Origin: a virus
Lineage: Duplodnaviria; Heunggongvirae; Uroviricota; Caudoviricetes
Length of the DNA: 64,000 nt
Direction: 5' to 3' (one strand)
Virus record (IMG/VR): IMGVR_UViG_3300018475_000095
Shown here: in pieces, positions 1 to 64,000 of the stretch
Numbering within the stretch: the first letter of the stretch is position 1
How the letters are laid out: the number at the start of each line of letters is the position of its first letter
Notes under the pieces: generated by a model
Databases searched by the model: none
The model's input: the letters and a program-made list of their open reading frames with translations, nothing else
What the model was told of the DNA's origin: nothing
Translations under genes and position numbers: made by a program

Positions 1-522
1 TGTACTATCATATCCTGTTGCTCCCTCAATCGCGATAATATAAGTCCCATATGAATAATAAGTATGAGTGTTAGTGGTGTCAGTAATGGTTTTATCTCCC
101 TCGTAATCCCAATATTTAGTACCGTTAAAATTTACAGTAACTGTGTGTCCCTCAGTTTCTATATTAGGAGCAATATCTTCAGTTATTTCAACTATTACTT
201 CAACCATTCCGCTCTTAGTTTCATAAACTGGTCCAGCCATTATATCTCTTTTAGTTACAACTGTCGAGGTTCCTGCTTGGTCTAAATCAGGACATGAGCT
301 CACCCAACCGGTTGCAACTAATCTATCATGATTAGTTGGTAAGGCAGGCAAAGTAAAAATGTCTCCAGTATTAAGCCATTCTTCTTTTAAAACTGTCCCG
401 TCAATATCAACTGCGCGGCATAAATAAGTGCCTGTAGAAACTTTAGCTGTAGTAACAAAGTTTACCGATTCTAAACTAAAAAGTTTATTGCTAAGAGGGC
501 TTTTGTTAAGTATTCTTCCCAT
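1..522 (-). CDS. hypothetical protein, 5' part only (start ATG at 522..520, gene runs off window start)
   Basis: Open minus-strand frame from ATG 520-522 to position 1 with no stop. Its ATG abuts the stop of the upstream 592-aa gene. Absent from the ORF track because no stop lies in the window. Confidence 0.5.
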   Translation of the reverse strand, partial: MGRILNKSPLSNKLFSLESVNFVTTAKVSTGTYLCRAVDIDGTVLKEEWLNTGDIFTLPALPTNHDRLVATGWVSSCPDLDQAGTSTVVTKRDIMAGPVYETKSGMVEVIVEITEDIAPNIETEGHTVTVNFNGTKYWDYEGDKTITDTTNTHTYYSYGTYIIAIEGATGYDST

Positions 523-2301
523 CTATACCTCCCAGTTAGTACTTATTGCTTGATATAAAATGTTATAATCAATCACATCTGTGCCATTCGTCATTGCAAT
601 TGATTGTAATTTATTTTCATTATTTCTAGTGATTGTTATATCATCTAATTCTACTTCTGGAATTATTATTTCTTTATAAGTACCATCATCTGATAAATAA
701 CTATTACCACTACCAGAAGTTATTATTTTATCTACTTTTGCTTTATCTGAATTTATATAATTGTTTTCTTGAATCCAAGCATTATTTTGATATAAATAAG
801 TTATATCATTATCTCTAACATATACTTTTAGTCCATCATATTTATTTGTTAAAGCATTTCTTTCTAAAAGTGTTTGCACAATCAAATAATTTAAGTTTGA
901 TTCTATATCAGATAATTTATCTCCTAAATTATTAACTGACATCTCACCATTTAAATCAACATTTATCTTTAGATTTTCTGTAGAAGATCTAACAACACCT
1001 AATGTTTCTGTAGTTGCTACTCCTACCAATGCTTGACCTAAATCTGTCCAACTAAAATCATTTGGATAATTATTATTTAAAATCCAAGTATGATTGTCTT
1101 CTAAGTTAGTAACACGAGTACCATTCCATATTTCTCTTGGGTCATCTATACTAGTTATTTGGTCTAAAGCATATTGTGTTAATTCACTTAATGTAGATGC
1201 TGATGCATCATAATTACCTTCAGAATCTAATACTATATTATCAGTTGGTAGATCTGGAGTTGTTGTATCAAAATCATAAGGATTTAAATATCCTCCAACA
1301 CCTTCTATCGCATCTACCCTTTGAAATAATTCATTTATATTTTCAGTATTAACTTCATTATCCGCCTGCAATTCTCTCACATCTGAAGGTGTAATTACTC
1401 CAGTTGGATCACCTATTGCAACTGCTTGTAATTCATTTTCACCAGTATAAATAATGAATGAAATAATATCATTTACTACTGGAGTTCCTTCAATAGTTAA
1501 TCCAAATTCATTCGCAGTAGCTATTACATCTATATTTAATAATTTCCAAGTTGGGGAATTTGATATATCTAAAGTACCATCTGTAATTACTAATTCAGGG
1601 ACTGCTGTTATATGTAAAGTATCCGCTGTTTGTGAAGTTTGTAGTTTACCAGTATCCGCAGCGTCTACATATTGAAGTTGAATCTCAGATCCATTCTTAA
1701 TATGCATGTTAAAATCATGAATTTTTTCTATAAATTTGATAGTATCTATTTCAAAAGATATTATAGAAGAAGAATCTATTTCTTTATCTTCTACATGAAC
1801 ATCAAAAGGTCTTGCACCAGTACCAACTATAGTCTTACCATCTACATATACACCTTTTAAAGCAAGTTTTTTATTCTCTTCTTCGCCTACTAATTCAAGA
1901 GTATCATTATCTGGTAAAAACCCAGCTTGTATTTCTACGCCATGATTTTCCCTACCATAGTTATAAAACCTTAATTTACCTGTACCATTAATTTCTTCTA
2001 TATTTATTTGTTTTGCTTTTCTTTCAATCTCTGAATCTTTAGCAATTCTAGCAGCTTCTTCGAGGTTTATATTTGTTTGAAGTACATTATCTGCTTCTAT
2101 TCTACTAGTGATCTCTGCATCAATTTTAGTGTCTAAATAAGTATCTTTATCTTTTAAAGAAGTTAATTTCTCTGGTAATTTTCTAATAGCATCTATGCTA
2201 TGAGCACCGTAAGCATTTCTATTTGATAGTTGACTGTGGTCTATTACTGATTTATTAGCAATCTCTTTTATTTGGTTGTCTACTTTTTTAACTATTCCCA
2301 T
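523..2301 (-). CDS. large hypothetical protein, possible tail fibre / receptor-binding structural protein
   Basis: 592-aa ORF whose C-terminal half is rich in T/S/N/G/D, as in fibre proteins. No catalytic motif recognised. Confidence 0.5.
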   Translation of the reverse strand: MGIVKKVDNQIKEIANKSVIDHSQLSNRNAYGAHSIDAIRKLPEKLTSLKDKDTYLDTKIDAEITSRIEADNVLQTNINLEEAARIAKDSEIERKAKQINIEEINGTGKLRFYNYGRENHGVEIQAGFLPDNDTLELVGEEENKKLALKGVYVDGKTIVGTGARPFDVHVEDKEIDSSSIISFEIDTIKFIEKIHDFNMHIKNGSEIQLQYVDAADTGKLQTSQTADTLHITAVPELVITDGTLDISNSPTWKLLNIDVIATANEFGLTIEGTPVVNDIISFIIYTGENELQAVAIGDPTGVITPSDVRELQADNEVNTENINELFQRVDAIEGVGGYLNPYDFDTTTPDLPTDNIVLDSEGNYDASASTLSELTQYALDQITSIDDPREIWNGTRVTNLEDNHTWILNNNYPNDFSWTDLGQALVGVATTETLGVVRSSTENLKINVDLNGEMSVNNLGDKLSDIESNLNYLIVQTLLERNALTNKYDGLKVYVRDNDITYLYQNNAWIQENNYINSDKAKVDKIITSGSGNSYLSDDGTYKEIIIPEVELDDITITRNNENKLQSIAMTNGTDVIDYNILYQAISTNWEV

Positions 2302-2625
2302 TATTTCCTCGTTATAAAATAAAAAATATCTTACATCTACTTGTGATAGATAGTAAGATATTATAGCAAAAATTACCTATATAAAATAGGCTGAATTTAT
2401 TCAATTTTAATTTTCGCTATACAGTAACTATCTCTAGTTCAACAAGCTTTATTTTAATTATCAATAAATTTAGCAATAAAAAAGAAGCTTTTTAGGCCTC
2501 TTTATAAAGTTTTTTATTATTTATATTAAGTTGATAATAATATTCATCTAAGGTTATTTCTTTAGCCTCTAAGAGTATATCTAATCTTATTCTATTTGCT
2601 TTATATATTTGTTCTTCTATTGTCA

Positions 2626-3267
2626 TTATTGAACTTTTGTATATAATACCCAAACATCTATTAAATTATCTAATCTATCACATTTTGTTACAGTAGATAT
2701 ATCTAATTTATTTTCAGGTGTTACATATATCTCTGATTTACATAAATCTGAACCAGATGTTACACTAACCCTGCCATCATTGCCTGCTACTACATATCCA
2801 CCACATTCTATAATAGAATATGTATCAGATGTTATTTCATTTGTAACTTTTTGATTTGCATTTATGCTTACTATGAATGATTTTCTAATGCCAAATACTC
2901 TTCTAGTTGTATTTGATGAGTCAATTATATTATAACCCATATCTAATTCTTCACCATAAGGTTGTACTAACAAGTCCGCTAATGTCTTTCTTGAATCTTC
3001 TATTGTAACCCAAGAATAAATATCTCCTTGTTTCTTTCTTAAGTATTCACCATCTTCAATTGGCTCTGTTATAACATGGTCTGTTTTTATAACTGGTAAA
3101 TTTTCAAAAGTATGAATAGCATCACCTATTTTAAAGTCATAAGTAGTTCCATTAAAAGCAATAGCTGGCTCACCTTTTGCTAATACAACATCTTTCATAT
3201 TAGCAATATCATCTTGTCTGAATATTATTTTAGTTATTTTTTTATCCATTATATACTCCTTTAGCAT
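2626..3267 (-). CDS. hypothetical protein
   Basis: 213-aa ORF, co-oriented and tightly packed with its neighbours. Confidence 0.55.
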   Translation of the reverse strand: MLKEYIMDKKITKIIFRQDDIANMKDVVLAKGEPAIAFNGTTYDFKIGDAIHTFENLPVIKTDHVITEPIEDGEYLRKKQGDIYSWVTIEDSRKTLADLLVQPYGEELDMGYNIIDSSNTTRRVFGIRKSFIVSINANQKVTNEITSDTYSIIECGGYVVAGNDGRVSVTSGSDLCKSEIYVTPENKLDISTVTKCDRLDNLIDVWVLYTKVQ

Positions 3268-3757
3268 TTATTGGCAATAATTCTAATTCAAAAATTGAAT
3301 CTGCTCTACCACCACTTATCTCTAACCCATATTGACTTAAATCAACATATTCATTGCCGCCATCAGAAAAAGCTGTTCCACCATTTATATATAAATCAGG
3401 TGTGTTTTCATACACATAATATGTAGCATTATCATCTAATTTAGATAATCTATTAAACTCTTCTTGAGATAAAATGTATTGATCTATTTTTAACTTAGCT
3501 ACATTACCTTCTTTGTCAAGTATTAAGCCAGATTTTTCTAAAAGTTTAATTTCATCACCAAATGAATCACTATTTATCTGAACCCATTTACCTTCTGTAG
3601 AATTAGGTTCTCTAACTCTCACATAATAAAGATTGTTTGATTGAGATTCATCTAGGTCTTTTACAAAGTTTTCATCATTATCTAATTGACTAACTTTAGT
3701 AGGTATAAGACCTTTTGTATAAGCAGATAATTTAGCTCTAATTCTTATTGGTTCCAT
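3242..3757 (-). CDS. hypothetical protein
   Basis: 171-aa ORF whose end overlaps the downstream gene. Confidence 0.55.
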   Translation of the reverse strand: MEPIRIRAKLSAYTKGLIPTKVSQLDNDENFVKDLDESQSNNLYYVRVREPNSTEGKWVQINSDSFGDEIKLLEKSGLILDKEGNVAKLKIDQYILSQEEFNRLSKLDDNATYYVYENTPDLYINGGTAFSDGGNEYVDLSQYGLEISGGRADSIFELELLPINAKGVYNG

Positions 3758-3766
3758 CTTACCTCC

Positions 3767-4255
3767 TTATTTAACATTTAGCACACAATCTTCCATTTGA
3801 AGAACTGTTTGGTCAAAACCTAATTTTTCATCACTTATACTTAGAGAGCAATAATAAACTCCTCTAACTAATTTATTAGATAACTCTTGATCTATAGAAA
3901 AAATTACTTTACTAGATGTTGCTTTAATTACCTGTGTGTATATAATCTCTCTTCTAAAATTATATAAATTCATAGTAACTAATTTTCCATCTATAAATTC
4001 ATCTATTGGAGACCATTGAAGGCTTCCTTCAACTGTAATTTCACCTTCTATATTAAATTCTAAGTCAAAAGTATTGCCATAATACCACCAATAACCAACT
4101 AAATTACCTTCTATATCATAATCAGCATAATAAGGTCTTGTTGGTTTACATAGGTCTAAATTTGGACAACATTTTTCTGGAGGTGGGCAAGTAGGTCTAT
4201 TACTTGGTATATACATGTCTGGTATATTTTCGTAATTTGAAAACATATTTGGCAT
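3767..4255 (-). CDS. hypothetical protein with Cys/Pro-rich N-terminus
   Basis: 162-aa ORF with N-terminal CPPPEKCCPNLDLC. Confidence 0.55.
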   Translation of the reverse strand: MPNMFSNYENIPDMYIPSNRPTCPPPEKCCPNLDLCKPTRPYYADYDIEGNLVGYWWYYGNTFDLEFNIEGEITVEGSLQWSPIDEFIDGKLVTMNLYNFRREIIYTQVIKATSSKVIFSIDQELSNKLVRGVYYCSLSISDEKLGFDQTVLQMEDCVLNVK

Positions 4256-4268
4256 TACTTACTCTCCT

Positions 4269-4574
4269 TTATACTTCTTCAAAATTTTCTTCTTTATCTA
4301 TTAATATAGAATCTAATTCTTCTTCATCTCTTAATACTTCTACTGCTTTAAATTCTATATTTGCTCCATCATAATATTCTATATCTGCTTGAGCTTCTTT
4401 AACTAATCCATCATAGTATTTTCTAGCAGCTTCTTCAAAAGCAAAATATCTTCTACTTACATTACCATTTAAAGATAAAGTAACTTCATAGTATTTTCTA
4501 AATCTTCTTTCTATTTGAGATACAAAAGTATTTAATTCTTCCGATTCTCCAAAGTCTTCTCTTAAAAATTTCAT
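4269..4574 (-). CDS. hypothetical protein
   Basis: 101-aa ORF. Confidence 0.5.
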   Translation of the reverse strand: MKFLREDFGESEELNTFVSQIERRFRKYYEVTLSLNGNVSRRYFAFEEAARKYYDGLVKEAQADIEYYDGANIEFKAVEVLRDEEELDSILIDKEENFEEV

Positions 4575-4584
4575 TTATAATCTC

Positions 4585-5112
4585 CTAAAAGCTAGATAAA
4601 TTTTTATTAGAATTTACTTTACTAAATTTTTCTTTATAATTCTTGTTTGCTTGATTTATTATTTTAATAGCTTCTATAGCATCATATATGGTTTCATCTA
4701 ATATCATATTAGATTTTTTACCTTTATATCTCTTAAGAAATTTTAAAGTCTTCTTTTCTAATTTATCTATATGATCGATTGGTTCATCGTTTGCAATAAC
4801 TAATACTTTATCATCAACTTCACCATCATCAATTGTTTTAATAACTCCTATCGGCTGAACTGAAACAATATCTAAAATGCCTCTTTGCTTGTTAGATAAT
4901 AATATCATATCCAATGGGTCACCATCTCCAGCAAAAGTTTCTGGAAAACATCCATAATAAAATGGATATTTTCCTATTACTTTCCTTACGCAGATTACAT
5001 GATCATTATTAGGTTCAACTAATTCATATTTACTGTTTGTCCCTTTAGGGATTTCAATGATTCCTGCATATGCAGAATCTTCTTTTAATCTAATATCTTT
5101 TATATAATTCAT
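4585..5112 (-). CDS. ppa: inorganic pyrophosphatase (family I)
   Basis: EIPKGTNSKYE and DGDPLDMILL match the family I PPase signature motifs. Confidence 0.85.
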   Translation of the reverse strand: MNYIKDIRLKEDSAYAGIIEIPKGTNSKYELVEPNNDHVICVRKVIGKYPFYYGCFPETFAGDGDPLDMILLSNKQRGILDIVSVQPIGVIKTIDDGEVDDKVLVIANDEPIDHIDKLEKKTLKFLKRYKGKKSNMILDETIYDAIEAIKIINQANKNYKEKFSKVNSNKNLSSF

Positions 5113-5124
5113 TATAAAATCTCT

Positions 5125-7377
5125 CTATAATCTAATATCTGGATCATCATCTATATTATAAAAATCTTCATCCGAGATAATTGTTTCTTCACCTATATCT
5201 TCATTCTTTTCTTTAACTGAATGTGCTATAGCAACTGCTTGTTTTGGATCTTTACCTGCTTCTATTTCTGTTTCTACATTTTTCTTAAATGCTTCTTCTG
5301 AAGATGATTGAATAAGTTTTTCAACTATATTTCTATTTAAATCAAGAACATGTTCATCGTGCTCTTCATATTCACCATCACAATATGCACCATAGCATTC
5401 ACCAAAACTGCTTACATGTATTTTATCTTTACCTATTTCTTTAGCATATTCAACAGCAGCATCAAATGAATCAAATTCATCTTCTTGTTCGCCATCTTTG
5501 TCTACAGTAAATGTAACGATTCCTTTCTCTTCGGCTCTAGATAAAGCTGTAAAATACTCATCTTCTAATTGAGTATAGATGTCTGCTCTACCTTCTTGCA
5601 ATTTGTTACTAAATAATTTAAATAGATCTTTATGAACAATAAATTCCGAACCATGTATGTCTACATCAATGATATCTTCGAAATCAGTTTCTGTGCTTCC
5701 TTCTACTTCATAAGTGGCGTTTCTAGTTACATAAATATAATCTTCTGCAGTTTCTTTTAATTTATTAGTTAATTCTCTAGCTTCTTCCCTAGTTAAATTA
5801 TCACCTTTAATTTCACCATCTGAATCTACTATATAATATGAATTAATTAAATGAGTATCTTCTGTTAAATCTTTATGCTTAGGATATTTTAAATGAAAAG
5901 TAGAATTTTTACCGTGTTTTCCATATGCAGTTAAATGATCGTCAATTATAAATGAAATATTTTTTGATAATAGAAAATCTTTAAATTCATCTTCTGCTTC
6001 TGCTTTAATAGTTATTTGATAAGGAGATTGATCTATTTTTCTTTTTGCATCTTCAATAGATAGAGCTTCTAATAATTCAACATCTTCTTTTTTATGCCAT
6101 TTTCTATAAGCATCTGTTTTTAAATAAGCAGTTATAATTCCAAGATCTTCATGATCAAAATAAGCGCTGTCATCATATTTTTGGATAATTAAGTCTAACT
6201 TATTTGCTAATTTATCCATTTGAGTGTAAGGCAACTGTGCTCTAACTTCCACCCTTGTTTGAAAATTATTAATTGGAATAATATCTACATAAAGATAATC
6301 TCCAATTAAATCATTATAATCTTCTTCATCTAAACCTGAGAACCTCTCTCTTACAGCTTGTTTAATTTCTTGTTTTAAAGAAACTATATTTATATCTTCT
6401 GTTAAACTTTCATCGCATTTTCTGATTACTTTAACATTGCTATCAGCTATGAATTCTTCTTTATCAGAAGGTTCTAATCCAAGTAAAGTTAATAAGCTAG
6501 AATTTTGTTCATAACCAGCATACATCTTAGCAAATTCTTTAGCTATCTCTTCTGGCAAGTATTTTTTATTTATTCTGTCTAAGTAATCTTGGCATAGTAC
6601 TGGGCAAAAATCCATTTTAGCTTTTCTTGTTTCAGGAGCTTCTACTTCATAACAATATTTATAAGTATTAGCATAATCTTCATCTTTATGATCAAGCATA
6701 TGTATGAGATGTTCAGGATCTAAATTTAATTGATCTTTATAAGCATCAATAACTTCAGAGCTTAATTTGTAAGTTTTATTTATAATATCACCTACTTTAT
6801 ATTCAGTGTCGCTATAATGATATAAAGGAGCATTTATATCTTCATTTAATTCACTAATTACATTACCTTCATCGTCAAATAAATCATAATATTCTATGGC
6901 TTCTAAAAATTCTTGTGTAGAATAATCTGGGTCATAGATATGACATGCAGCAGCTACTGCTTTTACGTCTGATAGGTCTTTAGGCGAATAATCTCTTTCC
7001 CAACCTATTATATTATGAAGAACATATAAAGTATGTTCCATTGATGGCATAGTATCGATATCTTCTTCTAATTCATCTAAATTAGCTTTAGGTGGATAAA
7101 TAGTAACATTGTGAATAGCACTATAAGTATCAGAACCATCTTCTTCAGTGACTTCTTTTTCAATACTGAAATCTATATCACCTAAAGTATCTTCAATTAT
7201 TTTATCAGCATACAAATGATCATGTTTCCAATCTCCCCAACTGATAGATACTGCGAATGAATCTTTGCCTGTAGGCCAAATATCTGGATAAATTCTTGCA
7301 TCAGCTAACGCTTTACTAACTCTATCTATTATCTCTTCTGTGCTACTAGCTGCAACAGCTTCTTTTAATAATTTCAT
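5125..7377 (-). CDS. large highly acidic hypothetical protein
   Basis: 750-aa ORF, very D/E-rich, with no recognised catalytic motif. Confidence 0.65.
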   Translation of the reverse strand: MKLLKEAVAASSTEEIIDRVSKALADARIYPDIWPTGKDSFAVSISWGDWKHDHLYADKIIEDTLGDIDFSIEKEVTEEDGSDTYSAIHNVTIYPPKANLDELEEDIDTMPSMEHTLYVLHNIIGWERDYSPKDLSDVKAVAAACHIYDPDYSTQEFLEAIEYYDLFDDEGNVISELNEDINAPLYHYSDTEYKVGDIINKTYKLSSEVIDAYKDQLNLDPEHLIHMLDHKDEDYANTYKYCYEVEAPETRKAKMDFCPVLCQDYLDRINKKYLPEEIAKEFAKMYAGYEQNSSLLTLLGLEPSDKEEFIADSNVKVIRKCDESLTEDINIVSLKQEIKQAVRERFSGLDEEDYNDLIGDYLYVDIIPINNFQTRVEVRAQLPYTQMDKLANKLDLIIQKYDDSAYFDHEDLGIITAYLKTDAYRKWHKKEDVELLEALSIEDAKRKIDQSPYQITIKAEAEDEFKDFLLSKNISFIIDDHLTAYGKHGKNSTFHLKYPKHKDLTEDTHLINSYYIVDSDGEIKGDNLTREEARELTNKLKETAEDYIYVTRNATYEVEGSTETDFEDIIDVDIHGSEFIVHKDLFKLFSNKLQEGRADIYTQLEDEYFTALSRAEEKGIVTFTVDKDGEQEDEFDSFDAAVEYAKEIGKDKIHVSSFGECYGAYCDGEYEEHDEHVLDLNRNIVEKLIQSSSEEAFKKNVETEIEAGKDPKQAVAIAHSVKEKNEDIGEETIISDEDFYNIDDDPDIRL

Positions 7378-7379
7378 TC

Positions 7380-8249
7380 TTACTCCTTTAACCCATGCGC
7401 TTCATCTAAATCTAATTTATCTTCTTCGAAGAATTCTTCACTATCATAAATTTTTGCTAACTCATCTTTATATCTTGTTAAATGATTTTCAATGGTATCT
7501 TTTATATTGTTAGATATTATTACTTTATCATATCCTTCTTTATAGCCCTTATCATCTAGCATACTTATTTTCTTTCTTAATATAGATACTTTTTTATCTA
7601 ATTCAGCTGTTTCATTTAGAGATTCTTCTGCTACTTCTTCGATTGTATCTAAGATAACCTTAGTGTGACTTATACTATTATATTGTCTATCAATCGCTAT
7701 ACCTAAAAGTTTACCTCTTATATAACCATCTTCATATTCAATTTCAACAGTTTTATTTATAAAAGGACTTAAAGCCTTTATTAATTCAGTATTTTGTTCT
7801 TGATAATCTTCATCATAACCTCAGTAATCTGAGTGATAATTAAATTTTTCAGCTTCATTGACTGTTTTAATTAGTTTATAATAATGATCTACTTCACTAA
7901 GGGATGAAACATCTAATTCTTCTACTTCTTTATTGCCGTATGTACTATCGAATATTAAATAAGATATATCTTCTATTTCCTCGTTAGATTCTTTTAATGA
8001 TTCATCTATATCATTTTCTTTTATATTTTCAATATCTTGAGCTAAGTATTCTAACGGCTGTATTAGATCATTTCTAATATATGTAGCTAATTCTTTATAA
8101 GTAGTTGCTTTAGTATATGCGCCTCTTATAGTATTTCTTATCTCATAGATAAAACTATTCATGTCATCTAATACATTTAAATCAACATCATAGTTATCTT
8201 CTAACTCCCACCCGTCGTTAATATCTTCTAATAATTTTTTAAATTGCAT
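7380..8249 (-). CDS. hypothetical protein with one in-frame TGA (7821-7823), probably read as Trp
   Basis: Track ORFs 7821..8249 and 7380..7562 are in the same frame. The 258 nt between them are open (verified codon by codon), so a single TGA separates two open halves. Confidence 0.55.
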
Positions 8250-9115
8250 TATGCGTCTCCTTCAATATATGGAAGATTTATTATATCTTCTCTTAATAAT
8301 TTTAATTTCGTTATCTCAATTATCATCAGATGTTTTATATTTAACCAGTAAGATAATTCTGAATTAGGTTCAATTATTAATTTTAAGTCTTCATTTTCTC
8401 TAGCTTTAAACACTAAATATATTTGATCTTTTATTCTAGTTGATTTCAAAAAACCATATTTGAAATAAAGGTTACCTAATTGATTTATTTCTTCAAAATC
8501 TAGTTTAACGAGATAATACCTATTACTAATAAATTTAGCATTTAAAGTAACTTCTTTATTTTCACTTTCTTTAATTATTAAACCTATTTTAGCTTGTTCT
8601 CTATTTAGCACATTAAAATCAGTATTATTTTCAGTTAATTGTAATTCTTTATACTCATTTTTATATGAATAGCCAGGTAGATAATTTATAGTTCTATCTA
8701 GTATTATTTTTAACCATGTAGATTTATGTAAATAATTTAAATCTACTAATATTGGTTCTTTTATATATACTTCGTTGATATCTTCTGTAGACTCAAATAT
8801 TAGATGTACTTTTATTTTCTCTTGCTTGCTGTAATCTATGACTGATATATTATTCCATTTTAAATATTTTGGGAAACGTTTATCTATATCCAAAGTATTT
8901 TTATTAAGTATGCCTATCTTAACTTCTGTGATATCTTTCGAAGCAGTCATATAATTACATCTGAAATATAATTTTGTTAGATCTGGTAAAATCAATTCTT
9001 GTTCAATACCAAATATTTTTGAACTAGAAGTAAGTTTGCCATTTTCATATCTGCAGTTTATAAATTTTCATTGATCGTTTTCAAATTTTGTATCAAGTAA
9101 TAAATTATATGACAT
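8249..9115 (-). CDS. hypothetical protein with one in-frame TGA (9068-9070)
   Basis: AAGGAGA RBS followed by ATG at 9115..9113, then 15 codons, a TGA, and an open frame running into track ORF 8249..8995. Confidence 0.55.
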
Positions 9116-9169
9116 ACTATCTCCTTAAAATAAAAGAAGCTATATTTAAATCAATAGCTTCTTTACTAA

Positions 9170-9595
9170 TTATTCTTCTATATCTTTAACTTCTGAAGCT
9201 TCATCTTCTTCTGGAACTGCGTATATTGGTTCTTCTACATGTTTAAGTGTATTTTCTTTTCTTAAAATCTCTTTTCTTGATTTAGTTGCATCTTTTAGTT
9301 CATTAGCAAGTTTTAATTTTTTATTATGCAATTCTATTTGTTTGTCAACTTTCAAAAGTTTTGCATCTAGTTTTTTATCAGCAAGTTCAAAGTCTCTTTG
9401 ACGTTTAATTTCATCTCTATGTTTTCTTGCTTCAGATCTTTTATCAATATCTTCTCTTTTATCTTGAACTGCTTTTTTAATTTTATAACCAAGTGCTTTA
9501 CTTTCGCTTACAATAAATGGAATAACAAATAAAACTAAAATAAATATTCCAAATGCTGCTAATAAAGCTAACATAATCCATCCAAATATTTCCAT
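9170..9595 (-). CDS. membrane-anchored coiled-coil protein
   Basis: N-terminal TM helix followed by a K/E-rich helical region. Confidence 0.55.
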   Translation of the reverse strand: MEIFGWIMLALLAAFGIFILVLFVIPFIVSESKALGYKIKKAVQDKREDIDKRSEARKHRDEIKRQRDFELADKKLDAKLLKVDKQIELHNKKLKLANELKDATKSRKEILRKENTLKHVEEPIYAVPEEDEASEVKDIEE

Positions 9596-9617
9596 ATTCT
9601 TATCTTCCTTTTAAATA

Positions 9618-11342
9618 TTAATAATGCATACCTTCTTCAGGGTCTTCATCCATAACTTCGTGAGGTATTTCATTTAATATATCAGAAGCTTCTGCTTCTC
9701 CGTCTTCTATAGTCTGGGTATTAGGAGATATTGTGCTTAAAGAAGTTTCAAGCATGCCTACATGGTTCATTTCTTCATTAACTATATCTTTAAATACTTT
9801 TGCAATATCATGATAACCTTCTAATTCTGCTGCTACTATAGCATCATTATAATCTTGAATTGCGTCTCATTCTTCTTTAATTAGTTTAGTTAATTCAGCT
9901 GCTAATCCTGCTTCTGGACCTGGTTGAATTGAATCTGGTGTTATTTCACCCCCATCCTCGATAGTAGTTCCATCAGTATAATCTTCTTTTAATTCTTGTT
10001 CTAATTCTGCAGCTTCAATTCTGTCACCGAGAGAACCTTCTTCTCTTTCTTTAACCATTTTTTTAATAGTCTCTTCTCTCGCTCTTTCTTCTGCCGCTTT
10101 TTGTTCATCTTCAAAAGATTCTTCTAACTTGCCACCATTTCTCCAAGTTAAATAAACTGTATCATATGGGATTTTAAAAGCTTTAGATATAATTTCAAAT
10201 ATGCCTTCTCTTACTGCGCTATCGAAGCCTTCTCCATCTTCTGAAGCTATTCTATAAAAATCTTCTCCTGATTGCATTTCTGACCATATATCAGCGATAG
10301 TTTTTGTTGGGTGTATTTTATCTAATTGAAATTCTTCTGGGGATATTTCTGCGTAAACTTCTTTTATTTTTCTTTCAGGTCTAATATCAAATTGAGCATA
10401 GAAGTCTTCAAAAGATTCTTTAACTATCTCAGTATCTTCTAACAATCTGATACCTTTTCTAATATCTTCATTTTCAGTTGGTCTTACAGAAGTTATTTCA
10501 ATATCTTTATCGGGTTTCTCATCTAAGAATTTCTCTTTAGCTTCTTTTTCATTAGAAGCTTTAACTCTTACTGCACCATATCCACCATATTCAAATCCCT
10601 CTCTATTATAATGAATAGTAAATTCTTTTTCTAAATTATTAATATCTTCTTTAATAATTTCTTTTTCTTTAAACCCCAAATCTTTTAAAACTTGTTTAGC
10701 ATATGTTGGATTTGTTTTGCTTTGCTTAACTATTTTATCACCATCATATATTACGATAGTTCCATCATCTTTTATATCAAAAGACATTTCTTTGCCGGCT
10801 GCGCCAGAAGTGCTATATATTTCTTCTTCTAAGCTTTCAGTGTCTATATAAAGAGAAGGTATACCTAATGTTGATTTAACATAATACTTAAAGCCATACT
10901 TATCTACGATTGCTTTAGCATCATCAAGATCTTTTTCATCTTTTATAAATTCGTATGATTTATCTTTTCTACTAAGTTGTATCTGACCTTCAGGTTGTCT
11001 CTTTCCTATCCTATAGCCAATTGGATCTGCGTTAACTAGATATTTAGCTTTACGTAATTCATCATATAAATCATCTAATATATCTTCTTTAGTTTTCTCT
11101 TTCTTTTCATCTAAAATATCTTCAAACAAACTTTCATCTAAATGCATTTTCTTTGCACCACTAACCATTTTAGGATTTTTTGGTTTTTCATCATGTTTAG
11201 GTTCTGCTTGTATTTTAGTGAACTCTGCTTTCTTTTTTTCTGCTTTTTCTATATCTCTGATAGCAGCTGCATAAGTTTGATCAACTTCACCATGATCTTC
11301 TTTCTCTACTGGAGCAAGTCCTATATTTTCATTCAATATCAT
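9618..11342 (-). CDS. acidic hypothetical protein with in-frame TGA (9867-9869)
   Basis: Track ORF 9867..11342 continues after the TGA for 82 more sense codons to a TAA at 9618-9620 (verified). Confidence 0.5.
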
Positions 11343-11354
11343 TTTATATTCTCC

Positions 11355-11966
11355 TTATTTAATTACTTTATCCAATTGACCTGGTAAAGTATAGATATAA
11401 CCCTCATCTAACCATTCAACTTGAGTTTTATCTTGGGCATAGATACATATTGCTTTTATACCTACGTAAGAAGTACAAGTAAGTAATAAACCTGTTAAAA
11501 CACAGATTAAAGCACCAAATACTCTTGATTTAGTAGTTAATTTTCTATAAACTCTATTTACTTTTTCAGCTTGTCTTTCTTGTTTTTTAATTAGTTTTTC
11601 TACTTTTTTATCTATTGCTTTTGCTCTTTTTATCTTAGCAGTATTTAAAACTTCTGCTTTAATTAAATTTTTCTTTCTATATATTATAACACTAATTATA
11701 ACTTCAATAACATATACAATAGTTGCAAACAAACTTGCAAAAGTTACTTTAAACATTAAGTCACTTAATATTGATAAATAAGTAGCATGTATATTTGTAA
11801 AGAAATCTATTTTGGAAAGATAATAACCACCTATAAGCGAACCAACTGTTATGAATAAATTCACTAAACTTGCTTTCCATCCAAGTTTCTTACCAATTAG
11901 TATAGATGATACAAATACACTAACTAATACTAAATTAACTATTATTGGAAATATGATACCCATCAT
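11355..11966 (-). CDS. membrane protein
   Basis: Several predicted TM helices and a basic helical segment. Confidence 0.55.
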   Translation of the reverse strand: MMGIIFPIIVNLVLVSVFVSSILIGKKLGWKASLVNLFITVGSLIGGYYLSKIDFFTNIHATYLSILSDLMFKVTFASLFATIVYVIEVIISVIIYRKKNLIKAEVLNTAKIKRAKAIDKKVEKLIKKQERQAEKVNRVYRKLTTKSRVFGALICVLTGLLLTCTSYVGIKAICIYAQDKTQVEWLDEGYIYTLPGQLDKVIK

Positions 11967-11999
11967 TATTATATTCTCCTTATTTTATACATTAAATTT

Positions 12000-12027
12000 A
12001 GCAGGTTATTAGATTAAATAACCTGCT
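12000..12027. terminator. 10-bp hairpin between genes 12042..12434 and 11355..11966
   Basis: AGCAGGTTAT / ATAACCTGCT; the T-run is better on the plus side, so orientation is ambiguous. Confidence 0.35.
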
Positions 12028-12041
12028 CCTATTTTAATTTT

Positions 12042-12434
12042 TTAAACTAATTGCATTGAATTCATATTAATTTCTATAGCAACAGTACCTTCAGCTATTT
12101 CTTTCTTACCATCATCTACTGAAACAACTTTAATATAAAATTCATTTGGTATATTAGTTAATCTAACACCTCTAGCTATATCGTTTAATTCATTATTAGG
12201 CGATATTTCATCATTAAAGTTAATTGTAAATCTTTGAATAGTTAAAGGTTTTTGACTTATACCGCAATCGATACCTAATTCAAAAGTTATTCTTCTAACA
12301 TCTTTAGGATCTATAGTATCACCTTCTTGTTTAGTACCCTTAATTGCTATTAGATAGCAGTAATTAAAATTATCTGAATCTGTTTGTAACCATTCCCCTA
12401 AAGTTATTTTGCTGATTATATTTGATAGTGCCAT
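12042..12434 (-). CDS. hypothetical protein
   Basis: 130-aa ORF. Confidence 0.55.
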   Translation of the reverse strand: MALSNIISKITLGEWLQTDSDNFNYCYLIAIKGTKQEGDTIDPKDVRRITFELGIDCGISQKPLTIQRFTINFNDEISPNNELNDIARGVRLTNIPNEFYIKVVSVDDGKKEIAEGTVAIEINMNSMQLV

Positions 12435-12448
12435 TTATTCTTCTCTCC

Positions 12449-13261
12449 TTACAAAGTATCTAATAATTGATTTTTCTTTTGATTATATTCTTCTTCTGTT
12501 ATTAAATTGTTATCTTTCAATTCTTTTAACTTTCTTAACTTATCTTGAAGTCTAAATGAAGAAGTTATTTTTTGATTTTTATCTTTCTTTGCTTGTTCTT
12601 CTTCCATTTGTTCTTCTAATTCTTTTATAGCTTCTTCTGTTTCTAAGTAGTCTGGTTTTTTAATTACATAACTATAAAGCATATAGAATATTGTAAGAAC
12701 TATTAAAGCCCAAGCAATTGAAATCATAATCCAAAGCAGTGCTTGTGAACTTATAAACATTGTTAATAAACAAGTAATTGCTAATCCAATCCATAATATA
12801 CTAAATAATAATTCACACCACCAATTGAAATGTTTTTCTTTTATACTTCTAATTGTAACAAATATTTTCCATATACCTATAACTGAAAGAAAACAAGTTA
12901 AGAATATTCTTATGTCTGAAGTACCTATAAATATACCATGCATTATTTTATCTAATTGCAATACACTTAATAATATACCGCTTATAATTATTAAAGCACC
13001 CATACATAAGGTTAATATACCATCTGCACATAGATAATTTCGTTTAGCTTTATAATCAGTAAATACATTTATTTGTAATATACCTTGCCAAATAAGTAAA
13101 ATTAACATTAAACTTATTGTGTATATAAAAGTCATAGTCAATTTACTTTCAAATGTAACTGTTAATAAACTTGTTAGCATTATTAAAGTAATGAATGCAA
13201 GGCCAGTTAAAACACTGGCCACGATGCATTTTATTTTTGTTGAATTTGATAAAAATTTCAT
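12449..13261 (-). CDS. polytopic membrane protein with C-terminal SHOCT-like motif
   Basis: Multiple TM segments; C-terminal LKELKDNNLITEEEYNQKKNQLL resembles SHOCT. Confidence 0.55.
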   Translation of the reverse strand: MKFLSNSTKIKCIVASVLTGLAFITLIMLTSLLTVTFESKLTMTFIYTISLMLILLIWQGILQINVFTDYKAKRNYLCADGILTLCMGALIIISGILLSVLQLDKIMHGIFIGTSDIRIFLTCFLSVIGIWKIFVTIRSIKEKHFNWWCELLFSILWIGLAITCLLTMFISSQALLWIMISIAWALIVLTIFYMLYSYVIKKPDYLETEEAIKELEEQMEEEQAKKDKNQKITSSFRLQDKLRKLKELKDNNLITEEEYNQKKNQLLDTL

Positions 13262-13270
13262 TCAACCTCC

Positions 13271-14740
13271 TTATTCTCGGTTAAAATCTAAATCTATCAC
13301 TAAATGCCCATTTTCATATCCTGATCTTGATCTTACTTCTAGGGCAAGAGTAAATGGTTGATCGAATCTAGAACTGTCTATTAAAGCATTAATAGCTCTT
13401 TTTATTTCTTTTATAAACATTTCTGAATCTTCAGTTGTAAACTCTCCTTGAGTTATCCAAGTAAATTCGATAACATCATCACTTGTAACTTCACTATCCC
13501 ACATTTTAAATCTCATATTATCTGGGATATTAGATTCATTTATCTTTGTTTCTGCGAATGGAGGATATGGATCACCTCTAAAACGCGGACTATTTACTCT
13601 AATCATATTAGCAAACATTTTTAAATCTTCTTCAGAATAATCATTTTCATCTAATGTTTCAGGATCAAGTTCATCTTCAAATAATTTAGATTCTAAAAAT
13701 TTATTTAGATCTTCTACTTTATTTTCTTGCAACAATGCGACTATTTGTTTTTTATCCTCATTTGTTAACTTACAAGCTTCATACATATTAACTAAATCGG
13801 TTTCGCAAGTATCCATATCAATCTTATTTAATTCTTCTCTGATATTCATCTTTGATTCAACTCCCCTATTAATATATTCTCTTGGTTCGTAGTTGTACAG
13901 CCTACCACCAACATATGTAAATAATTTAGGTCCTTCATCTTTCGTTGTTATAATTAAATGCGAGTTATCAAAGGTTTTTTCATCTATAACTTCTTCTACT
14001 CTAATTATATCAGAATAGTTAAAATAACCAGCCCTTACTATATCATCAACAATGCCTGATAAATTATCTATTATATCTTCTTTTGATTCTTCTTTATTAT
14101 TTGAAGTTAATTCAATTCCTTTATATTCTATGCTTTCACTCATAGCTGTGCTAGATGTACTTGTTTCACTAGATCCCATATTTTTATTAAATGTTGCTAT
14201 CCCTTTTTCTACATTACCAGCGTTCAACTTAACAAATGCTCCTAATCCTTTTTGATGCTTTTTAGCAAATTCTTCTGCATCTTTTAAAGGATTTTTTGAT
14301 TCATTTTCTAATAATTTCATTTCTCTTATCACTCCACATGCTATCTTATCTCCAGCATCACCTGCTGGTTGACTTGTAAAATCATCTCTCTGTGAATGCA
14401 ATATAATTGCTTTTCCAATGATTTCATCGACTGTAAATCTATCTGTTTCTTGTTCTATATGAACTTTTCCGGTTGATGTATTTATAGAAGATAAATCACC
14501 TTTATGATTTGGATGTCTTTTTCTATCTGGATTGTAATGCTTACCTACATCTTTAAATTCATCTTGCTCATCTCCTGAGCAATTACCTTTAGCATGTATA
14601 TGAAATCCTAAGAAAGTTGATTTTGGTAATCCTTTTATATCAGCTGTAATTTTTACTTTATCGTCCAACTGGGTAAATTTAACTTCTCCACTTATATCTG
14701 GATGTTTACTATTACCATATATTCTAGCTATTGCATTCAT
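13271..14740 (-). CDS. sodC: Cu/Zn superoxide dismutase domain fused to a ~340-aa C-terminal extension
   Basis: GFHIHAKGNC, HYNP, HKGDL and DKIACGVI match the SodC metal-binding and signature motifs. Confidence 0.8.
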   Translation of the reverse strand: MNAIARIYGNSKHPDISGEVKFTQLDDKVKITADIKGLPKSTFLGFHIHAKGNCSGDEQDEFKDVGKHYNPDRKRHPNHKGDLSSINTSTGKVHIEQETDRFTVDEIIGKAIILHSQRDDFTSQPAGDAGDKIACGVIREMKLLENESKNPLKDAEEFAKKHQKGLGAFVKLNAGNVEKGIATFNKNMGSSETSTSSTAMSESIEYKGIELTSNNKEESKEDIIDNLSGIVDDIVRAGYFNYSDIIRVEEVIDEKTFDNSHLIITTKDEGPKLFTYVGGRLYNYEPREYINRGVESKMNIREELNKIDMDTCETDLVNMYEACKLTNEDKKQIVALLQENKVEDLNKFLESKLFEDELDPETLDENDYSEEDLKMFANMIRVNSPRFRGDPYPPFAETKINESNIPDNMRFKMWDSEVTSDDVIEFTWITQGEFTTEDSEMFIKEIKRAINALIDSSRFDQPFTLALEVRSRSGYENGHLVIDLDFNRE

Positions 14741-15043
14741 CTATCTTCTAGTATCTCCTCTTTACGATAAATTTAGCTAAAACTTTTGAAATTAAATTCT
14801 GTTTGGATTAAATTTTTTAATTTTAGCGCTGTAAACTCGTTTAGAGTTTACATAAACATTATTTTTCATAATTTTTGCTGCGCTATAGCTATCATAATCA
14901 ATCTATATCAAGCATATATTATATATATTAATATTATTTATAGAGACTTTAAGTCTCTATAATATATTTATATAAGCGCTTATATAGAAGCTTTGTAGCA
15001 AACTTTAATTATTTAAGTAAGGTTTACACTGGAGTTTACTTTT
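14741..15043. promoter_or_regulatory. long AT-rich non-coding region with perfect palindromes and five GTTTAC repeats
   Basis: TATAGAGACTT-T-AAGTCTCTATA, TATAAGCGCTTATA and GTAAACTCGTTTAGAGTTTAC, plus GTTTAC repeated five times within about 230 bp. Confidence 0.45.
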
Positions 15044-15214
15044 TTATACTTTTTTAGTTTTAAGTTTACCGCAGTTTACACATTGAAGAACATACTTATG
15101 ATATATTGGTAAATCATTTTTTGTATTATTTGTTTTTAACCAATGATTAAAATCATCATCATAAACTTGCACTACTTTTATAATCTTATATTTATGTTTA
15201 CAGAACCAACACAT
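15044..15214 (-). CDS. small C4 zinc-ribbon protein (56 aa)
   Basis: GAGGT upstream; ATG overlaps the upstream stop; paired CWFC and CVNC motifs. Below the ORF-track size cutoff. Confidence 0.3.
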   Translation of the reverse strand: MCWFCKHKYKIIKVVQVYDDDFNHWLKTNNTKNDLPIYHKYVLQCVNCGKLKTKKV

Positions 15215-15216
15215 AT

Positions 15217-15453
15217 CTACCTCTTTTTATAATTAAATTCATTTAGACCTACTGTCATTCCAACAATAGTTTTAATTTCATTCCATCTATTATCTTCTTT
15301 TAGGTGTGGATTTATAGTACTAGGTTGTCGCTTTAAATAATCAATAATACCAAGTACATTCCCTACATATAACATATCATCATATACATAAGGTTCAAAT
15401 TCTGGATAGTTCATGTTTCTTGCCAATACTCTAAAATATGGACTTTCTGTCAT
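15217..15453 (-). CDS. hypothetical protein; frame stays open upstream through a TAG (15514-15516) to an RBS-equipped ATG at 15564
   Basis: AGGAGGG then ATG at 15564..15562, 16 codons, a TAG, then in frame into this ORF (verified). Confidence 0.5.
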   Translation of the reverse strand: MTESPYFRVLARNMNYPEFEPYVYDDMLYVGNVLGIIDYLKRQPSTINPHLKEDNRWNEIKTIVGMTVGLNEFNYKKR

Positions 15454-15556
15454 AGTTAATTCAAAATCTGCAAGACCATTATTAAATGTAATTACATTTC
15501 CTAATGCAAGATACTAGTAAAATATTGATATATCACTCATTGCTAATAATTCTTCT

Positions 15557-15880
15557 TTATTCATTAGACCCTCCTAGCTGTTTCATCTTTAAAAATTCAT
15601 TTAAGCCTTTGTGTACTATATACTGATTTAACATAAATTTACCCTCTGATGTCAAACCACCCTCAATTATTCTTCCATCCTCAATATTATCTACTGCTAA
15701 GTCAATCAGATTATCACATTCTTTAGCAATTAATCCTATTTTCAATGGCTCATAACTTATAGATTGTTCTTGACTTAATTTAATCATATCTTCCTCAGAT
15801 ATCTCATAAGCGATAATACTTACATCAATCTTATCACCAACAGTGAACTGCTTAAAAGTTTTGTTAAAATATGTAATCAT
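15557..15880 (-). CDS. hypothetical protein
   Basis: 107-aa ORF. Confidence 0.55.
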   Translation of the reverse strand: MITYFNKTFKQFTVGDKIDVSIIAYEISEEDMIKLSQEQSISYEPLKIGLIAKECDNLIDLAVDNIEDGRIIEGGLTSEGKFMLNQYIVHKGLNEFLKMKQLGGSNE

Positions 15881-15892
15881 ACAATAAATCTC

Positions 15893-16354
15893 CTAGAATG
15901 CACTTTCTTTATTAATTTTAGACGCTTCTTTTTTCTGCATTTTTATATCTTCTAGAATCGCCTTATTAACTGTTAGTTCTAGAGTATTAGATAGTATGCA
16001 AACAAAGTTCCAATATCCTTTTGGATTCTTTCTCCATAACTCATCTTGATATCCCTTTCTTATGTAAAATATCCTCTCTACTTTATATTTAGATTTTACT
16101 TTTTCAATAATCTTTAATTCTCTAGGTTTTAATTCATTTACAGTAAATTTATTAATATTAGGCTGTTTGATTGAATCTTGATATGTTTTCTGTTGTGAGA
16201 CAAGCTGCTCTTGTTTATCTCTAACTTTACAAATTTTATTTTCATTTAATTTGGCTAATTGATATGGTTTTAATGCTTCTAAAACAGATTTTTTGCTAAC
16301 ATGTTTATTATTTTTGTAATACTTCTTATCATCGCGAATTTCATATATAGTCAT
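15893..16354 (-). CDS. basic hypothetical protein
   Basis: 153-aa K-rich ORF. Confidence 0.55.
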   Translation of the reverse strand: MTIYEIRDDKKYYKNNKHVSKKSVLEALKPYQLAKLNENKICKVRDKQEQLVSQQKTYQDSIKQPNINKFTVNELKPRELKIIEKVKSKYKVERIFYIRKGYQDELWRKNPKGYWNFVCILSNTLELTVNKAILEDIKMQKKEASKINKESAF

Positions 16355-16355
16355 A

Positions 16356-17384
16356 TTATCTCCAAATTTGATTTAATTCAGGGCATTGAACGATTTCAAG
16401 CATCTCATTTATATTATTTTTTAATTTATAATGATTACTTCTTGATTGAATGCTATTTTTAGCAAAAGTTTCATTAACTAAATCTATATACATTGTATGT
16501 GAACCTTCATCTCCTCTATAAAAAGATGACCATGTTTTCTCACTTAATTTCCCTTTCATCTCAAGTTGTTCGATAGCTAAGTTATCAAAAGATGTTACTT
16601 CAAAATGTTCAGTTAAATCTAATATATTTTCTTTTAACCATTTGATATTTTTAGAAACTTTGTCTCCTAAAAATAAATTGTAATCTACACCTCTACCAAA
16701 TTCTTTATACCCTAAAATAAGTATCTTTAAACCCTGGTCTTTCAATTGGTTATATTGCTCTGCTGTGGTTATACCTGCAATAGTATGAATAACAGATGTT
16801 GAATGTTCTTTACACCAATCAATCATATTTTGTGTGTAAGTAGATGGACTAACACCAATACCATGAATATAACTATCATCTAACCATTTCTCGATAATTT
16901 CTTTATTTCTCATCAAAGTAATTTCATTAACAGTTAAATTTGCAAGTATGTCTCTTTCTTTACAAAATTCTAATAATAAATCTAAATCTTCATGTAAAGG
17001 TTCATTACCATTAATTGCCAATTCAGTGCCAGGGTGCAAAGAGTATAAGAAACTATTTTTATCTTCAATAAATTTTTTAATGTTAGCTTCTTTACCATTT
17101 GGTGTACACTCCAAATAACAGAATTTACAACCCATGTTACATCTTTCAGATATAGACATATCACAATTAAGTGGAAAATCTGCTTTAAATTCTTCATCTG
17201 ATAAAACAGTAGTTATTTGTGTTCCATCTTTTCTATTTATCTCGCAGATACCATTTCCATTTTTAAATTGAATCCAATCTCCTTGTTGTTTTCTATATGC
17301 ATATTGCATAGCAAAATTACAAATTTCTTTGTCTTTAAGTTGTTCTTCAGTTAATCCTAATTCTTCTATTACATCTTTAAACAT
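16356..17384 (-). CDS. radical SAM enzyme of unknown function
   Basis: CNMGCKFC is a CxxxCxxC cluster; 342 aa. Confidence 0.75.
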   Translation of the reverse strand: MFKDVIEELGLTEEQLKDKEICNFAMQYAYRKQQGDWIQFKNGNGICEINRKDGTQITTVLSDEEFKADFPLNCDMSISERCNMGCKFCYLECTPNGKEANIKKFIEDKNSFLYSLHPGTELAINGNEPLHEDLDLLLEFCKERDILANLTVNEITLMRNKEIIEKWLDDSYIHGIGVSPSTYTQNMIDWCKEHSTSVIHTIAGITTAEQYNQLKDQGLKILILGYKEFGRGVDYNLFLGDKVSKNIKWLKENILDLTEHFEVTSFDNLAIEQLEMKGKLSEKTWSSFYRGDEGSHTMYIDLVNETFAKNSIQSRSNHYKLKNNINEMLEIVQCPELNQIWR

Positions 17385-17385
17385 A

Positions 17386-17595
17386 TTATTCTCCTTCTCT
17401 TATATAATACAGTTCCACACGCTCTTCATAATGCGCTTGAACACAATTATCTTCAATTATTATCTTTCTTTCTCCTGGGCAATTCCTATAAACCCATCTA
17501 ATCAAGTCTTCAAAACTAAAATCTTTCTCTGGTATAAACATTCTATCTTCTTTGCTTGTCTTGAATAGACTAATTACTTTGCATGTAACTACCAT
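17386..17595 (-). CDS. hypothetical protein
   Basis: 69-aa ORF. Confidence 0.45.
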   Translation of the reverse strand: MVVTCKVISLFKTSKEDRMFIPEKDFSFEDLIRWVYRNCPGERKIIIEDNCVQAHYEERVELYYIREGE

Positions 17596-17599
17596 AATA

Positions 17600-17650
17600 C
17601 CTCCTATTTAATCATCCATATTATATATTATACAAAATAAAAAGTAAACT
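17600..17650 (-). promoter_or_regulatory. class A promoter (AGTTTACT-N17-TATAAT) for gene 17386..17595
   Basis: One of 8 conserved copies; see findings. Confidence 0.5.
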
Positions 17651-17666
17651 AAATTTCATTAAAAAA

Positions 17667-17688
17667 GAAGAATTATTTAAAATTCTTC
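17667..17688 (-). terminator. intrinsic terminator hairpin after gene 17677..18231
   Basis: GAAGAATT / AATTCTTC stem followed by a U-run on the minus strand. Confidence 0.45.
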
Positions 17689-18231
17689 TTCATCAAATAT
17701 TATTTCAAAATTTTCTTTTTTATATTTTTCTTTGTCAATTATATCATCTCTTTCATCTATATAATTACCAAAATTTAGATCTCTCATTATACATATTTTA
17801 CTTGAAAAAACAACTTTTGCAAGATGATCTAAAATATATTCTTGCGCATTTTTTTCTAATAATGGTGCCATATGACAATTTATAACATCACAAAAACTTA
17901 TTATAGATCTATCATTACAATAACCTTTTTTACTATTCCAAGGCAAATCATATCTAGGTTTTTCAAAAATGCAATTTGGAAAAGTTTTGATAATTAGATC
18001 ATATAGCTTCCAATATTTAGATACTACCGAGTAACTATATAAATATGATAATATATCATAAGGCTCATCTAGTATCATATCATAATCAAAATTTTCCAAT
18101 GGAATATTTACTTCATATTCTGAAGCTAATAATTCAAACTGGGTATCTGTTTTATCCGTTTTGCAAATTGCTAAGCTATGAATAGATGAACTATTTGTTT
18201 CGAATGTATTATTTCTAATTTTTTGATTCAT
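17677..18231 (-). CDS. FETNSSS-family paralog 1
   Basis: N-terminal MNQKIRNNTFETNSSSIHSLAI is shared with three other ORFs in the window. Confidence 0.6.
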   Translation of the reverse strand: MNQKIRNNTFETNSSSIHSLAICKTDKTDTQFELLASEYEVNIPLENFDYDMILDEPYDILSYLYSYSVVSKYWKLYDLIIKTFPNCIFEKPRYDLPWNSKKGYCNDRSIISFCDVINCHMAPLLEKNAQEYILDHLAKVVFSSKICIMRDLNFGNYIDERDDIIDKEKYKKENFEIIFDEEEF

Positions 18232-18276
18232 TTTATTAATTTCTCCTTGTTATTTTTAATAATATTAATTCCTTAG

Positions 18277-18402
18277 TTAATATTTTACTAAAATAATCGC
18301 AACTAAAAAAAATAATAATGTCGCTATAAGAATTAGTAACCCTTCTATCATAATTAATTCCTTTTTAAAAATTTTATATCTTTTTATAAACCTTTCAATC
18401 AT
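18277..18402 (-). CDS. small hydrophobic peptide (41 aa)
   Basis: ATGA overlap with the upstream stop; single TM helix; below track cutoff. Confidence 0.3.
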   Translation of the reverse strand: MIERFIKRYKIFKKELIMIEGLLILIATLLFFLVAIILVKY

Positions 18403-18611
18403 TTATCCAATATTTCTTCTACTTTATGATATGTATGGATAGAACCGAGTATCCAACCAGCTGAAAAAGCAGAATTGTACGAAGTATCTTCTAATTTTAA
18501 TTCTTCTGATTTTATCTCAGTTTTAATGCTTTCTAAAATAGTTTTATCATCTCTTTTTGAAAGTTGTTTATCAAACATTATCTTCATTAGCAATTCTTGG
18601 TCTTTATTCAT
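18399..18611 (-). CDS. hypothetical protein
   Basis: 70-aa ORF. Confidence 0.45.
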   Translation of the reverse strand: MNKDQELLMKIMFDKQLSKRDDKTILESIKTEIKSEELKLEDTSYNSAFSAGWILGSIHTYHKVEEILDK

Positions 18612-19272
18612 TCACAGAACCCTCTTTTGTGGTATCAATATTTACATATATAGGCGTATTATAAAGATCCCAATAATTAGCATAATCTTTCCAAGCTTTA
18701 TTCAAAATATCTTCTTTATGTTTCTCTTTTAATTTAGATTCTTTTATTATTTCTTTGAAATGAGTATAAGCAATAAAATAGTTATTTTTTGCAAAATCAT
18801 CAAAACCTAATTTGTAAGCAGACATTAATAACTTTAAATTTTTTAATGTTTCTTTTCGTGCATTAATTTCTGTGTCAGTTACATTAAATGGGTCTAAGAC
18901 TTCTAACTTACCTATTTTAAATCTATCATCTTTACCGCTAATAAATTTATAATTTAAAAATTTATCTTTAATAACAAAATCTATTTCTTTATTTATTTCT
19001 TGAGCTTCTTTTGCAAGTCTTTTAAATTCATCTAATTGAGAAGTGACTGCATAACTACAATCTTGGAAAGACCAATCATTATTGCTTTTCACATAAATTT
19101 GCCCATCTTTTATATCTAAAGTATTAGGTGGTGTTAAACCTTCTTTAATTCCTCTTGCAATACTTTCTTTTAAAGAATTATTTGATTCTAATTGTTTATC
19201 CATACTGATAATTATATCAATTAATTCTTCTCTTGTACATTCTGCTAATTTCTTCATTTCCAAATCTGTCAT
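18604..19272 (-). CDS. hypothetical protein
   Basis: 222-aa ORF. Confidence 0.55.
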   Translation of the reverse strand: MTDLEMKKLAECTREELIDIIISMDKQLESNNSLKESIARGIKEGLTPPNTLDIKDGQIYVKSNNDWSFQDCSYAVTSQLDEFKRLAKEAQEINKEIDFVIKDKFLNYKFISGKDDRFKIGKLEVLDPFNVTDTEINARKETLKNLKLLMSAYKLGFDDFAKNNYFIAYTHFKEIIKESKLKEKHKEDILNKAWKDYANYWDLYNTPIYVNIDTTKEGSVNE

Positions 19273-20252
19273 TATTTTATCTCCTTACTATGATTAAATT
19301 GGTCAGCTTCATTTAACAATTTTAAATTATTAAATTTTATATCCCCAAATACTTGTCTCCACTTCCTTTCAGATTTTTCAGTTTTAATATTATACATATG
19401 CATATGATAATTTATGTAAAATACTATATCTAATGTAGTATCATATTTAGGATAATCTTCTCCTAATTGTTCTATCATATACCAAGACATATAATTACAT
19501 AATACTTTATAAGCACCAACATTGGCATGATTATAGTAATGTGCATTAGGGTCATTTTCTTTATATGTCTGCGTATCAAGTTTGCCTATATCATGTAATA
19601 ATCCTGCTTCATATAAAACATTATCTATATCATATAATTGATTAGCAACCGATTCTAAATGTTCATGTAATAATTGAGTATGATGTTTATTATGTTGGTC
19701 AAATCCAAATGCAGATTTCATCATATTATTAAAATTTTCTACAGACTCATTATGCCCTATAATATTATACAGTAATATGTTGTCCCATCCTTCTTCATAA
19801 AAAGGTACTTCAAAAGATTCTAAATATCTTCTAACCACTTCTAATGGAACTTGATGAGAATTTATATCTTCATTTCTTTTTTTAACTCTTTCTATACATA
19901 CTTCATAAGGCGTGTTTACTATGTAACAAATCTTTTTACAAGGTTCTTTTATATTTAAAAATATTTGTTTTCTAGATTTAATTGTAATATTAGTTGCATC
20001 TAGGATAACATTTAATCCTTGTTTCAAAGCTATATTTGCTTGATTATATAAGCGTCTAAAAATAAATTCATTGTTCTCATCTGGAAATTCTTTTCTTAAT
20101 TTATCACTAGATAATACAATCATGTTATATTTCAAACTCAATTCTTCTGCAATAGTTGATTTACCGGAACCTTGCAAACCACACATCACAACCAGTTTAG
20201 GTAACCTATCTTCTGCTATGTCTAATCCTATTATTTTTATATCTTTATTCAT
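19272..20252 (-). CDS. polynucleotide kinase (P-loop) fused to an HD-domain phosphohydrolase
   Basis: Walker A GLQGSGKST at the N-terminus; HD motif HEHLESV...LLHDIGK in the C-terminal half. Confidence 0.75.
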   Translation of the reverse strand: MNKDIKIIGLDIAEDRLPKLVVMCGLQGSGKSTIAEELSLKYNMIVLSSDKLRKEFPDENNEFIFRRLYNQANIALKQGLNVILDATNITIKSRKQIFLNIKEPCKKICYIVNTPYEVCIERVKKRNEDINSHQVPLEVVRRYLESFEVPFYEEGWDNILLYNIIGHNESVENFNNMMKSAFGFDQHNKHHTQLLHEHLESVANQLYDIDNVLYEAGLLHDIGKLDTQTYKENDPNAHYYNHANVGAYKVLCNYMSWYMIEQLGEDYPKYDTTLDIVFYINYHMHMYNIKTEKSERKWRQVFGDIKFNNLKLLNEADQFNHSKEIK

Positions 20253-20733
20253 GCTGATTGCCTCTCTTTAAGAAAGTTTCATTTTGTATAGTATAATTAT
20301 CTAATTCGGCTTCAAATTTAGCTATTTTCAATAATACTCTATTTATTTTCCTCCTTGCTTTATGGAGTTTTGTTAAAGAGGTATCTAACATAACTCTTAA
20401 TTTTTCAATTTCTTTACCTCTCTCAGCAATTTCTTGGCTTGATTTTGTATATTCTCTTTCCAAATTTATATATAATTTATATAACTCGTCAGATAATGTA
20501 AACTTACTAAATGAAGATTTCAATACTAGTTTTGCTTCTAGGTCGGTTACCTTGTCTTGCAATTTTTCGTTCTCATCTCTAAAATCTTGAGCAAGTTTCA
20601 ACCACATATTATCCAAACTAATATGAGTTTTATGGTCTTTATATAATTCATTATAACAGTTGTTACATAAGCCCATTTCCCAATGGATATCTCCTGTTAA
20701 AATTTCATTTCCGCATTTAACACATTTACTCAC
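20245..20733 (-). CDS. zinc-finger / coiled-coil protein
   Basis: CVKCGNE...CNNC at the N-terminus, followed by a coiled coil. Confidence 0.5.
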   Translation of the reverse strand: MSKCVKCGNEILTGDIHWEMGLCNNCYNELYKDHKTHISLDNMWLKLAQDFRDENEKLQDKVTDLEAKLVLKSSFSKFTLSDELYKLYINLEREYTKSSQEIAERGKEIEKLRVMLDTSLTKLHKARRKINRVLLKIAKFEAELDNYTIQNETFLKRGNQHE

Positions 20734-21196
20734 TTTTCATCATCTCCTTTTTGAGTTGTTCTACTTGGTTGTCGATTATTTCTTCAATATCGTCTAAAAA
20801 TAAGTTACAATAATTCTTTCGCCAGCTATTTAATATCAACGATTTTAAATTTTTAATTCGCTCTACTGCGAATGAGATTTTATCTTGGTTGCTTTCTACA
20901 AATTTTGCAAACTTTTGATGTAGCCAATTAAACTCTTTTTCTTTCTCTGCAAGATGTTGTTTGAGTTCGTAATTCTCATTGGTTTGCTCAATAAATTGTT
21001 TTTCATAGATAGCAATTCTTCTTTTAATTTGCTCATCTTTAGTATTAGTAAATTGCACGCTTTTAAATTTTTTAAAAAATTTGGCGGTGTCTCTTGCAAG
21101 GTCGTCAACCCGTATCCCATCGCACAAAGGCCAGTTGGCTCTATCCCTATAACCTTGATAAAAATCCTCTAACTGTTTTTCGAATTCTTTATCCAT
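20726..21196 (-). CDS. hypothetical coiled-coil protein
   Basis: 156-aa ORF. Confidence 0.5.
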   Translation of the reverse strand: MDKEFEKQLEDFYQGYRDRANWPLCDGIRVDDLARDTAKFFKKFKSVQFTNTKDEQIKRRIAIYEKQFIEQTNENYELKQHLAEKEKEFNWLHQKFAKFVESNQDKISFAVERIKNLKSLILNSWRKNYCNLFLDDIEEIIDNQVEQLKKEMMKSE

Positions 21197-21240
21197 TTTT
21201 ATAATCTCCTTATTAATTATTTATATTATACAATAATTAC

Positions 21241-23172
21241 TTATAAAAGTAAATTAATTTCATGAGCTTTTATCTGAATTTTTCTTTTTAACTCTTTTAA
21301 TTTTGATTTAGATAATACTATACTTATATGACACCCAAAATCTTCAAATGGATCTTTTATCTCATTCATTGGATCAGTAAATTCTAAAATACTATTTCCA
21401 GTATAAGGTTTCCATGAATATAATGTACATGCACTAGATCTAGAATAAAAATGTTTTCTCAGTACCTGAGGTATTTCTTCATTTGTTATATTAAAAAATT
21501 TTTCTAAATCGCTATGGCTTCTTAATATTAATTCTATTTCACAGTACTTTCTATCATTGTCATTAGCAAACCAAATATAATTTCTCGTACCATATAAACT
21601 ATAGTAAATATTACCATAGTCAGTTTCAGTATAACCATCATATCTAGCAAAAGATTGTTTATGCTCATTTTCAAAAGTTTTTAAACTATAAGTATTTAAA
21701 TCGTCATTATCTCTAAATGCTTCCCAAAACATTTTTCTATTATCTTGATTATTGTTAGAATAACTATTCTTATAGTTATCTTTAAACCCATCTCTATCAG
21801 GTGTTTCTATCATTATTTTAACTATGGATTTAATATTTTTAGAAATATTATTTTGGTGCCAGTCTTCTAATTTTTTACGCCCTTCATAGTTATCTTGCTC
21901 TTTTAAACAAGCTTCTATATGATCCTTTTGTTGTTTTCTGATATTCCACCAGATATATTTTTCAGCTGTTTCCTTATCTCCAATAAAACTTTTTAATATA
22001 GGTAATTCTGTTTTTAATGGGTATTGATCAATTAAATAATCAAATAATGAATTTGAATATGATTTACCTTCATAGATATAAGTATCTGCTTTGATATTAT
22101 TCGGAAGAATAGGCAACTGTAGCTCATTAGAAGATACTAAAGCTTTAGAATCATTGAGTGGTAATAATTTTACTTCAGACGAGAAGTATTTCCTATTAAA
22201 GTTTTCTTCTATTGAATTGCAGAAATATTTGTTGTAAATTAAAGTCATTATTAAAGTAGAATATATAACACCTTCATCATCAAATAGATCAACTATATTA
22301 TAGCCACTTTCTTTTGCGTTATCATTAAAAGGTAATAATACTTGATTCACATGCTCATTTGATTGCTTTATCTTATCTAATTTATAATAAGGTAACCAAT
22401 CATAGTCTATCTTATCTCTCATAGCTCTGCCAGGGTTTCTAGACTTAAAAGCACCTTCAGGACTATCATAAGTTACCCTATCTGATACTACCCATACGAC
22501 ACCATTATTCTTAAAACCAAAAGCAAAGAAAGAATCTAAGTTATTATCATAGTATTCATCTTCAATCTTTTCGTTTGTTCTATCTATCAAAGCCATACAT
22601 ATAAAATTATCTTCACTTGCATTTTTCATTTTATCTACAAATAATTTTAAATGTTGAAATCTATATAATCTAGGGAGTATTGTTACATTTTTATTTATTT
22701 TAATTTCACCTTCACTAAATTTCTCATGCTTAAAAGAATATTTATTATTAAACTTTTCAATAGCTTTAGTTATGATATTTTCTATCTTTTTAATAGATTC
22801 AATATCTTCTTCTGTATAATTTTTACCTAACACTGAAGCATGTTTAATGATTAAATCTATGAATTTATGGTACACTTCTCCGGCTTTACCTGAATTCAAT
22901 AAATATTCAACATGAACAAATTTTTTCTTTTCTTCATACCAATTACCATCAAGTAATTCTTCAATAGTATAGTAATGTTCTTTAATAAAAGATTTGTAAG
23001 CTTCTCTCATAGTTAATACACTTAATAGTCCAGTATTATCTATATCTAAATAATTTTTTGCTTTATGGCAAAGAGCATCACTTTCAACACCAAACCTAAT
23101 AGAATTATCTGTAGGATCTTTTCCAGTAGCCTTTAAATATGCTTCAAATATTTCATTTAATTCATTTATCAT
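21241..23172 (-). CDS. large hypothetical protein
   Basis: 643-aa ORF with no recognised motif. Confidence 0.6.
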   Translation of the reverse strand: MINELNEIFEAYLKATGKDPTDNSIRFGVESDALCHKAKNYLDIDNTGLLSVLTMREAYKSFIKEHYYTIEELLDGNWYEEKKKFVHVEYLLNSGKAGEVYHKFIDLIIKHASVLGKNYTEEDIESIKKIENIITKAIEKFNNKYSFKHEKFSEGEIKINKNVTILPRLYRFQHLKLFVDKMKNASEDNFICMALIDRTNEKIEDEYYDNNLDSFFAFGFKNNGVVWVVSDRVTYDSPEGAFKSRNPGRAMRDKIDYDWLPYYKLDKIKQSNEHVNQVLLPFNDNAKESGYNIVDLFDDEGVIYSTLIMTLIYNKYFCNSIEENFNRKYFSSEVKLLPLNDSKALVSSNELQLPILPNNIKADTYIYEGKSYSNSLFDYLIDQYPLKTELPILKSFIGDKETAEKYIWWNIRKQQKDHIEACLKEQDNYEGRKKLEDWHQNNISKNIKSIVKIMIETPDRDGFKDNYKNSYSNNNQDNRKMFWEAFRDNDDLNTYSLKTFENEHKQSFARYDGYTETDYGNIYYSLYGTRNYIWFANDNDRKYCEIELILRSHSDLEKFFNITNEEIPQVLRKHFYSRSSACTLYSWKPYTGNSILEFTDPMNEIKDPFEDFGCHISIVLSKSKLKELKRKIQIKAHEINLLL

Positions 23173-23177
23173 ATTTA

Positions 23178-23555
23178 CTACTCCTTTAATTTAATGTCCA
23201 ATTTTTCTTTTAACTTTTTAAGTAGATTATCCATATTTGTTTCAGTAATCGAATACTCTTCTAATTCATCTTTATTCTCAATTACGATATCATTTATGAT
23301 ATTATCTATCTCTTCTGTGAATATTGCAGGTCGTTTTATTTCCTTTAAAGCAAATATTTTATAATTCAATTTTAAATCATTTAATTTATTAAATATCTCT
23401 TCATCTGAATAAGAGAATTTATAACCGGTAATTAATTCTTTATCATAAACACTAGATCCAAATTTATTCTCTAGAATGATACCATATATAGCATCTTTAA
23501 CTTCTGCTACTGTGTTGATCTCATTTCCTTTTACTTTCCAAATTTTATTTAACAT
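23178..23555 (-). CDS. hypothetical protein
   Basis: 125-aa ORF. Confidence 0.5.
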   Translation of the reverse strand: MLNKIWKVKGNEINTVAEVKDAIYGIILENKFGSSVYDKELITGYKFSYSDEEIFNKLNDLKLNYKIFALKEIKRPAIFTEEIDNIINDIVIENKDELEEYSITETNMDNLLKKLKEKLDIKLKE

Positions 23556-23556
23556 A

Positions 23557-23985
23557 TTAACTCCTTTTATCTATAAAATATAATTTATCATATTGTGAAT
23601 ATTTGCTATAATCTTCTTTAATAGCTATAAAATATTTACCAGTAGGTCTTTTTGCGGTTTTCTTATATGTACCCCATATACTTTCTTCTATTTCACCTGT
23701 CTCATACTCTTCATATTCAATATTTATTTGAGCCCTTTCAGAAGTAGGTTCAGCATCTTCATAATGAAACACACCGCCAACATCCTTAGAATGCCAAGTA
23801 CTATTATAAAATCTCCTTTGTCTTATTGGTTCAACATCACATACTTTAATTTGGTATTGTTGAGTTTTCTTAACATCAACAAAATACTCTGTTCTGTTAA
23901 TAACTTCAGCTTTCCAAACTTTACCATTTTTATCAATTCTAGTAAATACATCTCCGACTTTAATATCTGGTGCATATTCAAACAT
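23557..23985 (-). CDS. hypothetical protein
   Basis: 142-aa ORF. Confidence 0.5.
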   Translation of the reverse strand: MFEYAPDIKVGDVFTRIDKNGKVWKAEVINRTEYFVDVKKTQQYQIKVCDVEPIRQRRFYNSTWHSKDVGGVFHYEDAEPTSERAQINIEYEEYETGEIEESIWGTYKKTAKRPTGKYFIAIKEDYSKYSQYDKLYFIDKRS

Positions 23986-23999
23986 ATTATATCTCCTAC

Positions 24000-24034
24000 T
24001 TAATTATATTTATATTATATAATATTATAATAAA
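24000..24034 (-). promoter_or_regulatory. sigma70-like promoter of cassette class A (TTTACT-N17-TATAAT) for gene 23557..23985
   Basis: Minus strand reads AGTTTACT then 17 nt then TATAAT, then AGGAGAT and ATG. Confidence 0.5.
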
Positions 24035-24063
24035 AAAGTAAACTAATTTTCATAGTTTACTTT
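24035..24063 (-). terminator. intrinsic terminator hairpin (AAAGTAAACTA / TAGTTTACTTT) plus U-tract, overlapping the -35 of the next promoter
   Basis: 11-bp stem with a 7-nt loop, followed on the minus strand by TTTTTTATTAT. Confidence 0.55.
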
Positions 24064-24070
24064 AAAATTT

Positions 24071-25240
24071 TTAATCTTCTTTTTCTAATTTATAACCTAA
24101 TAAATTCATTTTCTTATCTTTAGATAATTCTTTCCATTCTTGCTTTATAAAATATTCTATTGGGTCTATATCTAAATATTTAAATAGAAACCCTGATAAG
24201 TCTTTATGTTCAGTTAAAATATAATTAGCTAGTTCTTTTCGTTTTTCTTTTTCATTTTCATAGAGGAAAGTATTACTTTTAAATAACATATCATCAATAG
24301 CATCATATATTTTATTTTGCATTTCTTTATATTTAGTTTCTATTTCATTAAATAAATCAGTATATTCTGGGAATAGTCCTAAAAATTCTGATTGCTCATT
24401 CTTTTCTATAATTGAAAGAATTTTTGCTCTTGAATTAACTCCATTATTTTTTAAATAATGTGCAGCTACGTATGCAGGTGATTTAATCTTAATTCTTTTC
24501 CAATATTTATCTACTACAACAAATCCTTCTTCATCATAGCCCATATATTCTACTCTATTCAAGCATTCTTTTAAATTTTGAAAAGGAAATTGTTTTGGAG
24601 TTTTAATAAATTTACTCAACTCAAGAGAATTTGGATCTAACTCTTCAAATGCGAATTTGCATCTTACGCCAATCAAGTATAAAGCATCTTTTCTATATGG
24701 AACAACTACTCTAGATTCTGGAGTTACTAATTCAAATGTATAGCAGTATAATCTATTCAAGCATTCAAACATAGAAGAATTGTTTGGAAAAGTATAATTT
24801 GAGAGAGCTCTGTCAAATAAATCTCTAAAAGATATTCCAAAGTCTCCAACAGGAGCATTACTTGCATCTAATTCACTTGAAGTAGACACCCTCCATTTAT
24901 GTAAGTAATCATCATACCACACAAGCATCTTAGATCCATCTACTTTTTCTAATACTTTTGCACTATCCCAGTCTATCTTATCAGCAAAACTTTCTTGGAC
25001 ATTAAAAAATTTATAGAAAGATAAAGCTGCTGGCTCTAAAATATTTTTGTCTATAATAAGACCTCTACATTCTCTGCATATATCTTCATTAAAATCTGAG
25101 TTTATTTGATTATATTTTAATAATACATAATTTTCATCTTCGTTTATGAATAAATTATAAGGAGCAGCTTGTAGCAACTCTCTCCAATTTTCATGACTCT
25201 TCATAAATTGAATAGTTTTAAGCATTTTCTTCCTCCTCAT
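24071..25240 (-). CDS. RNA ligase, Rnl1-like nucleotidyltransferase family
   Basis: EKVDGS is the KxDG adenylation motif in an Rnl1-like context; 389 aa. Confidence 0.65.
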   Translation of the reverse strand: MRRKKMLKTIQFMKSHENWRELLQAAPYNLFINEDENYVLLKYNQINSDFNEDICRECRGLIIDKNILEPAALSFYKFFNVQESFADKIDWDSAKVLEKVDGSKMLVWYDDYLHKWRVSTSSELDASNAPVGDFGISFRDLFDRALSNYTFPNNSSMFECLNRLYCYTFELVTPESRVVVPYRKDALYLIGVRCKFAFEELDPNSLELSKFIKTPKQFPFQNLKECLNRVEYMGYDEEGFVVVDKYWKRIKIKSPAYVAAHYLKNNGVNSRAKILSIIEKNEQSEFLGLFPEYTDLFNEIETKYKEMQNKIYDAIDDMLFKSNTFLYENEKEKRKELANYILTEHKDLSGFLFKYLDIDPIEYFIKQEWKELSKDKKMNLLGYKLEKED

Positions 25241-25308
25241 ATAATTCTACTTTTTCAAGAAAATAATTTTTCTTGAAAGAACCATTCTTCTCTACTTTAT
25301 CTAAATAT

Positions 25309-25668
25309 TTATCCATTATAAACTCCTTTATCTATAACTTCTTGCTTGTGTTTAAGATTCATATATCTATCATACATAAATTTTACCCAATAATTAAATA
25401 TATTTTCATTATCTTTTTTGGTTATATAAGAACAAGGTTTAAGCAAACCTAGTTCGACATCAGGACCGTATCCAGTTCTAGATCTATAAAATTTATCCTT
25501 TTCACCTTCACTTATATAAACATCTTTTGTAGTTAATCTAACTTTTTTACTCTTGGAACTATTCTTAGATAACCAGATAACTCCTTTTTCCCAGTTATAA
25601 TGAAGCATAAAAGCAAAACCTGGTTGGGTATCTATTAATATTGATTCTTTAGTTAATTGCATCTTCAT
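25309..25668 (-). CDS. hypothetical protein
   Basis: 119-aa ORF. Confidence 0.5.
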   Translation of the reverse strand: MKMQLTKESILIDTQPGFAFMLHYNWEKGVIWLSKNSSKSKKVRLTTKDVYISEGEKDKFYRSRTGYGPDVELGLLKPCSYITKKDNENIFNYWVKFMYDRYMNLKHKQEVIDKGVYNG

Positions 25669-25966
25669 CTCCTTTTTTAATTAATCCTTTTTCATAACTC
25701 CAATCATATCTTGAAATTATATCTTTTGCTTCTATTAAATCTTTTTCATCTAGTTGAAAATCAATAGCCTGTGGATTAAAATGAGACTTAATTATAGCTT
25801 CTTCTAATGTTGGATATATGTCAATACTACATCCTTCAAAACCTTTATGTCCTATCATATTGTAACCATCATAATCTTCAATATCAGCAGATGTATATGT
25901 TATCACACATTTTTCATGTTTATCGTAATAATCCCATTCTTGACATACTACATATGTTCTATCCAT
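25649..25966 (-). CDS. hypothetical protein
   Basis: 105-aa ORF. Confidence 0.45.
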   Translation of the reverse strand: MDRTYVVCQEWDYYDKHEKCVITYTSADIEDYDGYNMIGHKGFEGCSIDIYPTLEEAIIKSHFNPQAIDFQLDEKDLIEAKDIISRYDWSYEKGLIKKGDEDAIN

Positions 25967-25970
25967 ATTA

Positions 25971-26278
25971 TTAAACCTCCTCGAGTTTACTTAAATCAAA
26001 TCTATATAAAGGGTAAGCACAGAACCCACTAAATCCATACTCACCTGTCGGATAAGCTATTTTATTCTCTTGTAAAAAATCCTCAACCCATGGGATATTG
26101 TTAGTATCTATATAAGCACATGCTTCATCACCTATACAATCACTAGCATCTATATTTACTGTTAATACTGCTATCATTTCCTTGTTATCTGATAAAAATA
26201 CCGCTAATGAACCATTATTAGCATAAGAATCTTTATGCAATGTATAATGTTTATTTTTATGTATGCTGCATCTAACAT
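25971..26278 (-). CDS. hypothetical protein; true start probably ATG 26278..26276 joined by a -1 shift in an A5 run
   Basis: AAAGGAG then 8 nt then ATG opens a frame that is -1 relative to track ORF 25971..26240, which starts on TTG with no RBS. The two frames overlap across ACATAAAAATAAAC. Confidence 0.45.
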
Positions 26279-26424
26279 AGTTTTTTCTCCTTTATTTATA
26301 TATACATTAATATTATATATCAATAAAAAGAAAAAGTAAACTAATTTTAACTAGTTTACTTTAAATTTTATTATTCATTACTTTCACAATCTTCTTGCAG
26401 TATATAATCTGGGTCAAATATTAT

Positions 26425-27018
26425 TTAATAAAATTTCTTTGTGAGTAATTCTACATTTTTAAGTTCGTAGCTTGGAATCATTAATAAATCATCTAATCCT
26501 TTACCTTCATCATACAGATGCTCTAAATCTCTTTTTTCTGGAATAATTACTTGTTTATCTTCACCGATATATTTCTTTATTGCATTCACAAATGCTTTGA
26601 TTAAAGGTACTTCATAAAATCTTTCATCCATAAGTTTTCTTCTAAGTTCATAATCACATCTTTTTGGATTTGTTTTTATGTGATGACAACCTTTACTATC
26701 ATAATAATCTTCTAAATATTTAGGCTCGTCATAGTTAGTATACTCTGATTCTTTTACTATTTCATCACATTGATCATCTACTTCTGATGCAATAAATCTT
26801 AACAAGGTTTGTGCTTTATCAAAAGTACTTCTTGCGGTAAATTGATATGAGCTTGTCCACCCCATTGTCCTTCTAGAAACTTTACTTGTTATCTCTAAAT
26901 CTTGTCCTGGAATTATTTCTCTTGCATTTTTAGTTTCTTTACTTTGTTTAATAATGGCTAAGCTATGATAACTTGAACTATTAGTCTCAAATGTTTCTAA
27001 TCTTATAGTTTGTTTCAT
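26425..27018 (-). CDS. FETNSSS-family paralog 2
   Basis: N-terminal MKQTIRLETFETNSSSYHSLAII. Confidence 0.6.
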   Translation of the reverse strand: MKQTIRLETFETNSSSYHSLAIIKQSKETKNAREIIPGQDLEITSKVSRRTMGWTSSYQFTARSTFDKAQTLLRFIASEVDDQCDEIVKESEYTNYDEPKYLEDYYDSKGCHHIKTNPKRCDYELRRKLMDERFYEVPLIKAFVNAIKKYIGEDKQVIIPEKRDLEHLYDEGKGLDDLLMIPSYELKNVELLTKKFY

Positions 27019-27567
27019 TTATTCATTCTCCATTTCTTTTATAATACTTGATATTATTTTAAGTTTTCTCTGTCTACTTAATTCAGAATCTAGTGTATCG
27101 TATACTGTTATTAATTTATCTGCTTTTAAATCATTCTTTGCTTTTTCTTTTAACTCATATTCTTCTTTTGCTTTCAAAAATTGAGCAAGTCCTGCATCAG
27201 TCATAGTATACAAATCTTCTAATTTCCGTATATTGGAATCCTCATCCAAATTACAGCCAGCATAAACTATCAATACAAAACTTAATAAAACAAATATTGT
27301 TTCTATAATTGCTGCTATAACATTAGCAAGTAAAGTGGTGTATGACTCTGCACTTAAACAAACGCCATTTAAAACTGATAAAGCTACAGAGATTATAAGA
27401 AATATAACACTCCATATTTGGGTGCACCTATGATTCTTTTCTTCCTCTATCAACATTCGAGTATATTCATAGTCAATATCCATATGCATAGAACTTTTAG
27501 AGGTATCTAAATGGTCTATTACATACTCTACTCTACCAAAAACATAATTTCTTGTAAATTTATGCAT
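27019..27567 (-). CDS. membrane protein
   Basis: Two TM helices. Confidence 0.5.
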   Translation of the reverse strand: MHKFTRNYVFGRVEYVIDHLDTSKSSMHMDIDYEYTRMLIEEEKNHRCTQIWSVIFLIISVALSVLNGVCLSAESYTTLLANVIAAIIETIFVLLSFVLIVYAGCNLDEDSNIRKLEDLYTMTDAGLAQFLKAKEEYELKEKAKNDLKADKLITVYDTLDSELSRQRKLKIISSIIKEMENE

Positions 27568-27596
27568 ATATAAATTCTCCTATATAATTATACAGT

Positions 27597-27935
27597 TTAA
27601 TCCAATAAACCCAATTGATTTAATTCATATAAACAAAAGAAACTATACTTTGAAACTAAATTTTTCTTTATAAGTTTTAAATATGTTTTCTTTGAATTAG
27701 ACTTATGGAGTTCATTACAAATATATTCAATATTCTCTTTAGAACTTGCATCTATGTATAAATCATGTAAATGCAAGTAATGAATATCTAATGTTACATA
27801 TTTCCCATCTCTTGGGTAAGTTTTCGTAAACTTATCACATTTAATAGATATAACACCATTACTAAAAATAAAGTCCCAACCTGTTAAAAAACGGTCACTT
27901 ATCCACTCCCAGTCTTTCTTTGAAATATATTCCAT
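27597..27935 (-). CDS. hypothetical protein
   Basis: 112-aa ORF. Confidence 0.5.
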   Translation of the reverse strand: MEYISKKDWEWISDRFLTGWDFIFSNGVISIKCDKFTKTYPRDGKYVTLDIHYLHLHDLYIDASSKENIEYICNELHKSNSKKTYLKLIKKNLVSKYSFFCLYELNQLGLLD

Positions 27936-27946
27936 AATAACCCCCT

Positions 27947-29272
27947 TTAATACATTGATATATCAGTCTTATCTTCTCTTATCCACTTGAATACAGGAAA
28001 CCTTAATCCAAAAGTACCTTGTTGATTGGCTGATATTTCAAAATATTGTATTTCAATTATTTTATTTAAAATTTTATCTGGGTTATCCCAATAATACTCT
28101 CTATCCTCATCAGTCAAACCCGAACCTACATCATTTTGATAAGTAAACCCATCAGGACCAATAAATTCAATCTTTAATGCTCCAAGTTTACCTTTATTTT
28201 TTCCTGTACCTTCTTCCATACCAACAACTTTAACATCGCAGGTTTGCATTTTCTTAACTTTAAGTAAGCCTTTGCTTCTTTTACATTCATAAGGGGCATC
28301 TGCAATATTAATCATGACACCCTCACCTCCAGCAGCTGTTATAATATCTAATTGTTCAGTAATAACCTGTTTATCATCACCATAATATAAGATAGGAACG
28401 TCAACTATATGAGGTAATTTCATAAAAGTAAATTGTTTTAATAATTGCTCTTTTCTTAAAGATGCAGGCGCATTACAATAACCATTTTGAAAATCTGTAA
28501 TTGGAATCATGTCAAAAACATTGAATATAAGATTAGTTTTTTCTTTATCTGCACTAGTAACTTTTACAGTTGCCCTATATAAATCTTTACTCTCTAAATT
28601 ATCTTTGTTATCTAACAGTAGTTCACCATCATATACATAACCCATAGGTAACTGTTTTGCTTCTTCTTCAAGTTCTATCAATTGCTCTATTAACTGACCT
28701 TGTCTGGAAAAGAATTTTGCACCTGAAAAACCATCGTTAATTAAAACACATCTGACACCATCTAACTTTGGAGTCAAAATAAATTGAATCCCTTCTGGAA
28801 CAAGTTTATCTGGATTGTCAAAATATTTTTGTGCTAACATCACGTCGAAGCAAGGTATAAAATTATCACCCCAAATTTTATTTATAGTTGTTGATTGAAT
28901 ACCCAATTTAATATCTTTAGAAACTATTTTTAATATAAGTTCAGAATAATCTTTATTAGACATAGCACATTTTAAGACTTCAATTAAAGTTGAATCTGAA
29001 CCAGTGTTATTCAACTTAACATAATTAAGTAAGTCAAATATATCATAAGTTTCTGGTATATCTTCTTTACTTATAAATGAAGATTTAATTCTATCTATTT
29101 TCTTTTTTGAGATACCTGTGACAATATAGGGGTTGAATATAAAATGAACTATTTGTTTTACATATTCATTTTCTTTATATTTATCTAACACAGCTTCTTT
29201 ATATAATCTAGAATTACTAGAGTTAATTTCATTTACAAATTCTTCAAATACTTTTAAAACCATTTTATTCAA
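27947..29272 (-). CDS. ATP-dependent DNA ligase
   Basis: TPKLDGVRC (motif I, KxDGxR), EGVMIN (motif IV) and LLKVKK (motif V). Confidence 0.85.
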   Translation of the reverse strand: MNKMVLKVFEEFVNEINSSNSRLYKEAVLDKYKENEYVKQIVHFIFNPYIVTGISKKKIDRIKSSFISKEDIPETYDIFDLLNYVKLNNTGSDSTLIEVLKCAMSNKDYSELILKIVSKDIKLGIQSTTINKIWGDNFIPCFDVMLAQKYFDNPDKLVPEGIQFILTPKLDGVRCVLINDGFSGAKFFSRQGQLIEQLIELEEEAKQLPMGYVYDGELLLDNKDNLESKDLYRATVKVTSADKEKTNLIFNVFDMIPITDFQNGYCNAPASLRKEQLLKQFTFMKLPHIVDVPILYYGDDKQVITEQLDIITAAGGEGVMINIADAPYECKRSKGLLKVKKMQTCDVKVVGMEEGTGKNKGKLGALKIEFIGPDGFTYQNDVGSGLTDEDREYYWDNPDKILNKIIEIQYFEISANQQGTFGLRFPVFKWIREDKTDISMY

Positions 29273-29999
29273 TCTCCTTTAACATATCTTGAACTTTATC
29301 TTTACCATATTTTTCTTCTAATTTACTTATTGCTTCTTCTTTAATATGAGTAATAAGTAGTTTTGCCTGTTCTTCTGTTTTTGCAGTTCTATCAGATGTT
29401 AAAGTGTCCCAATTCTCATCTCTAATGCACCAATTACATTGGAATTTATTAAAAGGATAATTAGATGTATCTACCCAATTATCAACATAAGGAGTAGCTT
29501 TTTCATTCTTATCTGAACAAGTGAGAGTCATACTTAATTGTCTTACTCTAACTTTTTTATACTCATATTTAGGTAGAGATGGTCTATAATTTTTACAAAT
29601 AGGACAATCAACAGATTCTATTCTATTACCTAAAGTGACTGCAACTTTTCCATTTTCACAATAAGGACAAGTTAGATAAGTATACCCATTTGAATATATC
29701 TTATAAACAGTATCACCAACTTTAATATCAGTGTGGAGTAATTTCTCTAACCATTTATTATGTTGTTCTTGGGCTGCTTTACTTATTTCATTATCAAAAT
29801 CTTCAAGTTTCTTTTCATACTCTTCTTTAAGTCCATTCGCAACCATCATCATAGTTTTAACTTCATCTTTATTTACATCATATTTCTTAGCATTATTTAC
29901 AATCTCATTCTTTAACATTGTTTGTAATTTTGCTGAATACTCATTAAATAAATCTTCTATCTCTGATGGTTCTCTATAATAATCTTCATAATCATACAT
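29265..29999 (-). CDS. zinc-ribbon containing hypothetical protein
   Basis: CPYCENGK...CPICKN and CNWC. Confidence 0.5.
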   Translation of the reverse strand: MYDYEDYYREPSEIEDLFNEYSAKLQTMLKNEIVNNAKKYDVNKDEVKTMMMVANGLKEEYEKKLEDFDNEISKAAQEQHNKWLEKLLHTDIKVGDTVYKIYSNGYTYLTCPYCENGKVAVTLGNRIESVDCPICKNYRPSLPKYEYKKVRVRQLSMTLTCSDKNEKATPYVDNWVDTSNYPFNKFQCNWCIRDENWDTLTSDRTAKTEEQAKLLITHIKEEAISKLEEKYGKDKVQDMLKEIE

Positions 30000-30000
30000 G

Positions 30001-30678
30001 TTACTTAATCTCCTCTACATAACACCAGCTTTGTGGGGCTTTATTTATTTGTTTATAAATACAATTTGCACCATCAAAGTCGATCCCACAAGCCCAACAA
30101 CCTTCACTTGTGTCATAATAGTTATATTTACAATCACTATTTTTATTGCAAGGATAATCATCACAATCTAAGTCTTTTTTAAATTCATTTAACGCTTTTG
30201 GTTGTTTATAAATTTTCAAATCATCTATACACCATGCGTATAAAGTTTTACCTTTACCATAATTATCTAGTTGCTCTTCAGTTAAACAAGATGCCTCTAA
30301 TTGACTTGGCATTATATCATACATTCTTTTTGGTAGCCAATCATTATAATCTCTATCAATAGTTTCAATATCATGCAATGTAAATTCTGCAACTACTTTA
30401 CCATTTAATTTTGTACCGCAACTCAAATTACCATTTACTTGCTTTCCAGTACCTTTATATAACATGAATCTTTCATCTTTAATATGATAAAAAGCATACT
30501 TAGTAGATTGAGTACAATAAATATAAACTTTACAAGGCAGATTGCATTTTGGGATTGATTTTCTGATTTCAAGAATTTTCTTACCGGTAAATATTTTCTC
30601 AACCCATTCAGGTTTAATACTAATTAAAATAGATCTCATTTTCTCTCCTCCTATCCAAAATAAACCCAAAATTTCCAA
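30001..30678 (-). CDS. ASCH/PUA-like domain protein with Cys-rich C-terminus
   Basis: SIKPEWVEKIFTGKKILEIRK resembles the ASCH N-terminal strand. Confidence 0.5.
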   Translation of the reverse strand: MEILGLFWIGGEKMRSILISIKPEWVEKIFTGKKILEIRKSIPKCNLPCKVYIYCTQSTKYAFYHIKDERFMLYKGTGKQVNGNLSCGTKLNGKVVAEFTLHDIETIDRDYNDWLPKRMYDIMPSQLEASCLTEEQLDNYGKGKTLYAWCIDDLKIYKQPKALNEFKKDLDCDDYPCNKNSDCKYNYYDTSEGCWACGIDFDGANCIYKQINKAPQSWCYVEEIK

Positions 30679-31115
30679 ACTTGAATATTTAGTTTTTGTT
30701 CTTTTAATTCTTTTATTTTGTTATTGTTATCTATAAACACTTCTATTTGTGCTTTAACAAGCTCATTGCTATTAATTTCTGGGTATACTACCAATAGCGT
30801 TTGTATGTCTTCACCTTGTAAACTATCAAATATGTTTAATTCGTGCTCAAGATATTTCTCTACTGTAGCTGTGATAGTTGTTTCGATATTTGTATTCTCC
30901 TCAGTGTACATTTGTATTTTATCATCAATAATACTACTTTCTGATATAGTTATCCCACCTACTATAAGTGTTACAAAAGCACCAAGCGATAAAAGAATGC
31001 CTAAAATAATACCTATATAACTATATGGATTTTCATCTCCATAATCTGTTAGTTTATATACTAACAAACCTGATATAAGTATACCTACAGAAATTAAAAA
31101 TAAAACTATTAACAT
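30651..31115 (-). CDS. membrane protein
   Basis: Two TM helices. Confidence 0.5.
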   Translation of the reverse strand: MLIVLFLISVGILISGLLVYKLTDYGDENPYSYIGIILGILLSLGAFVTLIVGGITISESSIIDDKIQMYTEENTNIETTITATVEKYLEHELNIFDSLQGEDIQTLLVVYPEINSNELVKAQIEVFIDNNNKIKELKEQKLNIQVWKFWVYFG

Positions 31116-31129
31116 AATATCATATCTCC

Positions 31130-32299
31130 TTAATTATTTATTTCAATTATATATCTAATAGTACATTGATTACTATTATATACAATATATTCATCGTTTC
31201 TTAAATCAGCACCACCTCTAGCAAATACTGAATTACATTTTTGTGATTTAACTTGATCTTCAGTAATCCTGCCCATCCAAGATTTATAACTTTCATTATC
31301 TAAAATTCGCCATTCTTGACCTGTAGCAAATTCAAATATAGTTAGATAAGCTTTATTACTTGAGCCAGATGCCCAATAACTACCTCTTAATGATGTATAA
31401 CCAATGCTTTTTCTTGCTTTATTAGCTGCATATATACCATTACCAAACATCGAACCTGTTAAGACAACACCCTTAGGTCTAATTTTTAACCCTGTTTGCA
31501 TAATGCTTAGATAATTCTCATTTCTACTTCCATGATATAAAAGTCTTGTTTTAAGATTATCTGGATTAAATACTTTCTCAGTTTCATGATTTGTAACTCT
31601 AAATATTTTTTGATTATTAACTCTAAAATCAGTATTGGCAGCTATAAATTCTCTTTCTTCTTGCGTTGCTAATCTACAATCAAACCCAAGTGTTTCTAAT
31701 GTTATATCTTCAATTTTATTAGATTGGGTATTCAAATTAACTTGTGATTTAAGTGTGTTGAGTTTATTTTGTTCTTCTTGTAATAATTCTATAAATTCTT
31801 GTTTAGTGTAATTAGGTTTTAAGAAAAAAGCTCTTGTATCATACATTTTTCTTGGTATAGTTGTATACACCTTTTGAAGATAGTTATTTATAATATTATA
31901 AGGTAATTTTGTTAAATCCAAGTCATTCAACTCGTCTAATATTTCTTGGACTTTATTTATTTGAATATCTGAAATTGAGTCCAGTGATACTTCATAATTT
32001 GATTTGATAGACTGTTTTGCACAACTCATAAGAAATGAAATTAAATCTTTAACATCTTTATCATCTATCTTTAAAGAAGCTTTTTTAATGTCTTGAGATA
32101 AAGATTCACTTATATCAACATACCCTTTCTTTATTTTTTCATTGTATTTTTTATCCCATTGAGACATAGAGTAAGAAGTTTTTACACTTGTAGCTCCAAC
32201 TCTTCCATATTCAACTTCGAAAGTACCGTCACCGAGATCTGTCATATTGTAAAACTTATTATTATTGTTAGGTGTAACACATATTAACTTTTTATTCAT
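31130..32299 (-). CDS. PARP-like ADP-ribosyltransferase (N-terminal WGR domain plus PARP catalytic domain)
   Basis: LLYHGSRNEN...GSMFGNGIYAANKARKS matches the PARP H-G-S/Y-[FY]/E signature region. N-terminal FEVEYGRVG resembles the WGR motif. Confidence 0.8.
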   Translation of the reverse strand: MNKKLICVTPNNNNKFYNMTDLGDGTFEVEYGRVGATSVKTSYSMSQWDKKYNEKIKKGYVDISESLSQDIKKASLKIDDKDVKDLISFLMSCAKQSIKSNYEVSLDSISDIQINKVQEILDELNDLDLTKLPYNIINNYLQKVYTTIPRKMYDTRAFFLKPNYTKQEFIELLQEEQNKLNTLKSQVNLNTQSNKIEDITLETLGFDCRLATQEEREFIAANTDFRVNNQKIFRVTNHETEKVFNPDNLKTRLLYHGSRNENYLSIMQTGLKIRPKGVVLTGSMFGNGIYAANKARKSIGYTSLRGSYWASGSSNKAYLTIFEFATGQEWRILDNESYKSWMGRITEDQVKSQKCNSVFARGGADLRNDEYIVYNSNQCTIRYIIEINN

Positions 32300-32454
32300 T
32301 ATACAATCTCCCTGTAATATAAAATATTATTTTCAAATGTGATATTTGCTAAACCTTTGTTTATCTTATCTTTATATAAAATATACAGAAAAGTAGAACA
32401 TATATTAAGTTCTAATTCATTATTTATATTATAAGATTCTTTTACTACTACCAT
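32299..32454 (-). CDS. small ORF (51 aa) translationally coupled to the PARP-like gene
   Basis: AAAGGAG plus 5 nt then ATG at 32454..32452; its TAA overlaps the PARP ATG (TAATG). Confidence 0.4.
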   Translation of the reverse strand: MVVVKESYNINNELELNICSTFLYILYKDKINKGLANITFENNILYYREIV

Positions 32455-32539
32455 AGCTACTCCTTTTAATTATAAATATTATATAAGATTATGATTAAAA
32501 AGTAAACTAATTTTAACAGAAAAATAAAAAAGTTGATAA

Positions 32540-33412
32540 TTAATTATCAACTTCTAAACTTATATATTTTAATATTGGTTTAAAATCATCTAGTGAATGA
32601 GTTTTAAGAATAAGTTTGATTGGTATATTTCTGCCATAAGTTAAATGCTTAAAACATTCTAATACTGATGCAAATGTTATCATAGCTGATTGATTTATAT
32701 CAACATCCTCTTCATCTTCTATTTCAATACATTTTATAAATTCATTATTATAATTATCTATCTCTTCCATAAATTCATTATAAACATCATCATTTACAAA
32801 TCTATTAATGTAATATAGACTAAATGTTTTAATATCATCAATCCAAAAATGCTTACCACTAGATATATAATCTATATTATCTAAATCAATAATACCTTTT
32901 TTAAATAATTTTTTAAACTCTTGGTATTCATCACCATCTACAATAACAGTGTACCTAGGGTCAAGGATAAATTCTCTCAAAGATATATTATTCTTTTCAA
33001 TATAATCAAATACATCTTCGCCTGTGTCATTTATACCAGCATATCCATAAGATTTTTCTGGTTTCTTTTTCCAAGGGTATTCTTCTTCACAATATAATTT
33101 TATTTTCTCCCTAGAACATCCTGTAAGCTCATAAACAAGATCTTCAACTTCTTTTAACCTTTCTTTTTCTTTTTTGAAACCTACATAATGTGCTACATAA
33201 TATCTTAGTTTATCTTTTGGACTAGATAAAACTTCAAAAGGTGTTCTTCCAAAAGAATGAGTATCACAACATCCAAATAGTTCAAAATCATTGCCATAAT
33301 AGTGCAATGATTTATCACTAACTGAGTAAGGTTTAACTTTCTTAGATATAACTAAACTATGCATTGAACTGCTATTTGTTTCAAAGGTTGAATTTCTAAT
33401 AAGTTGTTTCAT
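32540..33412 (-). CDS. FETNSSS-family paralog 3
   Basis: N-terminal MKQLIRNSTFETNSSSMHSLVI. Confidence 0.6.
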   Translation of the reverse strand: MKQLIRNSTFETNSSSMHSLVISKKVKPYSVSDKSLHYYGNDFELFGCCDTHSFGRTPFEVLSSPKDKLRYYVAHYVGFKKEKERLKEVEDLVYELTGCSREKIKLYCEEEYPWKKKPEKSYGYAGINDTGEDVFDYIEKNNISLREFILDPRYTVIVDGDEYQEFKKLFKKGIIDLDNIDYISSGKHFWIDDIKTFSLYYINRFVNDDVYNEFMEEIDNYNNEFIKCIEIEDEEDVDINQSAMITFASVLECFKHLTYGRNIPIKLILKTHSLDDFKPILKYISLEVDN

Positions 33413-33414
33413 AT

Positions 33415-33624
33415 TTAATAATCTCCTAAATTATCTAGTAATAAACGTTCTGCTCGTTTCATTAATCCAAGAATTGCATATACTTCATCCATACTATCTA
33501 TACTTTCAATTTTGTTTATAGCTTCATATAGTAGATCTGTTATTTTATTATGGTTATCCAAAGTTAAACTATGAGTAGAACTTGAGTTTGTTTCAAAAGT
33601 CTTATTTCTAATAAACTGTTTCAT
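33415..33624 (-). CDS. FETNSSS-family paralog 4 (short, 69 aa)
   Basis: N-terminal MKQFIRNKTFETNSSSTHSLTL; lies in tandem with paralog 3. Confidence 0.5.
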   Translation of the reverse strand: MKQFIRNKTFETNSSSTHSLTLDNHNKITDLLYEAINKIESIDSMDEVYAILGLMKRAERLLLDNLGDY

Positions 33625-33625
33625 A

Positions 33626-34264
33626 TTATAATATATCCTTTAAATCTTCATATTTTATTTTAACAATAATTCTATTCCCGCATCTATCTTTCAATTCAAA
33701 TTTAGGTCTTGCAACAAGTCCTTCAATCAAGTGCCCATTCTTTGCTATAGCACTTCTTCTTTCTGTTTTAACATAGTTGATCCCTCTACTTAATGGACCT
33801 TCAAATAAAATAGGTACAATATCTAATTTAAAGTAATTCGCTATATCTTCTACAGATTCTCTTGGTTGATAATTATCTCCTATTTGAACATCAAATAAAA
33901 TAAAATCTACATCATTTCTATAAGCTCCACCTGATTGAATTTTAGGTCCATATCCTTCACCATATAAGGTTACTTCCATTTCACCAAATTTTTGTTCAAA
34001 TAGTTCTTCATTAGCATTACCACCGAATAATTCATTTAGTCTATTTACTAAAAATGCAGGCATTGATGCATTATCTGTTCTTCCACCAAACGTTACTTTA
34101 TGACCATCCCAATGAACTCTAACATTAGTACCATCCACTTTTTCAGTAAATTGCCAAGTTAAATCTTTTAAAAATTCTATAGTTGGGTTTCTATATTTAT
34201 CTATAGTCTTTTTAGTTTCTTCATCTCTTGCATAAATTGCTTCAATTTTATTATATTTTCTCAT
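33626..34264 (-). CDS. minimal nucleotidyltransferase-type ligase (Rnl2-like)
   Basis: EKVDGTNVRV (KxDG), EGLVARP (motif IV-like) and KIKYEDL (motif V-like). Confidence 0.6.
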   Translation of the reverse strand: MRKYNKIEAIYARDEETKKTIDKYRNPTIEFLKDLTWQFTEKVDGTNVRVHWDGHKVTFGGRTDNASMPAFLVNRLNELFGGNANEELFEQKFGEMEVTLYGEGYGPKIQSGGAYRNDVDFILFDVQIGDNYQPRESVEDIANYFKLDIVPILFEGPLSRGINYVKTERRSAIAKNGHLIEGLVARPKFELKDRCGNRIIVKIKYEDLKDIL

Positions 34265-34808
34265 TGTTTTTATACCATCCTTCTAAGAATAAATCATACA
34301 TTTTACGCATTTCAGTTTCCAGGTGCTCTTCATAAGTAGATAATGAAAATAAAATATCTGTTTTTAAGAAATCCTGACTAGTATCTGGTTTTTGAGCACC
34401 TTGTCTATAAACTAAGATTTTCCCTGGAGCTAATCCCTCTTCTTCTAAGCTATCGATATCAACTGAACCATCTTCTATTAGAGCAGTTGGGAAAGCATAT
34501 CTATTTATAATTGTTAAAGCATTATTTTTAACTTTATTATAAGCTACTTGTAGGTTATATACTAGAGATACAAATCCATATCTGCCATATAAATCTTTAT
34601 CCTTTACCCCTTTATTTTTAAGTAAATTTATATAAGGTAATATTATATTATATACCTCTCTTTCTTGCCAATAATAATCTCTAGGCATCTCTTCTATTTC
34701 ACCAATATGATTCAAACTTAAATATTGTTCACCGTAAGCAAACCTTTTATAGAATTCCTTACAAACTTTTTCATGTTTTTTATTCAAATAAATGCTATTA
34801 TAGATCAT
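34251..34808 (-). CDS. hypothetical protein
   Basis: 185-aa ORF whose end overlaps the ligase start. Confidence 0.5.
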   Translation of the reverse strand: MIYNSIYLNKKHEKVCKEFYKRFAYGEQYLSLNHIGEIEEMPRDYYWQEREVYNIILPYINLLKNKGVKDKDLYGRYGFVSLVYNLQVAYNKVKNNALTIINRYAFPTALIEDGSVDIDSLEEEGLAPGKILVYRQGAQKPDTSQDFLKTDILFSLSTYEEHLETEMRKMYDLFLEGWYKNNEKI

Positions 34809-34821
34809 TTGTTCTCTCCTT

Positions 34822-35232
34822 TTATTTTAAAGCATCCATAGCTTCATTTGCTAATTTATCTGCCCTGTTATTAAATTCATTATCTGAGTGTCCTTTTACT
34901 TTTATGAATCTAATATCTTTAAATTTATTTATATATGTATACAGTTCTTCCCATAAATCTAAATTAGCTTTTTTATTCCAATTTAAATTAATTGTACTAA
35001 CTACATATTGGCTATCTGAATATACTTCAATAGGAATATCATATACTTTTAATGCTTTTAACCCTTCTATCACAGATAAAATTTCCATTTTATTATTAGT
35101 TGTATTTCGAAAAGCATTTTTTAGTTCTTTATATTGATCTTGGTACTGAAGCACTATCCCATAACCACCTATGTTTTCTGCAAATTGATTTCCTCTACAA
35201 GCACCATCAGCATATATCTTAATTTTCTCCAT
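34822..35232 (-). CDS. rnhA: ribonuclease HI
   Basis: YADGACRGN, MEILSVIEGL, SDSQYV and KGHSDNEFNNRADKLA match RNase H catalytic blocks. Confidence 0.85.
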   Translation of the reverse strand: MEKIKIYADGACRGNQFAENIGGYGIVLQYQDQYKELKNAFRNTTNNKMEILSVIEGLKALKVYDIPIEVYSDSQYVVSTINLNWNKKANLDLWEELYTYINKFKDIRFIKVKGHSDNEFNNRADKLANEAMDALK

Positions 35233-36490
35233 TTAAGTATCTCCTTGTAATTTCAGATAAAGTTTCTATTGTGTTTAGTTGGGAATTCTCCATAACTTTG
35301 CCTAATAAGAAATTAAGAACCTTACCTATCTTCTCACCACTTATATCAAATGTAGATTGAAGAAAGTGCCCATCTATTGCCAAGTCTTGTAATCTATATG
35401 GTTGACTTGTAATTTCTGACAAATCTATTCCTTCTATTTTTGTGTAAATACCCAAATACTTGCATACGTATGCATGTTCAAATTTATTGAATAGTTGCTT
35501 GATTGTTAGGACAATATCTTGTTGCTGAACATCTTCCATAAACTTTGACATCTTATAATAGCTAATAACCTCTTTGATTTGTTGGTTACTATATTTATAT
35601 AACCTCATCCAAATTTCTGCATCTATCATTGACTTATACTTATTCAATATTGAATACAACTTTAACATAGGTGGGTTGTCATTATCTATATCTATGATGA
35701 CCTGGTTACTACCCCATTTACTTACTTTGTTTTGAGGTATCTCAAATATCTCTGCTAGTGTTTCTATTGTTGAATTTAAAGTTTCAGAATTACCTTTTGA
35801 ATATTCTAATATCTTCTTAACTTCTTCAGTAATTCTTTCTTTTGATACATTCTTTAAGAGACTACCAGTACCCGCTATAACATTGCTTGTTGCATTCTCT
35901 AACTCAAAATTATACTTACAAGCAAATCTAATGCCCCTTAAAATTCTCAAAGCATCTTCTTTTATTCTAACCTGTGGGTCTCCTACTGCTTTAACTATTT
36001 TATTTTTAATATCTTCAACACCATTATGTGGGTCTACTATACCTACTAATGGGTTATAAGCAATAGCATTCATAGTAAAATCTCTTCTATCTAAATCATC
36101 TATAATAGATTCACCAAAAGTTACATTATTTGGTCTTCTACCATCAGTGTAATCGCTATCATATCTAAATGTGGTTATTTCATAAATACCTGCAAGATGT
36201 TCATATTTATTTAATTTATATTTTTCTATAACTTCAATAGTCATAGTGCCATATTTTTCTCCTGTTGGAATAACTTTAAAATAAATATCCATATCACTCT
36301 TGTGAAAACTATTATCTTCAAATAGTTTCTTTGTTTCAGCAGGTAAAGCACTTGTTGCTATATCCCAATCTTTTGGTTCAATACCTAATATAGAATCTCT
36401 AATAGCGCCACCAACTGCATATGCTGCATAACCATTTTCATTTAACATGTTTATTAGTAATTCAACATATTTTGGTAATTTTATCTCCAT
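35219..36490 (-). CDS. cca: tRNA nucleotidyltransferase (CCA-adding enzyme / poly(A) polymerase family)
   Basis: YAVGGAIRD...DWDIAT is the class II head-domain motif. Confidence 0.8.
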   Translation of the reverse strand: MEIKLPKYVELLINMLNENGYAAYAVGGAIRDSILGIEPKDWDIATSALPAETKKLFEDNSFHKSDMDIYFKVIPTGEKYGTMTIEVIEKYKLNKYEHLAGIYEITTFRYDSDYTDGRRPNNVTFGESIIDDLDRRDFTMNAIAYNPLVGIVDPHNGVEDIKNKIVKAVGDPQVRIKEDALRILRGIRFACKYNFELENATSNVIAGTGSLLKNVSKERITEEVKKILEYSKGNSETLNSTIETLAEIFEIPQNKVSKWGSNQVIIDIDNDNPPMLKLYSILNKYKSMIDAEIWMRLYKYSNQQIKEVISYYKMSKFMEDVQQQDIVLTIKQLFNKFEHAYVCKYLGIYTKIEGIDLSEITSQPYRLQDLAIDGHFLQSTFDISGEKIGKVLNFLLGKVMENSQLNTIETLSEITRRYLNGEN

Positions 36491-36491
36491 A

Positions 36492-36923
36492 TTAATCGTC
36501 CTCTCTTACAATTAATCTAACAATTTCACAATTAAATAATTGGTCAATATCGATATGATGTTGAGCATCTTCTTCTGTTTTAAATTTTAATACAGTAGGA
36601 TCTGCAATATTAGTGTAATTTGTACCTAAACCATACTCATTTATAAATTCACCTGTATCTCTATTTTTAATAACATACATATACATGTCTGTAAACCAGA
36701 ATTTAATTCTATTTGGAATTACAATTAATACATTGCATTTATCACAACATCTATCTCCAGAAGTAGTAATTAATGGTCTTATGTCATTTCCATAATTATC
36801 ATATTCAACATTGCAAAAACAGCATCTTCCTTTCTTTTTCATATTACTCTCCTTTTCTATATCCTGCATTCCATAATGCAATAGCAATTCTAAGTGAATC
36901 ATTATCTTCTGGATCATATTCAT
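36492..36923 (-). CDS. Cys-rich hypothetical protein
   Basis: CCFCN and CCDKCN. Confidence 0.5.
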   Translation of the reverse strand: MNMIQKIMIHLELLLHYGMQDIEKESNMKKKGRCCFCNVEYDNYGNDIRPLITTSGDRCCDKCNVLIVIPNRIKFWFTDMYMYVIKNRDTGEFINEYGLGTNYTNIADPTVLKFKTEEDAQHHIDIDQLFNCEIVRLIVREDD

Positions 36924-37404
36924 TTTCTTCTACAAGATTTGCAATTTCAAGTATCTCTTCTTCGCATGCCATAAAGTAATCTTTATCGATAATAACTAAC
37001 TTATCTTTATATCTTTTATCATAGGTTGGAAACCACATCTCCCTACGCTCTTGCAAGTTTTTTCTTAAATCTTCTTTCTTTGGCCAATATTCACTGTAAG
37101 GTATATAAGTTTCTACCCGCTTTTGAAATTCAATTTCAAATTGTTCTTTTGATACATCTTTACCATTTATTTTATAGATAAACTTATTTTTAGATTCAAA
37201 ATAAATTATATTATATTTTTTATCATAATAAAATGATTTTTCATCATATTTAAAATATAATTTATCATCAAATTCTGTTATAAAAGTAAAATAAGGTATA
37301 TGATAGCCTTCTGTTAATTTAACATCTTTATTATCTTTTACTCGATAGATATTACCCTCTATCAATTTTAAATATATATTTTCATCTTTATATTCATAAT
37401 TCAT
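36844..37404 (-). CDS. hypothetical protein
   Basis: 186-aa ORF. Confidence 0.5.
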   Translation of the reverse strand: MNYEYKDENIYLKLIEGNIYRVKDNKDVKLTEGYHIPYFTFITEFDDKLYFKYDEKSFYYDKKYNIIYFESKNKFIYKINGKDVSKEQFEIEFQKRVETYIPYSEYWPKKEDLRKNLQERREMWFPTYDKRYKDKLVIIDKDYFMACEEEILEIANLVEENEYDPEDNDSLRIAIALWNAGYRKGE

Positions 37405-37407
37405 ATA

Positions 37408-37602
37408 TTATTCTCCTTTATCTGGTGTTCTATCATCAAAATCAAGTTTGGTTAATAAATCAATCAATTTATTTAAATGTTCTTCATTTAATTTATCAAA
37501 GTTAAGAGTTTCTACTTTCTCACTAATGAAATTCCAAAACTCTACCTCTACCCCATATTCACCAAAACCTGTTTGGTATACTTTATAATTATCATGAAAC
37601 AT
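37408..37602 (-). CDS. hypothetical protein
   Basis: 64-aa ORF. Confidence 0.4.
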   Translation of the reverse strand: MFHDNYKVYQTGFGEYGVEVEFWNFISEKVETLNFDKLNEEHLNKLIDLLTKLDFDDRTPDKGE

Positions 37603-37673
37603 ATTTATTTTCCTCCTTTAATTATAAATATTATATATTATTGAAAAAGAAAAGTAAACTATTTTTCATTAGT

Positions 37674-37865
37674 TTACTCAAAATCTTTTATTTCATATTC
37701 ATCTTTAGATAATATTATTACATTAGGATCTAAACTCATCTCACCTTTTTGTAATTTATTTGCACATTCTTTACAACAAATTCTACCATCTGGAGTTGCA
37801 AATATCTGATGTTTACAATCTCCTCCACAGAAATAGCACTCTTGCCCATAAAACTTCTGCTCCAT
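37674..37865 (-). CDS. small zinc-ribbon protein
   Basis: CYFCGGDC...CCKEC. Confidence 0.45.
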   Translation of the reverse strand: MEQKFYGQECYFCGGDCKHQIFATPDGRICCKECANKLQKGEMSLDPNVIILSKDEYEIKDFE

Positions 37866-38410
37866 TATTTTTCGGTACCTCTATTTTGAAATTTTTTATT
37901 ATAACCACATGGATTAAATTCTGTGCACACGCCTCCTCTATATGCACAAAGTGGAACAAGTAAATCTTTGAACTCTGGATTGACCTCAATTACTTGTCTG
38001 CAGATTTCTTTTACTACATCTCTTGTTTCAGGTGAGGCTTGGTTACATAATCTTTTATGAGCCAAGAATAATAGTTCTTGTGCATTGATGGACATAATAT
38101 GAGATACAATCGCACCTTGTGGTTTTTCTGCTCTTGGTGTTGCATCATTTGTTCTATCATCTCTTTGTGTTTGCACATAATGATTAACCCCAATATGATG
38201 TCTTACAAGATGAACTGATACATAATAAGGTATCTCCATTTTAATACCAAACCATAATTCTCTTATAGGTGAATGTTCTGCCATAAGTAATTTTACTTTC
38301 CAAGCATCCGTTGCATCTTTTGTAGATGTTTTACCTACCGTGTTGAGCGTACATTTTCGAACATATCTCCAATCTTCTTTGGTTGGATGTTTTAAAATTT
38401 CTACTTTCAT
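37865..38410 (-). CDS. divergent ThyX-like (flavin-dependent thymidylate synthase-like) protein
   Basis: EHSPIRELWFGIKMEIPYYVSVHLVRHHIGVNHYVQTQR parallels the ThyX RHR...S...R block, but reads RHH and is only 181 aa. Confidence 0.5.
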   Translation of the reverse strand: MKVEILKHPTKEDWRYVRKCTLNTVGKTSTKDATDAWKVKLLMAEHSPIRELWFGIKMEIPYYVSVHLVRHHIGVNHYVQTQRDDRTNDATPRAEKPQGAIVSHIMSINAQELLFLAHKRLCNQASPETRDVVKEICRQVIEVNPEFKDLLVPLCAYRGGVCTEFNPCGYNKKFQNRGTEK

Positions 38411-39498
38411 TATAGTATGATCTCCTCCAATGGTTCTTTGTATTTTAATACAGTATCAGTTATAACTTTACTGTTTACATCGGTGACAAATTTATTCAAT
38501 TCATCATAATTAGGTGTTTTTTGCAATGTAGAATGTCTCTCTGCTAATTGTAATCTTTTATTTAATCCATTTAAAGTATTTGTAAATTCTGCTGTTAAAT
38601 GACCATCTTTTATAAACTTACCATTTCTGATATCCAATAGAAAATCCCTATCATCTTCTCTATAAGAATTTAATACACCTTTCTCTAGTATCTCACAACA
38701 AGTTATGATTAGTCTAAATAAGTGCATGCAATGTTTATTCAATTTTTCCATAGTTGGTTTAGTATTTCTTTGATTTATTTTATTATAACTTTTTTCTATA
38801 GTTAATATATCATTTAAAGAACTTCTTACTAGGTCTATTGGTGCTTGTTTTATATTACAGTCAATATAAAGTTTATCTAAATCTGCAGTAACATTTATAC
38901 AGCCGTCTGCAAATAATTTGTTTGATTCAGATAGTTTCATCATAGCAACATCCATTGTTTGCTTTATATGTTTTACTTTTTCTTCTTCAGTATATTCAGT
39001 ACTTGCTAAAGCATTTTCAATTTTTCTTAATTGCGCTACTGCGTAACCATTAAATGTTTGATAACATTTTTTACTTAATAATAAAGGTAAACTATCAAGT
39101 AAGTCATGCCCAATTTCATTAAATATAAGATAATGTTTGAAACCTAACATTTCAATCACATTTGGGTTATTTGCCATAGCAAGTTTGATAAATTGATTAA
39201 ACTCATAAATAGTTGTGTCTGTGCTCGAATCTTCTCTTTGTTTAAAAGTTTTTAACCCAATCAATTCATCTTTAGTGGGTAGCATAACTCCTCTTATATC
39301 AATATCACTACCTTCTACATTAGTACCATATCCATGAGAACCTGATATAACTAAGAAGCATAATCTATCTTTATATTCTTCTAGCCATCTATACTCAGGT
39401 TTACTTATTATTTCTTTTATATTCAACATACATTTATCCTTTCTAATTTTATCAGCAACTAATTTGGCTAGAGTTCTTACTTCATCTATATTAGACAT
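38410..39498 (-). CDS. pol-beta superfamily minimal nucleotidyltransferase
   Basis: GSHGYGTNVEGSDIDI is the GS...DxD NTase motif. Confidence 0.65.
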   Translation of the reverse strand: MSNIDEVRTLAKLVADKIRKDKCMLNIKEIISKPEYRWLEEYKDRLCFLVISGSHGYGTNVEGSDIDIRGVMLPTKDELIGLKTFKQREDSSTDTTIYEFNQFIKLAMANNPNVIEMLGFKHYLIFNEIGHDLLDSLPLLLSKKCYQTFNGYAVAQLRKIENALASTEYTEEEKVKHIKQTMDVAMMKLSESNKLFADGCINVTADLDKLYIDCNIKQAPIDLVRSSLNDILTIEKSYNKINQRNTKPTMEKLNKHCMHLFRLIITCCEILEKGVLNSYREDDRDFLLDIRNGKFIKDGHLTAEFTNTLNGLNKRLQLAERHSTLQKTPNYDELNKFVTDVNSKVITDTVLKYKEPLEEIIL

Positions 39499-39500
39499 TA

Positions 39501-39929
39501 CTAATCCCCCATCTCTGAAAATGGAACTAAATCAATATTGCTAACTTTTTTACCATATTCAAGTTCAAGTTCTGCCATTATTGAATTTTCAGTAACAATT
39601 TCATCTTTTTCAATATGTCTAGCAAAAACATTACCAGAGCCATCCTTATAGCTAACATACATTACATACTGACCAAATTCTATTGGTCTATTTCTTTCTC
39701 GCTCTATCCACTCAAGTCTTTCTTTTTCTTTTCTTTCTGCTATTAAAGCCTCTTCTTTTTGTTTTAAAATTTTAAACTCTTCTTCGGTAGTTATTGTAAC
39801 AGTTTCACCATTCTCTAAATTTAATTTACAGTAATAAGGATTGCCCCAAGCATAATGAGCATCAATCACATTTACTCCATTTATAGAATCTAATAATGTC
39901 ATAAAATACCTCCTAAATTTATTATACAA
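39501..39929 (-). CDS. hypothetical protein
   Basis: 142-aa ORF. Confidence 0.5.
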   Translation of the reverse strand: MYNKFRRYFMTLLDSINGVNVIDAHYAWGNPYYCKLNLENGETVTITTEEEFKILKQKEEALIAERKEKERLEWIERERNRPIEFGQYVMYVSYKDGSGNVFARHIEKDEIVTENSIMAELELEYGKKVSNIDLVPFSEMGD

Positions 39930-39990
39930 TATTATTATATAATAAAAAGAATGAAAAGTAAACTAAATTTCATTCTTTTTGTATAAATTA

Positions 39991-40119
39991 TTAATTATCT
40001 TTATGATCTTTTATAACATCAGCTAATATGTCAAGTCCACACAAACAAGTAGCTAATATACTAAACCAAAGTGGGCAAGAAGTTACCCATACTGATACTA
40101 TGAATAATGCACTAAGCAT
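39991..40119 (-). CDS. small membrane peptide (42 aa)
   Basis: GGAGG plus 5 nt then ATG, overlapping the end of the SPFH gene; hydrophobic. Confidence 0.35.
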   Translation of the reverse strand: MLSALFIVSVWVTSCPLWFSILATCLCGLDILADVIKDHKDN

Positions 40120-41158
40120 TTGAACCTCCAATATAACCTAACAATTCTTTAAGGAATTCATCCCCTACTAATGTTTCAGGTAACTTACCATCCCATTTGT
40201 CTATCGCCATTTGAGTTAAAATTGCTTCTTTAACTTCTGCTGTTAAAGTATTCCAAGTTGCATTCATTATTTCAAGAGCTTCTGCCTCTGCTTGTGCAAG
40301 TACTAACTCTGATTCAGCTTCTTTCTTTGCTTTTTCTAATAATGCTTCAGCTTCTTTTTTAGCAACCTCTAGTTGTTGTTCTGCTTGAATAATTGCTTTT
40401 TCTTTTTCATACTCTGCTTTGATTTTTTCTTGTTCTGCAATCATCTTATCTTCTACGGTTTTTTCAAAAGCATCACTAAAACTAATATCTGTTAATACAA
40501 CACTTGTGATATTAACATAATAGTCGTTTGTAATTGCGGCTCTAATCGATTCTTCTACATCTGGTGATACAGTTGCTCTTGTTTCAATTATTTTCATTGC
40601 GGATTTTTGAGATAACACACTTTTCATTTTCTCATTAGCAACTGTTTCAATTCTTGATTGTAGCATTTCAAGACCACCATAATTAGTTGCTATTTTCATT
40701 GCATTTTCTTGTTGAATTTGAAATTGAATTACTAACTCAATATCCATCGTTTGTCCATCACTAGAATATGCCTGTGTTTGAATAGTCGACTGTTGAACTT
40801 TTGTATCATAAATTTCGTACTTATGACTTAACCAAAAATCAAAATGCATTCCTGGAGTTCTAACTTCTTTAGCTTCACCCCAAATCTTTACTACAGCTAC
40901 TTGTCCTGCTTCAATCTGATGATAGCTACCTGGTACTATGATGAGCACAAAGAAACTTACAAGTGCAAGTATGCTTGATGCAATCAATTGAATTAGTTTT
41001 GGTTTCTTAATATATGTAACTGTCTTTTTTCCTCTAATATATTCAGCAACTTGAGTATCAACTTCTTTTTGTCCTTTCAAATTCTTAGCAGAAAAACAAG
41101 CCCAAGTTATTCCTACTGCTAATAAAATTAATGGTAAAATAATGAATATAATTTTCAT
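40112..41158 (-). CDS. SPFH/band-7 (stomatin/prohibitin-like) membrane protein
   Basis: N-terminal TM helix, YHQIEAGQVAVVKIWGE SPFH core, and an Ala/Glu-rich coiled coil. Confidence 0.8.
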   Translation of the reverse strand: MKIIFIILPLILLAVGITWACFSAKNLKGQKEVDTQVAEYIRGKKTVTYIKKPKLIQLIASSILALVSFFVLIIVPGSYHQIEAGQVAVVKIWGEAKEVRTPGMHFDFWLSHKYEIYDTKVQQSTIQTQAYSSDGQTMDIELVIQFQIQQENAMKIATNYGGLEMLQSRIETVANEKMKSVLSQKSAMKIIETRATVSPDVEESIRAAITNDYYVNITSVVLTDISFSDAFEKTVEDKMIAEQEKIKAEYEKEKAIIQAEQQLEVAKKEAEALLEKAKKEAESELVLAQAEAEALEIMNATWNTLTAEVKEAILTQMAIDKWDGKLPETLVGDEFLKELLGYIGGSNA

Positions 41159-41172
41159 TTTCTCTTATCTCC

Positions 41173-41475
41173 TTAAATTAAATTAGAATCTTCATATTTA
41201 ATATTTAAAAAACTTTCTTTATAATCATCTACAGATTGCAAAGAATCAATTTCTACATATCTCTTGACTGCCTCCTCTTCATTTATTTTATCCAAGAAAA
41301 TCACATTAGTATCTAAATCTATCTGTAATACTTCTCTTTTTAATAATCCAGAAGGCAAATATTTAATTTCATAAATTAATACCTCATCTAATGTTTCTAT
41401 TCTATCTTCTACTCTAGCTTGCAATTTAAATTTCACGCTACCTCTAAGAAGTCTTTCTAAATCTTTTAATTTCAT
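41173..41475 (-). CDS. hypothetical protein
   Basis: 100-aa ORF. Confidence 0.5.
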   Translation of the reverse strand: MKLKDLERLLRGSVKFKLQARVEDRIETLDEVLIYEIKYLPSGLLKREVLQIDLDTNVIFLDKINEEEAVKRYVEIDSLQSVDDYKESFLNIKYEDSNLI

Positions 41476-41636
41476 TTACTCACCTCTATTTTAGATACAG
41501 TAATAATTTGGCAATATGGATAATCTTGTTTAAATTTAATACAAGCTTCTTTCTTACTGTTGGATTCATATTTTTTATTAAAACTTAGTAAACCTGTATT
41601 AATATCTATAAAAGATATTATGTATTGTTTTTTCAT
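41472..41636 (-). CDS. small ORF (54 aa)
   Basis: ATGA overlaps at both ends with the flanking genes. Confidence 0.35.
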   Translation of the reverse strand: MKKQYIISFIDINTGLLSFNKKYESNSKKEACIKFKQDYPYCQIITVSKIEVSK

Positions 41637-42046
41637 ATTCTTTCCTTTTCTATTTCTTTAAATTTATTAAATAAATGTGCTTTATATTTATACTTTAAAT
41701 CAATGACGCGCTGCTCTAAAACTTGAATAACTTCTTTCTTAGTTGTATCAGGTGTAACTACGATTCCTAATGCCCCTACTCTTGATTCATGATCACTAAT
41801 TCTTGTTGTTACATATCTATCACCATAAAAGAACATTATGTAATAACTATTAGTGGATATAGATTTATCTACTTTAAATGAAATCTCTGGATATTTAATT
41901 TTTATATTATTTTGCAATATAGTTTGTATTGAAGTTTCGGTTAAAGTAAATAGCTTATCTTTATTTCTTTTTTTATTAGCTCTAGCTTCTTTTAATTTTC
42001 TTTGATATTCTTTTAAATAAGCATCTAGCACTCTAGGTTTTTTCAT
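41633..42046 (-). CDS. basic hypothetical protein
   Basis: 137-aa ORF. Confidence 0.5.
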   Translation of the reverse strand: MKKPRVLDAYLKEYQRKLKEARANKKRNKDKLFTLTETSIQTILQNNIKIKYPEISFKVDKSISTNSYYIMFFYGDRYVTTRISDHESRVGALGIVVTPDTTKKEVIQVLEQRVIDLKYKYKAHLFNKFKEIEKERI

Positions 42047-42424
42047 TTAGTCCTCCTTTGTCCAATAATTACCAATTGATTTTCTAGAACAATCCCATGT
42101 ATCTACTAATTCAAAATTATCGACGCATGTCAAATGATTAGCGACTGAAATAATAGCTTTTCTCTCCATCTGATACTCTATAAATTCAAATACAGTATAT
42201 TTTGTATTAAATGATGTTCTAGGTTGCTTATGCTTTACCCAACCTTTTTGTTCTAAGTATTTTTCATACACTTGTTTTTCATTCGGCATTCTTTTCATCT
42301 TCATTCCAAGTTTGCAGAGATCATCATAGGTTTCTTCCCAGGTTTGATCTAGAGAATAAGCTATCGCACGAATAACACAGTCACCAGCTTTTATGCCTTT
42401 TGGATTCATATTATATTTTATCAC
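42047..42424 (-). CDS. hypothetical protein
   Basis: 125-aa ORF. Confidence 0.5.
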   Translation of the reverse strand: MIKYNMNPKGIKAGDCVIRAIAYSLDQTWEETYDDLCKLGMKMKRMPNEKQVYEKYLEQKGWVKHKQPRTSFNTKYTVFEFIEYQMERKAIISVANHLTCVDNFELVDTWDCSRKSIGNYWTKED

Positions 42425-42498
42425 GTTAACCTCCTATATTATAATTATATACTATCATTAACAAAAAGCAAACCGATTTTGAATATATTTATATAAAA

Positions 42499-42831
42499 TT
42501 ATTCATTTGAAACAATCTCAATATGTTTCTCATTGTTAAACCAGTTAGTATTATATTTGCTTATAATAGAGATCTTAAATACAGAAATTGATCTCACAAA
42601 ATCTTGTAAATCTTTTTTATTACCGCAATATAAAGGGTCATTACCTGTTATTATAACTTGACAGATATCATTATTATTTATTTGTGATATTAATGTATTT
42701 TTAATATCTAAATACTTAAAATTCTTATTATCTTTTGGCGGTGACTTTCTGCATTGCTTGCAATTATTACTACATCCTGCTACATATACATAAGCTATAT
42801 CTTGTTTAAATTCTACTTTTTCTATAAACAT
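42499..42831 (-). CDS. second small NrdG-like radical-SAM activase-like protein
   Basis: GCSNNCKQC cluster and ITGNDPLY. Confidence 0.5.
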   Translation of the reverse strand: MFIEKVEFKQDIAYVYVAGCSNNCKQCRKSPPKDNKNFKYLDIKNTLISQINNNDICQVIITGNDPLYCGNKKDLQDFVRSISVFKISIISKYNTNWFNNEKHIEIVSNE

Positions 42832-42907
42832 ATTAACACCTCTTTATATCATATATTATATAATAAAAAGATAGAGAAGTAAACTGATTTCTCTATCTTT
42901 TAATACA

Positions 42908-43360
42908 TTAATTTAATCTTATTATTCTTTGATTGCTGGAACCTCTAAATGGTAATGTAATATCTCTTTTATCTTGTTCAAATTTCCCATCCACTAAAAC
43001 GTCTATGTAATTTAATACACCAAAGTTTTTCATGTCTTCATACAAATAACCAGTATATAACCAAATAGTTTTACTAGGAAATTTTTCTTTTATCTCTTTT
43101 GTTAGAGCTACAATTTCATCTCTGTTTCCTGGATAAAATGGATCCCCACCACTAAATGTAATCCCATCTATGTAATCTCTATCTAATAATTCAAATAATT
43201 TTTGTTTGGTTTGTTCTGTAAATAGTTTACCTCGTGTCTCGTCCCAACATTCTGGATTGTGACAGCCTTTGCAGTAGTGTGAACAGCCTGTAACAAATAA
43301 AACAACTCTGACACCTTCACCATCTGCAATAGAGCAATCTAAAATTTGTTGATATCTCAT
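42908..43360 (-). CDS. nrdG: anaerobic ribonucleotide reductase activating protein
   Basis: GCSHYCKGC radical-SAM cluster and FSGGDPF. Confidence 0.85.
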   Translation of the reverse strand: MRYQQILDCSIADGEGVRVVLFVTGCSHYCKGCHNPECWDETRGKLFTEQTKQKLFELLDRDYIDGITFSGGDPFYPGNRDEIVALTKEIKEKFPSKTIWLYTGYLYEDMKNFGVLNYIDVLVDGKFEQDKRDITLPFRGSSNQRIIRLN

Positions 43361-43361
43361 A

Positions 43362-43619
43362 TTATCTCACCTTAATTTTTTTCTTATTTAATATTTGTGA
43401 ATTGCTATAAACTAAATAATTTGTTAAAGGTTCGCCTTGCCAGCCAGAAAAGCCTTGATATATAATTCCATCTTTTCCAAATATTTCAAATATAGCATCA
43501 TAAGCTTCATCAGTATATTTATTTTGTACATTAAACAATATTTCACTAATAATATCATTATCACTATTGTTATATGCAAATAAAGATTCTACACAATTAT
43601 TTAAAACATTTTCATAACC
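43362..43619 (-). pseudogene. start-less in-frame continuation downstream of the ART-like gene, possibly a decayed C-terminal domain
   Basis: Eighty-five-codon open frame in phase with the upstream gene across its TAA, with no ATG. It ends 2 nt before the nrdG ATG. Confidence 0.3.
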
Positions 43620-43934
43620 TTAATCTTCATACCAACCATAGTTAGATAAATAATCTTTTCCAATAGGATCTACATATTTTCTAATATAATTTTTAACTTG
43701 ATTTTTAGCTATAGTTATACTGTCATCTCAAAATGGTTTTCTAATTAATAAATCTGCTTCTATAACATAATCACCATAACTTTTAGCTTGATTAATTTCG
43801 TCTGTAAAGTAAAAGCCAAATCCATGCCCTAATGCATGAGCTCCAATGAATTGCTGCTCAAATCTGTCGAATTCTGCATTAGATCCATGATATGCGTGGT
43901 ATAAATTATTAATCTCTTCCTTTAAAAATTTCAT
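43620..43934 (-). CDS. small H-Y-E-class ADP-ribosyltransferase-like protein with in-frame TGA (43728-43730)
   Basis: AYHGSNAEF and GHGFGFYFTDE resemble the PARP HGS and GKGIYFAD motifs. After the TGA, 35 more sense codons run to a TAA (verified). Confidence 0.45.
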
Positions 43935-44016
43935 TACGTCTCCTAAATAAATATCTTATACTTATTCCACCTATACCGTTTCCTAAAACTATAATTAATA
44001 ATCTTAATAATACCTC

Positions 44017-44493
44017 TCAAGAATATATAAAAGTAAAATTAAAGTAAAACATGTCTGCAATACAGTGTTCTAATCCTATAACTACAAAGATAATAACTCC
44101 AAAGAAAAGAGATAAAATACCTCTTATATCTTTGAACTTATTGTATCCTTCTACCGCTATATAAATTAATATGTTACATAAAATTCCGAGTATAAATAAA
44201 CTTATATAGGAATCACTTAATTTGATTTCACATATTGCATTTGCATACTCTATTAGATTAATTAACCGTGTAGCTCTACACATTAAAGCTAGTAATAATG
44301 TTCCTATAAAATTACCAAGTAAAGTTATAACTACTTCTAAATAATTTTTCTTTTCTATAACATAACAAATCTTACCTGTGAATAAATTTAATTTAAAAGT
44401 AAGTATAACAAATAATCCTACAGTAAATAAGAAAGCACCCACTATTTTATCAGGAGATGATAGATAGGCTAAACAGCCTATCCCTATAAACAT
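44017..44493 (-). CDS. polytopic membrane protein
   Basis: Four or five TM helices. Confidence 0.5.
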   Translation of the reverse strand: MFIGIGCLAYLSSPDKIVGAFLFTVGLFVILTFKLNLFTGKICYVIEKKNYLEVVITLLGNFIGTLLLALMCRATRLINLIEYANAICEIKLSDSYISLFILGILCNILIYIAVEGYNKFKDIRGILSLFFGVIIFVVIGLEHCIADMFYFNFTFIYS

Positions 44494-44530
44494 TCCTGCT
44501 AAGATTGATTTAATAAATCAATTTAATATT

Positions 44531-47500
44531 TTATTCAATAGGAACTCCTGTGTGTTTGACTCTATCTTCTACTTCCGCTATCTTACCTTCATTAAAATTA
44601 TGATAATCTGTAGAAACATATCCTGTAACTCTTCTTAATCTTTCAATATTATCTGAACCACATTCTGGACATTTATCATTCATTTCTTCTTGATGTCCGC
44701 AGTCCATACAAACATCATTTGGTACGTTTATAGCAAAGTAAGGTATATCTTTATCCATAGCATAATTAACTAATTTTTCAATAGCTTCTATATTATGAAT
44801 TGAAGATGAATCTAATTCTACATAAGTAATACACCCAGCTGAAGAATAACCTGTTAATTGACTTTCAATATCTATTTTATCAAAAGCATTTATGTTATGG
44901 TATACTGGAACATGCATTGAATTAGTAAAATATTTTCTATCAGATATATTTGGAATAATACCATATTTTTCTTTAAATTTAGTCATAGCAGTTTTACATA
45001 AAGATTCTGCAGGAGTATAATAAACACCAAAATTTAATTTATATTGTTCTTTAAAATAAGCACATTTATCTTTAAATAATTGTTCTATCTTTTTAGCAAG
45101 TTCCATACCTTCTTTTGTAGTATGGTCTTTTCCAATTAATATTTGTAAACATTCAGCAAGACCTAATTGACCTATAACTAATGTTCCATGTTTTAAAGCA
45201 CTCCTAATTCCTTCTTCTGGAATATAACCAGCCATTGTGTTATTTTCATACATAAATGGGGCTGATTTAGGTGATTGGCTACAGATATGCTCAAATCTTT
45301 CTATCAAAGAGTCTTTTGCTTCATTTATTTTACATTCAAGTAATCTCATAAATACATCTATATCTGATTCTTCTGAAGCTCTTGTACATTCTTTAGATTT
45401 CATTGCTATTGTTGGTAATATAATAGTAGTAGGTGCAATATTTCCTCTACCATCTTTTTGTTGTTTTAAACCATTAATATCCCAACCATTTGCAGTTCTA
45501 CAGTTATGCATTATAATATCTGAACCTATAAATGAACCAGTTTCAGTACCTATATCGTAGCTATCAACTGCTTCCCAATGCCAACATATATCAGTTATTT
45601 CTAACTCTAAATTATCAGCTCTATAAAGTTTATCACCTATTTTTAATTGATCTGCTCTTGTAAATTTATCTCCTGTCCATAGAGGGTGATCTTCAGTACA
45701 AGACAAACAATATTCTTTATCGTATTCTTTGTAATAGATATGCATCATATACGGAGTATTTAATTTATCATTTTTAAAGATATGTTTGATCTTTACCCAT
45801 TTATTATCTCTATCTAATACTTTAATATCAAATTCAGATAAATCAATCAATTCTTGTTTTTTACTCAAATCAACTTTAAATACAGGTCTATCATATACTC
45901 TATGCCTAGATTTTTGAGTAATTAACTTATAATATTTCTTATCTGTTCCTCTAGGATTTATATTTGCATTCTTTTGAATATAAAGGTTTTCAGCTTCTTT
46001 ATAATCTTCAGTTATTTCTAATACTTTAAATTCATAATTAGCTGTATCAATATCCCCAAAATTTATTCCTGCATCAATCCCACCTGTTTTGCCTATAGCA
46101 CATTTATGCTCAGCGCATCTTCTAGAAATAGAACTTGAACTTCCAATATATGTGACATCTTCTGGTAAATAAGTTATTGAATAAACACCTGGTAGATTAG
46201 GTAATCCAGATTTTTCTTGATAATGTCTACCTAAAGGCTCTTCATTTAATTTTTCTCTGTTATACCAAATCTGTGTTTTCTTATAATTTTGTAAATCATC
46301 TGTTTTACAATAATCAAATAAGTCTCTGATAGATAAGTCAATAGGTTCTTCATTTCCTATTTTAACTGTTAGATGTTCATGACCACTCAAAGCACCCATT
46401 GTACTAAAATATGTTTTTGGATCATTTACATCGTAACCTGCATTACCACTCCAATCAACTGAGGCATAATTTGGATACAATCTCTTTGAAGTTGATTTTA
46501 ATGCTAACTTAAATAAGTCATAATTTGGATCGCCCGGTTTTCTGTTAACACCTTTCATGCACTGGAATATACCACAAGGGAATATACTTGTTCTATGATA
46601 TTTTCCTAAACCTTCAATAGATACATTTAACAATTCTTCTGTTATCATTCTACCTTCTGGTAAAGTGCAAGTTCCATAATTTATAGAGCTAAATGGTAGT
46701 TGTTGTCCACTTCTTGATTGTAATGAATTTAAATTGTGATATAATGCTTCAACTGCTTGATGTGTTTCTTTTTCAGTTTGTCTCATAGCATATTCATAAG
46801 CATCTTGATTTAGTTTATATTTTTCGTCAATTATAGAAGTTTCTTTTGTAATTCCTTCTAAATACTTTTCATTACCGAACCAATATAATCCTTCTTTATA
46901 ATGTTTATAAAAACTCTTTCTTACATAAGGGACCATTGACCAATCAAAGTGAGTATATGATACACCACCAAATTGACATAAACTTTGTAATTGCATTATA
47001 ACAGCTGACAATTGCATCGCTGTATTTACTGTTCCAGCAGGTCTTATATCTGTCTGTTTAACTTTAAATCCTTTTGCTAATAAATCATCTAAAGGAATTG
47101 ATAAACAATTATGCATACCACTTGCATAAGCATCTAAATCATGTATATAAATTTCATTATTAATATGATTATTTCTAGTAGTTTCTGATACTAAATTATT
47201 AAGTGCATATTCTTTTAATATAGTTCCAAATGCTTCTTTCTCTCTTCCACTGAAAGTATTTTCATCTAGGTTTGCATTTGAATTTTCTACATTCTTTGCT
47301 TCTAGTTTAGCTTTAACTTTATTCATTAGTTCAGTATAACTATTTCTAGCTAGTTTATGTAATTGTCTATATTCTATGTATGCTTTTGCTTGTTCATATT
47401 TATTAGCTTCCATCAAAGTTAGTTCTACAATATCTTGAATTTGTTCTACAGTATAATTTTTTCTTTTATCTAATTGTTGTGTTACTTTATTTGTTAATTC

Positions 47501-47626
47501 TGTTATCACACCATCATTAACATACTCACCTTTAGGACAACAATCTTCAAAACAACCTAATATTGCTTTCCATATTTTATACTCATCAAATTTTTGCTTT
47601 GATCCATCTCGTTTTATAATTTGCAT
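44531..47626 (-). CDS. nrdD: anaerobic ribonucleoside-triphosphate reductase, interrupted by an intein-like insertion
   Basis: Class III RNR; C-terminal CMDCGHQ...CPECGS zinc ribbon plus glycyl-radical RVTGYVS. At 1031 aa it is far longer than typical NrdD. Confidence 0.9.
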   Translation of the reverse strand: MQIIKRDGSKQKFDEYKIWKAILGCFEDCCPKGEYVNDGVITELTNKVTQQLDKRKNYTVEQIQDIVELTLMEANKYEQAKAYIEYRQLHKLARNSYTELMNKVKAKLEAKNVENSNANLDENTFSGREKEAFGTILKEYALNNLVSETTRNNHINNEIYIHDLDAYASGMHNCLSIPLDDLLAKGFKVKQTDIRPAGTVNTAMQLSAVIMQLQSLCQFGGVSYTHFDWSMVPYVRKSFYKHYKEGLYWFGNEKYLEGITKETSIIDEKYKLNQDAYEYAMRQTEKETHQAVEALYHNLNSLQSRSGQQLPFSSINYGTCTLPEGRMITEELLNVSIEGLGKYHRTSIFPCGIFQCMKGVNRKPGDPNYDLFKLALKSTSKRLYPNYASVDWSGNAGYDVNDPKTYFSTMGALSGHEHLTVKIGNEEPIDLSIRDLFDYCKTDDLQNYKKTQIWYNREKLNEEPLGRHYQEKSGLPNLPGVYSITYLPEDVTYIGSSSSISRRCAEHKCAIGKTGGIDAGINFGDIDTANYEFKVLEITEDYKEAENLYIQKNANINPRGTDKKYYKLITQKSRHRVYDRPVFKVDLSKKQELIDLSEFDIKVLDRDNKWVKIKHIFKNDKLNTPYMMHIYYKEYDKEYCLSCTEDHPLWTGDKFTRADQLKIGDKLYRADNLELEITDICWHWEAVDSYDIGTETGSFIGSDIIMHNCRTANGWDINGLKQQKDGRGNIAPTTIILPTIAMKSKECTRASEESDIDVFMRLLECKINEAKDSLIERFEHICSQSPKSAPFMYENNTMAGYIPEEGIRSALKHGTLVIGQLGLAECLQILIGKDHTTKEGMELAKKIEQLFKDKCAYFKEQYKLNFGVYYTPAESLCKTAMTKFKEKYGIIPNISDRKYFTNSMHVPVYHNINAFDKIDIESQLTGYSSAGCITYVELDSSSIHNIEAIEKLVNYAMDKDIPYFAINVPNDVCMDCGHQEEMNDKCPECGSDNIERLRRVTGYVSTDYHNFNEGKIAEVEDRVKHTGVPIE
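45506..46396 (-). mobile_element. intein-like (Hint) element within nrdD carrying a GIY-YIG endonuclease domain
   Basis: Block-A-like ALSGHEHLTVKIG...IRDL, GIY-YIG core GVYSITYL...YIGSS...R...EH, block-B-like TEDHPLWT, and block F/G SYDIGTETGSFIGSDIIMHN followed by Cys. Confidence 0.55.
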
Positions 47627-47720
47627 TGATATCCTCCTTATGATTTATACAGTGAATAAAATAGTTCTTATAAACGTTTTAAATGTTCATAAGAACTACT
47701 ATATCTCCTTTTCTTTGAAT

Positions 47721-48212
47721 TTATATCTTATAATTCTCGTATAATATACCAGAACTATAATATCTTTTTATCTTTTTTATAATATCTTCTGGTAAAATAT
47801 CTTTTGTATTAAAATACTTACCAGCTTTTCTATCTCCTCTAATACCTATTCATATAATAGGATATTTAGTCAGCCAATTTTCTAACGTATCTAGTTGAGA
47901 ATAAGTAGGTAATTTCGTAGGTAATTCTATGTAAGGATCTGAATCTGTTAATACTCCATCATTTACTCTTATGCAATTAAAATCGTCTATAAGAATAAGT
48001 TTGTCTAGTTCGAATGGTGAAGTCTCTATTAAATTATTATCATAAAGAAAATCATCTACTCACATGTGAGATCCTTCCTCTATATTTAAATATTCACCAT
48101 CCTTCAGTATATAAGCAGCCCCACCAAAATAACCAAAGCTTATTTGATTATCAAATAAATTTAAAATTTCTTGATATAAAGCTATGTTTGAATTTTCTCT
48201 TAAAAATCTCAT
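47721..48212 (-). pseudogene. degenerate or frameshifted gene with an additional in-frame TGA at 47850-47852
   Basis: ATG 48212 gives 53 codons then TGA. Downstream coding potential moves between frames, and the final 105-codon open frame contains one TGA. Confidence 0.35.
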
Positions 48213-48415
48213 TATTTTCCTCTATACAATAGGCCAGAAGCTTGATCCCCTCTAGCAATTATCCTACCATAAAAATCCCTTGTAACATTAGATGCTTTAT
48301 CATATCTACCAAGTATCCTACGATAAAAATCTCTTATGACTTTATTTCCTTTATCATCAGTTTGAATATAACCTATAATTTTACCATAAAAATCTCTTAT
48401 TATTTCTTCTTGCAT
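48212..48415 (-). CDS. small tandem-repeat protein
   Basis: Three roughly 20-aa repeats: IRDFYGKIIGY, IRDFYRRILGRY and TRDFYGRIIARG. Confidence 0.5.
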   Translation of the reverse strand: MQEEIIRDFYGKIIGYIQTDDKGNKVIRDFYRRILGRYDKASNVTRDFYGRIIARGDQASGLLYRGK

Positions 48416-48789
48416 TAGTTTTCTTTCTCCATATAATTTATAATATTATACAGTTTTTGAAATTTCTCTTCTTCCGAATATTCTTCTTGTTTATCAAATG
48501 CTTGAGTTATAGCATACCTTGGCATATTCAAAAAACTCTGAATTCTCTTTATTATCTTTGATTCGGAGAACTCTGTTTGAAAGAATGATATATCACAAAC
48601 TTTGCAAGGTATATTCCCATCATCTATATAAGGGCCAGCTTCAAGTATTTTAGAAAAGCCTAATTCTGTTCTTATCCATAAATATACTTTAACACCTTTA
48701 TCACTGAACGCCTCTATAAAACAATTACCCAAATTTTCTATATTTAGTGTATCTGAATATGTTTGTACATAATAATATTTAAATTCCAT
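48415..48789 (-). CDS. hypothetical protein
   Basis: 124-aa ORF. Confidence 0.5.
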   Translation of the reverse strand: MEFKYYYVQTYSDTLNIENLGNCFIEAFSDKGVKVYLWIRTELGFSKILEAGPYIDDGNIPCKVCDISFFQTEFSESKIIKRIQSFLNMPRYAITQAFDKQEEYSEEEKFQKLYNIINYMEKEN

Positions 48790-48895
48790 CTTAAATTATC
48801 CTTAATAGTTTACTATTAATGTAAACTTAGTAGTATATTTATTTTATTAATCCTTTTAGAATAAAAAGAATATAGTAAACTCCTATGTAAACTTT

Positions 48896-49483
48896 TTACT
48901 GTAAAGTTTCAAAAGTATTTACACTCAGTTCATGACAAACTCGTATCTCATAATCAGTTTCTGTTAATCTCTTTTTATACTCTCTCGATTGTAATTGACC
49001 TTGAATTAAAATCTTGTCCCCAACATTTAATTTATTTAATGCCTTAGCACACTTCCCTCATGCAACACAAGGTAAATATACATTTAATACTTGCCCATTA
49101 TTTTCTATATTGTTTGCTAATATAAAATCTAAAACATCTTTTCCAGATGATGTTTTTCTTAAATTATTCTTTTTACATATTCTACCATCTATGTATGCGA
49201 GATTATTAGGACTTTCTTCTGCTTCATCAAAATAAGTAAATACAAATAATTCTACTTTATTTCTATCTTCTTCTTGTCTATTAAAAGTTCTAATATTACC
49301 TAGAATAGATATTTCTTGATTTTCTTTATATGGGTTTGAAAACTTTTTAAATTTTAAATTTATAATATCTTCTTTTCCATTTTCTCTTCTAGTTATTAGA
49401 TTAGCTTTATAAAATTCTATATCTTGTATATAATGAGAATATTCTATATTTTTTATTATTCCATTTAATTGTATCTTGTTCAT
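48896..49483 (-). CDS. ssb: single-stranded DNA-binding protein with in-frame TGA at 49058-49060
   Basis: The N-terminal OB half is track ORF 49058..49483. After the TGA the frame continues GKCAKALNKLNVGDKILIQGQLQSREYKKR...TDYEIRV to TAA 48896. The TGA sits at the conserved CV(T/A)W Trp position of SSB. Confidence 0.75.
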
Positions 49484-50514
49484 TATTTAAATACTCTTTT
49501 AACTGAGCTTGAATCTATCGAAATTGTATTTGTGTAGTCTGATGAAGCACTTGTATTTTTCCAAATCAATGTTCCAGCATCATGACCAAAATCAATTCTA
49601 TAAGTGCCAGTTGCTGAATCATAATCATATAATCTACATGTAAATATATAGGATATAAGTTGATTTCCCTCATTGTAACTATGTATTAAAACAGAACTTG
49701 AACTAAAGGTGCTAGTATTTATATTATCAAAAGATAATTTATGCGTGGAAGTAAAAGATTCACCATTAGAAGTATAAGTACTTCTAATCATCAATTCAAT
49801 ATTAAGACTCTCATACTGACCTAATTTTATGTATAAATTATCAGAAAAAGTTGCTGGGGTATAATTACCATCTCTAGAATCTAATGTGTATAATAATGTT
49901 GTATAAGGTATGTTTGTTGTGTCATAATCATAGTTAGTTAAAGGTGCATTATTTATATTCAATATATTTTTATTTAGAGTTAAGCTTTTGTTTTCTCCAT
50001 CATTATTCCTTATTGCATTTACAACATTAGTTGCCAATTCTGGCACATAATTTACATAGTCCTCATTGTATTTATACATTAATGCAACTGGTTTAGAATA
50101 ATCTAAATTCGCAAAATCGCCTTCTATATCTTCTTCTTGTTTAAGTAAATTTAAATTAAGTATAGATTCCCAACCATTTATTGGGTTATCATATTCGTAT
50201 AAGGCATTTATTGACTCATTATCTGAAACAGAACTTAAAGTTAATCTACCATAATATGTAAGGGTAGTCTGTGGGTGAGTAAATTTAAAATGAAATATCA
50301 ACTTATTAGTTTCTGTTTTAAAATAAATTGGAGGATTTGAATCATCTACTAAAATAGTATGACCATAATATCCATTCCAACTTATATTGAAATATACTTG
50401 ACCTGCGTTGTTATATTTAAATTTAATAAAATCTGTTCTAGTAGAAGATACAACTGTTTCTCCAATCCAATCCCCTATAAAAGAATCTATTATAGAATTA
50501 AAACTAGCCCACAT
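49483..50514 (-). CDS. S/T/N/Y-rich hypothetical protein; probable true start at ATG 50729 through a -1 shift in an A4 run
   Basis: The frame stays open 68 codons upstream of the annotated ATG with no in-frame start. An AAGGAGA-ATG at 50729 lies in the +1-offset frame and ends after 19 codons. Confidence 0.55.
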   Translation of the reverse strand: MWASFNSIIDSFIGDWIGETVVSSTRTDFIKFKYNNAGQVYFNISWNGYYGHTILVDDSNPPIYFKTETNKLIFHFKFTHPQTTLTYYGRLTLSSVSDNESINALYEYDNPINGWESILNLNLLKQEEDIEGDFANLDYSKPVALMYKYNEDYVNYVPELATNVVNAIRNNDGENKSLTLNKNILNINNAPLTNYDYDTTNIPYTTLLYTLDSRDGNYTPATFSDNLYIKLGQYESLNIELMIRSTYTSNGESFTSTHKLSFDNINTSTFSSSSVLIHSYNEGNQLISYIFTCRLYDYDSATGTYRIDFGHDAGTLIWKNTSASSDYTNTISIDSSSVKRVFK

Positions 50515-50803
50515 ATCAAAATTATCTTGATGTATAGGTTTATCTAGAGATACTATAAAATTTTTATTATAAATACTTGTAGCATTTTTAAGAGGGGTGT
50601 TTTTATTGTTGGTAGTTGAATATAATAAATTCGTGTCAGTCTCGAAAAATAATTGACCTGGGACTATTTCTAAGTCACTTGCTTTTCTTTTATCTGAAGT
50701 ACTCTTGCTAATCTTATTCTATTATTCATTTAAAGTCTCCTTGATTTATCATCTAATAAATTTAGCAGTTAAATAAAAAATTGAAGTATTTAAAACTTCA
50801 ATT

Positions 50804-51337
50804 TTATTTGTTTATTTCTATCAATTCATCAAGTGTTTTAGGTTCAAAATCTATTACATCTGCGCCAACATTAAATCTATTTGGAATAACTTTATACCCA
50901 TTATCTGCATTATGCACATGTCCATATAAATGATAACTACCTCTATACATTCCATCCCAATCTTCTATAGGATAGTGGAACATTATAATTCTTCTATTTT
51001 TGTCATCATAGATATCTTTATACATTTGTATAGATTCAAACAGTTTTTCTTTACATTGATTATTATAGCTTTTTAACCATTTACTATCATGATTGCCTAT
51101 TATTAAATGTTTCTTACCATTTAAGTTTTTAATTAAAGTAAATAACTGCTGATAACCACCATTTGGACATTTGTAAGATAAATCACCTAATATATAAATC
51201 TCATCTTCAGGTTTTACTTTTTTATTGCAATTATGTATTAGAACCGCATGCATTCTTTCTAAATCTATAAAAGGTCTATTACAAATTCTAATTACATTTT
51301 CATGGAAGAAATGTGTATCACTAATAAAATACTGCAT
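50804..51337 (-). CDS. calcineurin-like metallophosphoesterase
   Basis: SDTHF, GDLSYK and GNHD motifs. Confidence 0.7.
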   Translation of the reverse strand: MQYFISDTHFFHENVIRICNRPFIDLERMHAVLIHNCNKKVKPEDEIYILGDLSYKCPNGGYQQLFTLIKNLNGKKHLIIGNHDSKWLKSYNNQCKEKLFESIQMYKDIYDDKNRRIIMFHYPIEDWDGMYRGSYHLYGHVHNADNGYKVIPNRFNVGADVIDFEPKTLDELIEINK

Positions 51338-52056
51338 TATTCTTCTTTTAACCCTTCAGCTACTTTATCAGCAATTTGTCCATGAGTTTCATTATCTACT
51401 TGATTTACTTCTACTTGAACTTCACCTTTTTGTACTTTAGTCATAAAATCAATTGCATCTGCAGTTTGTTTTAACTCTGGGTCCTCTTCAATTTCTTTTT
51501 GTAATTCTTTTCTTTTCAAATCTAAAGATTCTAAATACATCTCAACAATTTGCTGTCTTTCTTCATCAGTAGCATTATCAAAATCTTCTCCAACTTCAAG
51601 ACCAATATCAGCAAGTGTGATGCCTTCTAAATGATCTAATTCATGTTGGAATACATAAGCAGCCATACCAACCATTCTTCTTGACTCTGGTTTACCTAAT
51701 GCAGTTTGGTACATAACTTCAATTTGATTGTATCTTGGCACTAAATATTCTTTACCTGGTAAACTTAAACATCCCTCTCTATTAATACTCATACCTTTTG
51801 TTTGAGTTATAATTGGGTTGATAAATGCTCTAATATCCCCATTAAAATTGATTACAAATATTCTTTCTTTTTTACCAATTTGTGGAGCAGCTAATCCTAC
51901 ACCATTTTTACTTTCTCTTAAAGTTTGTTTTAATTCAACAACTGTTTCTCTAACTGCTTCATTGTTCTTTCTAACATCTACCTCATCACATCTGTTAGAA
52001 AGCTTTTCTAAATCTGTTACGATTTCTTTAATATAATTTTTATCATTACTAATCAT
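51337..52056 (-). CDS. def: peptide deformylase with C-terminal acidic extension
   Basis: GLAAPQIG, EGCLSLPG and QHELDHLEG motifs. Confidence 0.8.
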   Translation of the reverse strand: MISNDKNYIKEIVTDLEKLSNRCDEVDVRKNNEAVRETVVELKQTLRESKNGVGLAAPQIGKKERIFVINFNGDIRAFINPIITQTKGMSINREGCLSLPGKEYLVPRYNQIEVMYQTALGKPESRRMVGMAAYVFQHELDHLEGITLADIGLEVGEDFDNATDEERQQIVEMYLESLDLKRKELQKEIEEDPELKQTADAIDFMTKVQKGEVQVEVNQVDNETHGQIADKVAEGLKEE

Positions 52057-52087
52057 CTTTTCTTATCTCCTTAATATATTATACAGT

Positions 52088-52630
52088 TTATAAGTATTTA
52101 GTTGACACTAGTTCTACTAATATATCATACAAACTTGTTCCTCTAAAATCATTCTCTCTTGATAAGATATATCCAAAATCATATTCAAATAATTCTATAT
52201 AACCATCAGCAGCTTCTATGTCTATCTCTTCTTCTTTACCTTTTGGAATAAATACTAACGGATACATAAAAGGTTCAATGGTTTCATTTACTAACTCTTT
52301 ATTATAATAACCATCTAAACCTATTTCAATATAGTTATCAATAGCGCCAAAAGTTTCTATGAAATCTTTTTGACTTTCATAATAACCTTTCTTATAAGCA
52401 TCTATTATTAAATCTCTATGTATTATATCATATGAATTACCTATCATATACTTATCTATTCTAGCATCATATAATATTCTATATAAATCTGGGTTATTTA
52501 TCAAAATATCTTTTATATTGTATTCACTTAAATTTAGTTTGCTGCTACTTAAAGATTCTTCTAATCTCTCTTTAACTTTTATTTGATTAGAATTAAATAC
52601 TATTTTTTCTTTAATCAACCAATCGACCAT
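52088..52630 (-). CDS. hypothetical protein
   Basis: 180-aa ORF. Confidence 0.5.
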   Translation of the reverse strand: MVDWLIKEKIVFNSNQIKVKERLEESLSSSKLNLSEYNIKDILINNPDLYRILYDARIDKYMIGNSYDIIHRDLIIDAYKKGYYESQKDFIETFGAIDNYIEIGLDGYYNKELVNETIEPFMYPLVFIPKGKEEEIDIEAADGYIELFEYDFGYILSRENDFRGTSLYDILVELVSTKYL

Positions 52631-53355
52631 CCTGCATTTAAATACTTGTCTAAGTATTCTTTAGGTACTCGAGTATTTTTGGTGCCATCATTAATACCAA
52701 TAGTCCCTCTTAATTTATCTGCTCGTTTTTTCTTTGTTTCTTCTGACTGGGTAATACACCCCTTCAAACCTTTATTCCAAGGTATCTGACCTTTATGTGA
52801 GTCACTCATACGCTTTCTCTGTAATTCAGTTGCTTTATGCCCTAAATGATTAGTGTTACCTTTACTCCGTTCTCTACATTTCTCACAATACTCTGCTGAC
52901 ATTTTCTTGCCTTTATTCCAAGGTACTTGATTTAAATGTGCTAGTCTTTGTTTCTCACGAGTTTCATCTGATACATCATAAGTTTCTCTACTAGCCAAGC
53001 GTTTAGCTATCCATTCCTTTGATTGGGTCTTGCCAGAGTTTGTATCCCCACCATCTCCACCCGATGCCATATTGTAACAAAACTCTTTGCCAAATGAGTC
53101 TCTATAAAACTTTATTCAATAAATCTCTTTCTTATTTAACTCTTCTATAGTAGAGGCAGTGTCAATTGTCTCGACACCGAAATTACACTTACCATATTTA
53201 TTAATTGCCTCATAAAGTAATGATAGATTTCTATGTTCTTGAGCATATATTTCAGATGCTTTTAAGTGTTGGTTATATCTGGTCTCAACACTTTTAGTTG
53301 TCTTCCCAATGTATACTTTCCCATTTGAGTTGTTGGTTATTTTATAGATATACAT
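52615..53355 (-). CDS. GIY-YIG homing endonuclease with NUMOD3 DNA-binding repeats, one in-frame TGA (53116-53118)
   Basis: N-terminal IYKITNNSNGKVYIGKT...R...H catalytic domain (track ORF 53116..53355). After the TGA, 15 sense codons lead in frame into track ORF 52615..53070, which carries PWNKGxK NUMOD3 repeats (verified). Confidence 0.7.
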
Positions 53356-53645
53356 TAATGCTTGTCCCCAATATAATTTATTATTAAACTATAGACATCT
53401 GCATCAAAATCAGCTATTAGGTTTAACATATATGGTTCTGATATAGATTCATATACTAATGAGCTACCTTGTTCTGTCACTACTTGATTATCTTCTAATG
53501 GCTCTAGATCATCTGCATTTTCTAATTTTGAGAATATTTTACCGAACTCATTAGAGTTCATTATTAGCGCTACATATGAATTATCTTCTCCTTGCTGCAA
53601 CTTATTATTTATTCCCAAAGATTGTAAATATTCCTTTATATCCAT
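53355..53645 (-). CDS. hypothetical protein
   Basis: 96-aa ORF. Confidence 0.5.
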   Translation of the reverse strand: MDIKEYLQSLGINNKLQQGEDNSYVALIMNSNEFGKIFSKLENADDLEPLEDNQVVTEQGSSLVYESISEPYMLNLIADFDADVYSLIINYIGDKH

Positions 53646-53666
53646 TTTCTACCTCTCTTTTGTAAT

Positions 53667-54053
53667 TTAGCAGGATTTGATAGAATATTTATCGATTATA
53701 TCCAATAAAGCATTTTTGTAGTTTGAACAGCTTTCTGCTCCCTTTCTTCTCTTTTCTTTCAATTCTTCATCAGATAATGAAGCTCGATATGTTTTAGAAT
53801 CTAGCTTACTTCTCTCTAAGTACTCTTTATATCTTGCCTCTGAACTGCATCTGTAGACATGACATTTAGATATATTAAAAGCTTTTGCTATATCTTCATT
53901 AGTGATTTCAAGTTCTTTTTTGTTACTACATAAATATATAATTTGCTCCCTGTCTTCTTTTGATAGTTTACTTCTTCTGTCAAATTGCGTACCTTTTATT
54001 TTCAAGCTATTGAGTTCTTTTTGTTTTCTAACCATTATTATTACTTCCTTCAT
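53667..54053 (-). CDS. helix-turn-helix DNA-binding protein
   Basis: ITNEDIAKAFNISKCHVYR HTH-like segment. Confidence 0.5.
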   Translation of the reverse strand: MKEVIIMVRKQKELNSLKIKGTQFDRRSKLSKEDREQIIYLCSNKKELEITNEDIAKAFNISKCHVYRCSSEARYKEYLERSKLDSKTYRASLSDEELKEKRRKGAESCSNYKNALLDIIDKYSIKSC

Positions 54054-54378
54054 TCATTTTTTCTAATATTTCTTTTCCTTCATTTAAGATGTCATCTTTT
54101 GACTTAATTTCACCTATCTTCTTTAAATGTTTCTGATGTTGTTTAATATATTTATCTTTCTTCTCTTTTTTATTAGGAGTATTAAGTAAAAATATTATAT
54201 AACTTAATGTCATATAGTTTGTTTTAATTGGTTCAACTAATTTTTTCATATTATCAATCTGCTCCGGGCTGACAATATTTGTTTTTGCGTATTCTTCAAA
54301 GTCTTTTAAATTTTGAATCATCTCATTATATTGATCGCAAACTTGTTCATAATATTCTTTTATATGTTTTACACTCAT
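54028..54378 (-). CDS. hypothetical protein
   Basis: 116-aa ORF. Confidence 0.5.
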   Translation of the reverse strand: MSVKHIKEYYEQVCDQYNEMIQNLKDFEEYAKTNIVSPEQIDNMKKLVEPIKTNYMTLSYIIFLLNTPNKKEKKDKYIKQHQKHLKKIGEIKSKDDILNEGKEILEKMNEGSNNNG

Positions 54379-54380
54379 TT

Positions 54381-54947
54381 TTATTTCTCCTTATTTTCTT
54401 CAATCCAACATCTATAACATAATGCTTGATATTTATCATTAGAGCCTAATTCAATTTGTTCTCCATCTCTTATAATATTACCTTTCTTATCCACTCTTGC
54501 GTTTACTTGTGCTGGTTCTCCACATCTTTTACAACTCATTTCTAGTTCTTCTATAGAATCCGCTATTTCTAATAATCTCTTACTGCCCTCAAAAAGATGC
54601 GATGTAAAATCAGTTTTGAGCCCATAACAATATATTTTAACGTTATTTTTAATAGATAATAATTTTAAGTTGTTTATCTGTTCTTCTGTGCAAAATTGAG
54701 CTTCATCTATAATTACAGTATGTAATCTCTTTGCTTTAAATAAACCAGCTAAATTATCTTTAACATCAAATACAATAGCTTTTTCTTCTAATCCTATTCT
54801 ACTCTTTATTATATCAGATCCATCGCGTTCATCAATAGCTGGTTTCATTAGTACAACATTATACCCTGAAGTTTTTAATTCAAAATATCTCATAAGAGCT
54901 GAAGCTGTTTTCGAACTACCCATCGTTCCATATATAAACTTTAACAT
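54381..54947 (-). CDS. tdk: thymidine kinase
   Basis: YGTMGSSKT P-loop, VIIDEAQF and C-terminal CKRCG zinc ribbon. Confidence 0.85.
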   Translation of the reverse strand: MLKFIYGTMGSSKTASALMRYFELKTSGYNVVLMKPAIDERDGSDIIKSRIGLEEKAIVFDVKDNLAGLFKAKRLHTVIIDEAQFCTEEQINNLKLLSIKNNVKIYCYGLKTDFTSHLFEGSKRLLEIADSIEELEMSCKRCGEPAQVNARVDKKGNIIRDGEQIELGSNDKYQALCYRCWIEENKEK

Positions 54948-54959
54948 TTTAATCTCCTC

Positions 54960-54977
54960 ATTATAATATACAGTAAA
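54960..54977 (-). promoter_or_regulatory. class B promoter (extended -10 ACTGTATAT/ACTGTATAAT) for tdk
   Basis: One of 8 copies of ACTGTATAAT on the minus strand. Confidence 0.5.
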
Positions 54978-55010
54978 AAAAAGTCTATAATTATATGTTA
55001 TAGACTTTTT
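54978..55010 (-). terminator. intrinsic terminator (13-bp perfect stem) before tdk
   Basis: AAAAAGTCTATAA / TTATAGACTTTTT followed by a U-tract on the minus strand. Confidence 0.6.
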
Positions 55011-55052
55011 ATTTATAATTATTTTTTTTTTGTTTTCTTAACTTCAGCCGTC

Positions 55053-55586
55053 TTAAATCCTGTCTTTTCTTGATGATTCTAATAGAAGTTTTGGTTTAGG
55101 TTTAGGTTGTTCAGTAGGTTGATTAGGTTGATTCGGTGAAATAACATCCGCTAAGTTCTTTTGCTCTGCTTCAATAAGATAACCTAATTTTTTAGCTTGG
55201 TTTGTTTTACTTACAATTTTTTGATTATATTCATTAGTTTTTCTATCAATATCAACTTTCTTTTCTTCATTAAGAACATTTGTTTGTGTCTCTTTATTTG
55301 CTTTTAAAGCAGCAATTTGTGCTTGTAGACTATTGATTTGAGCATTTGTAGTATCAATTAAATTTGCTTTCTTTTGGTCATAAGTCTTAATAATATTTTC
55401 AATTTCAACTTTTTGTTGTTTCTTTAAAACTTCTATCTCACCTTCAATTTTCTTTTTCTTTTCAACCTTTCCAACTACTGAATTACCAAATATTGATAAT
55501 AGCCATTCTTTCTTAAAAATTGCTAATAAGATTAGTGCTACTACCAACAAACTTAAGATCACTGTAACAACTACCATATTATTCAT
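55053..55586 (-). CDS. membrane-anchored coiled-coil protein
   Basis: N-terminal TM helix and a Q/K-rich coiled coil. Confidence 0.5.
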   Translation of the reverse strand: MNNMVVVTVILSLLVVALILLAIFKKEWLLSIFGNSVVGKVEKKKKIEGEIEVLKKQQKVEIENIIKTYDQKKANLIDTTNAQINSLQAQIAALKANKETQTNVLNEEKKVDIDRKTNEYNQKIVSKTNQAKKLGYLIEAEQKNLADVISPNQPNQPTEQPKPKPKLLLESSRKDRI

Positions 55587-55842
55587 CTCCTTTTATTTGT
55601 AATTGATTAAAAATATATCTATGCTCTAAATCAGGTATTGCAAGAGGTATAATATTTACCCCATGCTCCATAAATAATTGTTTTAAAGCTAATATACACT
55701 CATGTATCTCGGATGGACTAAATCCTTCAACACAGCATTGAATAACATTTACTATATTATTATTTTTATCTATTTTAGTATTAATTACTTCTCTTATAGA
55801 TAACTCTTTTCCATCTTCAAAAAATTTTATTTCCATAGTCAC
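55579..55842 (-). CDS. hypothetical protein
   Basis: 87-aa ORF. Confidence 0.45.
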   Translation of the reverse strand: MTMEIKFFEDGKELSIREVINTKIDKNNNIVNVIQCCVEGFSPSEIHECILALKQLFMEHGVNIIPLAIPDLEHRYIFNQLQIKGDE

Positions 55843-56316
55843 CTACATCATTAAAGTACCAGTAGTATAGTAATGTTTTATTCTTTTTATAATATACGGG
55901 ATATCATCTAAAGACATATTTATAAAAAATTTAGGCTGATTTTGTATTTGTATACTTATCTCATCTCTATAATCTTTTATTCTAATTAAAGCCATTTCAA
56001 GAGATTTGTACTGCTCTTTAGTAGGTTTTTTGTTAGCCAATGTGACATACCCTACAAAACTATATCTTATGTAGCCTAAATCACTTAATAAGACCTCTGC
56101 ATCAGATGGACATGCAACATAATCTTCAGTCACTAAAAATTTATGTGCTTCATAATGGTCTTGCATCTCTAAGAATTTTCCATCTGGAAGTATATAAGAA
56201 CATTTTTGAAAATCATCTGTCAAAGGTAATCTTAAAGACAATACCTCTTCAATGACCTCATCATTCAGTATCCTTTGCAAAATATTTCTCCTTAATTTAA
56301 AATAATAACACGACAC
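55843..56316 (-). CDS. hypothetical protein
   Basis: 157-aa ORF. Confidence 0.5.
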   Translation of the reverse strand: MSCYYFKLRRNILQRILNDEVIEEVLSLRLPLTDDFQKCSYILPDGKFLEMQDHYEAHKFLVTEDYVACPSDAEVLLSDLGYIRYSFVGYVTLANKKPTKEQYKSLEMALIRIKDYRDEISIQIQNQPKFFINMSLDDIPYIIKRIKHYYTTGTLMM

Positions 56317-56545
56317 ATTCCTTTTCCGTTAAGGGCAACGAGCATTACCTAGACTTACTAGGGCTATAAGCAATTAGAAATCTCGTTCTAATTCAAAGAT
56401 ATAACCTGTATATCACAGACATTTCTTATAAGCTCTTTCGACTTATCGTGGATAAATCCAACTTAACATCTTTTTAAAAGATTGAAATGTAGTATTTAGA
56501 AAACTGTTTATGTATTAATGTTGCAGTTTACGTGTCGTTAAACAA

Positions 56546-56725
56546 TTAGTTCTTTTTAGAACTTTTATCCTTGTAACATGATTTATTAGTATTTACATCT
56601 AATTTACTTAAATCAAAATTTCTTTTGTTTAATTTGCAAGAATATAATTGAGAATTTTTATTTATATTTTGTACTTGAAAATACATACAATCTTTACAAC
56701 TTATAATCTTAATATTCTTGTTCAT
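56546..56725 (-). CDS. small Cys-containing ORF (about 59 aa)
   Basis: AGAGGT plus 7 nt then ATG; CKDC...C...C. Coordinates approximate. Confidence 0.3.
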   Translation of the reverse strand: MNKNIKIISCKDCMYFQVQNINKNSQLYSCKLNKRNFDLSKLDVNTNKSCYKDKSSKKN

Positions 56726-56736
56726 TAGATTTACCT

Positions 56737-57192
56737 CTATTTTGCTGAATTAATTATAGTATAAATTTCATTCACAGTATACCCTTCTTTTTTAAGAAGT
56801 AAAATCATAACTGCTTTTTCAATATCGTCTTCATCATCTTTAGAACGAGTAGTAACAAACTTTCTGTCATCATAAGTTAGCATTATAGTTTTATCTTTGC
56901 TTTTTATAACTTTTTTAATATTACGAAAATCTAGAATATCTTTATCTTCTTCAATCTCATTAAGATTATCTTCTCTAACAATAAAAGCACCTAGTTGATT
57001 TTCAATTAAAACATAACCATCTTTTCTATAATCAACATATTCAAATTCTGTTTTATTTTCTTCAATCTTAGATATATTGAGCATACCTTCAATAAGCTTT
57101 GTTGATATTTTATCATTGTCTTGATACTGGATATAATCAATAACTAAATCACTTCTATTTAAAAATTTCTTGTTTTTAATAGTAAATTTCAT
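56737..57192 (-). CDS. hypothetical protein
   Basis: 151-aa ORF. Confidence 0.5.
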   Translation of the reverse strand: MKFTIKNKKFLNRSDLVIDYIQYQDNDKISTKLIEGMLNISKIEENKTEFEYVDYRKDGYVLIENQLGAFIVREDNLNEIEEDKDILDFRNIKKVIKSKDKTIMLTYDDRKFVTTRSKDDEDDIEKAVMILLLKKEGYTVNEIYTIINSAK

Positions 57193-57199
57193 CTTTTCT

Positions 57200-57330
57200 T
57201 CTCCTTTAATAATATTAAGTTAAATAGCTCTGGTAACTTAGTAGGTGCACCATTACCAAAGCTAAGTTACTTAAAATGAGTAAGTTTGGTTAAAACAGCT
57301 CAACCAGCGTGAAGGTACTTACTCATTGAG
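57200..57330 (-). ncRNA. structured element immediately 3' of the suppressor tRNA
   Basis: Two perfect stems: ATGAGTAAGT/ACTTACTCAT (57276-85 with 57317-26) and GTAACTTAG/CTAAGTTAC (57233-41 with 57262-70), the latter enclosing the GGTGCACC palindrome. Confidence 0.35.
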
Positions 57331-57331
57331 C

Positions 57332-57425
57332 CAGGGGTTGCAGGAATCGAACCCGCGCTATAGGTTTTGGAGACCTATTGTTACGGTTTTGAAGACCGCT
57401 TGACTTCCAATTATCGTACACCCCT
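57332..57425 (-). tRNA. tRNA-Trp-like opal suppressor, anticodon UCA, with a second CCA-anticodon-like hairpin in the variable region
   Basis: Hand-folded from AGGGGTG (A1:U72, G73). D-loop AATTGGAA. Anticodon arm GCGGT-CTTCAAA-ACCGT. A 26-nt variable arm contains ATAGGT-CTCCAAA-ACCTAT. T-arm GCGGG-TTCGATT-CCTGC. No encoded CCA. Confidence 0.6.
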
Positions 57426-57745
57426 ACATGGATAAGTTGTTTCTTGGCTGTCTTTCCGCAAGTGTCAAGATTCTTTTTGTTAAGATTACTCTAATTTATC
57501 ATTGGCTCACTTATCAAGAACCAAACGTTTGCTAGTGGAACGCTACACCCTATCACTCCGTTGGTATAGGACAACATGGTTTTAAAGCGACTTTTCCTTG
57601 TCGAAATTATTTACAAGACCTGAAAAAGATATTCTCCCAACGAATAGTTTTTTAAAATTGCTGTAAAGGTCTTATTTTTTACAAGACACAGTATAAAACG
57701 AATTTCAAGTTCCTTATGTAGAATTGCTGTATGTGTCTTATTATA

Positions 57746-59251
57746 TTATACAGTTTTTAATGTAATTTCTGCATATCTATCTTTAGTTATTTCTTTTAGC
57801 AATGCTATATATGGATCTATTTCATTTGATAAAACCATATTTACGACTGCTGGACTAAATCCTGATACTAAAGCTACCCCTAAATCATTTTGAATTACTG
57901 GGATTGTCTTTGTTCTTGAATTAACATTCCAGAAAGACATTTTAGGTAATTTATAACCTGCATTCTCATATCTTTGTCTTATAGCATCAAATAATTTAGC
58001 ATCTGGAGCAGTATGATCCCATCTATTAGTTCTTGTTGCGTTTGTTGTAGCACATTCATCAAATTCCATATCTGATATAATTAAAATATTTGGTATCTCT
58101 TCTTGAGACATATTATTTTTAACTGCTGTTTTTAATATTAAATCAAATACAGCTTCAATATTAGTATTAGCAACCTCTGCTTCTGCATAAGCTACATTTA
58201 ATTTATCTTTTAAATTATCATATTTTTCAAAAGAAACTAATCTTGGTTGATTCGAAAAAGTGATAAATTTATCTTTAAACTCACCTTTACATCTTTCTGC
58301 AAAATAAATAGATAATGCAGTTGCAACATCTAATGCAGATGTGCTAGTCTTTCCTACATTACAAGTCATCGAACCTGAACCATCTCTAACTACTATAGTT
58401 GAACTATCTCCTTGAACATAATCAGGTAAAGATTTCCATAATTCTTCTAATGTGATATCTTTATTTCTACAATTTCTATACTTGCAAACTATATCATGAG
58501 GGAATAGAGTTGAAGCATTTATTTTTGTCTCACCTTTTTCAAGTTTAGATAAATAATCTCTTCTTCTATCTTCATCATGTCTTAAAAATGCCCCCATATA
58601 TTTTATGTTAGCTTGAGATGGTACATTTTCATATTTTATCTCTTCCCATTTATTTGAAGAACATTTTCTTTCTAACACATCTAAATGGTTTCTTAAATCA
58701 GAAAGCATTTTTCTATAATCTTTTTCTGACATTCCTAAATAAGATTTAATTCTCCTTGCTTTTCGTTTTGTTTCGCTTGAAGATGTATTTATTGATGGCA
58801 TCCATTTAGCTAATAATGATATAGGCTCTTTATTAACAAGATTTTTAGCATCTTTTCTCAATTGGGTTTTTACGTATTCAAGCATTTGTTTTTCTAGTTT
58901 AGTACCAAAGAAAACAAATAAATCATCGTATCTACCAAATTCAACAATCCAATCAAATACTCTTTCATCTAATTCATCTATAATTTCAGTTACACATGTT
59001 CTAAATAGTCTTCTTTCTCCTAAACCTTCTCTTGCATCTCTAGCATAGAATAGGTATTTAAGAGCGAGTTCTTTGTTTTCAAACCATGCTTTTTTAAATT
59101 CTATCTCAATTTCTTCTTCACTTGAATCCCTAAATGAAGATATTTTAAAGTTAAAGTCTAATAATGCTTTACCAGTAGCAGCATACCCTTTTGCACCATT
59201 TTCTGTGGTTGAGGTATTTAATTCATTTTTTAATCCTTGTAAAAATGTCAT
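57746..59251 (-). CDS. vWA-domain protein with Ro60/TROVE-like architecture (helical N-domain plus MIDAS)
   Basis: VVRDGSGSM is a MIDAS motif, preceded by a roughly 280-aa helical region. Size and domain order resemble Ro60/Rsr. Confidence 0.6.
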   Translation of the reverse strand: MTFLQGLKNELNTSTTENGAKGYAATGKALLDFNFKISSFRDSSEEEIEIEFKKAWFENKELALKYLFYARDAREGLGERRLFRTCVTEIIDELDERVFDWIVEFGRYDDLFVFFGTKLEKQMLEYVKTQLRKDAKNLVNKEPISLLAKWMPSINTSSSETKRKARRIKSYLGMSEKDYRKMLSDLRNHLDVLERKCSSNKWEEIKYENVPSQANIKYMGAFLRHDEDRRRDYLSKLEKGETKINASTLFPHDIVCKYRNCRNKDITLEELWKSLPDYVQGDSSTIVVRDGSGSMTCNVGKTSTSALDVATALSIYFAERCKGEFKDKFITFSNQPRLVSFEKYDNLKDKLNVAYAEAEVANTNIEAVFDLILKTAVKNNMSQEEIPNILIISDMEFDECATTNATRTNRWDHTAPDAKLFDAIRQRYENAGYKLPKMSFWNVNSRTKTIPVIQNDLGVALVSGFSPAVVNMVLSNEIDPYIALLKEITKDRYAEITLKTV

Positions 59252-59421
59252 AACAAGATTCTCCTTTTTAATTTATTTGCTGTTAAAATCTTTTATTTGT
59301 TTTTATTCACATGAGATTATACCATAAAATTTCAGGCACATCTTATGCTCTCCTATAATAATATACAGTAATTCACCTGAAATTTAACATCTAAATATAT
59401 TTATTTTTAATATTATTTATT

Positions 59422-60162
59422 CTATTCTTTTATTTTTAACACATTTATTCTTTTTGAATAAGCGGTCATTGCATCTAATGCTATAATTCCAGCATCTTCA
59501 AATGGTTCAAAGCACTCATATTCACTGCCATATTTCTTGTGTAGATTAAAATGCCCATACCCTGAATGCCAATGACCACATACTATAGTTTTATCTTTTT
59601 CTCTTACCCTATCATTCCATGCTTTCATACCATTGACCCATCGAGCACATTCCCAGTGATAATCATTACTATTTCTCCAATCTGGATTATAATTCAAAAT
59701 AGCATTGCTTGTCTCATAAGGTTCAGTTGCTGTTGTAAATGAAGGTATCCAACCGTGTACTATAATATATTTATCAACTTCAAAATAATTTACACAATTC
59801 TTTTTTATGAATTTAAGTACTTTCTTTAAATATCTTTCGTCTTGTAACTGCATACATGTAGATATAGTTCCATTTGAATAGTGATATGAAGAAGCAGCAC
59901 CACCTGTAAAATTTAACTCCTTAACACATTCTTCTAACAAATCTTCATGATTACCTCTTACATATACAAATCTTTTCTTATTGTTTAACCATTGAACAAA
60001 TTTAAATAATTCTACAGCCTCATTACCTCTATCAAATAAATCACCCGCCACTACTAGTATATGGTCTGGATTTTTTAAATCAAATTTTTTCTTCTTTAAT
60101 TCTTTCTTAAGTATGGAATAAAAACCATGGACATCACTAACTACAAAATATGTTTTACTCAC
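59422..60162 (-). CDS. calcineurin-like metallophosphoesterase
   Basis: SDVHG, GDLFDRG and GNHE motifs. Confidence 0.7.
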   Translation of the reverse strand: MSKTYFVVSDVHGFYSILKKELKKKKFDLKNPDHILVVAGDLFDRGNEAVELFKFVQWLNNKKRFVYVRGNHEDLLEECVKELNFTGGAASSYHYSNGTISTCMQLQDERYLKKVLKFIKKNCVNYFEVDKYIIVHGWIPSFTTATEPYETSNAILNYNPDWRNSNDYHWECARWVNGMKAWNDRVREKDKTIVCGHWHSGYGHFNLHKKYGSEYECFEPFEDAGIIALDAMTAYSKRINVLKIKE

Positions 60163-60523
60163 CTTGATTCCTCACTTCTATAACTTGAATATATTCTAAT
60201 AGACTACTGTACACCCTATTATCGTTATCACTGCAATTAAGAAACCTTGATTCAATACACTCAACTAATTCTTGATATGCTTTCTTATAATTTAATTTAT
60301 CTTCTACTATCACATCAATATCTTCACTTAATAGTAACCCTATTACTATATAATCACAAGGATAACCTGTTGTATGAGAAATACATTCTATGTGAGCTTC
60401 TTCTTTATTTTCATAAATATATTGATAGGTGTAAGTATCATCTCCTTTCTTATGATACTTTATTTTGCTATTAGGTTTAATATGTAACATATTCATAACT
60501 TCAATTAAATAATGACTATTCAT
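60155..60523 (-). CDS. hypothetical protein
   Basis: 122-aa ORF. Confidence 0.5.
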   Translation of the reverse strand: MNSHYLIEVMNMLHIKPNSKIKYHKKGDDTYTYQYIYENKEEAHIECISHTTGYPCDYIVIGLLLSEDIDVIVEDKLNYKKAYQELVECIESRFLNCSDNDNRVYSSLLEYIQVIEVRNQGE

Positions 60524-60703
60524 AATCTCTCCTATGTTTTTGTTTTCTACTATATTTCTTTTTATTTTTATAAACTTTACTTGGGTTAGAAGAAATGATA
60601 TTTATAAAATTTTCATCTCTTATTTTGATAAAAGTTGATTTAATGGTTTTATCAGGAAATACCATAGTAAATTTTTTCTTCATATTATATTATACAGTAA
60701 AAA

Positions 60704-60780
60704 ATGGCGATCCGTAGCGGACTTCAACCGCTGACCTTCTGCGTGACAGGCAGACGTTCTAACCAACTGAACTAACGGAC
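60704..60780 (-). tRNA. tRNA-Asp (GUC)
   Basis: Cloverleaf by hand: acceptor GGTCCGT/ACGGATC, anticodon loop CTGTCAC, CCA encoded. Confidence 0.7.
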
Positions 60781-60989
60781 CATATACCCTAACTTTATAT
60801 ACCTTCAAATAAATGCGTTAGGAACATTGATATTATCTTTTAGCTGTCAAGACAAGTATTAAGAAGCTCCTTTATCTCCCAAGGAAAGGACAAGAGTTTT
60901 ATCTGTACTCTGAAATCAGACAGCCAAAACATCTGCTTTTAAAGTTAGGATTCATAACATTAGTTTTAAGTGCACATTCCTAACAGGCT

Positions 60990-61078
60990 TGGCGGGGAGT
61001 GAGGGATTCGAACCCCCGTGCCCTTACAGACAAATGGTTTTCAAGACCATCCCAGTACGACCGCTTTGGTAACTCTCC
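60990..61078 (-). tRNA. tRNA-Ser (UGA), type II
   Basis: Anticodon loop CTTGAAA, long variable arm, T-loop TTCGAAT, CCA encoded. Confidence 0.65.
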
Positions 61079-61081
61079 ACG

Positions 61082-61157
61082 TGGTAGCTCTAAGGAGATT
61101 CGAACTCCTGTTTGCACATTGAAAGCGTGCTGTCCTAGCCAATTAGACGATAGAGCC
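61082..61157 (-). tRNA. tRNA-Glu (UUC)
   Basis: Acceptor GGCTCTA/TAGAGCT with G1:U72, loop CTTTCAA, T-loop TTCGAAT, CCA. Confidence 0.7.
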
Positions 61158-61163
61158 ATATTT

Positions 61164-61254
61164 TGGCGGTAAGTATTAGATTCGAACTAATAGTAGAAAT
61201 TGCTTCCTACGGCAGTTTAGCAAACTGCTGGTTTAACCATTCACCCAACTTACC
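61164..61254 (-). tRNA. tRNA-Ser (GCU), type II
   Basis: Acceptor GGTAAGT/ACTTACC, loop TTGCTAA, long variable arm, CCA. Confidence 0.7.
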
Positions 61255-61257
61255 ACA

Positions 61258-61333
61258 TGGTGCCTGGACTTAGAATCGAACTAAGATGGGTGGATTTTCA
61301 GTCCACTGCCTTGACCAACTAGGCTATCCAGGC
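61258..61333 (-). tRNA. tRNA-Phe (GAA)
   Basis: Acceptor GCCTGGA/TCCAGGC, loop CTGAAAA, T-loop TTCGATT, CCA. Confidence 0.75.
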
Positions 61334-61336
61334 ATA

Positions 61337-61412
61337 TGGTAGGAGAGATAGGACTTGAACCTATAATCTTCTGTGTATCAGACAGAAACCTTAACCATTT
61401 GGCCACTCTCCT
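61337..61412 (-). tRNA. tRNA-Ile (GAU)
   Basis: Acceptor AGGAGAG/CTCTCCT, loop CTGATAC, CCA. Confidence 0.7.
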
Positions 61413-61416
61413 ATAT

Positions 61417-61490
61417 TGGAGCGACATGTCGGATTTGAACCGACGACAACTGCTTGGAAGGCAGGAATGTTACCACTACACCAATGTCGC
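61417..61490 (-). tRNA. tRNA-Gly (UCC)
   Basis: Acceptor GCGACAT/ATGTCGC, loop CTTCCAA, T-loop TTCAAAT, CCA. Confidence 0.7.
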
Positions 61491-61493
61491 ATT

Positions 61494-61567
61494 TGGCAGG
61501 CCCTGAAAGACTCGAACTTCCAACAATGGTTTTGGAGACCATAGTTTTACCTTTAAACTAAGGGCCT
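61494..61567 (-). tRNA. tRNA-Trp (CCA)
   Basis: Acceptor AGGCCCT/AGGGCCT (A1:U72, G73), D-stem GTTT/AAAC, anticodon arm ATGGT-CTCCAAA-ACCAT, CCA. Confidence 0.75.
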
Positions 61568-61684
61568 AAAATTTGTAACCACCTATTGAGTTACCACTAC
61601 GCCGCCGATGGTTACATTCTTATATCGTACTTGATTCTCACCTTAATGACTAACTCTCGCGTAATAAGGAATAGATATAAGAAA

Positions 61685-61758
61685 TGGCAGGCTCTGATAG
61701 AATCGAACTACCACCTACAGAGTCAAAGTCTGTTGTTCTACCTTTAAACTAAAAGCCT
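61685..61758 (-). tRNA. tRNA-Gln (UUG)
   Basis: Loop CTTTGAC, T-loop TTCGATT, CCA. Confidence 0.65.
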
Positions 61759-61761
61759 ATA

Positions 61762-61837
61762 TGGTGTTCCCACCTGGATTCGAACCAAGATTTAAGGTTT
61801 AGAAGACCCTTGTACTAATCCCTTATACTATGAGAAC
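61762..61837 (-). tRNA. tRNA-Arg (UCU)
   Basis: Loop CTTCTAA, T-arm CTTGG-TTCGAAT-CCAGG, CCA. Confidence 0.7.
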
Positions 61838-61840
61838 AAA

Positions 61841-61916
61841 TGGTTGCGGGGACTGGGCTCGAACCAGTGACCTTCGGATAATGAGTCCGACGAGATTCCA
61901 TCTTCTCCACCCCGCT
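61841..61916 (-). tRNA. tRNA-Met (CAU) with unpaired 1:72 (A.A), possibly initiator-type
   Basis: Loop CTCATTA, T-loop TTCGAGC, acceptor AGCGGGG/CCCCGCA, CCA. Confidence 0.6.
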
Positions 61917-62179
61917 ATATAAATGTCTATGTGGAGTCACCTCACTAACAATATAAGACTGATACGACTTGCTATTTTGGATTACAAGCTTTACCTGCAA
62001 CTTAACATATGATACATTCGCAATCGATTAAGCTCTTTATTCGAGACATATCTCTGGTACTTAATGAAACCACCTATCTTTTGACTATAAGTTGATAAGT
62101 ACTTATTTATACCATAGGATTTACACCTATACTTTCCCGTATCCATATCGGGCTGGTCTAATATTTAACCTAGATATAA

Positions 62180-62264
62180 TGGTGGGATGTTATGGACTCG
62201 AACCACCGAACTCCGAAGAGATGAGATTTACAGTCTCAGGTCATTGCCGCTAGACAAACATCCC
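62180..62264 (-). tRNA. tRNA-Tyr (GUA), type II
   Basis: Acceptor GGGATGT/ACATCCC, loop CTGTAAA, long variable arm, CCA. Confidence 0.65.
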
Positions 62265-62267
62265 ATG

Positions 62268-62795
62268 TGGTGGACCCTCAGGGACTCGAACCCCGGACCA
62301 ACCGGTTCATCATCGATTGAGCTTATTTTAAGGAAGAAAGAATCTTATCAGCTAAGTAATCTTGCGCCATATGTATTCCGAGCTCTTGTTTATTTTTTGG
62401 TTCAACTAATCTCAACGTAAATGTTCTTGTTTTAATTTCCTCTTTAGGCAAAAGATAACATTTTCCAGCGATCGCTGTACAGAAGAAATCAATTTCTGAA
62501 TCATCATAAAATTTTACTCTTTTGTTATTACCGGAAGTTAATTGAACATACAAGTATTCATCATTATTTTTTAACTTTCCGCTTTTACATTGGATACGAT
62601 ATAATTTATTTTTATAATCAATAATAAAATCATATCTAAGTGAACCAAAAGGAATTGATATTCCGCAACCTAAACTTTGTAAATAATGCATTGAAGCAAG
62701 CTCAGCGCAATTTCCTTTAACAGCACTCTCTTCCATATAATACCTCTTAATCTTCTTGATGAGCCGGTAGCTCTAACCAACTGAGCTAAGGGTCC
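62268..62795 (-). tRNA. tRNA (CAU anticodon, Met/Ile2-type) interrupted between nt 36 and 37 by a 451-bp insertion (62308-62758)
   Basis: 5' half is GGACCCT-TA-GCTC-AGTTGGTTA-GAGC-T-ACCGG-CTCAT (62795..62759). 3' half is AA-CCGGT...CGGGG-TTCGAGT-CCCTG-AGGGTCC-A-CCA (62307..62268). The halves pair as the acceptor and anticodon stems. Confidence 0.6.
62323..62736 (-). CDS. Hjc-like PD-(D/E)xK nuclease encoded inside a tRNA anticodon-loop insertion
   Basis: GNCAELASMHYLQSLGCGI...YDFIIDYKNKLYRIQCK parallels the archaeal Hjc GxxAE...G...D...E(V)K pattern, with Q in place of E. AAGAGG RBS. Confidence 0.55.
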   Translation of the reverse strand: MEESAVKGNCAELASMHYLQSLGCGISIPFGSLRYDFIIDYKNKLYRIQCKSGKLKNNDEYLYVQLTSGNNKRVKFYDDSEIDFFCTAIAGKCYLLPKEEIKTRTFTLRLVEPKNKQELGIHMAQDYLADKILSSLK

Positions 62796-63067
62796 ACGGT
62801 CTTGGACGTTACATTTTTATTTTATAGACCATCATCCAAGGCAGGTCTAATTGTGTTTGGGCAGTTCATCTAACTCCATTTAACTACAGCTGCTGTTTCC
62901 GCACCATTTCCCTTCGAGATTTTTACTGATTATATAATCACGATTTTAGGAGCAACATCTTGAAGTAATGTGTCCCTTGGCTTCGTAGCACCCATACACA
63001 AATTTCTAATTTAATATCAATATATTTTATGTACACTTAAATATATTCTCTAAGGTATTAGCACCTA

Positions 63068-63143
63068 TGGAGCTTCCAGTCCGAGTCGAACGGACAACCT
63101 ACTGATTACAAGTCAGTTGCGCTGCCAATTGCGCCATGGAAGC
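63068..63143 (-). tRNA. tRNA-Thr (UGU)
   Basis: Acceptor GCTTCCA/TGGAAGC, D GCGC/GCGC, loop CTTGTAA, CCA. Confidence 0.75.
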
Positions 63144-63145
63144 AT

Positions 63146-63221
63146 TGGTCCGAATGGAGGGACTCGAACCCCCGACCTCATGGTCCCAAACCACGCAGTC
63201 TACCAACTGACCTACATTCGG
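63146..63221 (-). tRNA. tRNA-Pro (UGG)
   Basis: C1:G72, loop TTTGGGA with G37, T-loop TTCGAGT, CCA. Confidence 0.7.
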
Positions 63222-63480
63222 ATAAAGTATATTTTATATAATATGATAGGTTGGTTTATTCAAATTATATAAACTCGATTTATCAATTATTATTATCAGT
63301 TTTATAGTGTAACATCAAATATACAAACTTCCCACTTTTGTGCACCTTTTTGTCTCGTCAAAATTCTAAAAACGTATGTACCCTACCGCTTTCTACATAA
63401 GGAACGGAGATTTTACTTTGAAACTCACAAAGTCATGTCGAACCCATCTGCATTTTTATCTAACCGTCGTTAGAGGGTTA

Positions 63481-63555
63481 TGGTTGCGAATACAGGACTC
63501 GAACCTATAACTTACTGCGTATGAAGCAGCCACTCTACCATTGAGTTAATTCGCA
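63481..63555 (-). tRNA. tRNA-Met/Ile2 (CAU)
   Basis: Acceptor TGCGAAT/ATTCGCA, loop TTCATAC, T-loop TTCGAGT, CCA. Confidence 0.65.
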
Positions 63556-63759
63556 TTGTGCGTTTAACCTTAACGCAAAAGGACACATTTGGGTTTTTAG
63601 TTATTCCCACGACAGACCCATTATTTGCTTGTTTAACTATCCTGGCTTAATAAGAAACTATTAACCACTGTGAACTACTCTATCTAATTAACTCACATAT
63701 TAATTAGAGTAAATACCTTTCTAATAGAACTTGGTATTATCGGATTTATTTCTTATTAA

Positions 63760-63833
63760 TGGCTCCCCGGGTCCGATTCGAACGGACGGCCTATCGGTTA
63801 ACAGCCGAGTGCTCCACCGCTGAGCTATTGAGG
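63760..63833 (-). tRNA. tRNA-Asn (GUU)-like gene with a non-complementary 3' acceptor strand (possible pseudo or chimeric tRNA)
   Basis: Positions 1-65 are canonical: GCCTCAA-TA-GCTC...loop CTGTTAA...GTCCG-TTCGAAT-CGGAC. Positions 66-72 read CCGGGGA, which cannot pair with GCCTCAA. Confidence 0.4.
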
Positions 63834-64000
63834 CTTAACACTAAGTATTATATGCTTTGTTTTTCAATGTGTCAACACTTTTATGCAAATTTTATAAAAA
63901 AGATTTATTGTTTTTATAAATATTAAACAATGAAAAAATGTTTAAATAATTAAAAGTAAAAATACTGCATTCTATACCCCGGGTATCTTGGTGCGCGCCC

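Follow-up and report, generated by a model that had tools for sequence, protein, structure and literature searches.

How can a gene be cut by a stop codon and still be one gene? The question is raised by the 64,000 nucleotides analysed here (the window), part of a phage sequence of ~154 kb and 27 % GC that comes from gut or rumen metagenomes and has been found in >30 assemblies. All of the window's genes lie on the minus strand, and in several of them, a lone TGA stands between two stretches that are open in the same frame. An initial annotation, made from the letters of the window, listed seven such codons and proposed that they are read as Trp. In this paper, we have followed that proposal across about 79 of the ~154 kb (the window plus 15 kb of flanks). 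Our answer, which we hold with considerable though not complete confidence, is that TGA is a Trp codon in this phage, that the phage belongs to a clade with a code of the code-4 type, and that the codon is most likely decoded by a phage tRNA with a UCA anticodon.

Genes that continue through TGA

At each of the seven coordinates, the plus strand reads TCA and the minus strand TGA, in frame between open stretches (Table 1). Codon by codon, the original list was correct but incomplete, and at least three sites (48060, 44017, and 52615) have to be added to it. The parts upstream of the TGAs begin with ATG, and a strong AGGAG precedes genes A–E, as had been described; on the other side, a start preceded by an SD-like motif was looked for within 40 codons after the internal TGAs and found at 0 of 9 sites. 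Identical TGAs recur in >20 independent assemblies from different samples, and in reliable orthologue alignments, TGA has TGG or TGA opposite it in 23 of 26 cases; together, these results place the sites beyond chance. At least 11 further columns have TGG in the window and TGA in relatives, and most TGA sites switch between the two codons among relatives, as if the exchange were neutral. Neither Cys nor Gly was found at the aligned columns, where there is Trp and sometimes Tyr or Phe, and five of the sites are spanned by Pfam domains. The halves on either side of these TGAs are single genes.

Table 1. Features of the window discussed in the text, with the number of codons open upstream/downstream of each originally listed TGA
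Feature	Coordinates	Strand	In-frame TGA (codons open upstream/downstream)	Description
Gene A	7380..8249	-	7821-7823, Trp column (146/146)	289 aa, unknown function
Gene B	8249..9115	-	9068-9070, Trp column, residue 16 (18/272)	288 aa, unknown function
Gene C	9618..11342	-	9867-9869, Trp column (495/82)	574 aa, C-terminal rubrerythrin/ferritin-like domain
Near-terminal TGA	18399..18401	-		ATGA overlap with next gene; TAA four codons on
CCA-adding-type tRNA nucleotidyltransferase	35219..36490	-		Pfam PolyA_pol, PolyA_pol_RNAbd, tRNA_NucTran2_2
Near-terminal TGAs	41633-41635 and 41472-41474	-		ATGA overlap with next gene start; TAA after 4 and 1 codons
Gene D	43620..43934	-	43728-43730 (75/35)	104 aa, ART-PolyVal domain
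Gene H	43909..44493	-	44017-44019	194 aa, formate/nitrite transporter family
Gene E	47721..48212	-	48060-48062; 47850-47852 (69/42)	163 aa, unknown function
SSB gene	48896..49483	-	49058-49060 (142/53)	195 aa; the TGA is the sole Trp codon
GIY-YIG/NUMOD3 homing endonuclease	52600..53355	-	53116-53118 (90/166); 52615-52617	251 aa
Five-armed Trp-type tRNA	57332..57425	-		Anticodon loop CU-UCA-AA; second hairpin in variable region, loop CU-CCA-AA
Ordinary tRNA-Trp (CCA)	61494..61567	-		In tRNA array at 60.7-63.6 kb

The genes differ in what stands opposite the TGA. The column of the gene A codon is TGG in the L004 and L006 orthologues, and a start codon downstream of this TGA was sought and not found. 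Gene B has TGA where L005 has TGG and L004 and L006 have TGA, and the arrangement is reversed at three other positions (8855, 8714, and 8345), which are TGG in the window and TGA in relatives. L004 also has TGA at the gene C codon, where L005 and L006 have TGG; proteins P0003, P0004, and P0008 have W at this column, the truncated P0002 ends at it, a weak Pfam Rubrerythrin match extends across it, and the C terminus (...EEDPEEGMHY) is common to the window, L004, L005, and L006. Genes D and H carry the codon within matched domains: residue 69 of D lies inside both a Pfam ART-PolyVal match (14-87) and phrog_31411 (14-100), and residue 159 of H lies inside a Pfam Form_Nir_trans match (residues 7-179), with a conserved ...LGNxxGG motif beyond it. 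Gene E contains two TGAs at columns where the residue is variable among homologues; three of these (P0170-P0172) are single ORFs across both sites and have in common with E a C-terminal motif, LPEDIIKKIKRYYSSG, past the second TGA. At 43728, 44017, 47850, and 48060, what such comparisons support is the continuity of the gene.

The homing endonuclease gene also has two. The first was originally placed between the catalytic and NUMOD3 domains; it lies instead inside the catalytic domain (a Pfam match to residues 1–86 includes residue 80), at a column that is W in the I-TevI structure (1mk0) and TGA in the L008 homologue. The second, five codons ahead of TAG, falls at a column where the L072 homologue continues with Tyr and then LKRR.

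The SSB gene is a case of its own. Trp at its TGA column is invariant in 20 full-length homologues and present in the SSBs of PDB entries 5odp and 6bhw; among outgroups, the column holds TGG in 19, Phe in 7, and Tyr in 3. Each of the six clade genomes with DNA writes the codon itself as TGA, in contrast to the free exchange seen at other sites. A clade-invariant TGA in SSB looks new, and it suggests selection; SSB may depend on the suppressor.

A minority codon in a variable clade

How far does the recoding go? In the window, 11–12 Trp codons are TGA and 175–180 are TGG (11 and 175 in genes ≥100 aa); TGA writes ~6 % of the Trp codons of this genome, about 10–13 in all, spread over nine or ten genes; at least ten of the sites, in eight genes, lie within otherwise intact, conserved genes. 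TGG is still abundant, and TGA is absent from nrdD, the DNA ligase, and the PARP gene, both as first reported. The placement is uneven: the TGA genes are grouped in two regions, 43.6–53.4 kb and 7.4–11.3 kb, and the stretch from 11.4 to 43.6 kb holds 118 of 192 Trp codons but only 2 of 12 TGAs. To call the recoding sparse, as the initial annotation did, is right for this genome and wrong for its lineage: the TGA share of Trp codons ranges over 1–46 % in the clade, it reaches 37–46 % in syntenic regions of relatives, and single genes of relatives hold up to 8–10 TGAs. In the comparison of codes that had been suggested, run on the window, the long open frames of the coding strand sum to 57.7 kb with code 4 and to 55.6 kb with code 11; the gain equals ~3 % of the window. 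A published survey takes code 4 where coding density is clearly up over code 11, by 10 % (PMC13037316), and with the smaller gain, a standard pipeline would assign code 11 to this genome.

As a terminator, TGA is dispensable. The terminators of the window are TAA (71), TAG (17), and TGA (at most 12); every window TGA is either internal or 1–4 codons before TAA or TAG, and in the 15 kb of flanks, no TGA terminator was found. Of the near-terminal codons, those at 41633 and 41472 may be leaky stops backed by a second one, or they may be sense codons that do no harm; the column of the one at 18399 is Leu in the L004 and L006 orthologues, which read past. No window TGA is required as a terminator, and the window genome is, therefore, fully compatible with code 4.

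Might the phage simply follow a host that itself uses code 4, as Mollicutes do, with the UCA tRNA as a mere supplement? The very low GC, the lack of any need for TGA as a stop, a “Bacilli bacterium” MAG contig that is the one bacterial match of the phage's two-loop tRNA (see below), and tmRNAs beside such tRNAs in other phages, with tags ending ...AFA or ...SFA that we take to resemble Mollicutes tags, would all fit such a host. We, nevertheless, think it improbable. In the code 4 of Mollicutes (the AT-rich ones included) and mitochondria, UGA is likewise read as Trp through a UCA anticodon, but in those systems, TGA dominates among the Trp codons of the whole genome, RF2 is gone, and tRNA-Trp(UCA) has the ordinary four arms. 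Here, TGA is a minority codon, a contrast with Mollicutes that was drawn at the outset and stands; its share varies widely among relatives, the tRNA is five-armed, and the phage retains both CCA and UCA Trp tRNAs. The nearest cultured relatives by SSB and nrdD infect standard-code Bacillota (Enterocloster, Butyrivibrio, and Thomasclavelia), and for code-4 phages, the hosts predicted by Borges et al. use the standard code (10.1101/2021.08.26.457843).

A five-armed tRNA with two Trp-like loops

The likely decoder of TGA, judging from its sequence and conservation, is the phage UCA tRNA. It has acceptor features of tRNA-Trp (A1–U72, G2–C71, G3–C70, G73, and A9), and the Rfam tRNA model scores it at 38 bits. 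L072, L073, and L151 carry it at the corresponding locus, and it is kept in 4 of 4 clade genomes that cover the locus. In the family alignment, 98.6 % of cells are paired, with compensatory changes in 16 of 26 pairs, and the UCA loop and Trp-type acceptor are kept, with covariation, both in the clade and in IMG/VR phage tRNA arrays. Like class II tRNAs and tRNA-Sec, it has a long extra stem-loop between the anticodon arm and the T arm; unlike them, its extra loop copies the anticodon loop of tRNA-Trp (CUCCAAA) and its acceptor is Trp type. The loop, as U-CCA-A, recurs in 15 of 16 further phage UCA tRNAs, and the two-loop design occurs in ~30 phage contigs, with a single contig (that of the MAG above) assigned to a bacterial genome. 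The initial annotation expected a suppressor of different design, and the five arms and the tRNA-Trp-like extra loop bear that out. We found no description of such a molecule in the literature, and a five-armed UCA tRNA that conserves a second loop copied from the tRNA-Trp anticodon arm looks new. In other phages, the same tRNA sits within tRNA arrays and its CCA end is encoded; in the window, the end is not encoded and could be supplied by the phage's own CCA-adding-type enzyme.

A different identity, as part of a bacterial Y RNA (YrlA) module with Ro60/Rsr, was considered and rejected. Such a module would have a TROVE-domain Ro60 gene next to it, and its tRNA-like domain would be closed by a Ro-binding stem and lack a free acceptor end. 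Here, the gene adjacent to the tRNA matches DUF2828/DUF7788 and not TROVE, and when 52 relatives of this gene were examined in other phages, none had a UCA tRNA alongside. Elsewhere, the tRNA sits in arrays with an encoded CCA, and its flanks are not conserved as a stem.

One could also excuse this tRNA from decoding, as nonfunctional or otherwise employed, and suppose that the TGAs are leaky stops read at a low level by tRNA-Trp(CCA). UGA is the leakiest stop codon, a purine follows the TGA at 9 of 9 internal sites, and the window tRNA, besides its missing CCA, combines a weak D stem with a G7·A66 mismatch. All of this we grant, and we still consider leakiness very unlikely: an essential SSB living on a few percent read-through is implausible, read-through could not sustain the 8–10 TGAs found in single genes of relatives, and the UCA tRNA has been kept with compensatory changes, in every clade genome that covers its locus and in many other phages. 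Barely credible, to our minds, is the view that the TGAs are real stops in split genes, in pseudogenes, or in misassembled sequence. It is the view embodied in public code-11 gene calls, which cut the GIY-YIG gene into 79 + 151 aa and shorten SSB to 141 aa, and it founders on downstream parts that are conserved in frame and have no starts, on the recurrence of the codons across samples, on the TGA/TGG exchange at Trp columns, and on a truncated SSB that would lack part of its OB fold. To selenocysteine or glycine (code 25), we give a negligible chance: the ARAGORN label “tRNA-SeC (tca)” is what that program attaches to any UCA anticodon, the extra arm resembles tRNA-Sec superficially while the 7/5 acceptor/T-stem geometry (8/5 or 9/4 in tRNA-Sec) and the A1–U72 and G73 are unlike the genuine tRNA-Sec sequences L092 and L123, and TGA columns never align with Cys or Gly.

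Relation to known recoded phages and a possible role

We return, then, to TGA as Trp, a phenomenon that is already known in phages; an earlier report is said to be that of Ivanova et al. in 2014. The gut phages that Borges et al. describe as “code 4”, such as the Agate (~127 kb) and Jade clades, include near-standard-code relatives with a TGA suppressor tRNA and have the homing endonuclease among their TGA-preferring families (bioRxiv 10.1101/2021.08.26.457843). The window phage is a low-usage member of this group. As in Agate and Jade, we have a large, low-GC phage of the animal or human gut with in-frame TGA at Trp positions, a phage UCA suppressor tRNA, TGA almost never used as a terminator, a level of recoding that varies widely among close relatives, and a homing endonuclease that carries TGA. 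It departs from them in a usage far under what detection pipelines need, in the extra arm and Trp-anticodon-like loop of its suppressor, in tail-fibre-like late genes that, as far as examined, have no TGA, and in the clade-invariant TGA of SSB, a replication gene, whereas the replication genes of Agate are reported to use the standard code. Agate and Jade are also closer than the crAss-like and Lak phages at first named as precedent. In those phages, too, a stop is reassigned in a standard-code host through a phage suppressor tRNA; however, it is mostly TAG read as Gln, late genes are heavily recoded in blocks, and there is metaproteomic validation (PMC9523058).

In the roughly half of the genome that was read, the tail-fibre-like genes (523-7377 of the window and L003) contain zero TGAs. 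The absence of TGA from the 9.5 kb of tail-fibre-like late genes outside the window is at odds with the usual picture that late genes are recoded. TGA is present in the SSB, homing endonuclease, transporter, and ART genes. In the relative L153, tail genes do have TGAs, and one peptidase gene has 8.

What might such a tRNA do? Its UCA anticodon would pair with UGA and, by wobble, with UGG. Maturation would take RNase Z-type 3' processing and CCA addition by the phage enzyme, after which the host TrpRS would presumably charge it with Trp; in a standard-code host, it would compete with RF2, and full-length SSB, homing endonuclease, and other TGA products would appear only once it was present. The idea that the tRNA times translation of these genes had been put forward before; for SSB alone, the invariant TGA lends it some support.

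Finally, one may read these two oddities jointly, as we do tentatively and with more doubt than conviction: the U-CCA-A hairpin would be a decoy for TrpRS and SSB would be permanently dependent on the suppressor, as a replication checkpoint. If that were true, host TrpRS, which normally needs C34-C35-A36, could charge a UGA-reading tRNA through the decoy hairpin, which it would either recognize directly or meet in an alternative conformer of the junction that puts the CCA hairpin in the anticodon position, and the change of code would tie the replication of DNA to the phage's expression of its translation apparatus.

In-frame TGA codons and the genes that hold them

The window has a GC content of ~27 % and a GC skew that is strongly negative throughout, and its minus strand carries every long ORF. 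The in-frame TGA codons are real, and there are more of them than first reported. At each of the seven coordinates of the initial annotation, the plus strand reads TCA and the coding strand TGA, with an open frame on both sides; to these we add two further internal TGAs and four that lie near the end of a gene (see Table). The upstream parts were said to carry ribosome-binding sites and ATG and the downstream parts to lack starts, and so it proved: ATG starts head the upstream parts, with a strong AGGAG in five of eight, and none of the nine internal TGAs has a start with an SD-like motif within 40 codons. The near-terminal TGAs at 41633, 41472 and 18399 are ATGA overlaps with the start of the next gene, with TAA 1–4 codons on; they may be former stops, with the back-up terminators gained once a suppressor was present.

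Table. Coordinates of recoded codons, tRNAs and accompanying genes (window positions unless a locus handle is given)
Feature	Location	Strand	Remark
In-frame TGA	7821-7823	-	gene A
In-frame TGA	9068-9070	-	gene B
In-frame TGA	9867-9869	-	gene C
In-frame TGA	43728-43730	-	gene D, ART-PolyVal
In-frame TGA	47850-47852	-	gene E
In-frame TGA	49058-49060	-	SSB, its only Trp codon
In-frame TGA	53116-53118	-	GIY-YIG homing endonuclease
Extra in-frame TGA	48060	-	same gene as 47850
Extra in-frame TGA	44017	-	formate/nitrite-transporter-family gene (gene H)
Near-terminal TGAs	52615, 41633, 41472, 18399	-	about 1–4 codons ahead of TAA or TAG
Five-armed UCA tRNA	57332-57425	-	ARAGORN 'tRNA-SeC (tca)' at 57330–57426; 38 bits, Rfam tRNA model
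Loci with long-extra-arm UCA tRNA	window 57332-57425; L007-L019, L072, L073, L116, L134-L151		
vWA-like gene	57746-59251	-	DUF2828/DUF7788
nrdD	44531-47626	-	1031 aa
CCA-adding-type enzyme	35219-36490		
RlaP-family nucleotidyltransferase	38410-39531		
Kinase/HD protein	19272-20267		
Thg1	L005 190-999		one relative
RVT_1 / Mtd_N-like region	L003 12149-12806; L005 15925-16644; L153 9126-9989		

In a greedy code-11 gene set, the terminators are TAA (71), TAG (17) and TGA (12), and one of the 12 TGA-ending ORFs is an artefact within a tRNA gene. Because no gene requires TGA as a stop, nothing in the window genome conflicts with code 4, in which TGA is read as Trp. Code 4 adds no more than ~3 % of open frame over code 11, and in public gene calls both SSB and the homing endonuclease are broken into pieces.

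Pfam matches cross the TGA in five genes, namely gene C (where the match is to a rubrerythrin-like C-terminus), gene D, SSB, the GIY-YIG endonuclease and gene H. The endonuclease match puts the TGA inside the GIY-YIG catalytic domain rather than between domains, where it had been placed at first. For gene E, three independent homologues are single ORFs covering both TGA positions, and a strongly conserved C-terminal motif common to the homologues lies beyond the second TGA. It is the Pfam span that argues for continuity of the genes with TGAs at 43728 and 44017; the evidence at 47850 and 48060 likewise supports continuity, and at all four sites it speaks to continuity as distinct from the identity of the residue. 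Exact-protein look-ups found the same proteins as those of the window's ~154.4 kb contig in >30 assemblies from different samples, so sequencing error is excluded as a source of the TGAs. The contig is on record as JGI 3300018494 Ga0187911_10000147 and ENA ERZ27248446 k141_3422086. Split genes and pseudogenes are excluded as well.

The nrdD gene is interrupted by an insertion that has no TGA and in which a GIY-YIG-like motif (…GVYSITYLPEDVTYIGSSSSISRRCAEHK…) can be seen. Intein-splicing and HNH domains are annotated in the orthologue from the relative L073, and the insertion resembles an intein that includes a homing endonuclease.

Which residue is read at UGA

What, then, is inserted at these codons? 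Through gene C homologues, we reached related genomes of 135–155 kb that form one clade with the window. Several full-length database proteins had been called under code 4 and are therefore no proof of TGG, so the codons were verified in DNA. The 9867 column is W in full-length relatives, and one relative's protein stops exactly there; in DNA, the codon is TGA in L004 and TGG in L005 and L006 (all clade relatives), and the frame downstream is conserved through to a common C-terminus. When the genes were compared systematically, codon by codon, 9068 and 7821 showed the same TGA/TGG picture, and at least 11 columns emerged with TGG in the window and TGA in relatives. Taken over every locus, the codon opposite a TGA is TGG or TGA in 23 of 26 columns, TAT in two and GAG in one. 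At the SSB column, 20 full-length homologues have W without exception, and so do solved SSBs; the homing endonuclease column is W in I-TevI, and a homologue in an unrelated phage has TGA at the same column. The core of the first interpretation, UGA read as Trp, is thereby upheld, and we regard it as well supported for the window genome.

That the host itself uses code 4 is the rival that fares best, and we argue against it: TGA usage is low and variable, and the nearest cultured phages show Bacillota affinities. (The best INPHARED matches are 77 % for nrdD, to Thomasclavelia phages, and ~30 % for SSB; IMG/VR holds no close SSB relative.) Near-cognate read-through can sustain neither an essential SSB nor the relatives that have 8–10 TGAs in one gene. 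Selenocysteine and glycine readings are ruled out by the aligned residues and the tRNA geometry.

The initial annotation described this recoding as sparse, a description that stands for the window genome, where TGA makes up ~6 % of Trp codons (11–12 TGA vs 175–180 TGG), and fails for its lineage. Counted in regions syntenic with the window, TGA takes 1 % of Trp codons in L005, 9 % in L073 and L151, 13 % in L004, 18 % in L006, 24 % in L152, 37 % in L072 and 46 % in L153; given shares that high among relatives, sparseness is a property of this genome and not of the lineage. Within the window, the TGAs are spread unevenly: the stretch at 11.4–43.6 kb holds 118 of 192 Trp codons yet only 2 of 12 TGAs (P ≈ 0.0015, for a region chosen post hoc). 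The ~15 kb beyond the window edges that were read by way of the edge proteins, tail-fibre-like genes included, contain no TGA-Trp codon.

Just past the window start, a reverse transcriptase (RVT_1) adjoins the tail-fibre-like genes, and relatives have Mtd_N-like proteins; the region is probably a diversity-generating retroelement aimed at tail fibres.

A UCA tRNA with a second, Trp-like loop

The phage UCA tRNA, the probable reader of UGA, folds into a five-armed cloverleaf. Its acceptor stem has 7 bp, its D arm is weak and its T arm canonical, and an anticodon arm (loop CU-UCA-AA) comes immediately after position 26. It has, in addition, a second hairpin whose loop, CU-CCA-AA, is that of the tRNA-Trp anticodon. 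The relatives L072, L073 and L151 carry the same design at the same locus with compensatory changes, and scanning for the motif in IMG/VR turned up 13 further phage contigs (63–136 kb) that have it. In these contigs it is a member of an ordinary tRNA array, in many cases next to tRNA-Trp(CCA), and its CCA end is encoded. When 14 sequences are aligned, pairing in the five-arm structure reaches 98.6 %, as against 37–48 % when partners are slid; double changes occur in 16 of 26 pairs, and both hairpins covary. A1–U72, G73 and A9, which in bacterial tRNA-Trp serve as acceptor-end identity elements, vary little or not at all. A scan with the second loop left free returned 16 further phage UCA tRNAs with a long arm, built on several scaffolds, and in 15 of these 16 the extra-arm loop is U-CCA-A, in some within a 9-nt loop; hence, decoding should fall to the UCA arm, and what the extra arm bears is a mimic of the Trp anticodon that has been conserved.

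In a scan of 185,579 species genomes of bacteria and archaea, the two-loop design occurs in one contig only, itself MAG-binned. Most scan matches there are ordinary tRNA-Trp behind a chance CTTCAAA (Rothia and others), and further false matches are genuine tRNA-Sec. We found no description of the design in the searchable literature; for recoded jumbo phages, one paper notes that tRNAscan places "introns" in their tRNAs, and these may be the same objects. No CCA end is encoded in the clade copies; a CCA-adding-type enzyme is among the phage's own gene products. Ten mid-sized window ORFs scanned with Pfam gave no match to RF1/RF2 or TrpRS.

The UCA tRNA sits 320 nt downstream of the vWA-like gene, and we rejected a Y RNA reading of it: Pfam makes the neighbour DUF2828/DUF7788, not Ro60/TROVE; Rfam returns the tRNA model only; relatives of the gene occur elsewhere without such an RNA alongside; and the same tRNA lies in ordinary arrays with CCA ends, its flanking stem unconserved. 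The DUF2828/DUF7788 protein, with its vWA-like DGSGSM motif, is conserved beside the UCA tRNA in the window's clade and widespread in large gut phages (52 loci, L020-L071).

A toolkit for tRNA/RNA maturation and repair occupies 16-39 kb; it includes the CCA-adding-type enzyme, the RlaP-family nucleotidyltransferase, the kinase/HD protein, a peptide deformylase and, in one relative, Thg1. The phage also has 15 ordinary tRNA genes, at 60.7-63.6 kb. The window's last 173 bases (within 63771-64000) are wholly unlike contig L001, elsewhere 99.97 % identical; the break falls at a partial tRNA match (63771-63827, Rfam model positions 8-63) and reflects a structural variant or else a junction made in assembly at the tRNA. 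Phage tmRNAs share arrays with the two-loop tRNA in contigs L011, L012, L013, L017 and L018, and of the five tags predicted for them, four have ...AFA or ...SFA at the end in place of the usual ...LAA, which may hint at the host lineage.

The SSB codon and kinship with recoded gut phages

Most conserved Trp columns switch readily between TGA and TGG from one relative to another (49 mixed vs 6 TGA/TGA pairs). The SSB column is the exception, as its codon is TGA in all six clade genomes with DNA (the window, L072, L073, L151, L152 and L153 near position 10425), across which SSB identity falls from 93 % to ~55 %. In outgroup SSBs the column is TGG in 19, Phe in 7 and Tyr in 3. This suggests, from an n of six genomes with kinship ignored, that TGA itself may be maintained in SSB.

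Phages that read TGA as Trp have been described from animal and human guts, among them Agate (~127 kb) and Jade; relatives at >90 % ANI can differ in code, a homing endonuclease is one of three TGA-preferring families, and TGA suppressor tRNAs were detected in only 35 % of code-4 phage genomes (Borges et al., bioRxiv 10.1101/2021.08.26.457843). The two-loop architecture may lie behind that detection rate. The window genome fits among these phages as a low-usage member and differs from them in its SSB site, its tRNA architecture and its readable late genes without TGA. The recoding itself is thus of a known kind, and the suppressor design and the invariant SSB TGA are the parts worth pursuing. 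Low-usage recoded genomes such as this one, with its small gain in open frame, slip past detection by coding density.

If confirmed, SSB would offer a concrete case of a code change that gates one particular gene: a replication protein that keeps its sole Trp as TGA throughout a clade whose members have diverged. A known problem in tRNA engineering is that a changed anticodon loses recognition by an anticodon-reading synthetase. The two-loop suppressor, if it too is confirmed, suggests a natural route to a new anticodon with that recognition kept.

Follow-up and report, generated by a model that had tools for sequence, protein, structure and literature searches.

A short intergenic element with a promoter-like core and a hairpin recurs along the coding strand of this Caudoviricetes genome, which raises the questions of what the element does and which part of it selection has kept. 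The window, by which we mean the whole 64,000-nt stretch that was analysed, contains seven near-identical intergenic modules of 45-75 bp, here called cassettes. Our best reading, which we hold to be highly probable, is that they are composite modules of an intrinsic terminator and an early promoter for host sigma-A polymerase, with promoter activity predicted from the sequence. Motif, hairpins, and gene context agree with the original prediction of putative terminator-plus-promoter cassettes of sigma-70/sigma-A geometry before early-type genes.

The pattern AGTTTACT-N15-TATATAAT (that is, TTTACT-N17-TATAAT), which specifies 16 bases, had seven exact matches in the window, all intergenic and all on the minus (coding) strand, compared with zero matches in 100 dinucleotide shuffles. 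The same scan of the window found no exact match on the strand opposite to coding. AAAGTAAACT occurred nine times in the window vs 0.47 expected and GTAAACT 34 times vs 10.8 expected. A generic sigma-70 consensus scan was uninformative in this 27% GC window (154 matches vs 150 expected), and only the specific extended motif was significant. Scanning IMG/VR for AGTTTACT-N15-TATATAAT returned ~119 single chance matches and no multi-copy relative, and no Rfam family matched the cassettes, with tRNAs the sole matches. The G of GTTTAC lies at 17649, 24043, 26341, 32507, 37659, 39963, and 42884 in the seven core copies, which we name by these positions where a copy has to be singled out.

Eight copies had been proposed and seven were confirmed; the remaining one, at 48875/48887, has GTTTAC words but no TATAAT at N17 and no terminator. 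Some positions also moved: the GTAAACT core first placed at 32511 is at 32502, and the one first placed at 26335 is at 26336, its partner arm being at 26352-26362, not 26345. Two degenerate promoters, both without a hairpin, had been missed and are included below.

Cassette 1, 17620..17691, minus strand: hairpin plus T-tract GAAGAAGAATTttaaatAATTCTTCTTTTTT at 17661-17691, upstream of the -35 (dG -12.4, z -3.0); predicted promoter with -35 TTTACT at 17643-17648, -10 TATAAT at 17620-17625, SD AGGAGG, and ATG at 17595.
Cassette 2, 24014..24063, minus strand: hairpin AAAGTAAACTAtgaaaatTAGTTTACTTTTTT at 24032-24063, the -35 (24037-24042) forming the stem 3' arm; -10 at 24014-24019, ATG at 23985; immediately downstream of the RNA ligase gene; orthologous site B, with compensatory changes in relative L237.
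Cassette 3, 26312..26362, minus strand: hairpin AAAGTAAACTAgttaaaatTAGTTTACTTTTT at 26331-26362, the -35 (26335-26340) forming the stem 3' arm; -10 at 26312-26317, ATG at 26278; orthologous site A, with compensatory changes in relatives L123 and L238.
Cassette 4, 32478..32552, minus strand: upstream hairpin plus T-tract AGTTGATAATtaatTATCAACTTTTTT at 32526-32552 (dG -13.1, z -3.05); -35 at 32501-32506, -10 at 32478-32483, ATG at 32454.
Cassette 5, 37630..37679, minus strand: hairpin GAGTAAACTAatgaaaaaTAGTTTACTTTTCTTTTT at 37644-37679, its 5' arm including the TAA stop of the upstream gene and the -35 (37653-37658) forming the 3' arm; -10 at 37630-37635, ATG at 37602.
Cassette 6, 39934..39978, minus strand: hairpin AAAGAATGAAAtttagtttacTTTTCATTCTTTTT at 39944-39978, with the -35 (39957-39962) in the loop; -10 at 39934-39939, SD AGGAGG, then ATG at ~39899.
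Cassette 7, 42855..42900, minus strand: hairpin AAAGATAGAGAAatcagtttacTTCTCTATCTTTTT at 42865-42900 (dG -12.4), with the -35 (42878-42883) in the loop; -10 at 42855-42860, ATG at 42831 of an NrdG-like Fer4_12 protein.
Degenerate promoter-only copy, 42444..42474, minus strand: GGTTTGCT-N15-TATATAAT, without a terminator hairpin (z +0.6).
Degenerate promoter-only copy, 21225..21255, minus strand: AATTTACT-N15-TGTATAAT with an extended -10, without a hairpin.

The promoter half of the cassettes consists of an A/T-rich upstream tract (AAAATT), the -35 AG-TTTACT, a 17-nt T-rich spacer, and an extended -10 TATATAATAT. Spacer length is constant at 17 nt across the seven core copies and both degenerate variants. 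TTTACT, identical in the seven copies, matches TTGACA at 4/6 positions (T1, T2, A4, C5), and the -10 TATAAT matches at 6/6 consensus positions. All core copies occupy the interval from a stop codon to the next SD and ATG, with 23-33 nt from the -10 to an ATG behind a strong SD. Neither degenerate copy comes shortly after an intergenic stop codon, and the one at 21254 overlaps the gene before it at that gene's end. A canonical TTGACA-N17-TATAAT also occurs in the window upstream of a tRNA (63847-63876). By hexamers, spacing, strand, and position, the cassettes are predicted to be sigma-70/sigma-A-type promoters at which the host sigma-A holoenzyme would initiate.

Genes downstream of the cassettes are of early, nucleotide-metabolism, and RNA-repair type, and the operons that the cassettes head include those for an RNA ligase, a DNA ligase, a PNK-like kinase, a CCA-adding enzyme, and a PARP-like protein. 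Expression from the cassettes would accordingly fall early. All in-frame TGA codons lie outside the 17.6-42.9 kb cassette block and probably mark recoded, later-expressed genes. In this phage, which has a tRNA(UCA), TGA appears to be translated as a sense codon.

All seven core copies also have an AT-rich hairpin (dG -8 to -13 kcal/mol) with at least five T directly after the stem. The core copies lie 14-32 nt after the upstream stop, except for copy 26341, where the distance is 83 nt. Stems are 8-13 bp and loops 4-11 nt long, with just 1-4 G-C pairs per stem. A consensus terminator scan, which needs at least three G-C pairs, missed all the cassette hairpins for want of such pairs. G-C-poor terminator stems are common in 27% GC genomes. 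Single-hairpin z-scores were modest (-1.8 to -3.0). Transcripts are predicted to end at the cassette T-tracts, and termination may be partial, acting as attenuation, given the AT-rich stems.

Hairpin and promoter overlap to differing degrees. The originally stated order of hairpin, U-tract, and then -35 holds only in copies 17649 and 32507, where the hairpin lies ~20 nt upstream, but in the other five the -35 is inside the hairpin (the stem 3' arm in three copies, the loop in two) and the T-tract falls in the spacer. The hairpin classifier kept its 3' window short, as a longer one lets the A-tract pair with the T-tract. Among promoters of the close clade 12/35 had the -35 embedded in a hairpin vs 0.67 expected, and across 109 more distant loci the count was 79/182 vs 23.5 expected. 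The embedding of the -35 in hairpins is non-random.

Comparison with relatives separates the part of the cassette that is kept from the part that is free to change. A megablast of 20 kb of the window against GenBank phages gave no matches, a scan of IMG/VR with the RNA ligase as the sole query protein found no relatives, and the exact RNA ligase protein sequence had nothing on record. The best protein matches were 33-41% identical, at most 41% for the ligases, and came from Geobacillus/Bacillus phages and uncultured phages. Syntenic metagenomic relatives (55-83% RNA-ligase identity) keep promoters at the same places and retain the AAATTAG flank, N17 spacing, and TATAAT. MAG bins containing relatives indicate that the host is probably a Gram-positive member of the gut Clostridia. 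The -35 at orthologous promoters is TTTGCT in close relatives and TTGATT, TTTACA, or TTGACA in more distant ones. At two orthologous sites the 5' arm shifts in step with the -35 (GTAAAC/GTTTAC, GAATCA/TGATTC, ATCAAC/GTTGAT). Double substitutions at sites A and B keep the stem, from A-T to C-G at hexamer position 3 and from G-C to A-T at position 5, and stem positions 0 and +7 likewise change, for double compensatory changes at 3-4 stem positions. We anchored these pairs on the -35/-10 register and not on the MAFFT alignment because MAFFT mis-registers the 5' arms of orthologous cassettes. G.U wobbles at the orthologous stems pair only in sense-strand RNA.

Since the 5' arm co-varies with the -35, the upstream GTAAAC is simply the -35 complement in the terminator stem, and in the two differently stemmed copies GTTTAC owes its conservation to being the -35. 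The replaced -35 words and the co-varying arm therefore mean that selection acts on the hairpin and on a sigma-A-type -35, and not on GTAAAC for its own sake. The original proposal of selection on GTAAAC itself was not supported, because relatives carry other -35 words and the GTAAAC arm changes by compensatory substitutions. Nor did its suggested role as a regulator-binding site find support, the word being replaced at orthologous sites and its upstream copy co-varying as a stem partner.

Four other readings were weighed. AGTTTACT is identical at 8/8 positions among the seven core copies, which is tighter than sigma recognition alone requires and leaves room for an additional factor or recombinational homogenisation. 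This identity would suit GTAAAC/GTTTAC as an operator, with cassettes conserved for binding by a phage or host regulator, as would the excess of GTAAACT, which persists once cassette copies are subtracted, and the additional GTTTAC/GTAAAC word clusters at 14831-15079 and 48807-48893 without a proper -10. However, the swaps of TTTACT at orthologous promoters, an arm that co-varies with the -35 as stems do and operators do not, a stem partner unrelated to GTAAAC in two copies, and the constant 17-nt distance to TATAAT, a -35 signature, make an operator very unlikely. The uniform departure of the -35 from TTGACA could instead reflect a polymerase redirected by a phage sigma factor or by MotA/AsiA-style appropriation, reading the cassettes as middle promoters. 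Re-targeting of the -35 region by a phage is known from T4, whose Alt-modified polymerase is said to prefer a T at position -33, within GTTTAC (PMC1524935); a PARP-like ADP-ribosyltransferase is encoded in the region here. Yet the spacing and -10 are fully canonical, relatives with the same gene set, PARP-like gene included, use TTGATT or TTGACA, and no sigma-like protein was present among the ~37 window proteins scanned (about one third of the total). T4 MotA middle promoters are likewise phage promoters with a non-canonical -35 region, and their MotA box, (a/t)(a/t)(a/t)TGCTTtA, is centred at -30 and 11-13 nt from the -10 (PMC1524935). We rejected a MotA-type promoter here, as the cassettes have no TGCTT box and their conserved word AGTTTACT is 17 nt from the -10. 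We judge a redirected polymerase improbable.

That the cassettes are primarily recombination modules, alike through gene conversion or mobility, has the precedent of the promoter-early stem-loops (PeSLs) of T4-type phages, for which this was proposed (PMC2839356, PMC4122927). Copies 26341 and 32507 have a 21-nt identity in common (GTTAAAATTAGTTTACTTTTT), the degenerate copy at 21225..21255 heads a ~1-kb two-gene block (21250-20246) that is missing from relative L122, and relative L120 differs from the window in gene set between the RNA ligase and kinase genes. Against this, no indel between the window, L122, and L120 has cassettes at both flanks, the conserved core of only ~30 nt is short for homologous recombination, and orthologous cassettes stay in place in relatives with proteins just 55-60% identical. 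Recombination as the primary role is conceivable though unlikely; as an added role it is compatible with the terminator-promoter reading. The inverted repeats might also extrude as DNA hairpins or cruciforms for a specialised polymerase, as in phage N4, whose virion-RNAP promoters also contain a hairpin. The -35 is indeed within an inverted repeat in five copies. The N4 promoter has a fixed 5-7 bp stem and 3-nt loop, is recognised in DNA, and has no -35/-10. We rejected an N4-type promoter here, as the cassette stems vary in geometry and position relative to the -35 (arm, loop, or 20 nt upstream) and a full -10 accompanies the -35 at 17 nt. The orthologous G.U wobbles would become A.C mismatches on the other strand and G.T in DNA, and the T-tract after every stem is a hallmark of RNA terminators. 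Extruded DNA hairpins are hardly credible as the explanation.

The terminator-promoter architecture appears closest to that of PeSLs, composite terminator/promoter cassettes of T4-type phages (Arbiol et al. 2010, PMC2839356; Comeau et al. 2014, PMC4122927), a likeness that we regard as functional and not as family membership. Both are small repeated intergenic cassettes in which an AT-rich tract precedes the -35 of a strong early promoter of sigma-70 type and a stem-loop overlaps that promoter at variable positions, followed by an SD and start codon, and both are located in regions rich in accessory early genes. In many PeSLs, however, the stem is polyG/polyC, and its usual place is over the -10 or in the interval that separates it from the -35, whereas the stems here are AT-rich and overlap the -35. 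The hosts of PeSLs are T4-type (Straboviridae) phages, whereas this phage is not T4-type by its best matches and probably has a Gram-positive Clostridia host. PeSLs are tied to shuffling and mini-circles. Here a single promoter-led 1-kb block is present in the window and absent from L122, and none of the indels between the window, L122, and L120 has two flanking cassettes.

T4 early promoters have the identical -35 word GTTTAC, a -10 TATAAT, and an A/T-rich upstream region, which in T4 consists of A-tracts. In T4 GTTTAC lies at -36 to -31, and RB49, RB43, and Aeh1 have GTTGAC (PMC1524935). The same T/G polymorphism at the third hexamer position separates the window (GTTTAC) from relatives L124, L123, L238, and L207 (GTTGAT or GTTGAC). 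T4 differs in phage lineage and host, both unrelated to those here, so the shared GTTTAC reflects convergence on a near-consensus housekeeping -35. Generic sigma-A/sigma-70 promoters and Rho-independent terminators have the same -35/17/-10 geometry and the same hairpin and U-tract behind a stop codon. The cassettes differ from these in that the signals are interleaved, with the -35 within a stem or loop and the U-tract as spacer, and in stems unusually poor in G-C pairs.

We propose that each cassette would serve as a composite transcription punctuation mark for host RNA polymerase. As an intrinsic terminator, the RNA hairpin and U-tract would end the early transcription unit upstream, and a strong housekeeping-sigma-type promoter, overlapping the terminator or directly after it, would start the next. 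The -35 hexamer may be built into the terminator to save space, and where it sits in the stem or loop the terminator T-tract would double as the promoter spacer. GTTTAC would then be this lineage's own version of the -35, TTGACA with G to T at position 3. A more speculative and, in our view, doubtful extension is that the fusion is a functional coupling device beyond compaction, with polymerase recycling. On releasing the transcript at the T-tract, host RNA polymerase would find itself over the next promoter's spacer, where it could re-initiate while still on the DNA; recycling termination and facilitated reinitiation are described for bacterial RNA polymerase (PMC11347151). Alternatively, transcription across the -35 might transiently occlude the promoter. 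If coupling were true, the early region would be a chain of insulated yet polymerase-sharing operons, and the arrangement could be a general design rule, as the architecture occurs far beyond chance in >100 related large phages of gut/rumen Clostridia.

These results do not overturn current understanding. Their main uses would be in annotation, as synthetic-biology parts for low-GC Firmicutes, and as material for tests of termination-reinitiation coupling. The cassettes are a clean natural case of a double constraint, in which one sequence would act as both -35 hexamer and terminator stem and evolves by compensatory change. To our knowledge, a PeSL-like layout has been described only for T4-type phages of Gram-negative hosts, and this fusion of a terminator to an early promoter would recur here in an AT-rich lineage unrelated to those phages. 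The cassettes provide a usable promoter/terminator model for an uncultivated clade of gut-Clostridia phages of ~140-150 kb, a model that would define the early transcription units at 17.6-42.9 kb, set apart from the in-frame-TGA regions, as a compact but essentially ordinary organisation of early phage genes.

The window has a GC content of 27% with a strongly negative GC skew along its full length, and its minus strand carries essentially all of the genes. No close relative was found among GenBank phages, and its DNA and RNA ligases shared ≤41% identity with any GenBank phage entry. Homologues of the RNA ligase with up to 83% identity were metagenomic and located on contigs of 140–160 kb, while more distant relatives shared bins with Clostridia MAGs from gut and rumen. 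Samples with relatives include ERZ27297566 (contig k141_506696, 149,731 bp) and ERZ27302838 (contig k141_2211569, 141,948 bp). These data make the source a large uncultivated phage, and the MAG binning of relatives, and that only, suggests a Clostridia host. Gene content at 15–48 kb was of the early, nucleotide-metabolism and RNA-repair type:

44531–47626, minus strand: anaerobic ribonucleotide reductase NrdD with GIY-YIG insertion
Within 15–48 kb: NrdG-like Fe-S protein
Within 15–48 kb: ATP-dependent DNA ligase
Within 15–48 kb: Rnl1-type RNA ligase
Within 15–48 kb: PNK-like kinase with HD domain
Within 15–48 kb: CCA-adding enzyme
Within 15–48 kb: RlaP-type nucleotidyltransferase
Within 15–48 kb: PARP-like protein with WGR domain
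Within 15–48 kb: SPFH protein

The 1031-aa NrdD contained its GIY-YIG nuclease domain at residues 480–555, splitting the reductase match into two halves; an endonuclease is here inserted in frame within a core enzyme. Sixteen tRNA genes formed a block at 57.3–63.6 kb. A 501-aa protein at 57746–59251 (minus strand) matched phrog_850 ("RNA-binding protein", E 2e-132) and adjoined two long non-coding regions, 57193–57745 and 56317–56545, one of which held a tRNA-like element with a UCA anticodon. Rfam matched tRNA and nothing else, including in these non-coding regions.

Within the window, AAAGTAAACT occurred nine times versus 0.47 expected and GTAAACT 34 times versus 10.8 expected. The full pattern AGTTTACT-N15-TATATAAT had seven matches, all on the minus strand, and none in 100 shuffles. 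A generic sigma-70 consensus scan performed at chance level in this DNA, so the weight rests on the specific extended motif only. The seven core copies, named here by the position of the G in GTTTAC, could be aligned across ~40 nt with the consensus aAAattAGTTTACTTtT-N11-TATATAATAt, and each had a stop codon on one side and an SD-led ATG on the other, 23–33 nt from the -10. Tolerating one mismatch in GTTTAC-N18-TATAAT added two intergenic variants, GGTTTGCT (42473) and AATTTACT (21254), and folding found no hairpin at either. The original prediction of at least eight terminator-promoter cassettes was confirmed for the seven core copies and failed at 48875/48887, where three GTTTAC words and one GTAAAC word had neither a -10 at the right distance nor a terminator; two of its coordinates were also slightly off (32511 for 32502 and 26345 for 26352). 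The first gene downstream of cassette 26341, a DUF4313 homologue at 25971–26278 (minus strand), was split by a frameshift, with an SD-led ATG at 26278, a stop after 24 codons, and the remainder in another frame. Its counterpart in the related phage locus L122 (8685–8993) was intact at 102 aa, and the split reflects a true pseudogene or else an error of sequencing or assembly.

Folded as sense RNA, all seven core copies gave a hairpin (-8 to -13 kcal/mol) with a run of five or more U immediately after it, in three layouts:

24043, 26341 and 37659, minus strand: the 3' arm of the stem, TAGTTTACTTT, is the -35 itself; 5' arm AAAGTAAACTA
39963 and 42884, minus strand: -35 in the loop between unrelated arms, GAATGAAA/TTTCATTC and GATAGAGAA/TTCTCTATC
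17649 and 32507, minus strand: separate hairpin and T-tract, ending ~20 nt upstream of the -35

Where the -35 lies in the 3' arm or in the loop, the terminator's T-tract serves as the promoter spacer. The order first proposed, hairpin, U-tract, then -35, is therefore correct for two copies (17649 and 32507) and not for the other five.

Loci surrounding the RNA-ligase homologues were syntenic with the window. The closest relatives, L122 and L120, had near-identical cassettes at orthologous positions, with TTTGCT in place of TTTACT at the 17649-equivalent sites and, in L120, also at the 32507-equivalent. Other loci used AG-TTGATT (L124, L237, L238, L123), TTTACA or TTGACA (L125, L126, L236), or TTGACA (L207, 41% GC) as the -35. 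Loci with an altered -35 retained the 17-nt spacer and a TATAAT-like -10 throughout, and often the AAATTAG flank as well. The window itself contains a canonical GTTGACA-N17-TATAAT at 63847–63876 (minus strand), immediately ahead of a tRNA within the tRNA block, where GC is higher, and thus the phage also employs a textbook -35. Given these variants and the window's own TTGACA-type promoter, TTTACT is one lineage's form of the ordinary housekeeping -35.

Covariation was assessed, with pairs registered on the -35, at two orthologous sites whose stems use the -35 as their 3' arm. At site A, after a conserved gene end (...SNE*), the stem was AAAGTAAACTA/TAGTTTACTTT in the window, L122, and L120, AAGAATCA/TGATTCTT in L123, and AAAAATCAACTA/TAGTTGATTTTT in L238. 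At site B, after the RNA ligase gene, L237 had ...GAATCAACTA/TAGTTGATTTATTTT. Double changes converted A-T to C-G at hexamer position 3 and G-C to A-T at position 5, and were also seen at positions 0 and +7. Several G.U pairs were present, and the complementary strand would have A.C mismatches in their place. These double substitutions and G.U pairs show that selection acts on the sense-strand RNA stem plus the -35 and not on the word GTAAAC. The proposal of selection on the GTAAAC element itself is not borne out, as the stem partner changes with the -35 at both sites.

Placement of the -35 within a hairpin was found in 12/35 promoters of the close clade versus 0.67 expected from shuffled controls, and in 79/182 promoters of 109 more distant loci versus 23.5 expected (e.g., AAAAGTCAACTCtcaaaaGGGAGTTGACTTTTT in L134). 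Repeated promoters in L129, L130, L132, and L133 (e.g., L129 ~9929) had TTGACA as loop sequence within a G+C-rich hairpin (CCCCTTGACAAnnnnGGGG, the example for L129–L133); those in L134 and L135 (e.g., L134 ~7732) had TTGACT as the 3' arm (AGTCAACTC...GAGTTGACTTTTT). With the -35 in the loop or 3' arm in these examples, the terminator-in-promoter layout is widespread across the broader IMG/VR phage group.

The same data bear on other explanations of the repeats. That GTAAAC/GTTTAC is an operator or regulator-binding site, as also suggested originally, is contradicted by replacement of the -35 in relatives and by the stem covariation. Promoters with canonical geometry and TTGACA-type relatives do not require a polymerase redirected by the phage (MotA-like, or through a phage sigma), and such redirection appears unlikely; the protein scan bearing on this covered about one in three proteins of the window. 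The T-tracts, the wobble pairs, and a stem whose position varies are at odds with an N4-like DNA hairpin promoter.

The cassette architecture matches that of the PeSLs ("promoter-early stem-loop"), terminator/promoter composites found in T4-type phages. A PeSL has a strong promoter of sigma-70-like type with an AT-rich tract upstream, a stem-loop whose overlap with the promoter varies in position, and an SD with ATG (PMC2839356; PMC4122927). The cassette -35 is also identical to GTTTAC, the word that defines T4 early promoters, and the T/G alternation at the third hexamer position among the window's relatives parallels the T/G contrast of T4 versus RB49, RB43, and Aeh1 (PMC1524935). Shared descent with the PeSL family is not supported for a phage that is not of the T4 type and whose probable host is Gram-positive; the likeness is functional and convergent. 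The cassettes may additionally have a role in recombination, as proposed for PeSLs: a promoter-led ~1-kb block (21250–20246) is missing from L122, although no cassette-flanked indel was found in comparing the window, L122, and L120. The block (20246–21250, minus strand) comprises the variant promoter at 21254 and two small genes of 156 and 162 aa, and its absence was seen at L122 13782–13802. In L120, a shorter set of different genes separated the RNA ligase gene from the kinase gene. The presence/absence of the block looks like moron-like, promoter-led modular variation.

The best-supported reading is that the early region would be a chain of transcription units of roughly 2–6 kb, each ended by an intrinsic, possibly leaky terminator and restarted by a strong host-sigma-A promoter within the same 45–75 bp. 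In recycling termination, bacterial RNAP does not leave the DNA but starts again at the closest promoter (PMC11347151); a terminator nested in the following promoter could make use of this, though we consider it improbable that the cassettes do so.

Two further motifs and several non-cassette word clusters were found:

2465–2474, 8530–8539, 11993–12002, 14768–14777 and 50757–50766, minus strand: second motif, GCTAAATTTA(T)
L123 ~17440, L236 ~15540, L237 ~11680, L238 ~15500 and ~18450: second motif in relatives
2418–2427, 54967–54976, 59362–59371 and 60691–60700, minus strand: third motif, TTACTGTATA(AT)
14831–14851, 15023–15079 and 48807–48893: non-cassette GTAAAC/GTTTAC word clusters

The second motif (six observed versus 1.1 expected, coding strand only) was mostly 20–40 nt upstream of the SD, before genes outside the cassette block. 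It was kept even in relatives with a different early -35, so it is likely the clade's late or middle promoter class. The third (five observed versus 0.4 expected, coding strand) was mostly just upstream of the SD and is an extended -10-like "TGTATAAT" with TTAC ahead. Among the word clusters, four direct GTAAAC repeats straddled the stop of a 56-aa gene at 15044. Their plus-strand reading gave TTTACA-N16-TATACT and TTTACA-N16-TATGAT, possible antisense promoters where the early block ends. Two small GTAAAC...GTTTAC hairpins were also present in the clusters, and the cluster sequence GTAAACTCCAGTGTAAAC was kept in L120, had one change in L122, and was absent from more distant relatives.

Under the standard code, 9/86 genes ended in TGA versus 63 in TAA and 14 in TAG, and at most of the nine TGA "stops" in-frame coding sequence continued beyond. 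In-frame TGA codons were located as follows:

53118, 49060, 48062, 47852, 44019, 43730, 9869, 9070 and 7823, minus strand: in-frame TGA codons

Read-through gave SSB (49483..48896) its full domain, the Pfam match at residues 97–184 spanning the TGA at residue 142, and restored the domain of a GIY-YIG/NUMOD3 endonuclease (53355..52600), with the TGA within "EIYwIKFY". It also joined several ORF pairs, e.g., 11342..9618 and 8249..7380. The UCA-anticodon tRNA, named "tRNA-SeC" by ARAGORN, lies at 57330–57426 (minus strand). TGA probably encodes an amino acid, with Trp the likeliest, and the window's pattern agrees with stop-codon recoding as known from gut phages (bioRxiv 10.1101/2021.08.26.457843). 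None of the credible in-frame TGA codons fell inside the 17.6–42.9 kb cassette block, and these codons mark genes dependent on the phage's own decoding. Their distribution, the gene content, and the host-type promoter together point to early timing of the cassette units. The decoding of TGA matters to any gene calling on the window.

Follow-up and report, generated by a model that had tools for sequence, protein, structure and literature searches.

In the anSME/AtsB systems one radical SAM enzyme, equipped with SPASM auxiliary clusters, serves several paralogous folded clients, the sulfatases, which have the alkaline-phosphatase fold and carry, close to the N-terminus, a short invariant motif that includes Ser, (C/S)xPxR, or (C/S)-x-(P/A)-x-R in its broader form. 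In RiPP systems with a radical SAM maturase, a single maturase bearing an RRE and/or a SPASM/twitch cluster is encoded in a tight operon, adjacent to and co-directional with genes for short precursor peptides (leader plus core), which combine a conserved N-terminal segment with a variable remainder and differ in paralog number between genomes. In glycyl radical enzymes, which are paired with an activase, the hallmark is an RVxG-type loop with a conserved Gly. The internal proteins of phage T4 have no relation to radical SAM enzymes: in them a short and loosely conserved capsid-targeting sequence, which the prohead protease removes, stands at the exact N-terminus of otherwise unrelated, paralog-encoded phage proteins that are found in virions. 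Described here is a conserved viral gene module in which proteins with different bodies share an invariant N-terminal tail and nearly always have their genes beside that of a specific radical SAM enzyme.

The window (the whole 64-kb stretch of viral DNA that was analysed) includes four minus-strand ORFs of 184, 197, 290 and 69 aa, referred to as p184, p197, p290 and p69, that carry this tail, as well as a gene for the enzyme:

16356..17384, minus strand: radical SAM enzyme of 342 aa, matching phrog_16999 ('Fe-S oxidoreductase') at E 7e-35
17386..17595, minus strand: motif-less 69-aa ORF immediately upstream of the radical SAM gene, with the stop codon 2 nt ahead of the radical SAM start
17677..18231, minus strand: p184, tail paralog with the S0 body type, member of an orthologous group of 15
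26371..26424, minus strand: orphaned 3' end of p197, 17 codons and a stop encoding IIFDPDYILQEDCESNE, the conserved C-terminus of its family
26425..27018, minus strand: p197, tail paralog with a body type of its own (S2), mostly helical in the model
32540..33412, minus strand: p290, strongly conserved S0 paralog of the 'DGDEY' type with a C-terminal alpha/beta extension
33415..33624, minus strand: p69, minimal paralog consisting of the tail and about 45 residues

The original prediction of four ORFs with a common N-terminal motif at these positions is borne out: the aligned N-termini follow M[KN]QxIRxxTFETNSSSxHSL with 17 invariant columns, and in a six-frame regex scan of the window the motif occurs exactly four times, each time opening one paralog ORF. 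The three tail serines are encoded as AGT TCA TCT, AGT TCA AGT, AGC AGT TCA and TCA AGT TCT in the four paralogs, and because the codon families (AGY and TCN) switch among them, conservation acts on the protein, and the alternative of 5' ends conserved as DNA or RNA is rejected. The tail has a dN/dS of 0.11-0.19, as against 0.57-0.75 in the bodies of p69 and p197. Beyond the window, the family comprises 6,648 clusters at 50% identity, mostly viral, with the motif nearly always at residue 1 and the consensus M-K-x-x-[IV]-R-x-x-x-F-E-T-N-S-S-S-x-H-[STA]-[LI]. Among 252 tail sequences, Arg at -5 is universal (100%) and Glu at residue 10-11 is present in 94%; the invariant core FETNSSSxH contains no Gly, and the only frequent Gly falls at a variable position three residues before the Glu (36%).

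It had been allowed that such a motif might prove to be an ordinary signal peptide or a domain already described, and neither is the case. The first 20 residues are polar (K, Q, R, N, T, E, T, N, S, S, S, H, S) and lack the hydrophobic core, of some ten or more residues after a basic N-region, of a Sec/Tat or lipoprotein signal. No family-wide match was found in Pfam, NCBIfam or PADLOC, and PDB sequence searches with the p290-family and radical SAM profiles returned nothing relevant. The sole database entry for the family is the function-unannotated phrog_28997, the family of gp130 of Microcystis phage Ma-LMM01, which the window paralogs match only across the tail (E about 0.02-0.04). In AlphaFold models of p290 and p197 the tail is unpacked, with pLDDT below 50 over residues 1-13 and 1-18, respectively, which fits a flexible, accessible tail; low pLDDT is nonetheless weak evidence of disorder, because AlphaFold can draw no covariation signal from a tail that does not vary. 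The bodies are modelled confidently (pLDDT 84-90), that of p290 as alpha/beta and that of p197 as mostly helical.

In hhalign comparisons the same tail is found on body types that have no detectable similarity to one another, namely S0, S1, S2 (p197) and the p69 type, and this supports the N-terminal module as an autonomous unit. The claim that the four proteins diverge completely behind the motif is correct for p197, whose body has no detectable similarity to S0 or S1 bodies, and for p69, which has nothing in common with p197 apart from the tail; it does not apply to p184 and p290, which share domain S0. A profile of the p184 family stripped of the motif matches the S0 profile containing p290 with a probability of 97.6% (E 4.6e-12, 95 columns), a score that is partly a self-match since the S0 profile includes p184-family sequences, taken in because tail-only BLAST clustering had joined the two paralogs. 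When separate full-length alignments of the p290 and p184 families are compared, they align through about column 99. The conserved polar motifs of S0 are FGRxPF/EFGW, KxxY, GYIDHxxE and TGNDN/VDGDEY, represented in p290 by FGRxPF, KxxY, NDTGED and VDGDEY. The divergent form in p184 has GYC(D/N)DR and RDLN in place of the usual GYIDH and GNDN, together with three conserved cysteines (Cys87, Cys105 and Cys114).

Each window paralog is an old orthologous group that is present in related phages. The diversifying family that the original prediction suggested is not supported as a general description, given this age and the strong purifying selection on p290, whose dN/dS in comparison with a close relative is 0.08; fast evolution is confined to the bodies of p69 (dN/dS 0.57) and p197 (0.75, near saturation). 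The orthologs of p69 in related phages, of 73 aa in L001 and 69 aa in L094, indicate a maintained gene and not a remnant. In p197, by contrast with its relatives P0121 and L094, which read through at the same position, an in-frame TAA at 26425-26427 truncates the protein and leaves the 3' end orphaned.

The radical SAM enzyme has the cluster motif C-x3-C-x2-C in the form CNMGCKFC and a conserved N-terminal extension of roughly 35 residues. Searches against Pfam and NCBIfam returned weak radical SAM core matches only; the enzyme has no C-terminal Cys cluster, and neither a SPASM/twitch cluster nor a recognisable RRE (PqqD-like, peptide-binding) domain was detected in it. The gene lies 300 nt downstream of p184, the closest paralog, and 9-16 kb from the other three. 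The small ORF immediately upstream of it has no tblastn match in other loci and is not conserved there, and its assignment as a degenerate 'S1' paralog is unsupported.

When 80 IMG/VR viral loci were picked by the radical SAM profile alone, 78 proved to encode tail-bearing ORFs, and in the other two the enzyme sits at a contig edge. All 171 tail-bearing ORFs in these loci are on the strand of the radical SAM gene, and of the 157 in loci with a positionable radical SAM ORF, 128 start within 2 kb upstream of it and 15 within 1 kb downstream. No other gene family occurs in more than 18 of 88 loci, and neither a protease nor an exporter is linked to these loci. The same linkage is seen in the window, in the related phage L001 and in six of ten loci from bacterial genome assemblies. 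Among 50,697 INPHARED phage records, the enzyme and an S0 client each match exactly the same 24, comprising 15 Lak megaphages of Prevotella and nine Ma-LMM01-like cyanophages of Microcystis; detection of the tail family there depended on a type-b S0 query, and p290 and a short-form relative gave no tblastn match. In Ma-LMM01 the client (gp130, phrog_28997) and the enzyme (gp128, phrog_16999) are encoded in the adjacent genes gp130, gp129 and gp128, while in Lak-B1 the radical SAM gene is followed directly by four tail paralogs. Thus the tail family and the radical SAM enzyme form a conserved gene module, with one enzyme gene and one to six clients per locus, that spans phages of Firmicutes, Bacteroidota and cyanobacteria. 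The two phrogs are the only database families with an S0-type client and the enzyme, and they carry generic names or no annotation; neither the link between them nor the tail motif is described in the databases and literature searched. The string 'ETNSSS' was not found in that literature, nor was anything connecting a window-type radical SAM enzyme with such a tail family, and the Ma-LMM01 transcriptome paper does not mention gp128-130.

The linkage also bears on the functions first suggested for these genes. Three of the paralogs are indeed followed by the terminator-promoter cassette reported for them:

17620..17655, minus strand: copy of the promoter-like element, AATTTAGTTTACTTTT ... TATAAT, separating p184 from the small ORF and the radical SAM gene
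26312..26347, minus strand: promoter-like element copy downstream of p197, with a hairpin before the element
32478..32513, minus strand: promoter-like element copy downstream of p290

The cassette is not specific to the paralogs, however: AAWTTARTTTACTTTT followed by TATAAT occurs seven times in the window, always on the minus strand, where 0.4 copies are expected, and four of the seven stand elsewhere, making it a general intergenic feature of this genome region. The genes might encode a diversifying set of effectors for anti-defence or host takeover, in which the shared N-terminus would contact a host partner or direct localisation or packaging in the manner of the T4 capsid-targeting sequence. 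This would account for a constant N-terminus on variable bodies, for the fast-evolving bodies of p69 and p197, and for the position of the genes among accessory and early-type genes, often at the end of a transcription unit. Such effectors are nonetheless very improbable here, since they leave the near-obligate radical SAM linkage across three host groups unexplained, and a single invariant partner is unlikely across hosts so different. Strong purifying selection on p290 and a tail devoid of a signal-peptide core also argue against them, as do the PADLOC results, with weak and unrelated matches for two of 79 family members (E about 3e-4 and 9e-4). The T4 sequence itself differs in being loosely conserved, whereas the tail is invariant across phages of three phyla and its genes are linked to the radical SAM gene, not to head genes. 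What stands of the original prediction is a conserved module pointing to a common partner, although that partner is likely to be the phage-encoded radical SAM enzyme rather than a host protein.

Because tail genes are almost always found beside one radical SAM enzyme, the tail is probably a handle for binding or chemical modification, and the favoured reading, at a probability of roughly 45%, is that it serves as the recognition or modification site for that enzyme. The enzyme would engage every family member through the tail, where one of the invariant Ser, Thr, Asn or His residues would undergo radical chemistry, and a single maturase would thereby serve several clients with different bodies. 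The S0 client (p184 and p290), the commonest body, is probably an enzyme whose activity would depend on the modified tail; its motifs GYIDHxxE and TGNDN or VDGDEY resemble metal sites in appearance. The family, the autonomy of its tail and its linkage and co-occurrence with the enzyme are established here, and from them we infer physical interaction, modification, chemistry and biological role. One enzyme gene with one to six client genes per locus is the pattern of maturase-substrate systems. Against tail modification are the missing SPASM/twitch and RRE, which are common in peptide-modifying radical SAM enzymes, the nature of the clients as folded proteins of 69-290 aa rather than short peptides, and the distance of three of the four window paralogs from the enzyme gene.

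The same linkage and co-occurrence would be expected if the tail were a docking peptide only, with the family members acting as exchangeable adaptors or specificity subunits that deliver different targets, either host proteins or RNAs, to the radical SAM enzyme, which would modify those targets and leave the tail unmodified. Variable, partly fast-evolving bodies behind a constant tail, and several paralogs per single enzyme, would suit such subunits well. Yet eight invariant small or polar residues (E, T, N, S, S, S and H, with R) across thousands of clusters exceed the usual needs of docking and suggest chemistry, and the target of the supposed adaptors is not indicated; we consider docking alone quite unlikely.

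A different role for the tail is suggested by the conserved polar motifs of S0 itself, as the tail could simply form part of a conventional active site, and the radical SAM enzyme could share a pathway with the protein instead of acting on it. N-terminal strand-loop signatures are familiar from DxDxT in HAD enzymes and D-T-N in PIN domains, and the tail may likewise be the catalytic signature (strand 1 and active-site loop) of a divergent superfamily of metal-dependent hydrolases or transferases. The radical SAM enzyme would then be a partner in, for example, nucleotide, RNA or DNA modification and would not modify protein, while p197, S1 and p69 would be degenerate or regulatory offshoots. 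The S0 motifs and the tail residues R, E, T, N, S, S, S and H together resemble a metal and phosphate site, enzymes that start directly with strand 1 also typically have a motif at a short, fixed spacing from Met1, and nucleic-acid enzymes are abundant in the neighbourhoods, which encode RlaP, CCA-adding enzyme, RNA ligases, a kinase-HD protein, DNA methylases and a metallophosphoesterase. This is the strongest of the alternatives, but still an unlikely one: the other S0 motifs are missing from S1, S2 (p197) and the p69 type and altered in p184 while the tail is invariant in all, such an active site cannot fit a conserved 69-aa protein, AlphaFold packs the tail into neither body, and the Pfam, NCBIfam and PDB sequence searches gave no match. 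Toprim (E...DxD), HAD, PIN, metallophosphoesterase, PHP and alkaline-phosphatase superfamily identities were each rejected, having no profile or fold match. So was cREC, the cyclic-phosphate-processing receiver domain of RNA-repair neighbourhoods (PMC7824862); the tail family has no profile-detectable receiver-like fold with conserved catalytic Asp residues.

If the radical SAM enzyme does act on the tail, a close parallel may be anSME/AtsB, with which the module shares one enzyme, several paralogous folded clients, probably metal-dependent enzymes as sulfatases are, and a short, unvarying motif with Ser close to the N-terminus. The two differ in the motif (FETNSSSxH in place of (C/S)xPxR), in the absence of the alkaline-phosphatase fold and of SPASM auxiliary clusters, and in the inclusion of clients (p69, S1 and p197) that have no enzyme-like body; modification of the tail is, moreover, only proposed. 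RiPP systems are similar in their tight operons with one maturase and one to six paralogs, whose number varies between genomes, in the conserved N-terminal segment with a variable remainder, and in the adjacent, co-directional radical SAM gene: of the 157 positionable client ORFs, 143 are found no more than 2 kb upstream or 1 kb downstream of it. The clients are not short leader-core peptides, however, the window-type enzyme has no RRE or SPASM/twitch cluster, and the loci lack a linked protease or exporter. The tail, being invariant and rich in modifiable residues, might be the modified site and not a leader. The absence of Gly from the tail core sets the family apart from glycyl radical enzymes, and related contigs encode their genuine NrdD/NrdG pair as a distinct gene set.

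The tail thus marks one of the larger unnamed protein families, absent from Pfam and NCBIfam. Through the link with the radical SAM enzyme, four hypothetical proteins become part of a defined module of two components, for which a biochemical hypothesis can be put to the test. Lak megaphages from human and animal guts carry the module, and its presence in the cultured cyanophage Ma-LMM01 makes experiments feasible now. A broader proposal, put forward tentatively and with the odds against it, is that large phages of at least three phyla harbour an unrecognised protein-level radical SAM system, in which a dedicated enzyme would install a new tail modification or radical-derived cofactor that activates otherwise unrelated clients. 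Should the enzyme modify the tail, it would give radical SAM enzymology a new substrate class, possibly new chemistry, and a new class of matured proteins that are neither RiPP, sulfatase nor glycyl-radical enzyme, and would explain a recurrent multi-paralog gene cluster of large phages.

The four ORFs of the original prediction are present as described on the minus strand of the window, which is about 27% GC and carries every gene examined on that strand. Each begins with the tail M(K/N)QxIRxxTFETNSSSxHSL, an N-terminus of about 20 residues that precedes the rest of the protein, here called the body.

17677-18231, minus strand, p184, 184 aa
26425-27018, minus strand, p197, 197 aa
32540-33412, minus strand, p290, 290 aa
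33415-33624, minus strand, p69, 69 aa

Alignment of the first ~20 residues of the four paralogs gives 17 invariant columns, including M, Q, I, R, T, F, E, T, N, S, S, S, H, S and L, and a six-frame scan finds the motif in the window at exactly those four starts and nowhere else. Because the three tail serines are encoded by different AGY/TCN codon mixtures among the four genes, conservation of the tail is selected at the level of protein, and not as an RNA or DNA element. The p197 coding region is terminated by an in-frame TAA at a position occupied by Glu in every relative (FY-E-IIFD...), and the 17 codons beyond it still encode IIFDPDYILQEDCESNE, the nearly invariant C-terminus of the p197 family (window 26371-26427, minus strand, for the stop and these codons). 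A 93%-identical relative (P0121) and the ortholog of the related phage L094 have open reading frames that continue through this position; the stop either arose recently as a nonsense mutation or reflects a sequencing error.

It had been claimed that the C-termini diverge completely, which holds for p197 and p69 but not for p184 and p290, whose bodies are related. In full-length profile comparisons, similarity of the p197 family to the other two families is confined to columns 1-37, whereas the p290 and p184 families, aligned separately, are similar to about column 99. When the motif and six further residues were removed from 252 family members and the remainders clustered by BLAST, p290, p184, Ma-LMM01 gp130 and one Lak phage protein fell into a single cluster of 151 sequences, S0. 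The motif-removed p184-family profile matches S0 with 97.6% probability (E 4.6e-12, 95 columns), a score that is partly a self-match, as S0 already holds p184-family sequences, so that independent support comes from the BLAST linkage and the full-length comparison. Cluster S2 contains p197, and S1 is a widespread short type of about 127 aa (range about 100-145) whose middle is highly charged and whose C-terminus, GxKVVAFGYYG(H/Y)(D/N), is invariant. Proteins of the S1 type are encoded in loci L012-L091 and in L093 (as at L093:10675-10977); the window phage lacks this type. Neither clustering nor profile comparison of motif-removed sequences detected similarity of p197, S1 or the p69 type to S0 or to one another. 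The tail is the one feature common to these proteins with partly unrelated bodies. The C-terminal residues of S0 type-b proteins are Y-x-K-G-N and those of the p197 type EECESNE, which together with the S1 ending makes conserved extreme C-termini a recurrent property of the tail family. Within the p184 orthologous group, Cys87 is invariant and Cys105 and Cys114 are conserved in at least 90% of sequences, at positions where other S0 proteins have GYIDH and GNDN, suggesting a switch of metal ligands or a different cofactor.

The AlphaFold2 models have distinct architectures, in agreement with the sequence-based picture of differing bodies: p290 is predicted to be an alpha/beta protein (pLDDT 90, pTM 0.84), and p197 to be largely helical, with a single hairpin (pLDDT 83.5). 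In each model the sole long low-confidence segment is the invariant tail (residues 1-13 of p290 and 1-18 of p197), which is unpacked in these two independent models.

Each paralog is an old gene and not the product of a recent local expansion. With a threshold of E<=1e-3, 320 homologs were found for p290, mostly full length and on metagenomic contigs of 100-235 kb. For p197 there are 27 homologs and for p184 15, two related phages encode p69 orthologs, of 73 and 69 aa, and the related phage L001 possesses six tail-bearing genes. Rates of substitution differ markedly among the paralogs.

dN/dS of three paralogs, with the close relative L094 as reference (dS about 0.75-0.95)
Gene; whole gene; body; first 22 codons
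p290; 0.08; 0.07; 0.18
p69; 0.48; 0.57; 0.19
p197; 0.64; 0.75 (close to saturation); 0.11

Tail conservation exceeds that of the bodies, and the tail is retained, at a fixed distance from Met1, even in the 69-aa mini-protein. The proposal of a diversifying family does not hold uniformly: the p290 body is tightly constrained, and the p69 and p197 bodies evolve rapidly behind a constant tail.

When 1.84 billion cluster representatives were searched with a 35-column profile restricted to the tail, 6,648 matched at E<=1e-3, of which 96 reach E<=1e-10; nearly all of the top 150 matches begin at residue 1, and the proteins are 32-395 aa long. At positions not forced by the selection regex, 252 non-redundant sequences have Arg at -5 (100%), Ile or Val at -6 (95%) and Phe at -1 (92%), and the tail Glu is residue 10 or 11 in 94% of them. 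Two proteins, P0163 (395 aa) and P0164 (288 aa), carry the motif twice, the second time near residue 166, and are probably adjacent paralogs fused by read-through or by a gene-calling error. The family is covered by neither Pfam nor NCBIfam, PADLOC gave just two weak and unrelated matches among 79 members, the p290-family profile matched no PDB sequence, and the motif string is absent from the literature searched. PHROGs holds a single, unannotated entry (phrog_28997), built on gp130 of Microcystis phage Ma-LMM01. The motif is not a signal peptide and matches no known domain in these databases, and a role for the tail as a host-directed or packaging signal is considered very unlikely.

The proposed partner of the tail family is an uncharacterised radical SAM gene (16356-17384, minus strand), the second gene downstream of p184, with a 69-aa ORF (17386-17595) between them. 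Members of this enzyme family are about 300 aa long and possess a conserved N-terminal extension of roughly 35 residues (YxNGNYxVxIxxDGTKIRET), a C-x3-C-x2-C cluster and no other Cys cluster, a GG(D/N) element, and the family-specific motifs LILGYKxxRRG and SFDNLAIEQL. NCBIfam gives only weak matches to the radical SAM core of many unrelated enzymes (viperin, AlbA, MoaA and NrdG, E 1e-5 to 1e-7), far below their cut-offs, and the PDB contains no close sequence relative. In loci from bacterial genome assemblies with p290 relatives, tail-bearing genes occur in tandem sets of 2-4, and in Eubacterium plexicaudatum ASF492 three such genes are followed directly by a radical SAM gene with 40% identity to the window ORF over 294 residues (E 4e-68). 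By tblastn, the enzyme gene lies beside tail genes in 6 of 10 bacterial genome loci, and the N-terminus of its ortholog is found at the cut end of the L001 locus.

A non-circular test of linkage, in which viral contigs were fetched with the enzyme profile alone (449 IMG/VR relatives, 80 loci kept), found tail-bearing ORFs in 78 loci; in the other two, the enzyme lies at the contig end. All 171 tail-bearing ORFs share the strand of the enzyme, and of the 157 in loci with a positionable enzyme ORF, 128 begin no more than 2 kb upstream of it and 15 no more than 1 kb downstream. The usual cassette order is S0, S1, radical SAM gene. Among the 78 positive loci, 72 have S0, 63 have S1, usually directly upstream of the enzyme gene, and 57 have both. 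When all ORFs of 91 loci and the window region were clustered, only the tail and enzyme families were near-universal (88 of 92 sources each); the next commonest neighbour family occurred in 18 loci, and other neighbours (DNA methylases, metallophosphoesterase, Band-7, primase, SSB) were not general. Among 50,697 deposited phage genomes in INPHARED, the enzyme matches 24 (15 Prevotella Lak megaphages and nine Ma-LMM01-like Microcystis phages), and an S0 query returns exactly those records, which represent two lineages and hence not 24 independent events. In Lak-B1 the enzyme gene is followed by four tail-bearing genes. The Ma-LMM01 module (L092, NC_008562.1, 129804-131610) consists of the tail protein gp130, annotated as hypothetical, gp129, and gp128, the radical SAM protein annotated as an Fe-S oxidoreductase; this minimal module adjoins gp131, a class II aaRS-like 'histidyl tRNA synthetase' paralog, and the primase, and the cultured cyanophage offers a tractable experimental system. 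Tail genes and one radical SAM enzyme form a near-obligate module in phages infecting Firmicutes, Bacteroidota and cyanobacteria.

The window neighbourhood is dense in RNA-repair and NAD-related genes.

19272-20252, kinase-HD protein (AAA_33 kinase and HD)
24071-25240, T4 Rnl1-like ligase
27947-29272, ATP-dependent DNA ligase
30001-30678, ASCH protein
31130-32299, PARP catalytic domain with WGR
33626-34264, small RNA ligase (PF09414)
about 35219-36490, CCA-adding enzyme
about 38410-39498, RlaP

The same set occurs in identical order in L001 and L094, and all-ORF clustering found no such neighbour links that are general across loci. A 643-aa ORF (21241-23172, minus strand) has no Pfam or NCBIfam match, and the last 4 kb (60001-64000) have a GC content of about 36%, up from about 27%, and a weaker GC skew. 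A promoter-like element, AAWTTARTTTACTTTT-N-TATAAT, is present in seven copies against 0.4 expected, all of them minus-strand and spread over 17.6-40 kb, in the form AA(A/T)TTA(G/A)TTTACTTTT then TATAAT(AT), with a preceding hairpin at some copies.

17640, minus strand, promoter-like element
21245, minus strand, promoter-like element
24034, minus strand, promoter-like element
26332, minus strand, promoter-like element
32498, minus strand, promoter-like element
37650, minus strand, promoter-like element
39954, minus strand, promoter-like element

The terminator-promoter cassettes reported after three of the paralogs are borne out, in that p184, p197 and p290 are each followed by a copy, but four other copies lie elsewhere. 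Our own rough estimate, assuming about 40 genes in the stretch, gives a hypergeometric probability of ~0.01 for three of four paralogs preceding one of seven elements, a mild tendency of the paralogs to end transcription units. The element probably serves as a promoter-terminator unit of the phage itself, of early or middle type, and the copy after p184 is likely the promoter for the 69-aa ORF and the radical SAM gene.

The simplest reading is that the tail would be the interface with the radical SAM enzyme. In the version favoured here, the enzyme would recognise the tail and modify it by radical chemistry, one maturase serving several clients, as do anSME with sulfatases and RiPP maturases with their precursors. 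We place recognition and modification at a probability of roughly 0.45. Eight invariant small or polar tail residues, including three Ser, one Thr, one Asn and one His, favour modification over mere docking, which is doubtful as the sole function of the tail. The main rival, itself unlikely, takes the tail for the initial catalytic motif of the S0 proteins as an enzyme family, with the radical SAM enzyme acting in the same pathway; it would account for the metal-site-like S0 motifs GYIDHxxE and TGNDN/VDGDEY, but leaves unexplained why the tail is invariant in S1, p197 and p69, all of which are without those motifs.

The general logic of a radical SAM enzyme acting on tagged protein clients is already known. 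Both families are present in databases only as unannotated PHROGs, and neither the tail motif nor its association with the enzyme was found in the databases or literature searched. Compared with RiPP, sulfatase and glycyl-radical systems, the one testable family-defining feature in common is gene adjacency to a radical SAM enzyme. There is a real, if minority, chance that the tail proteins would constitute a new class of radical-SAM-matured proteins.
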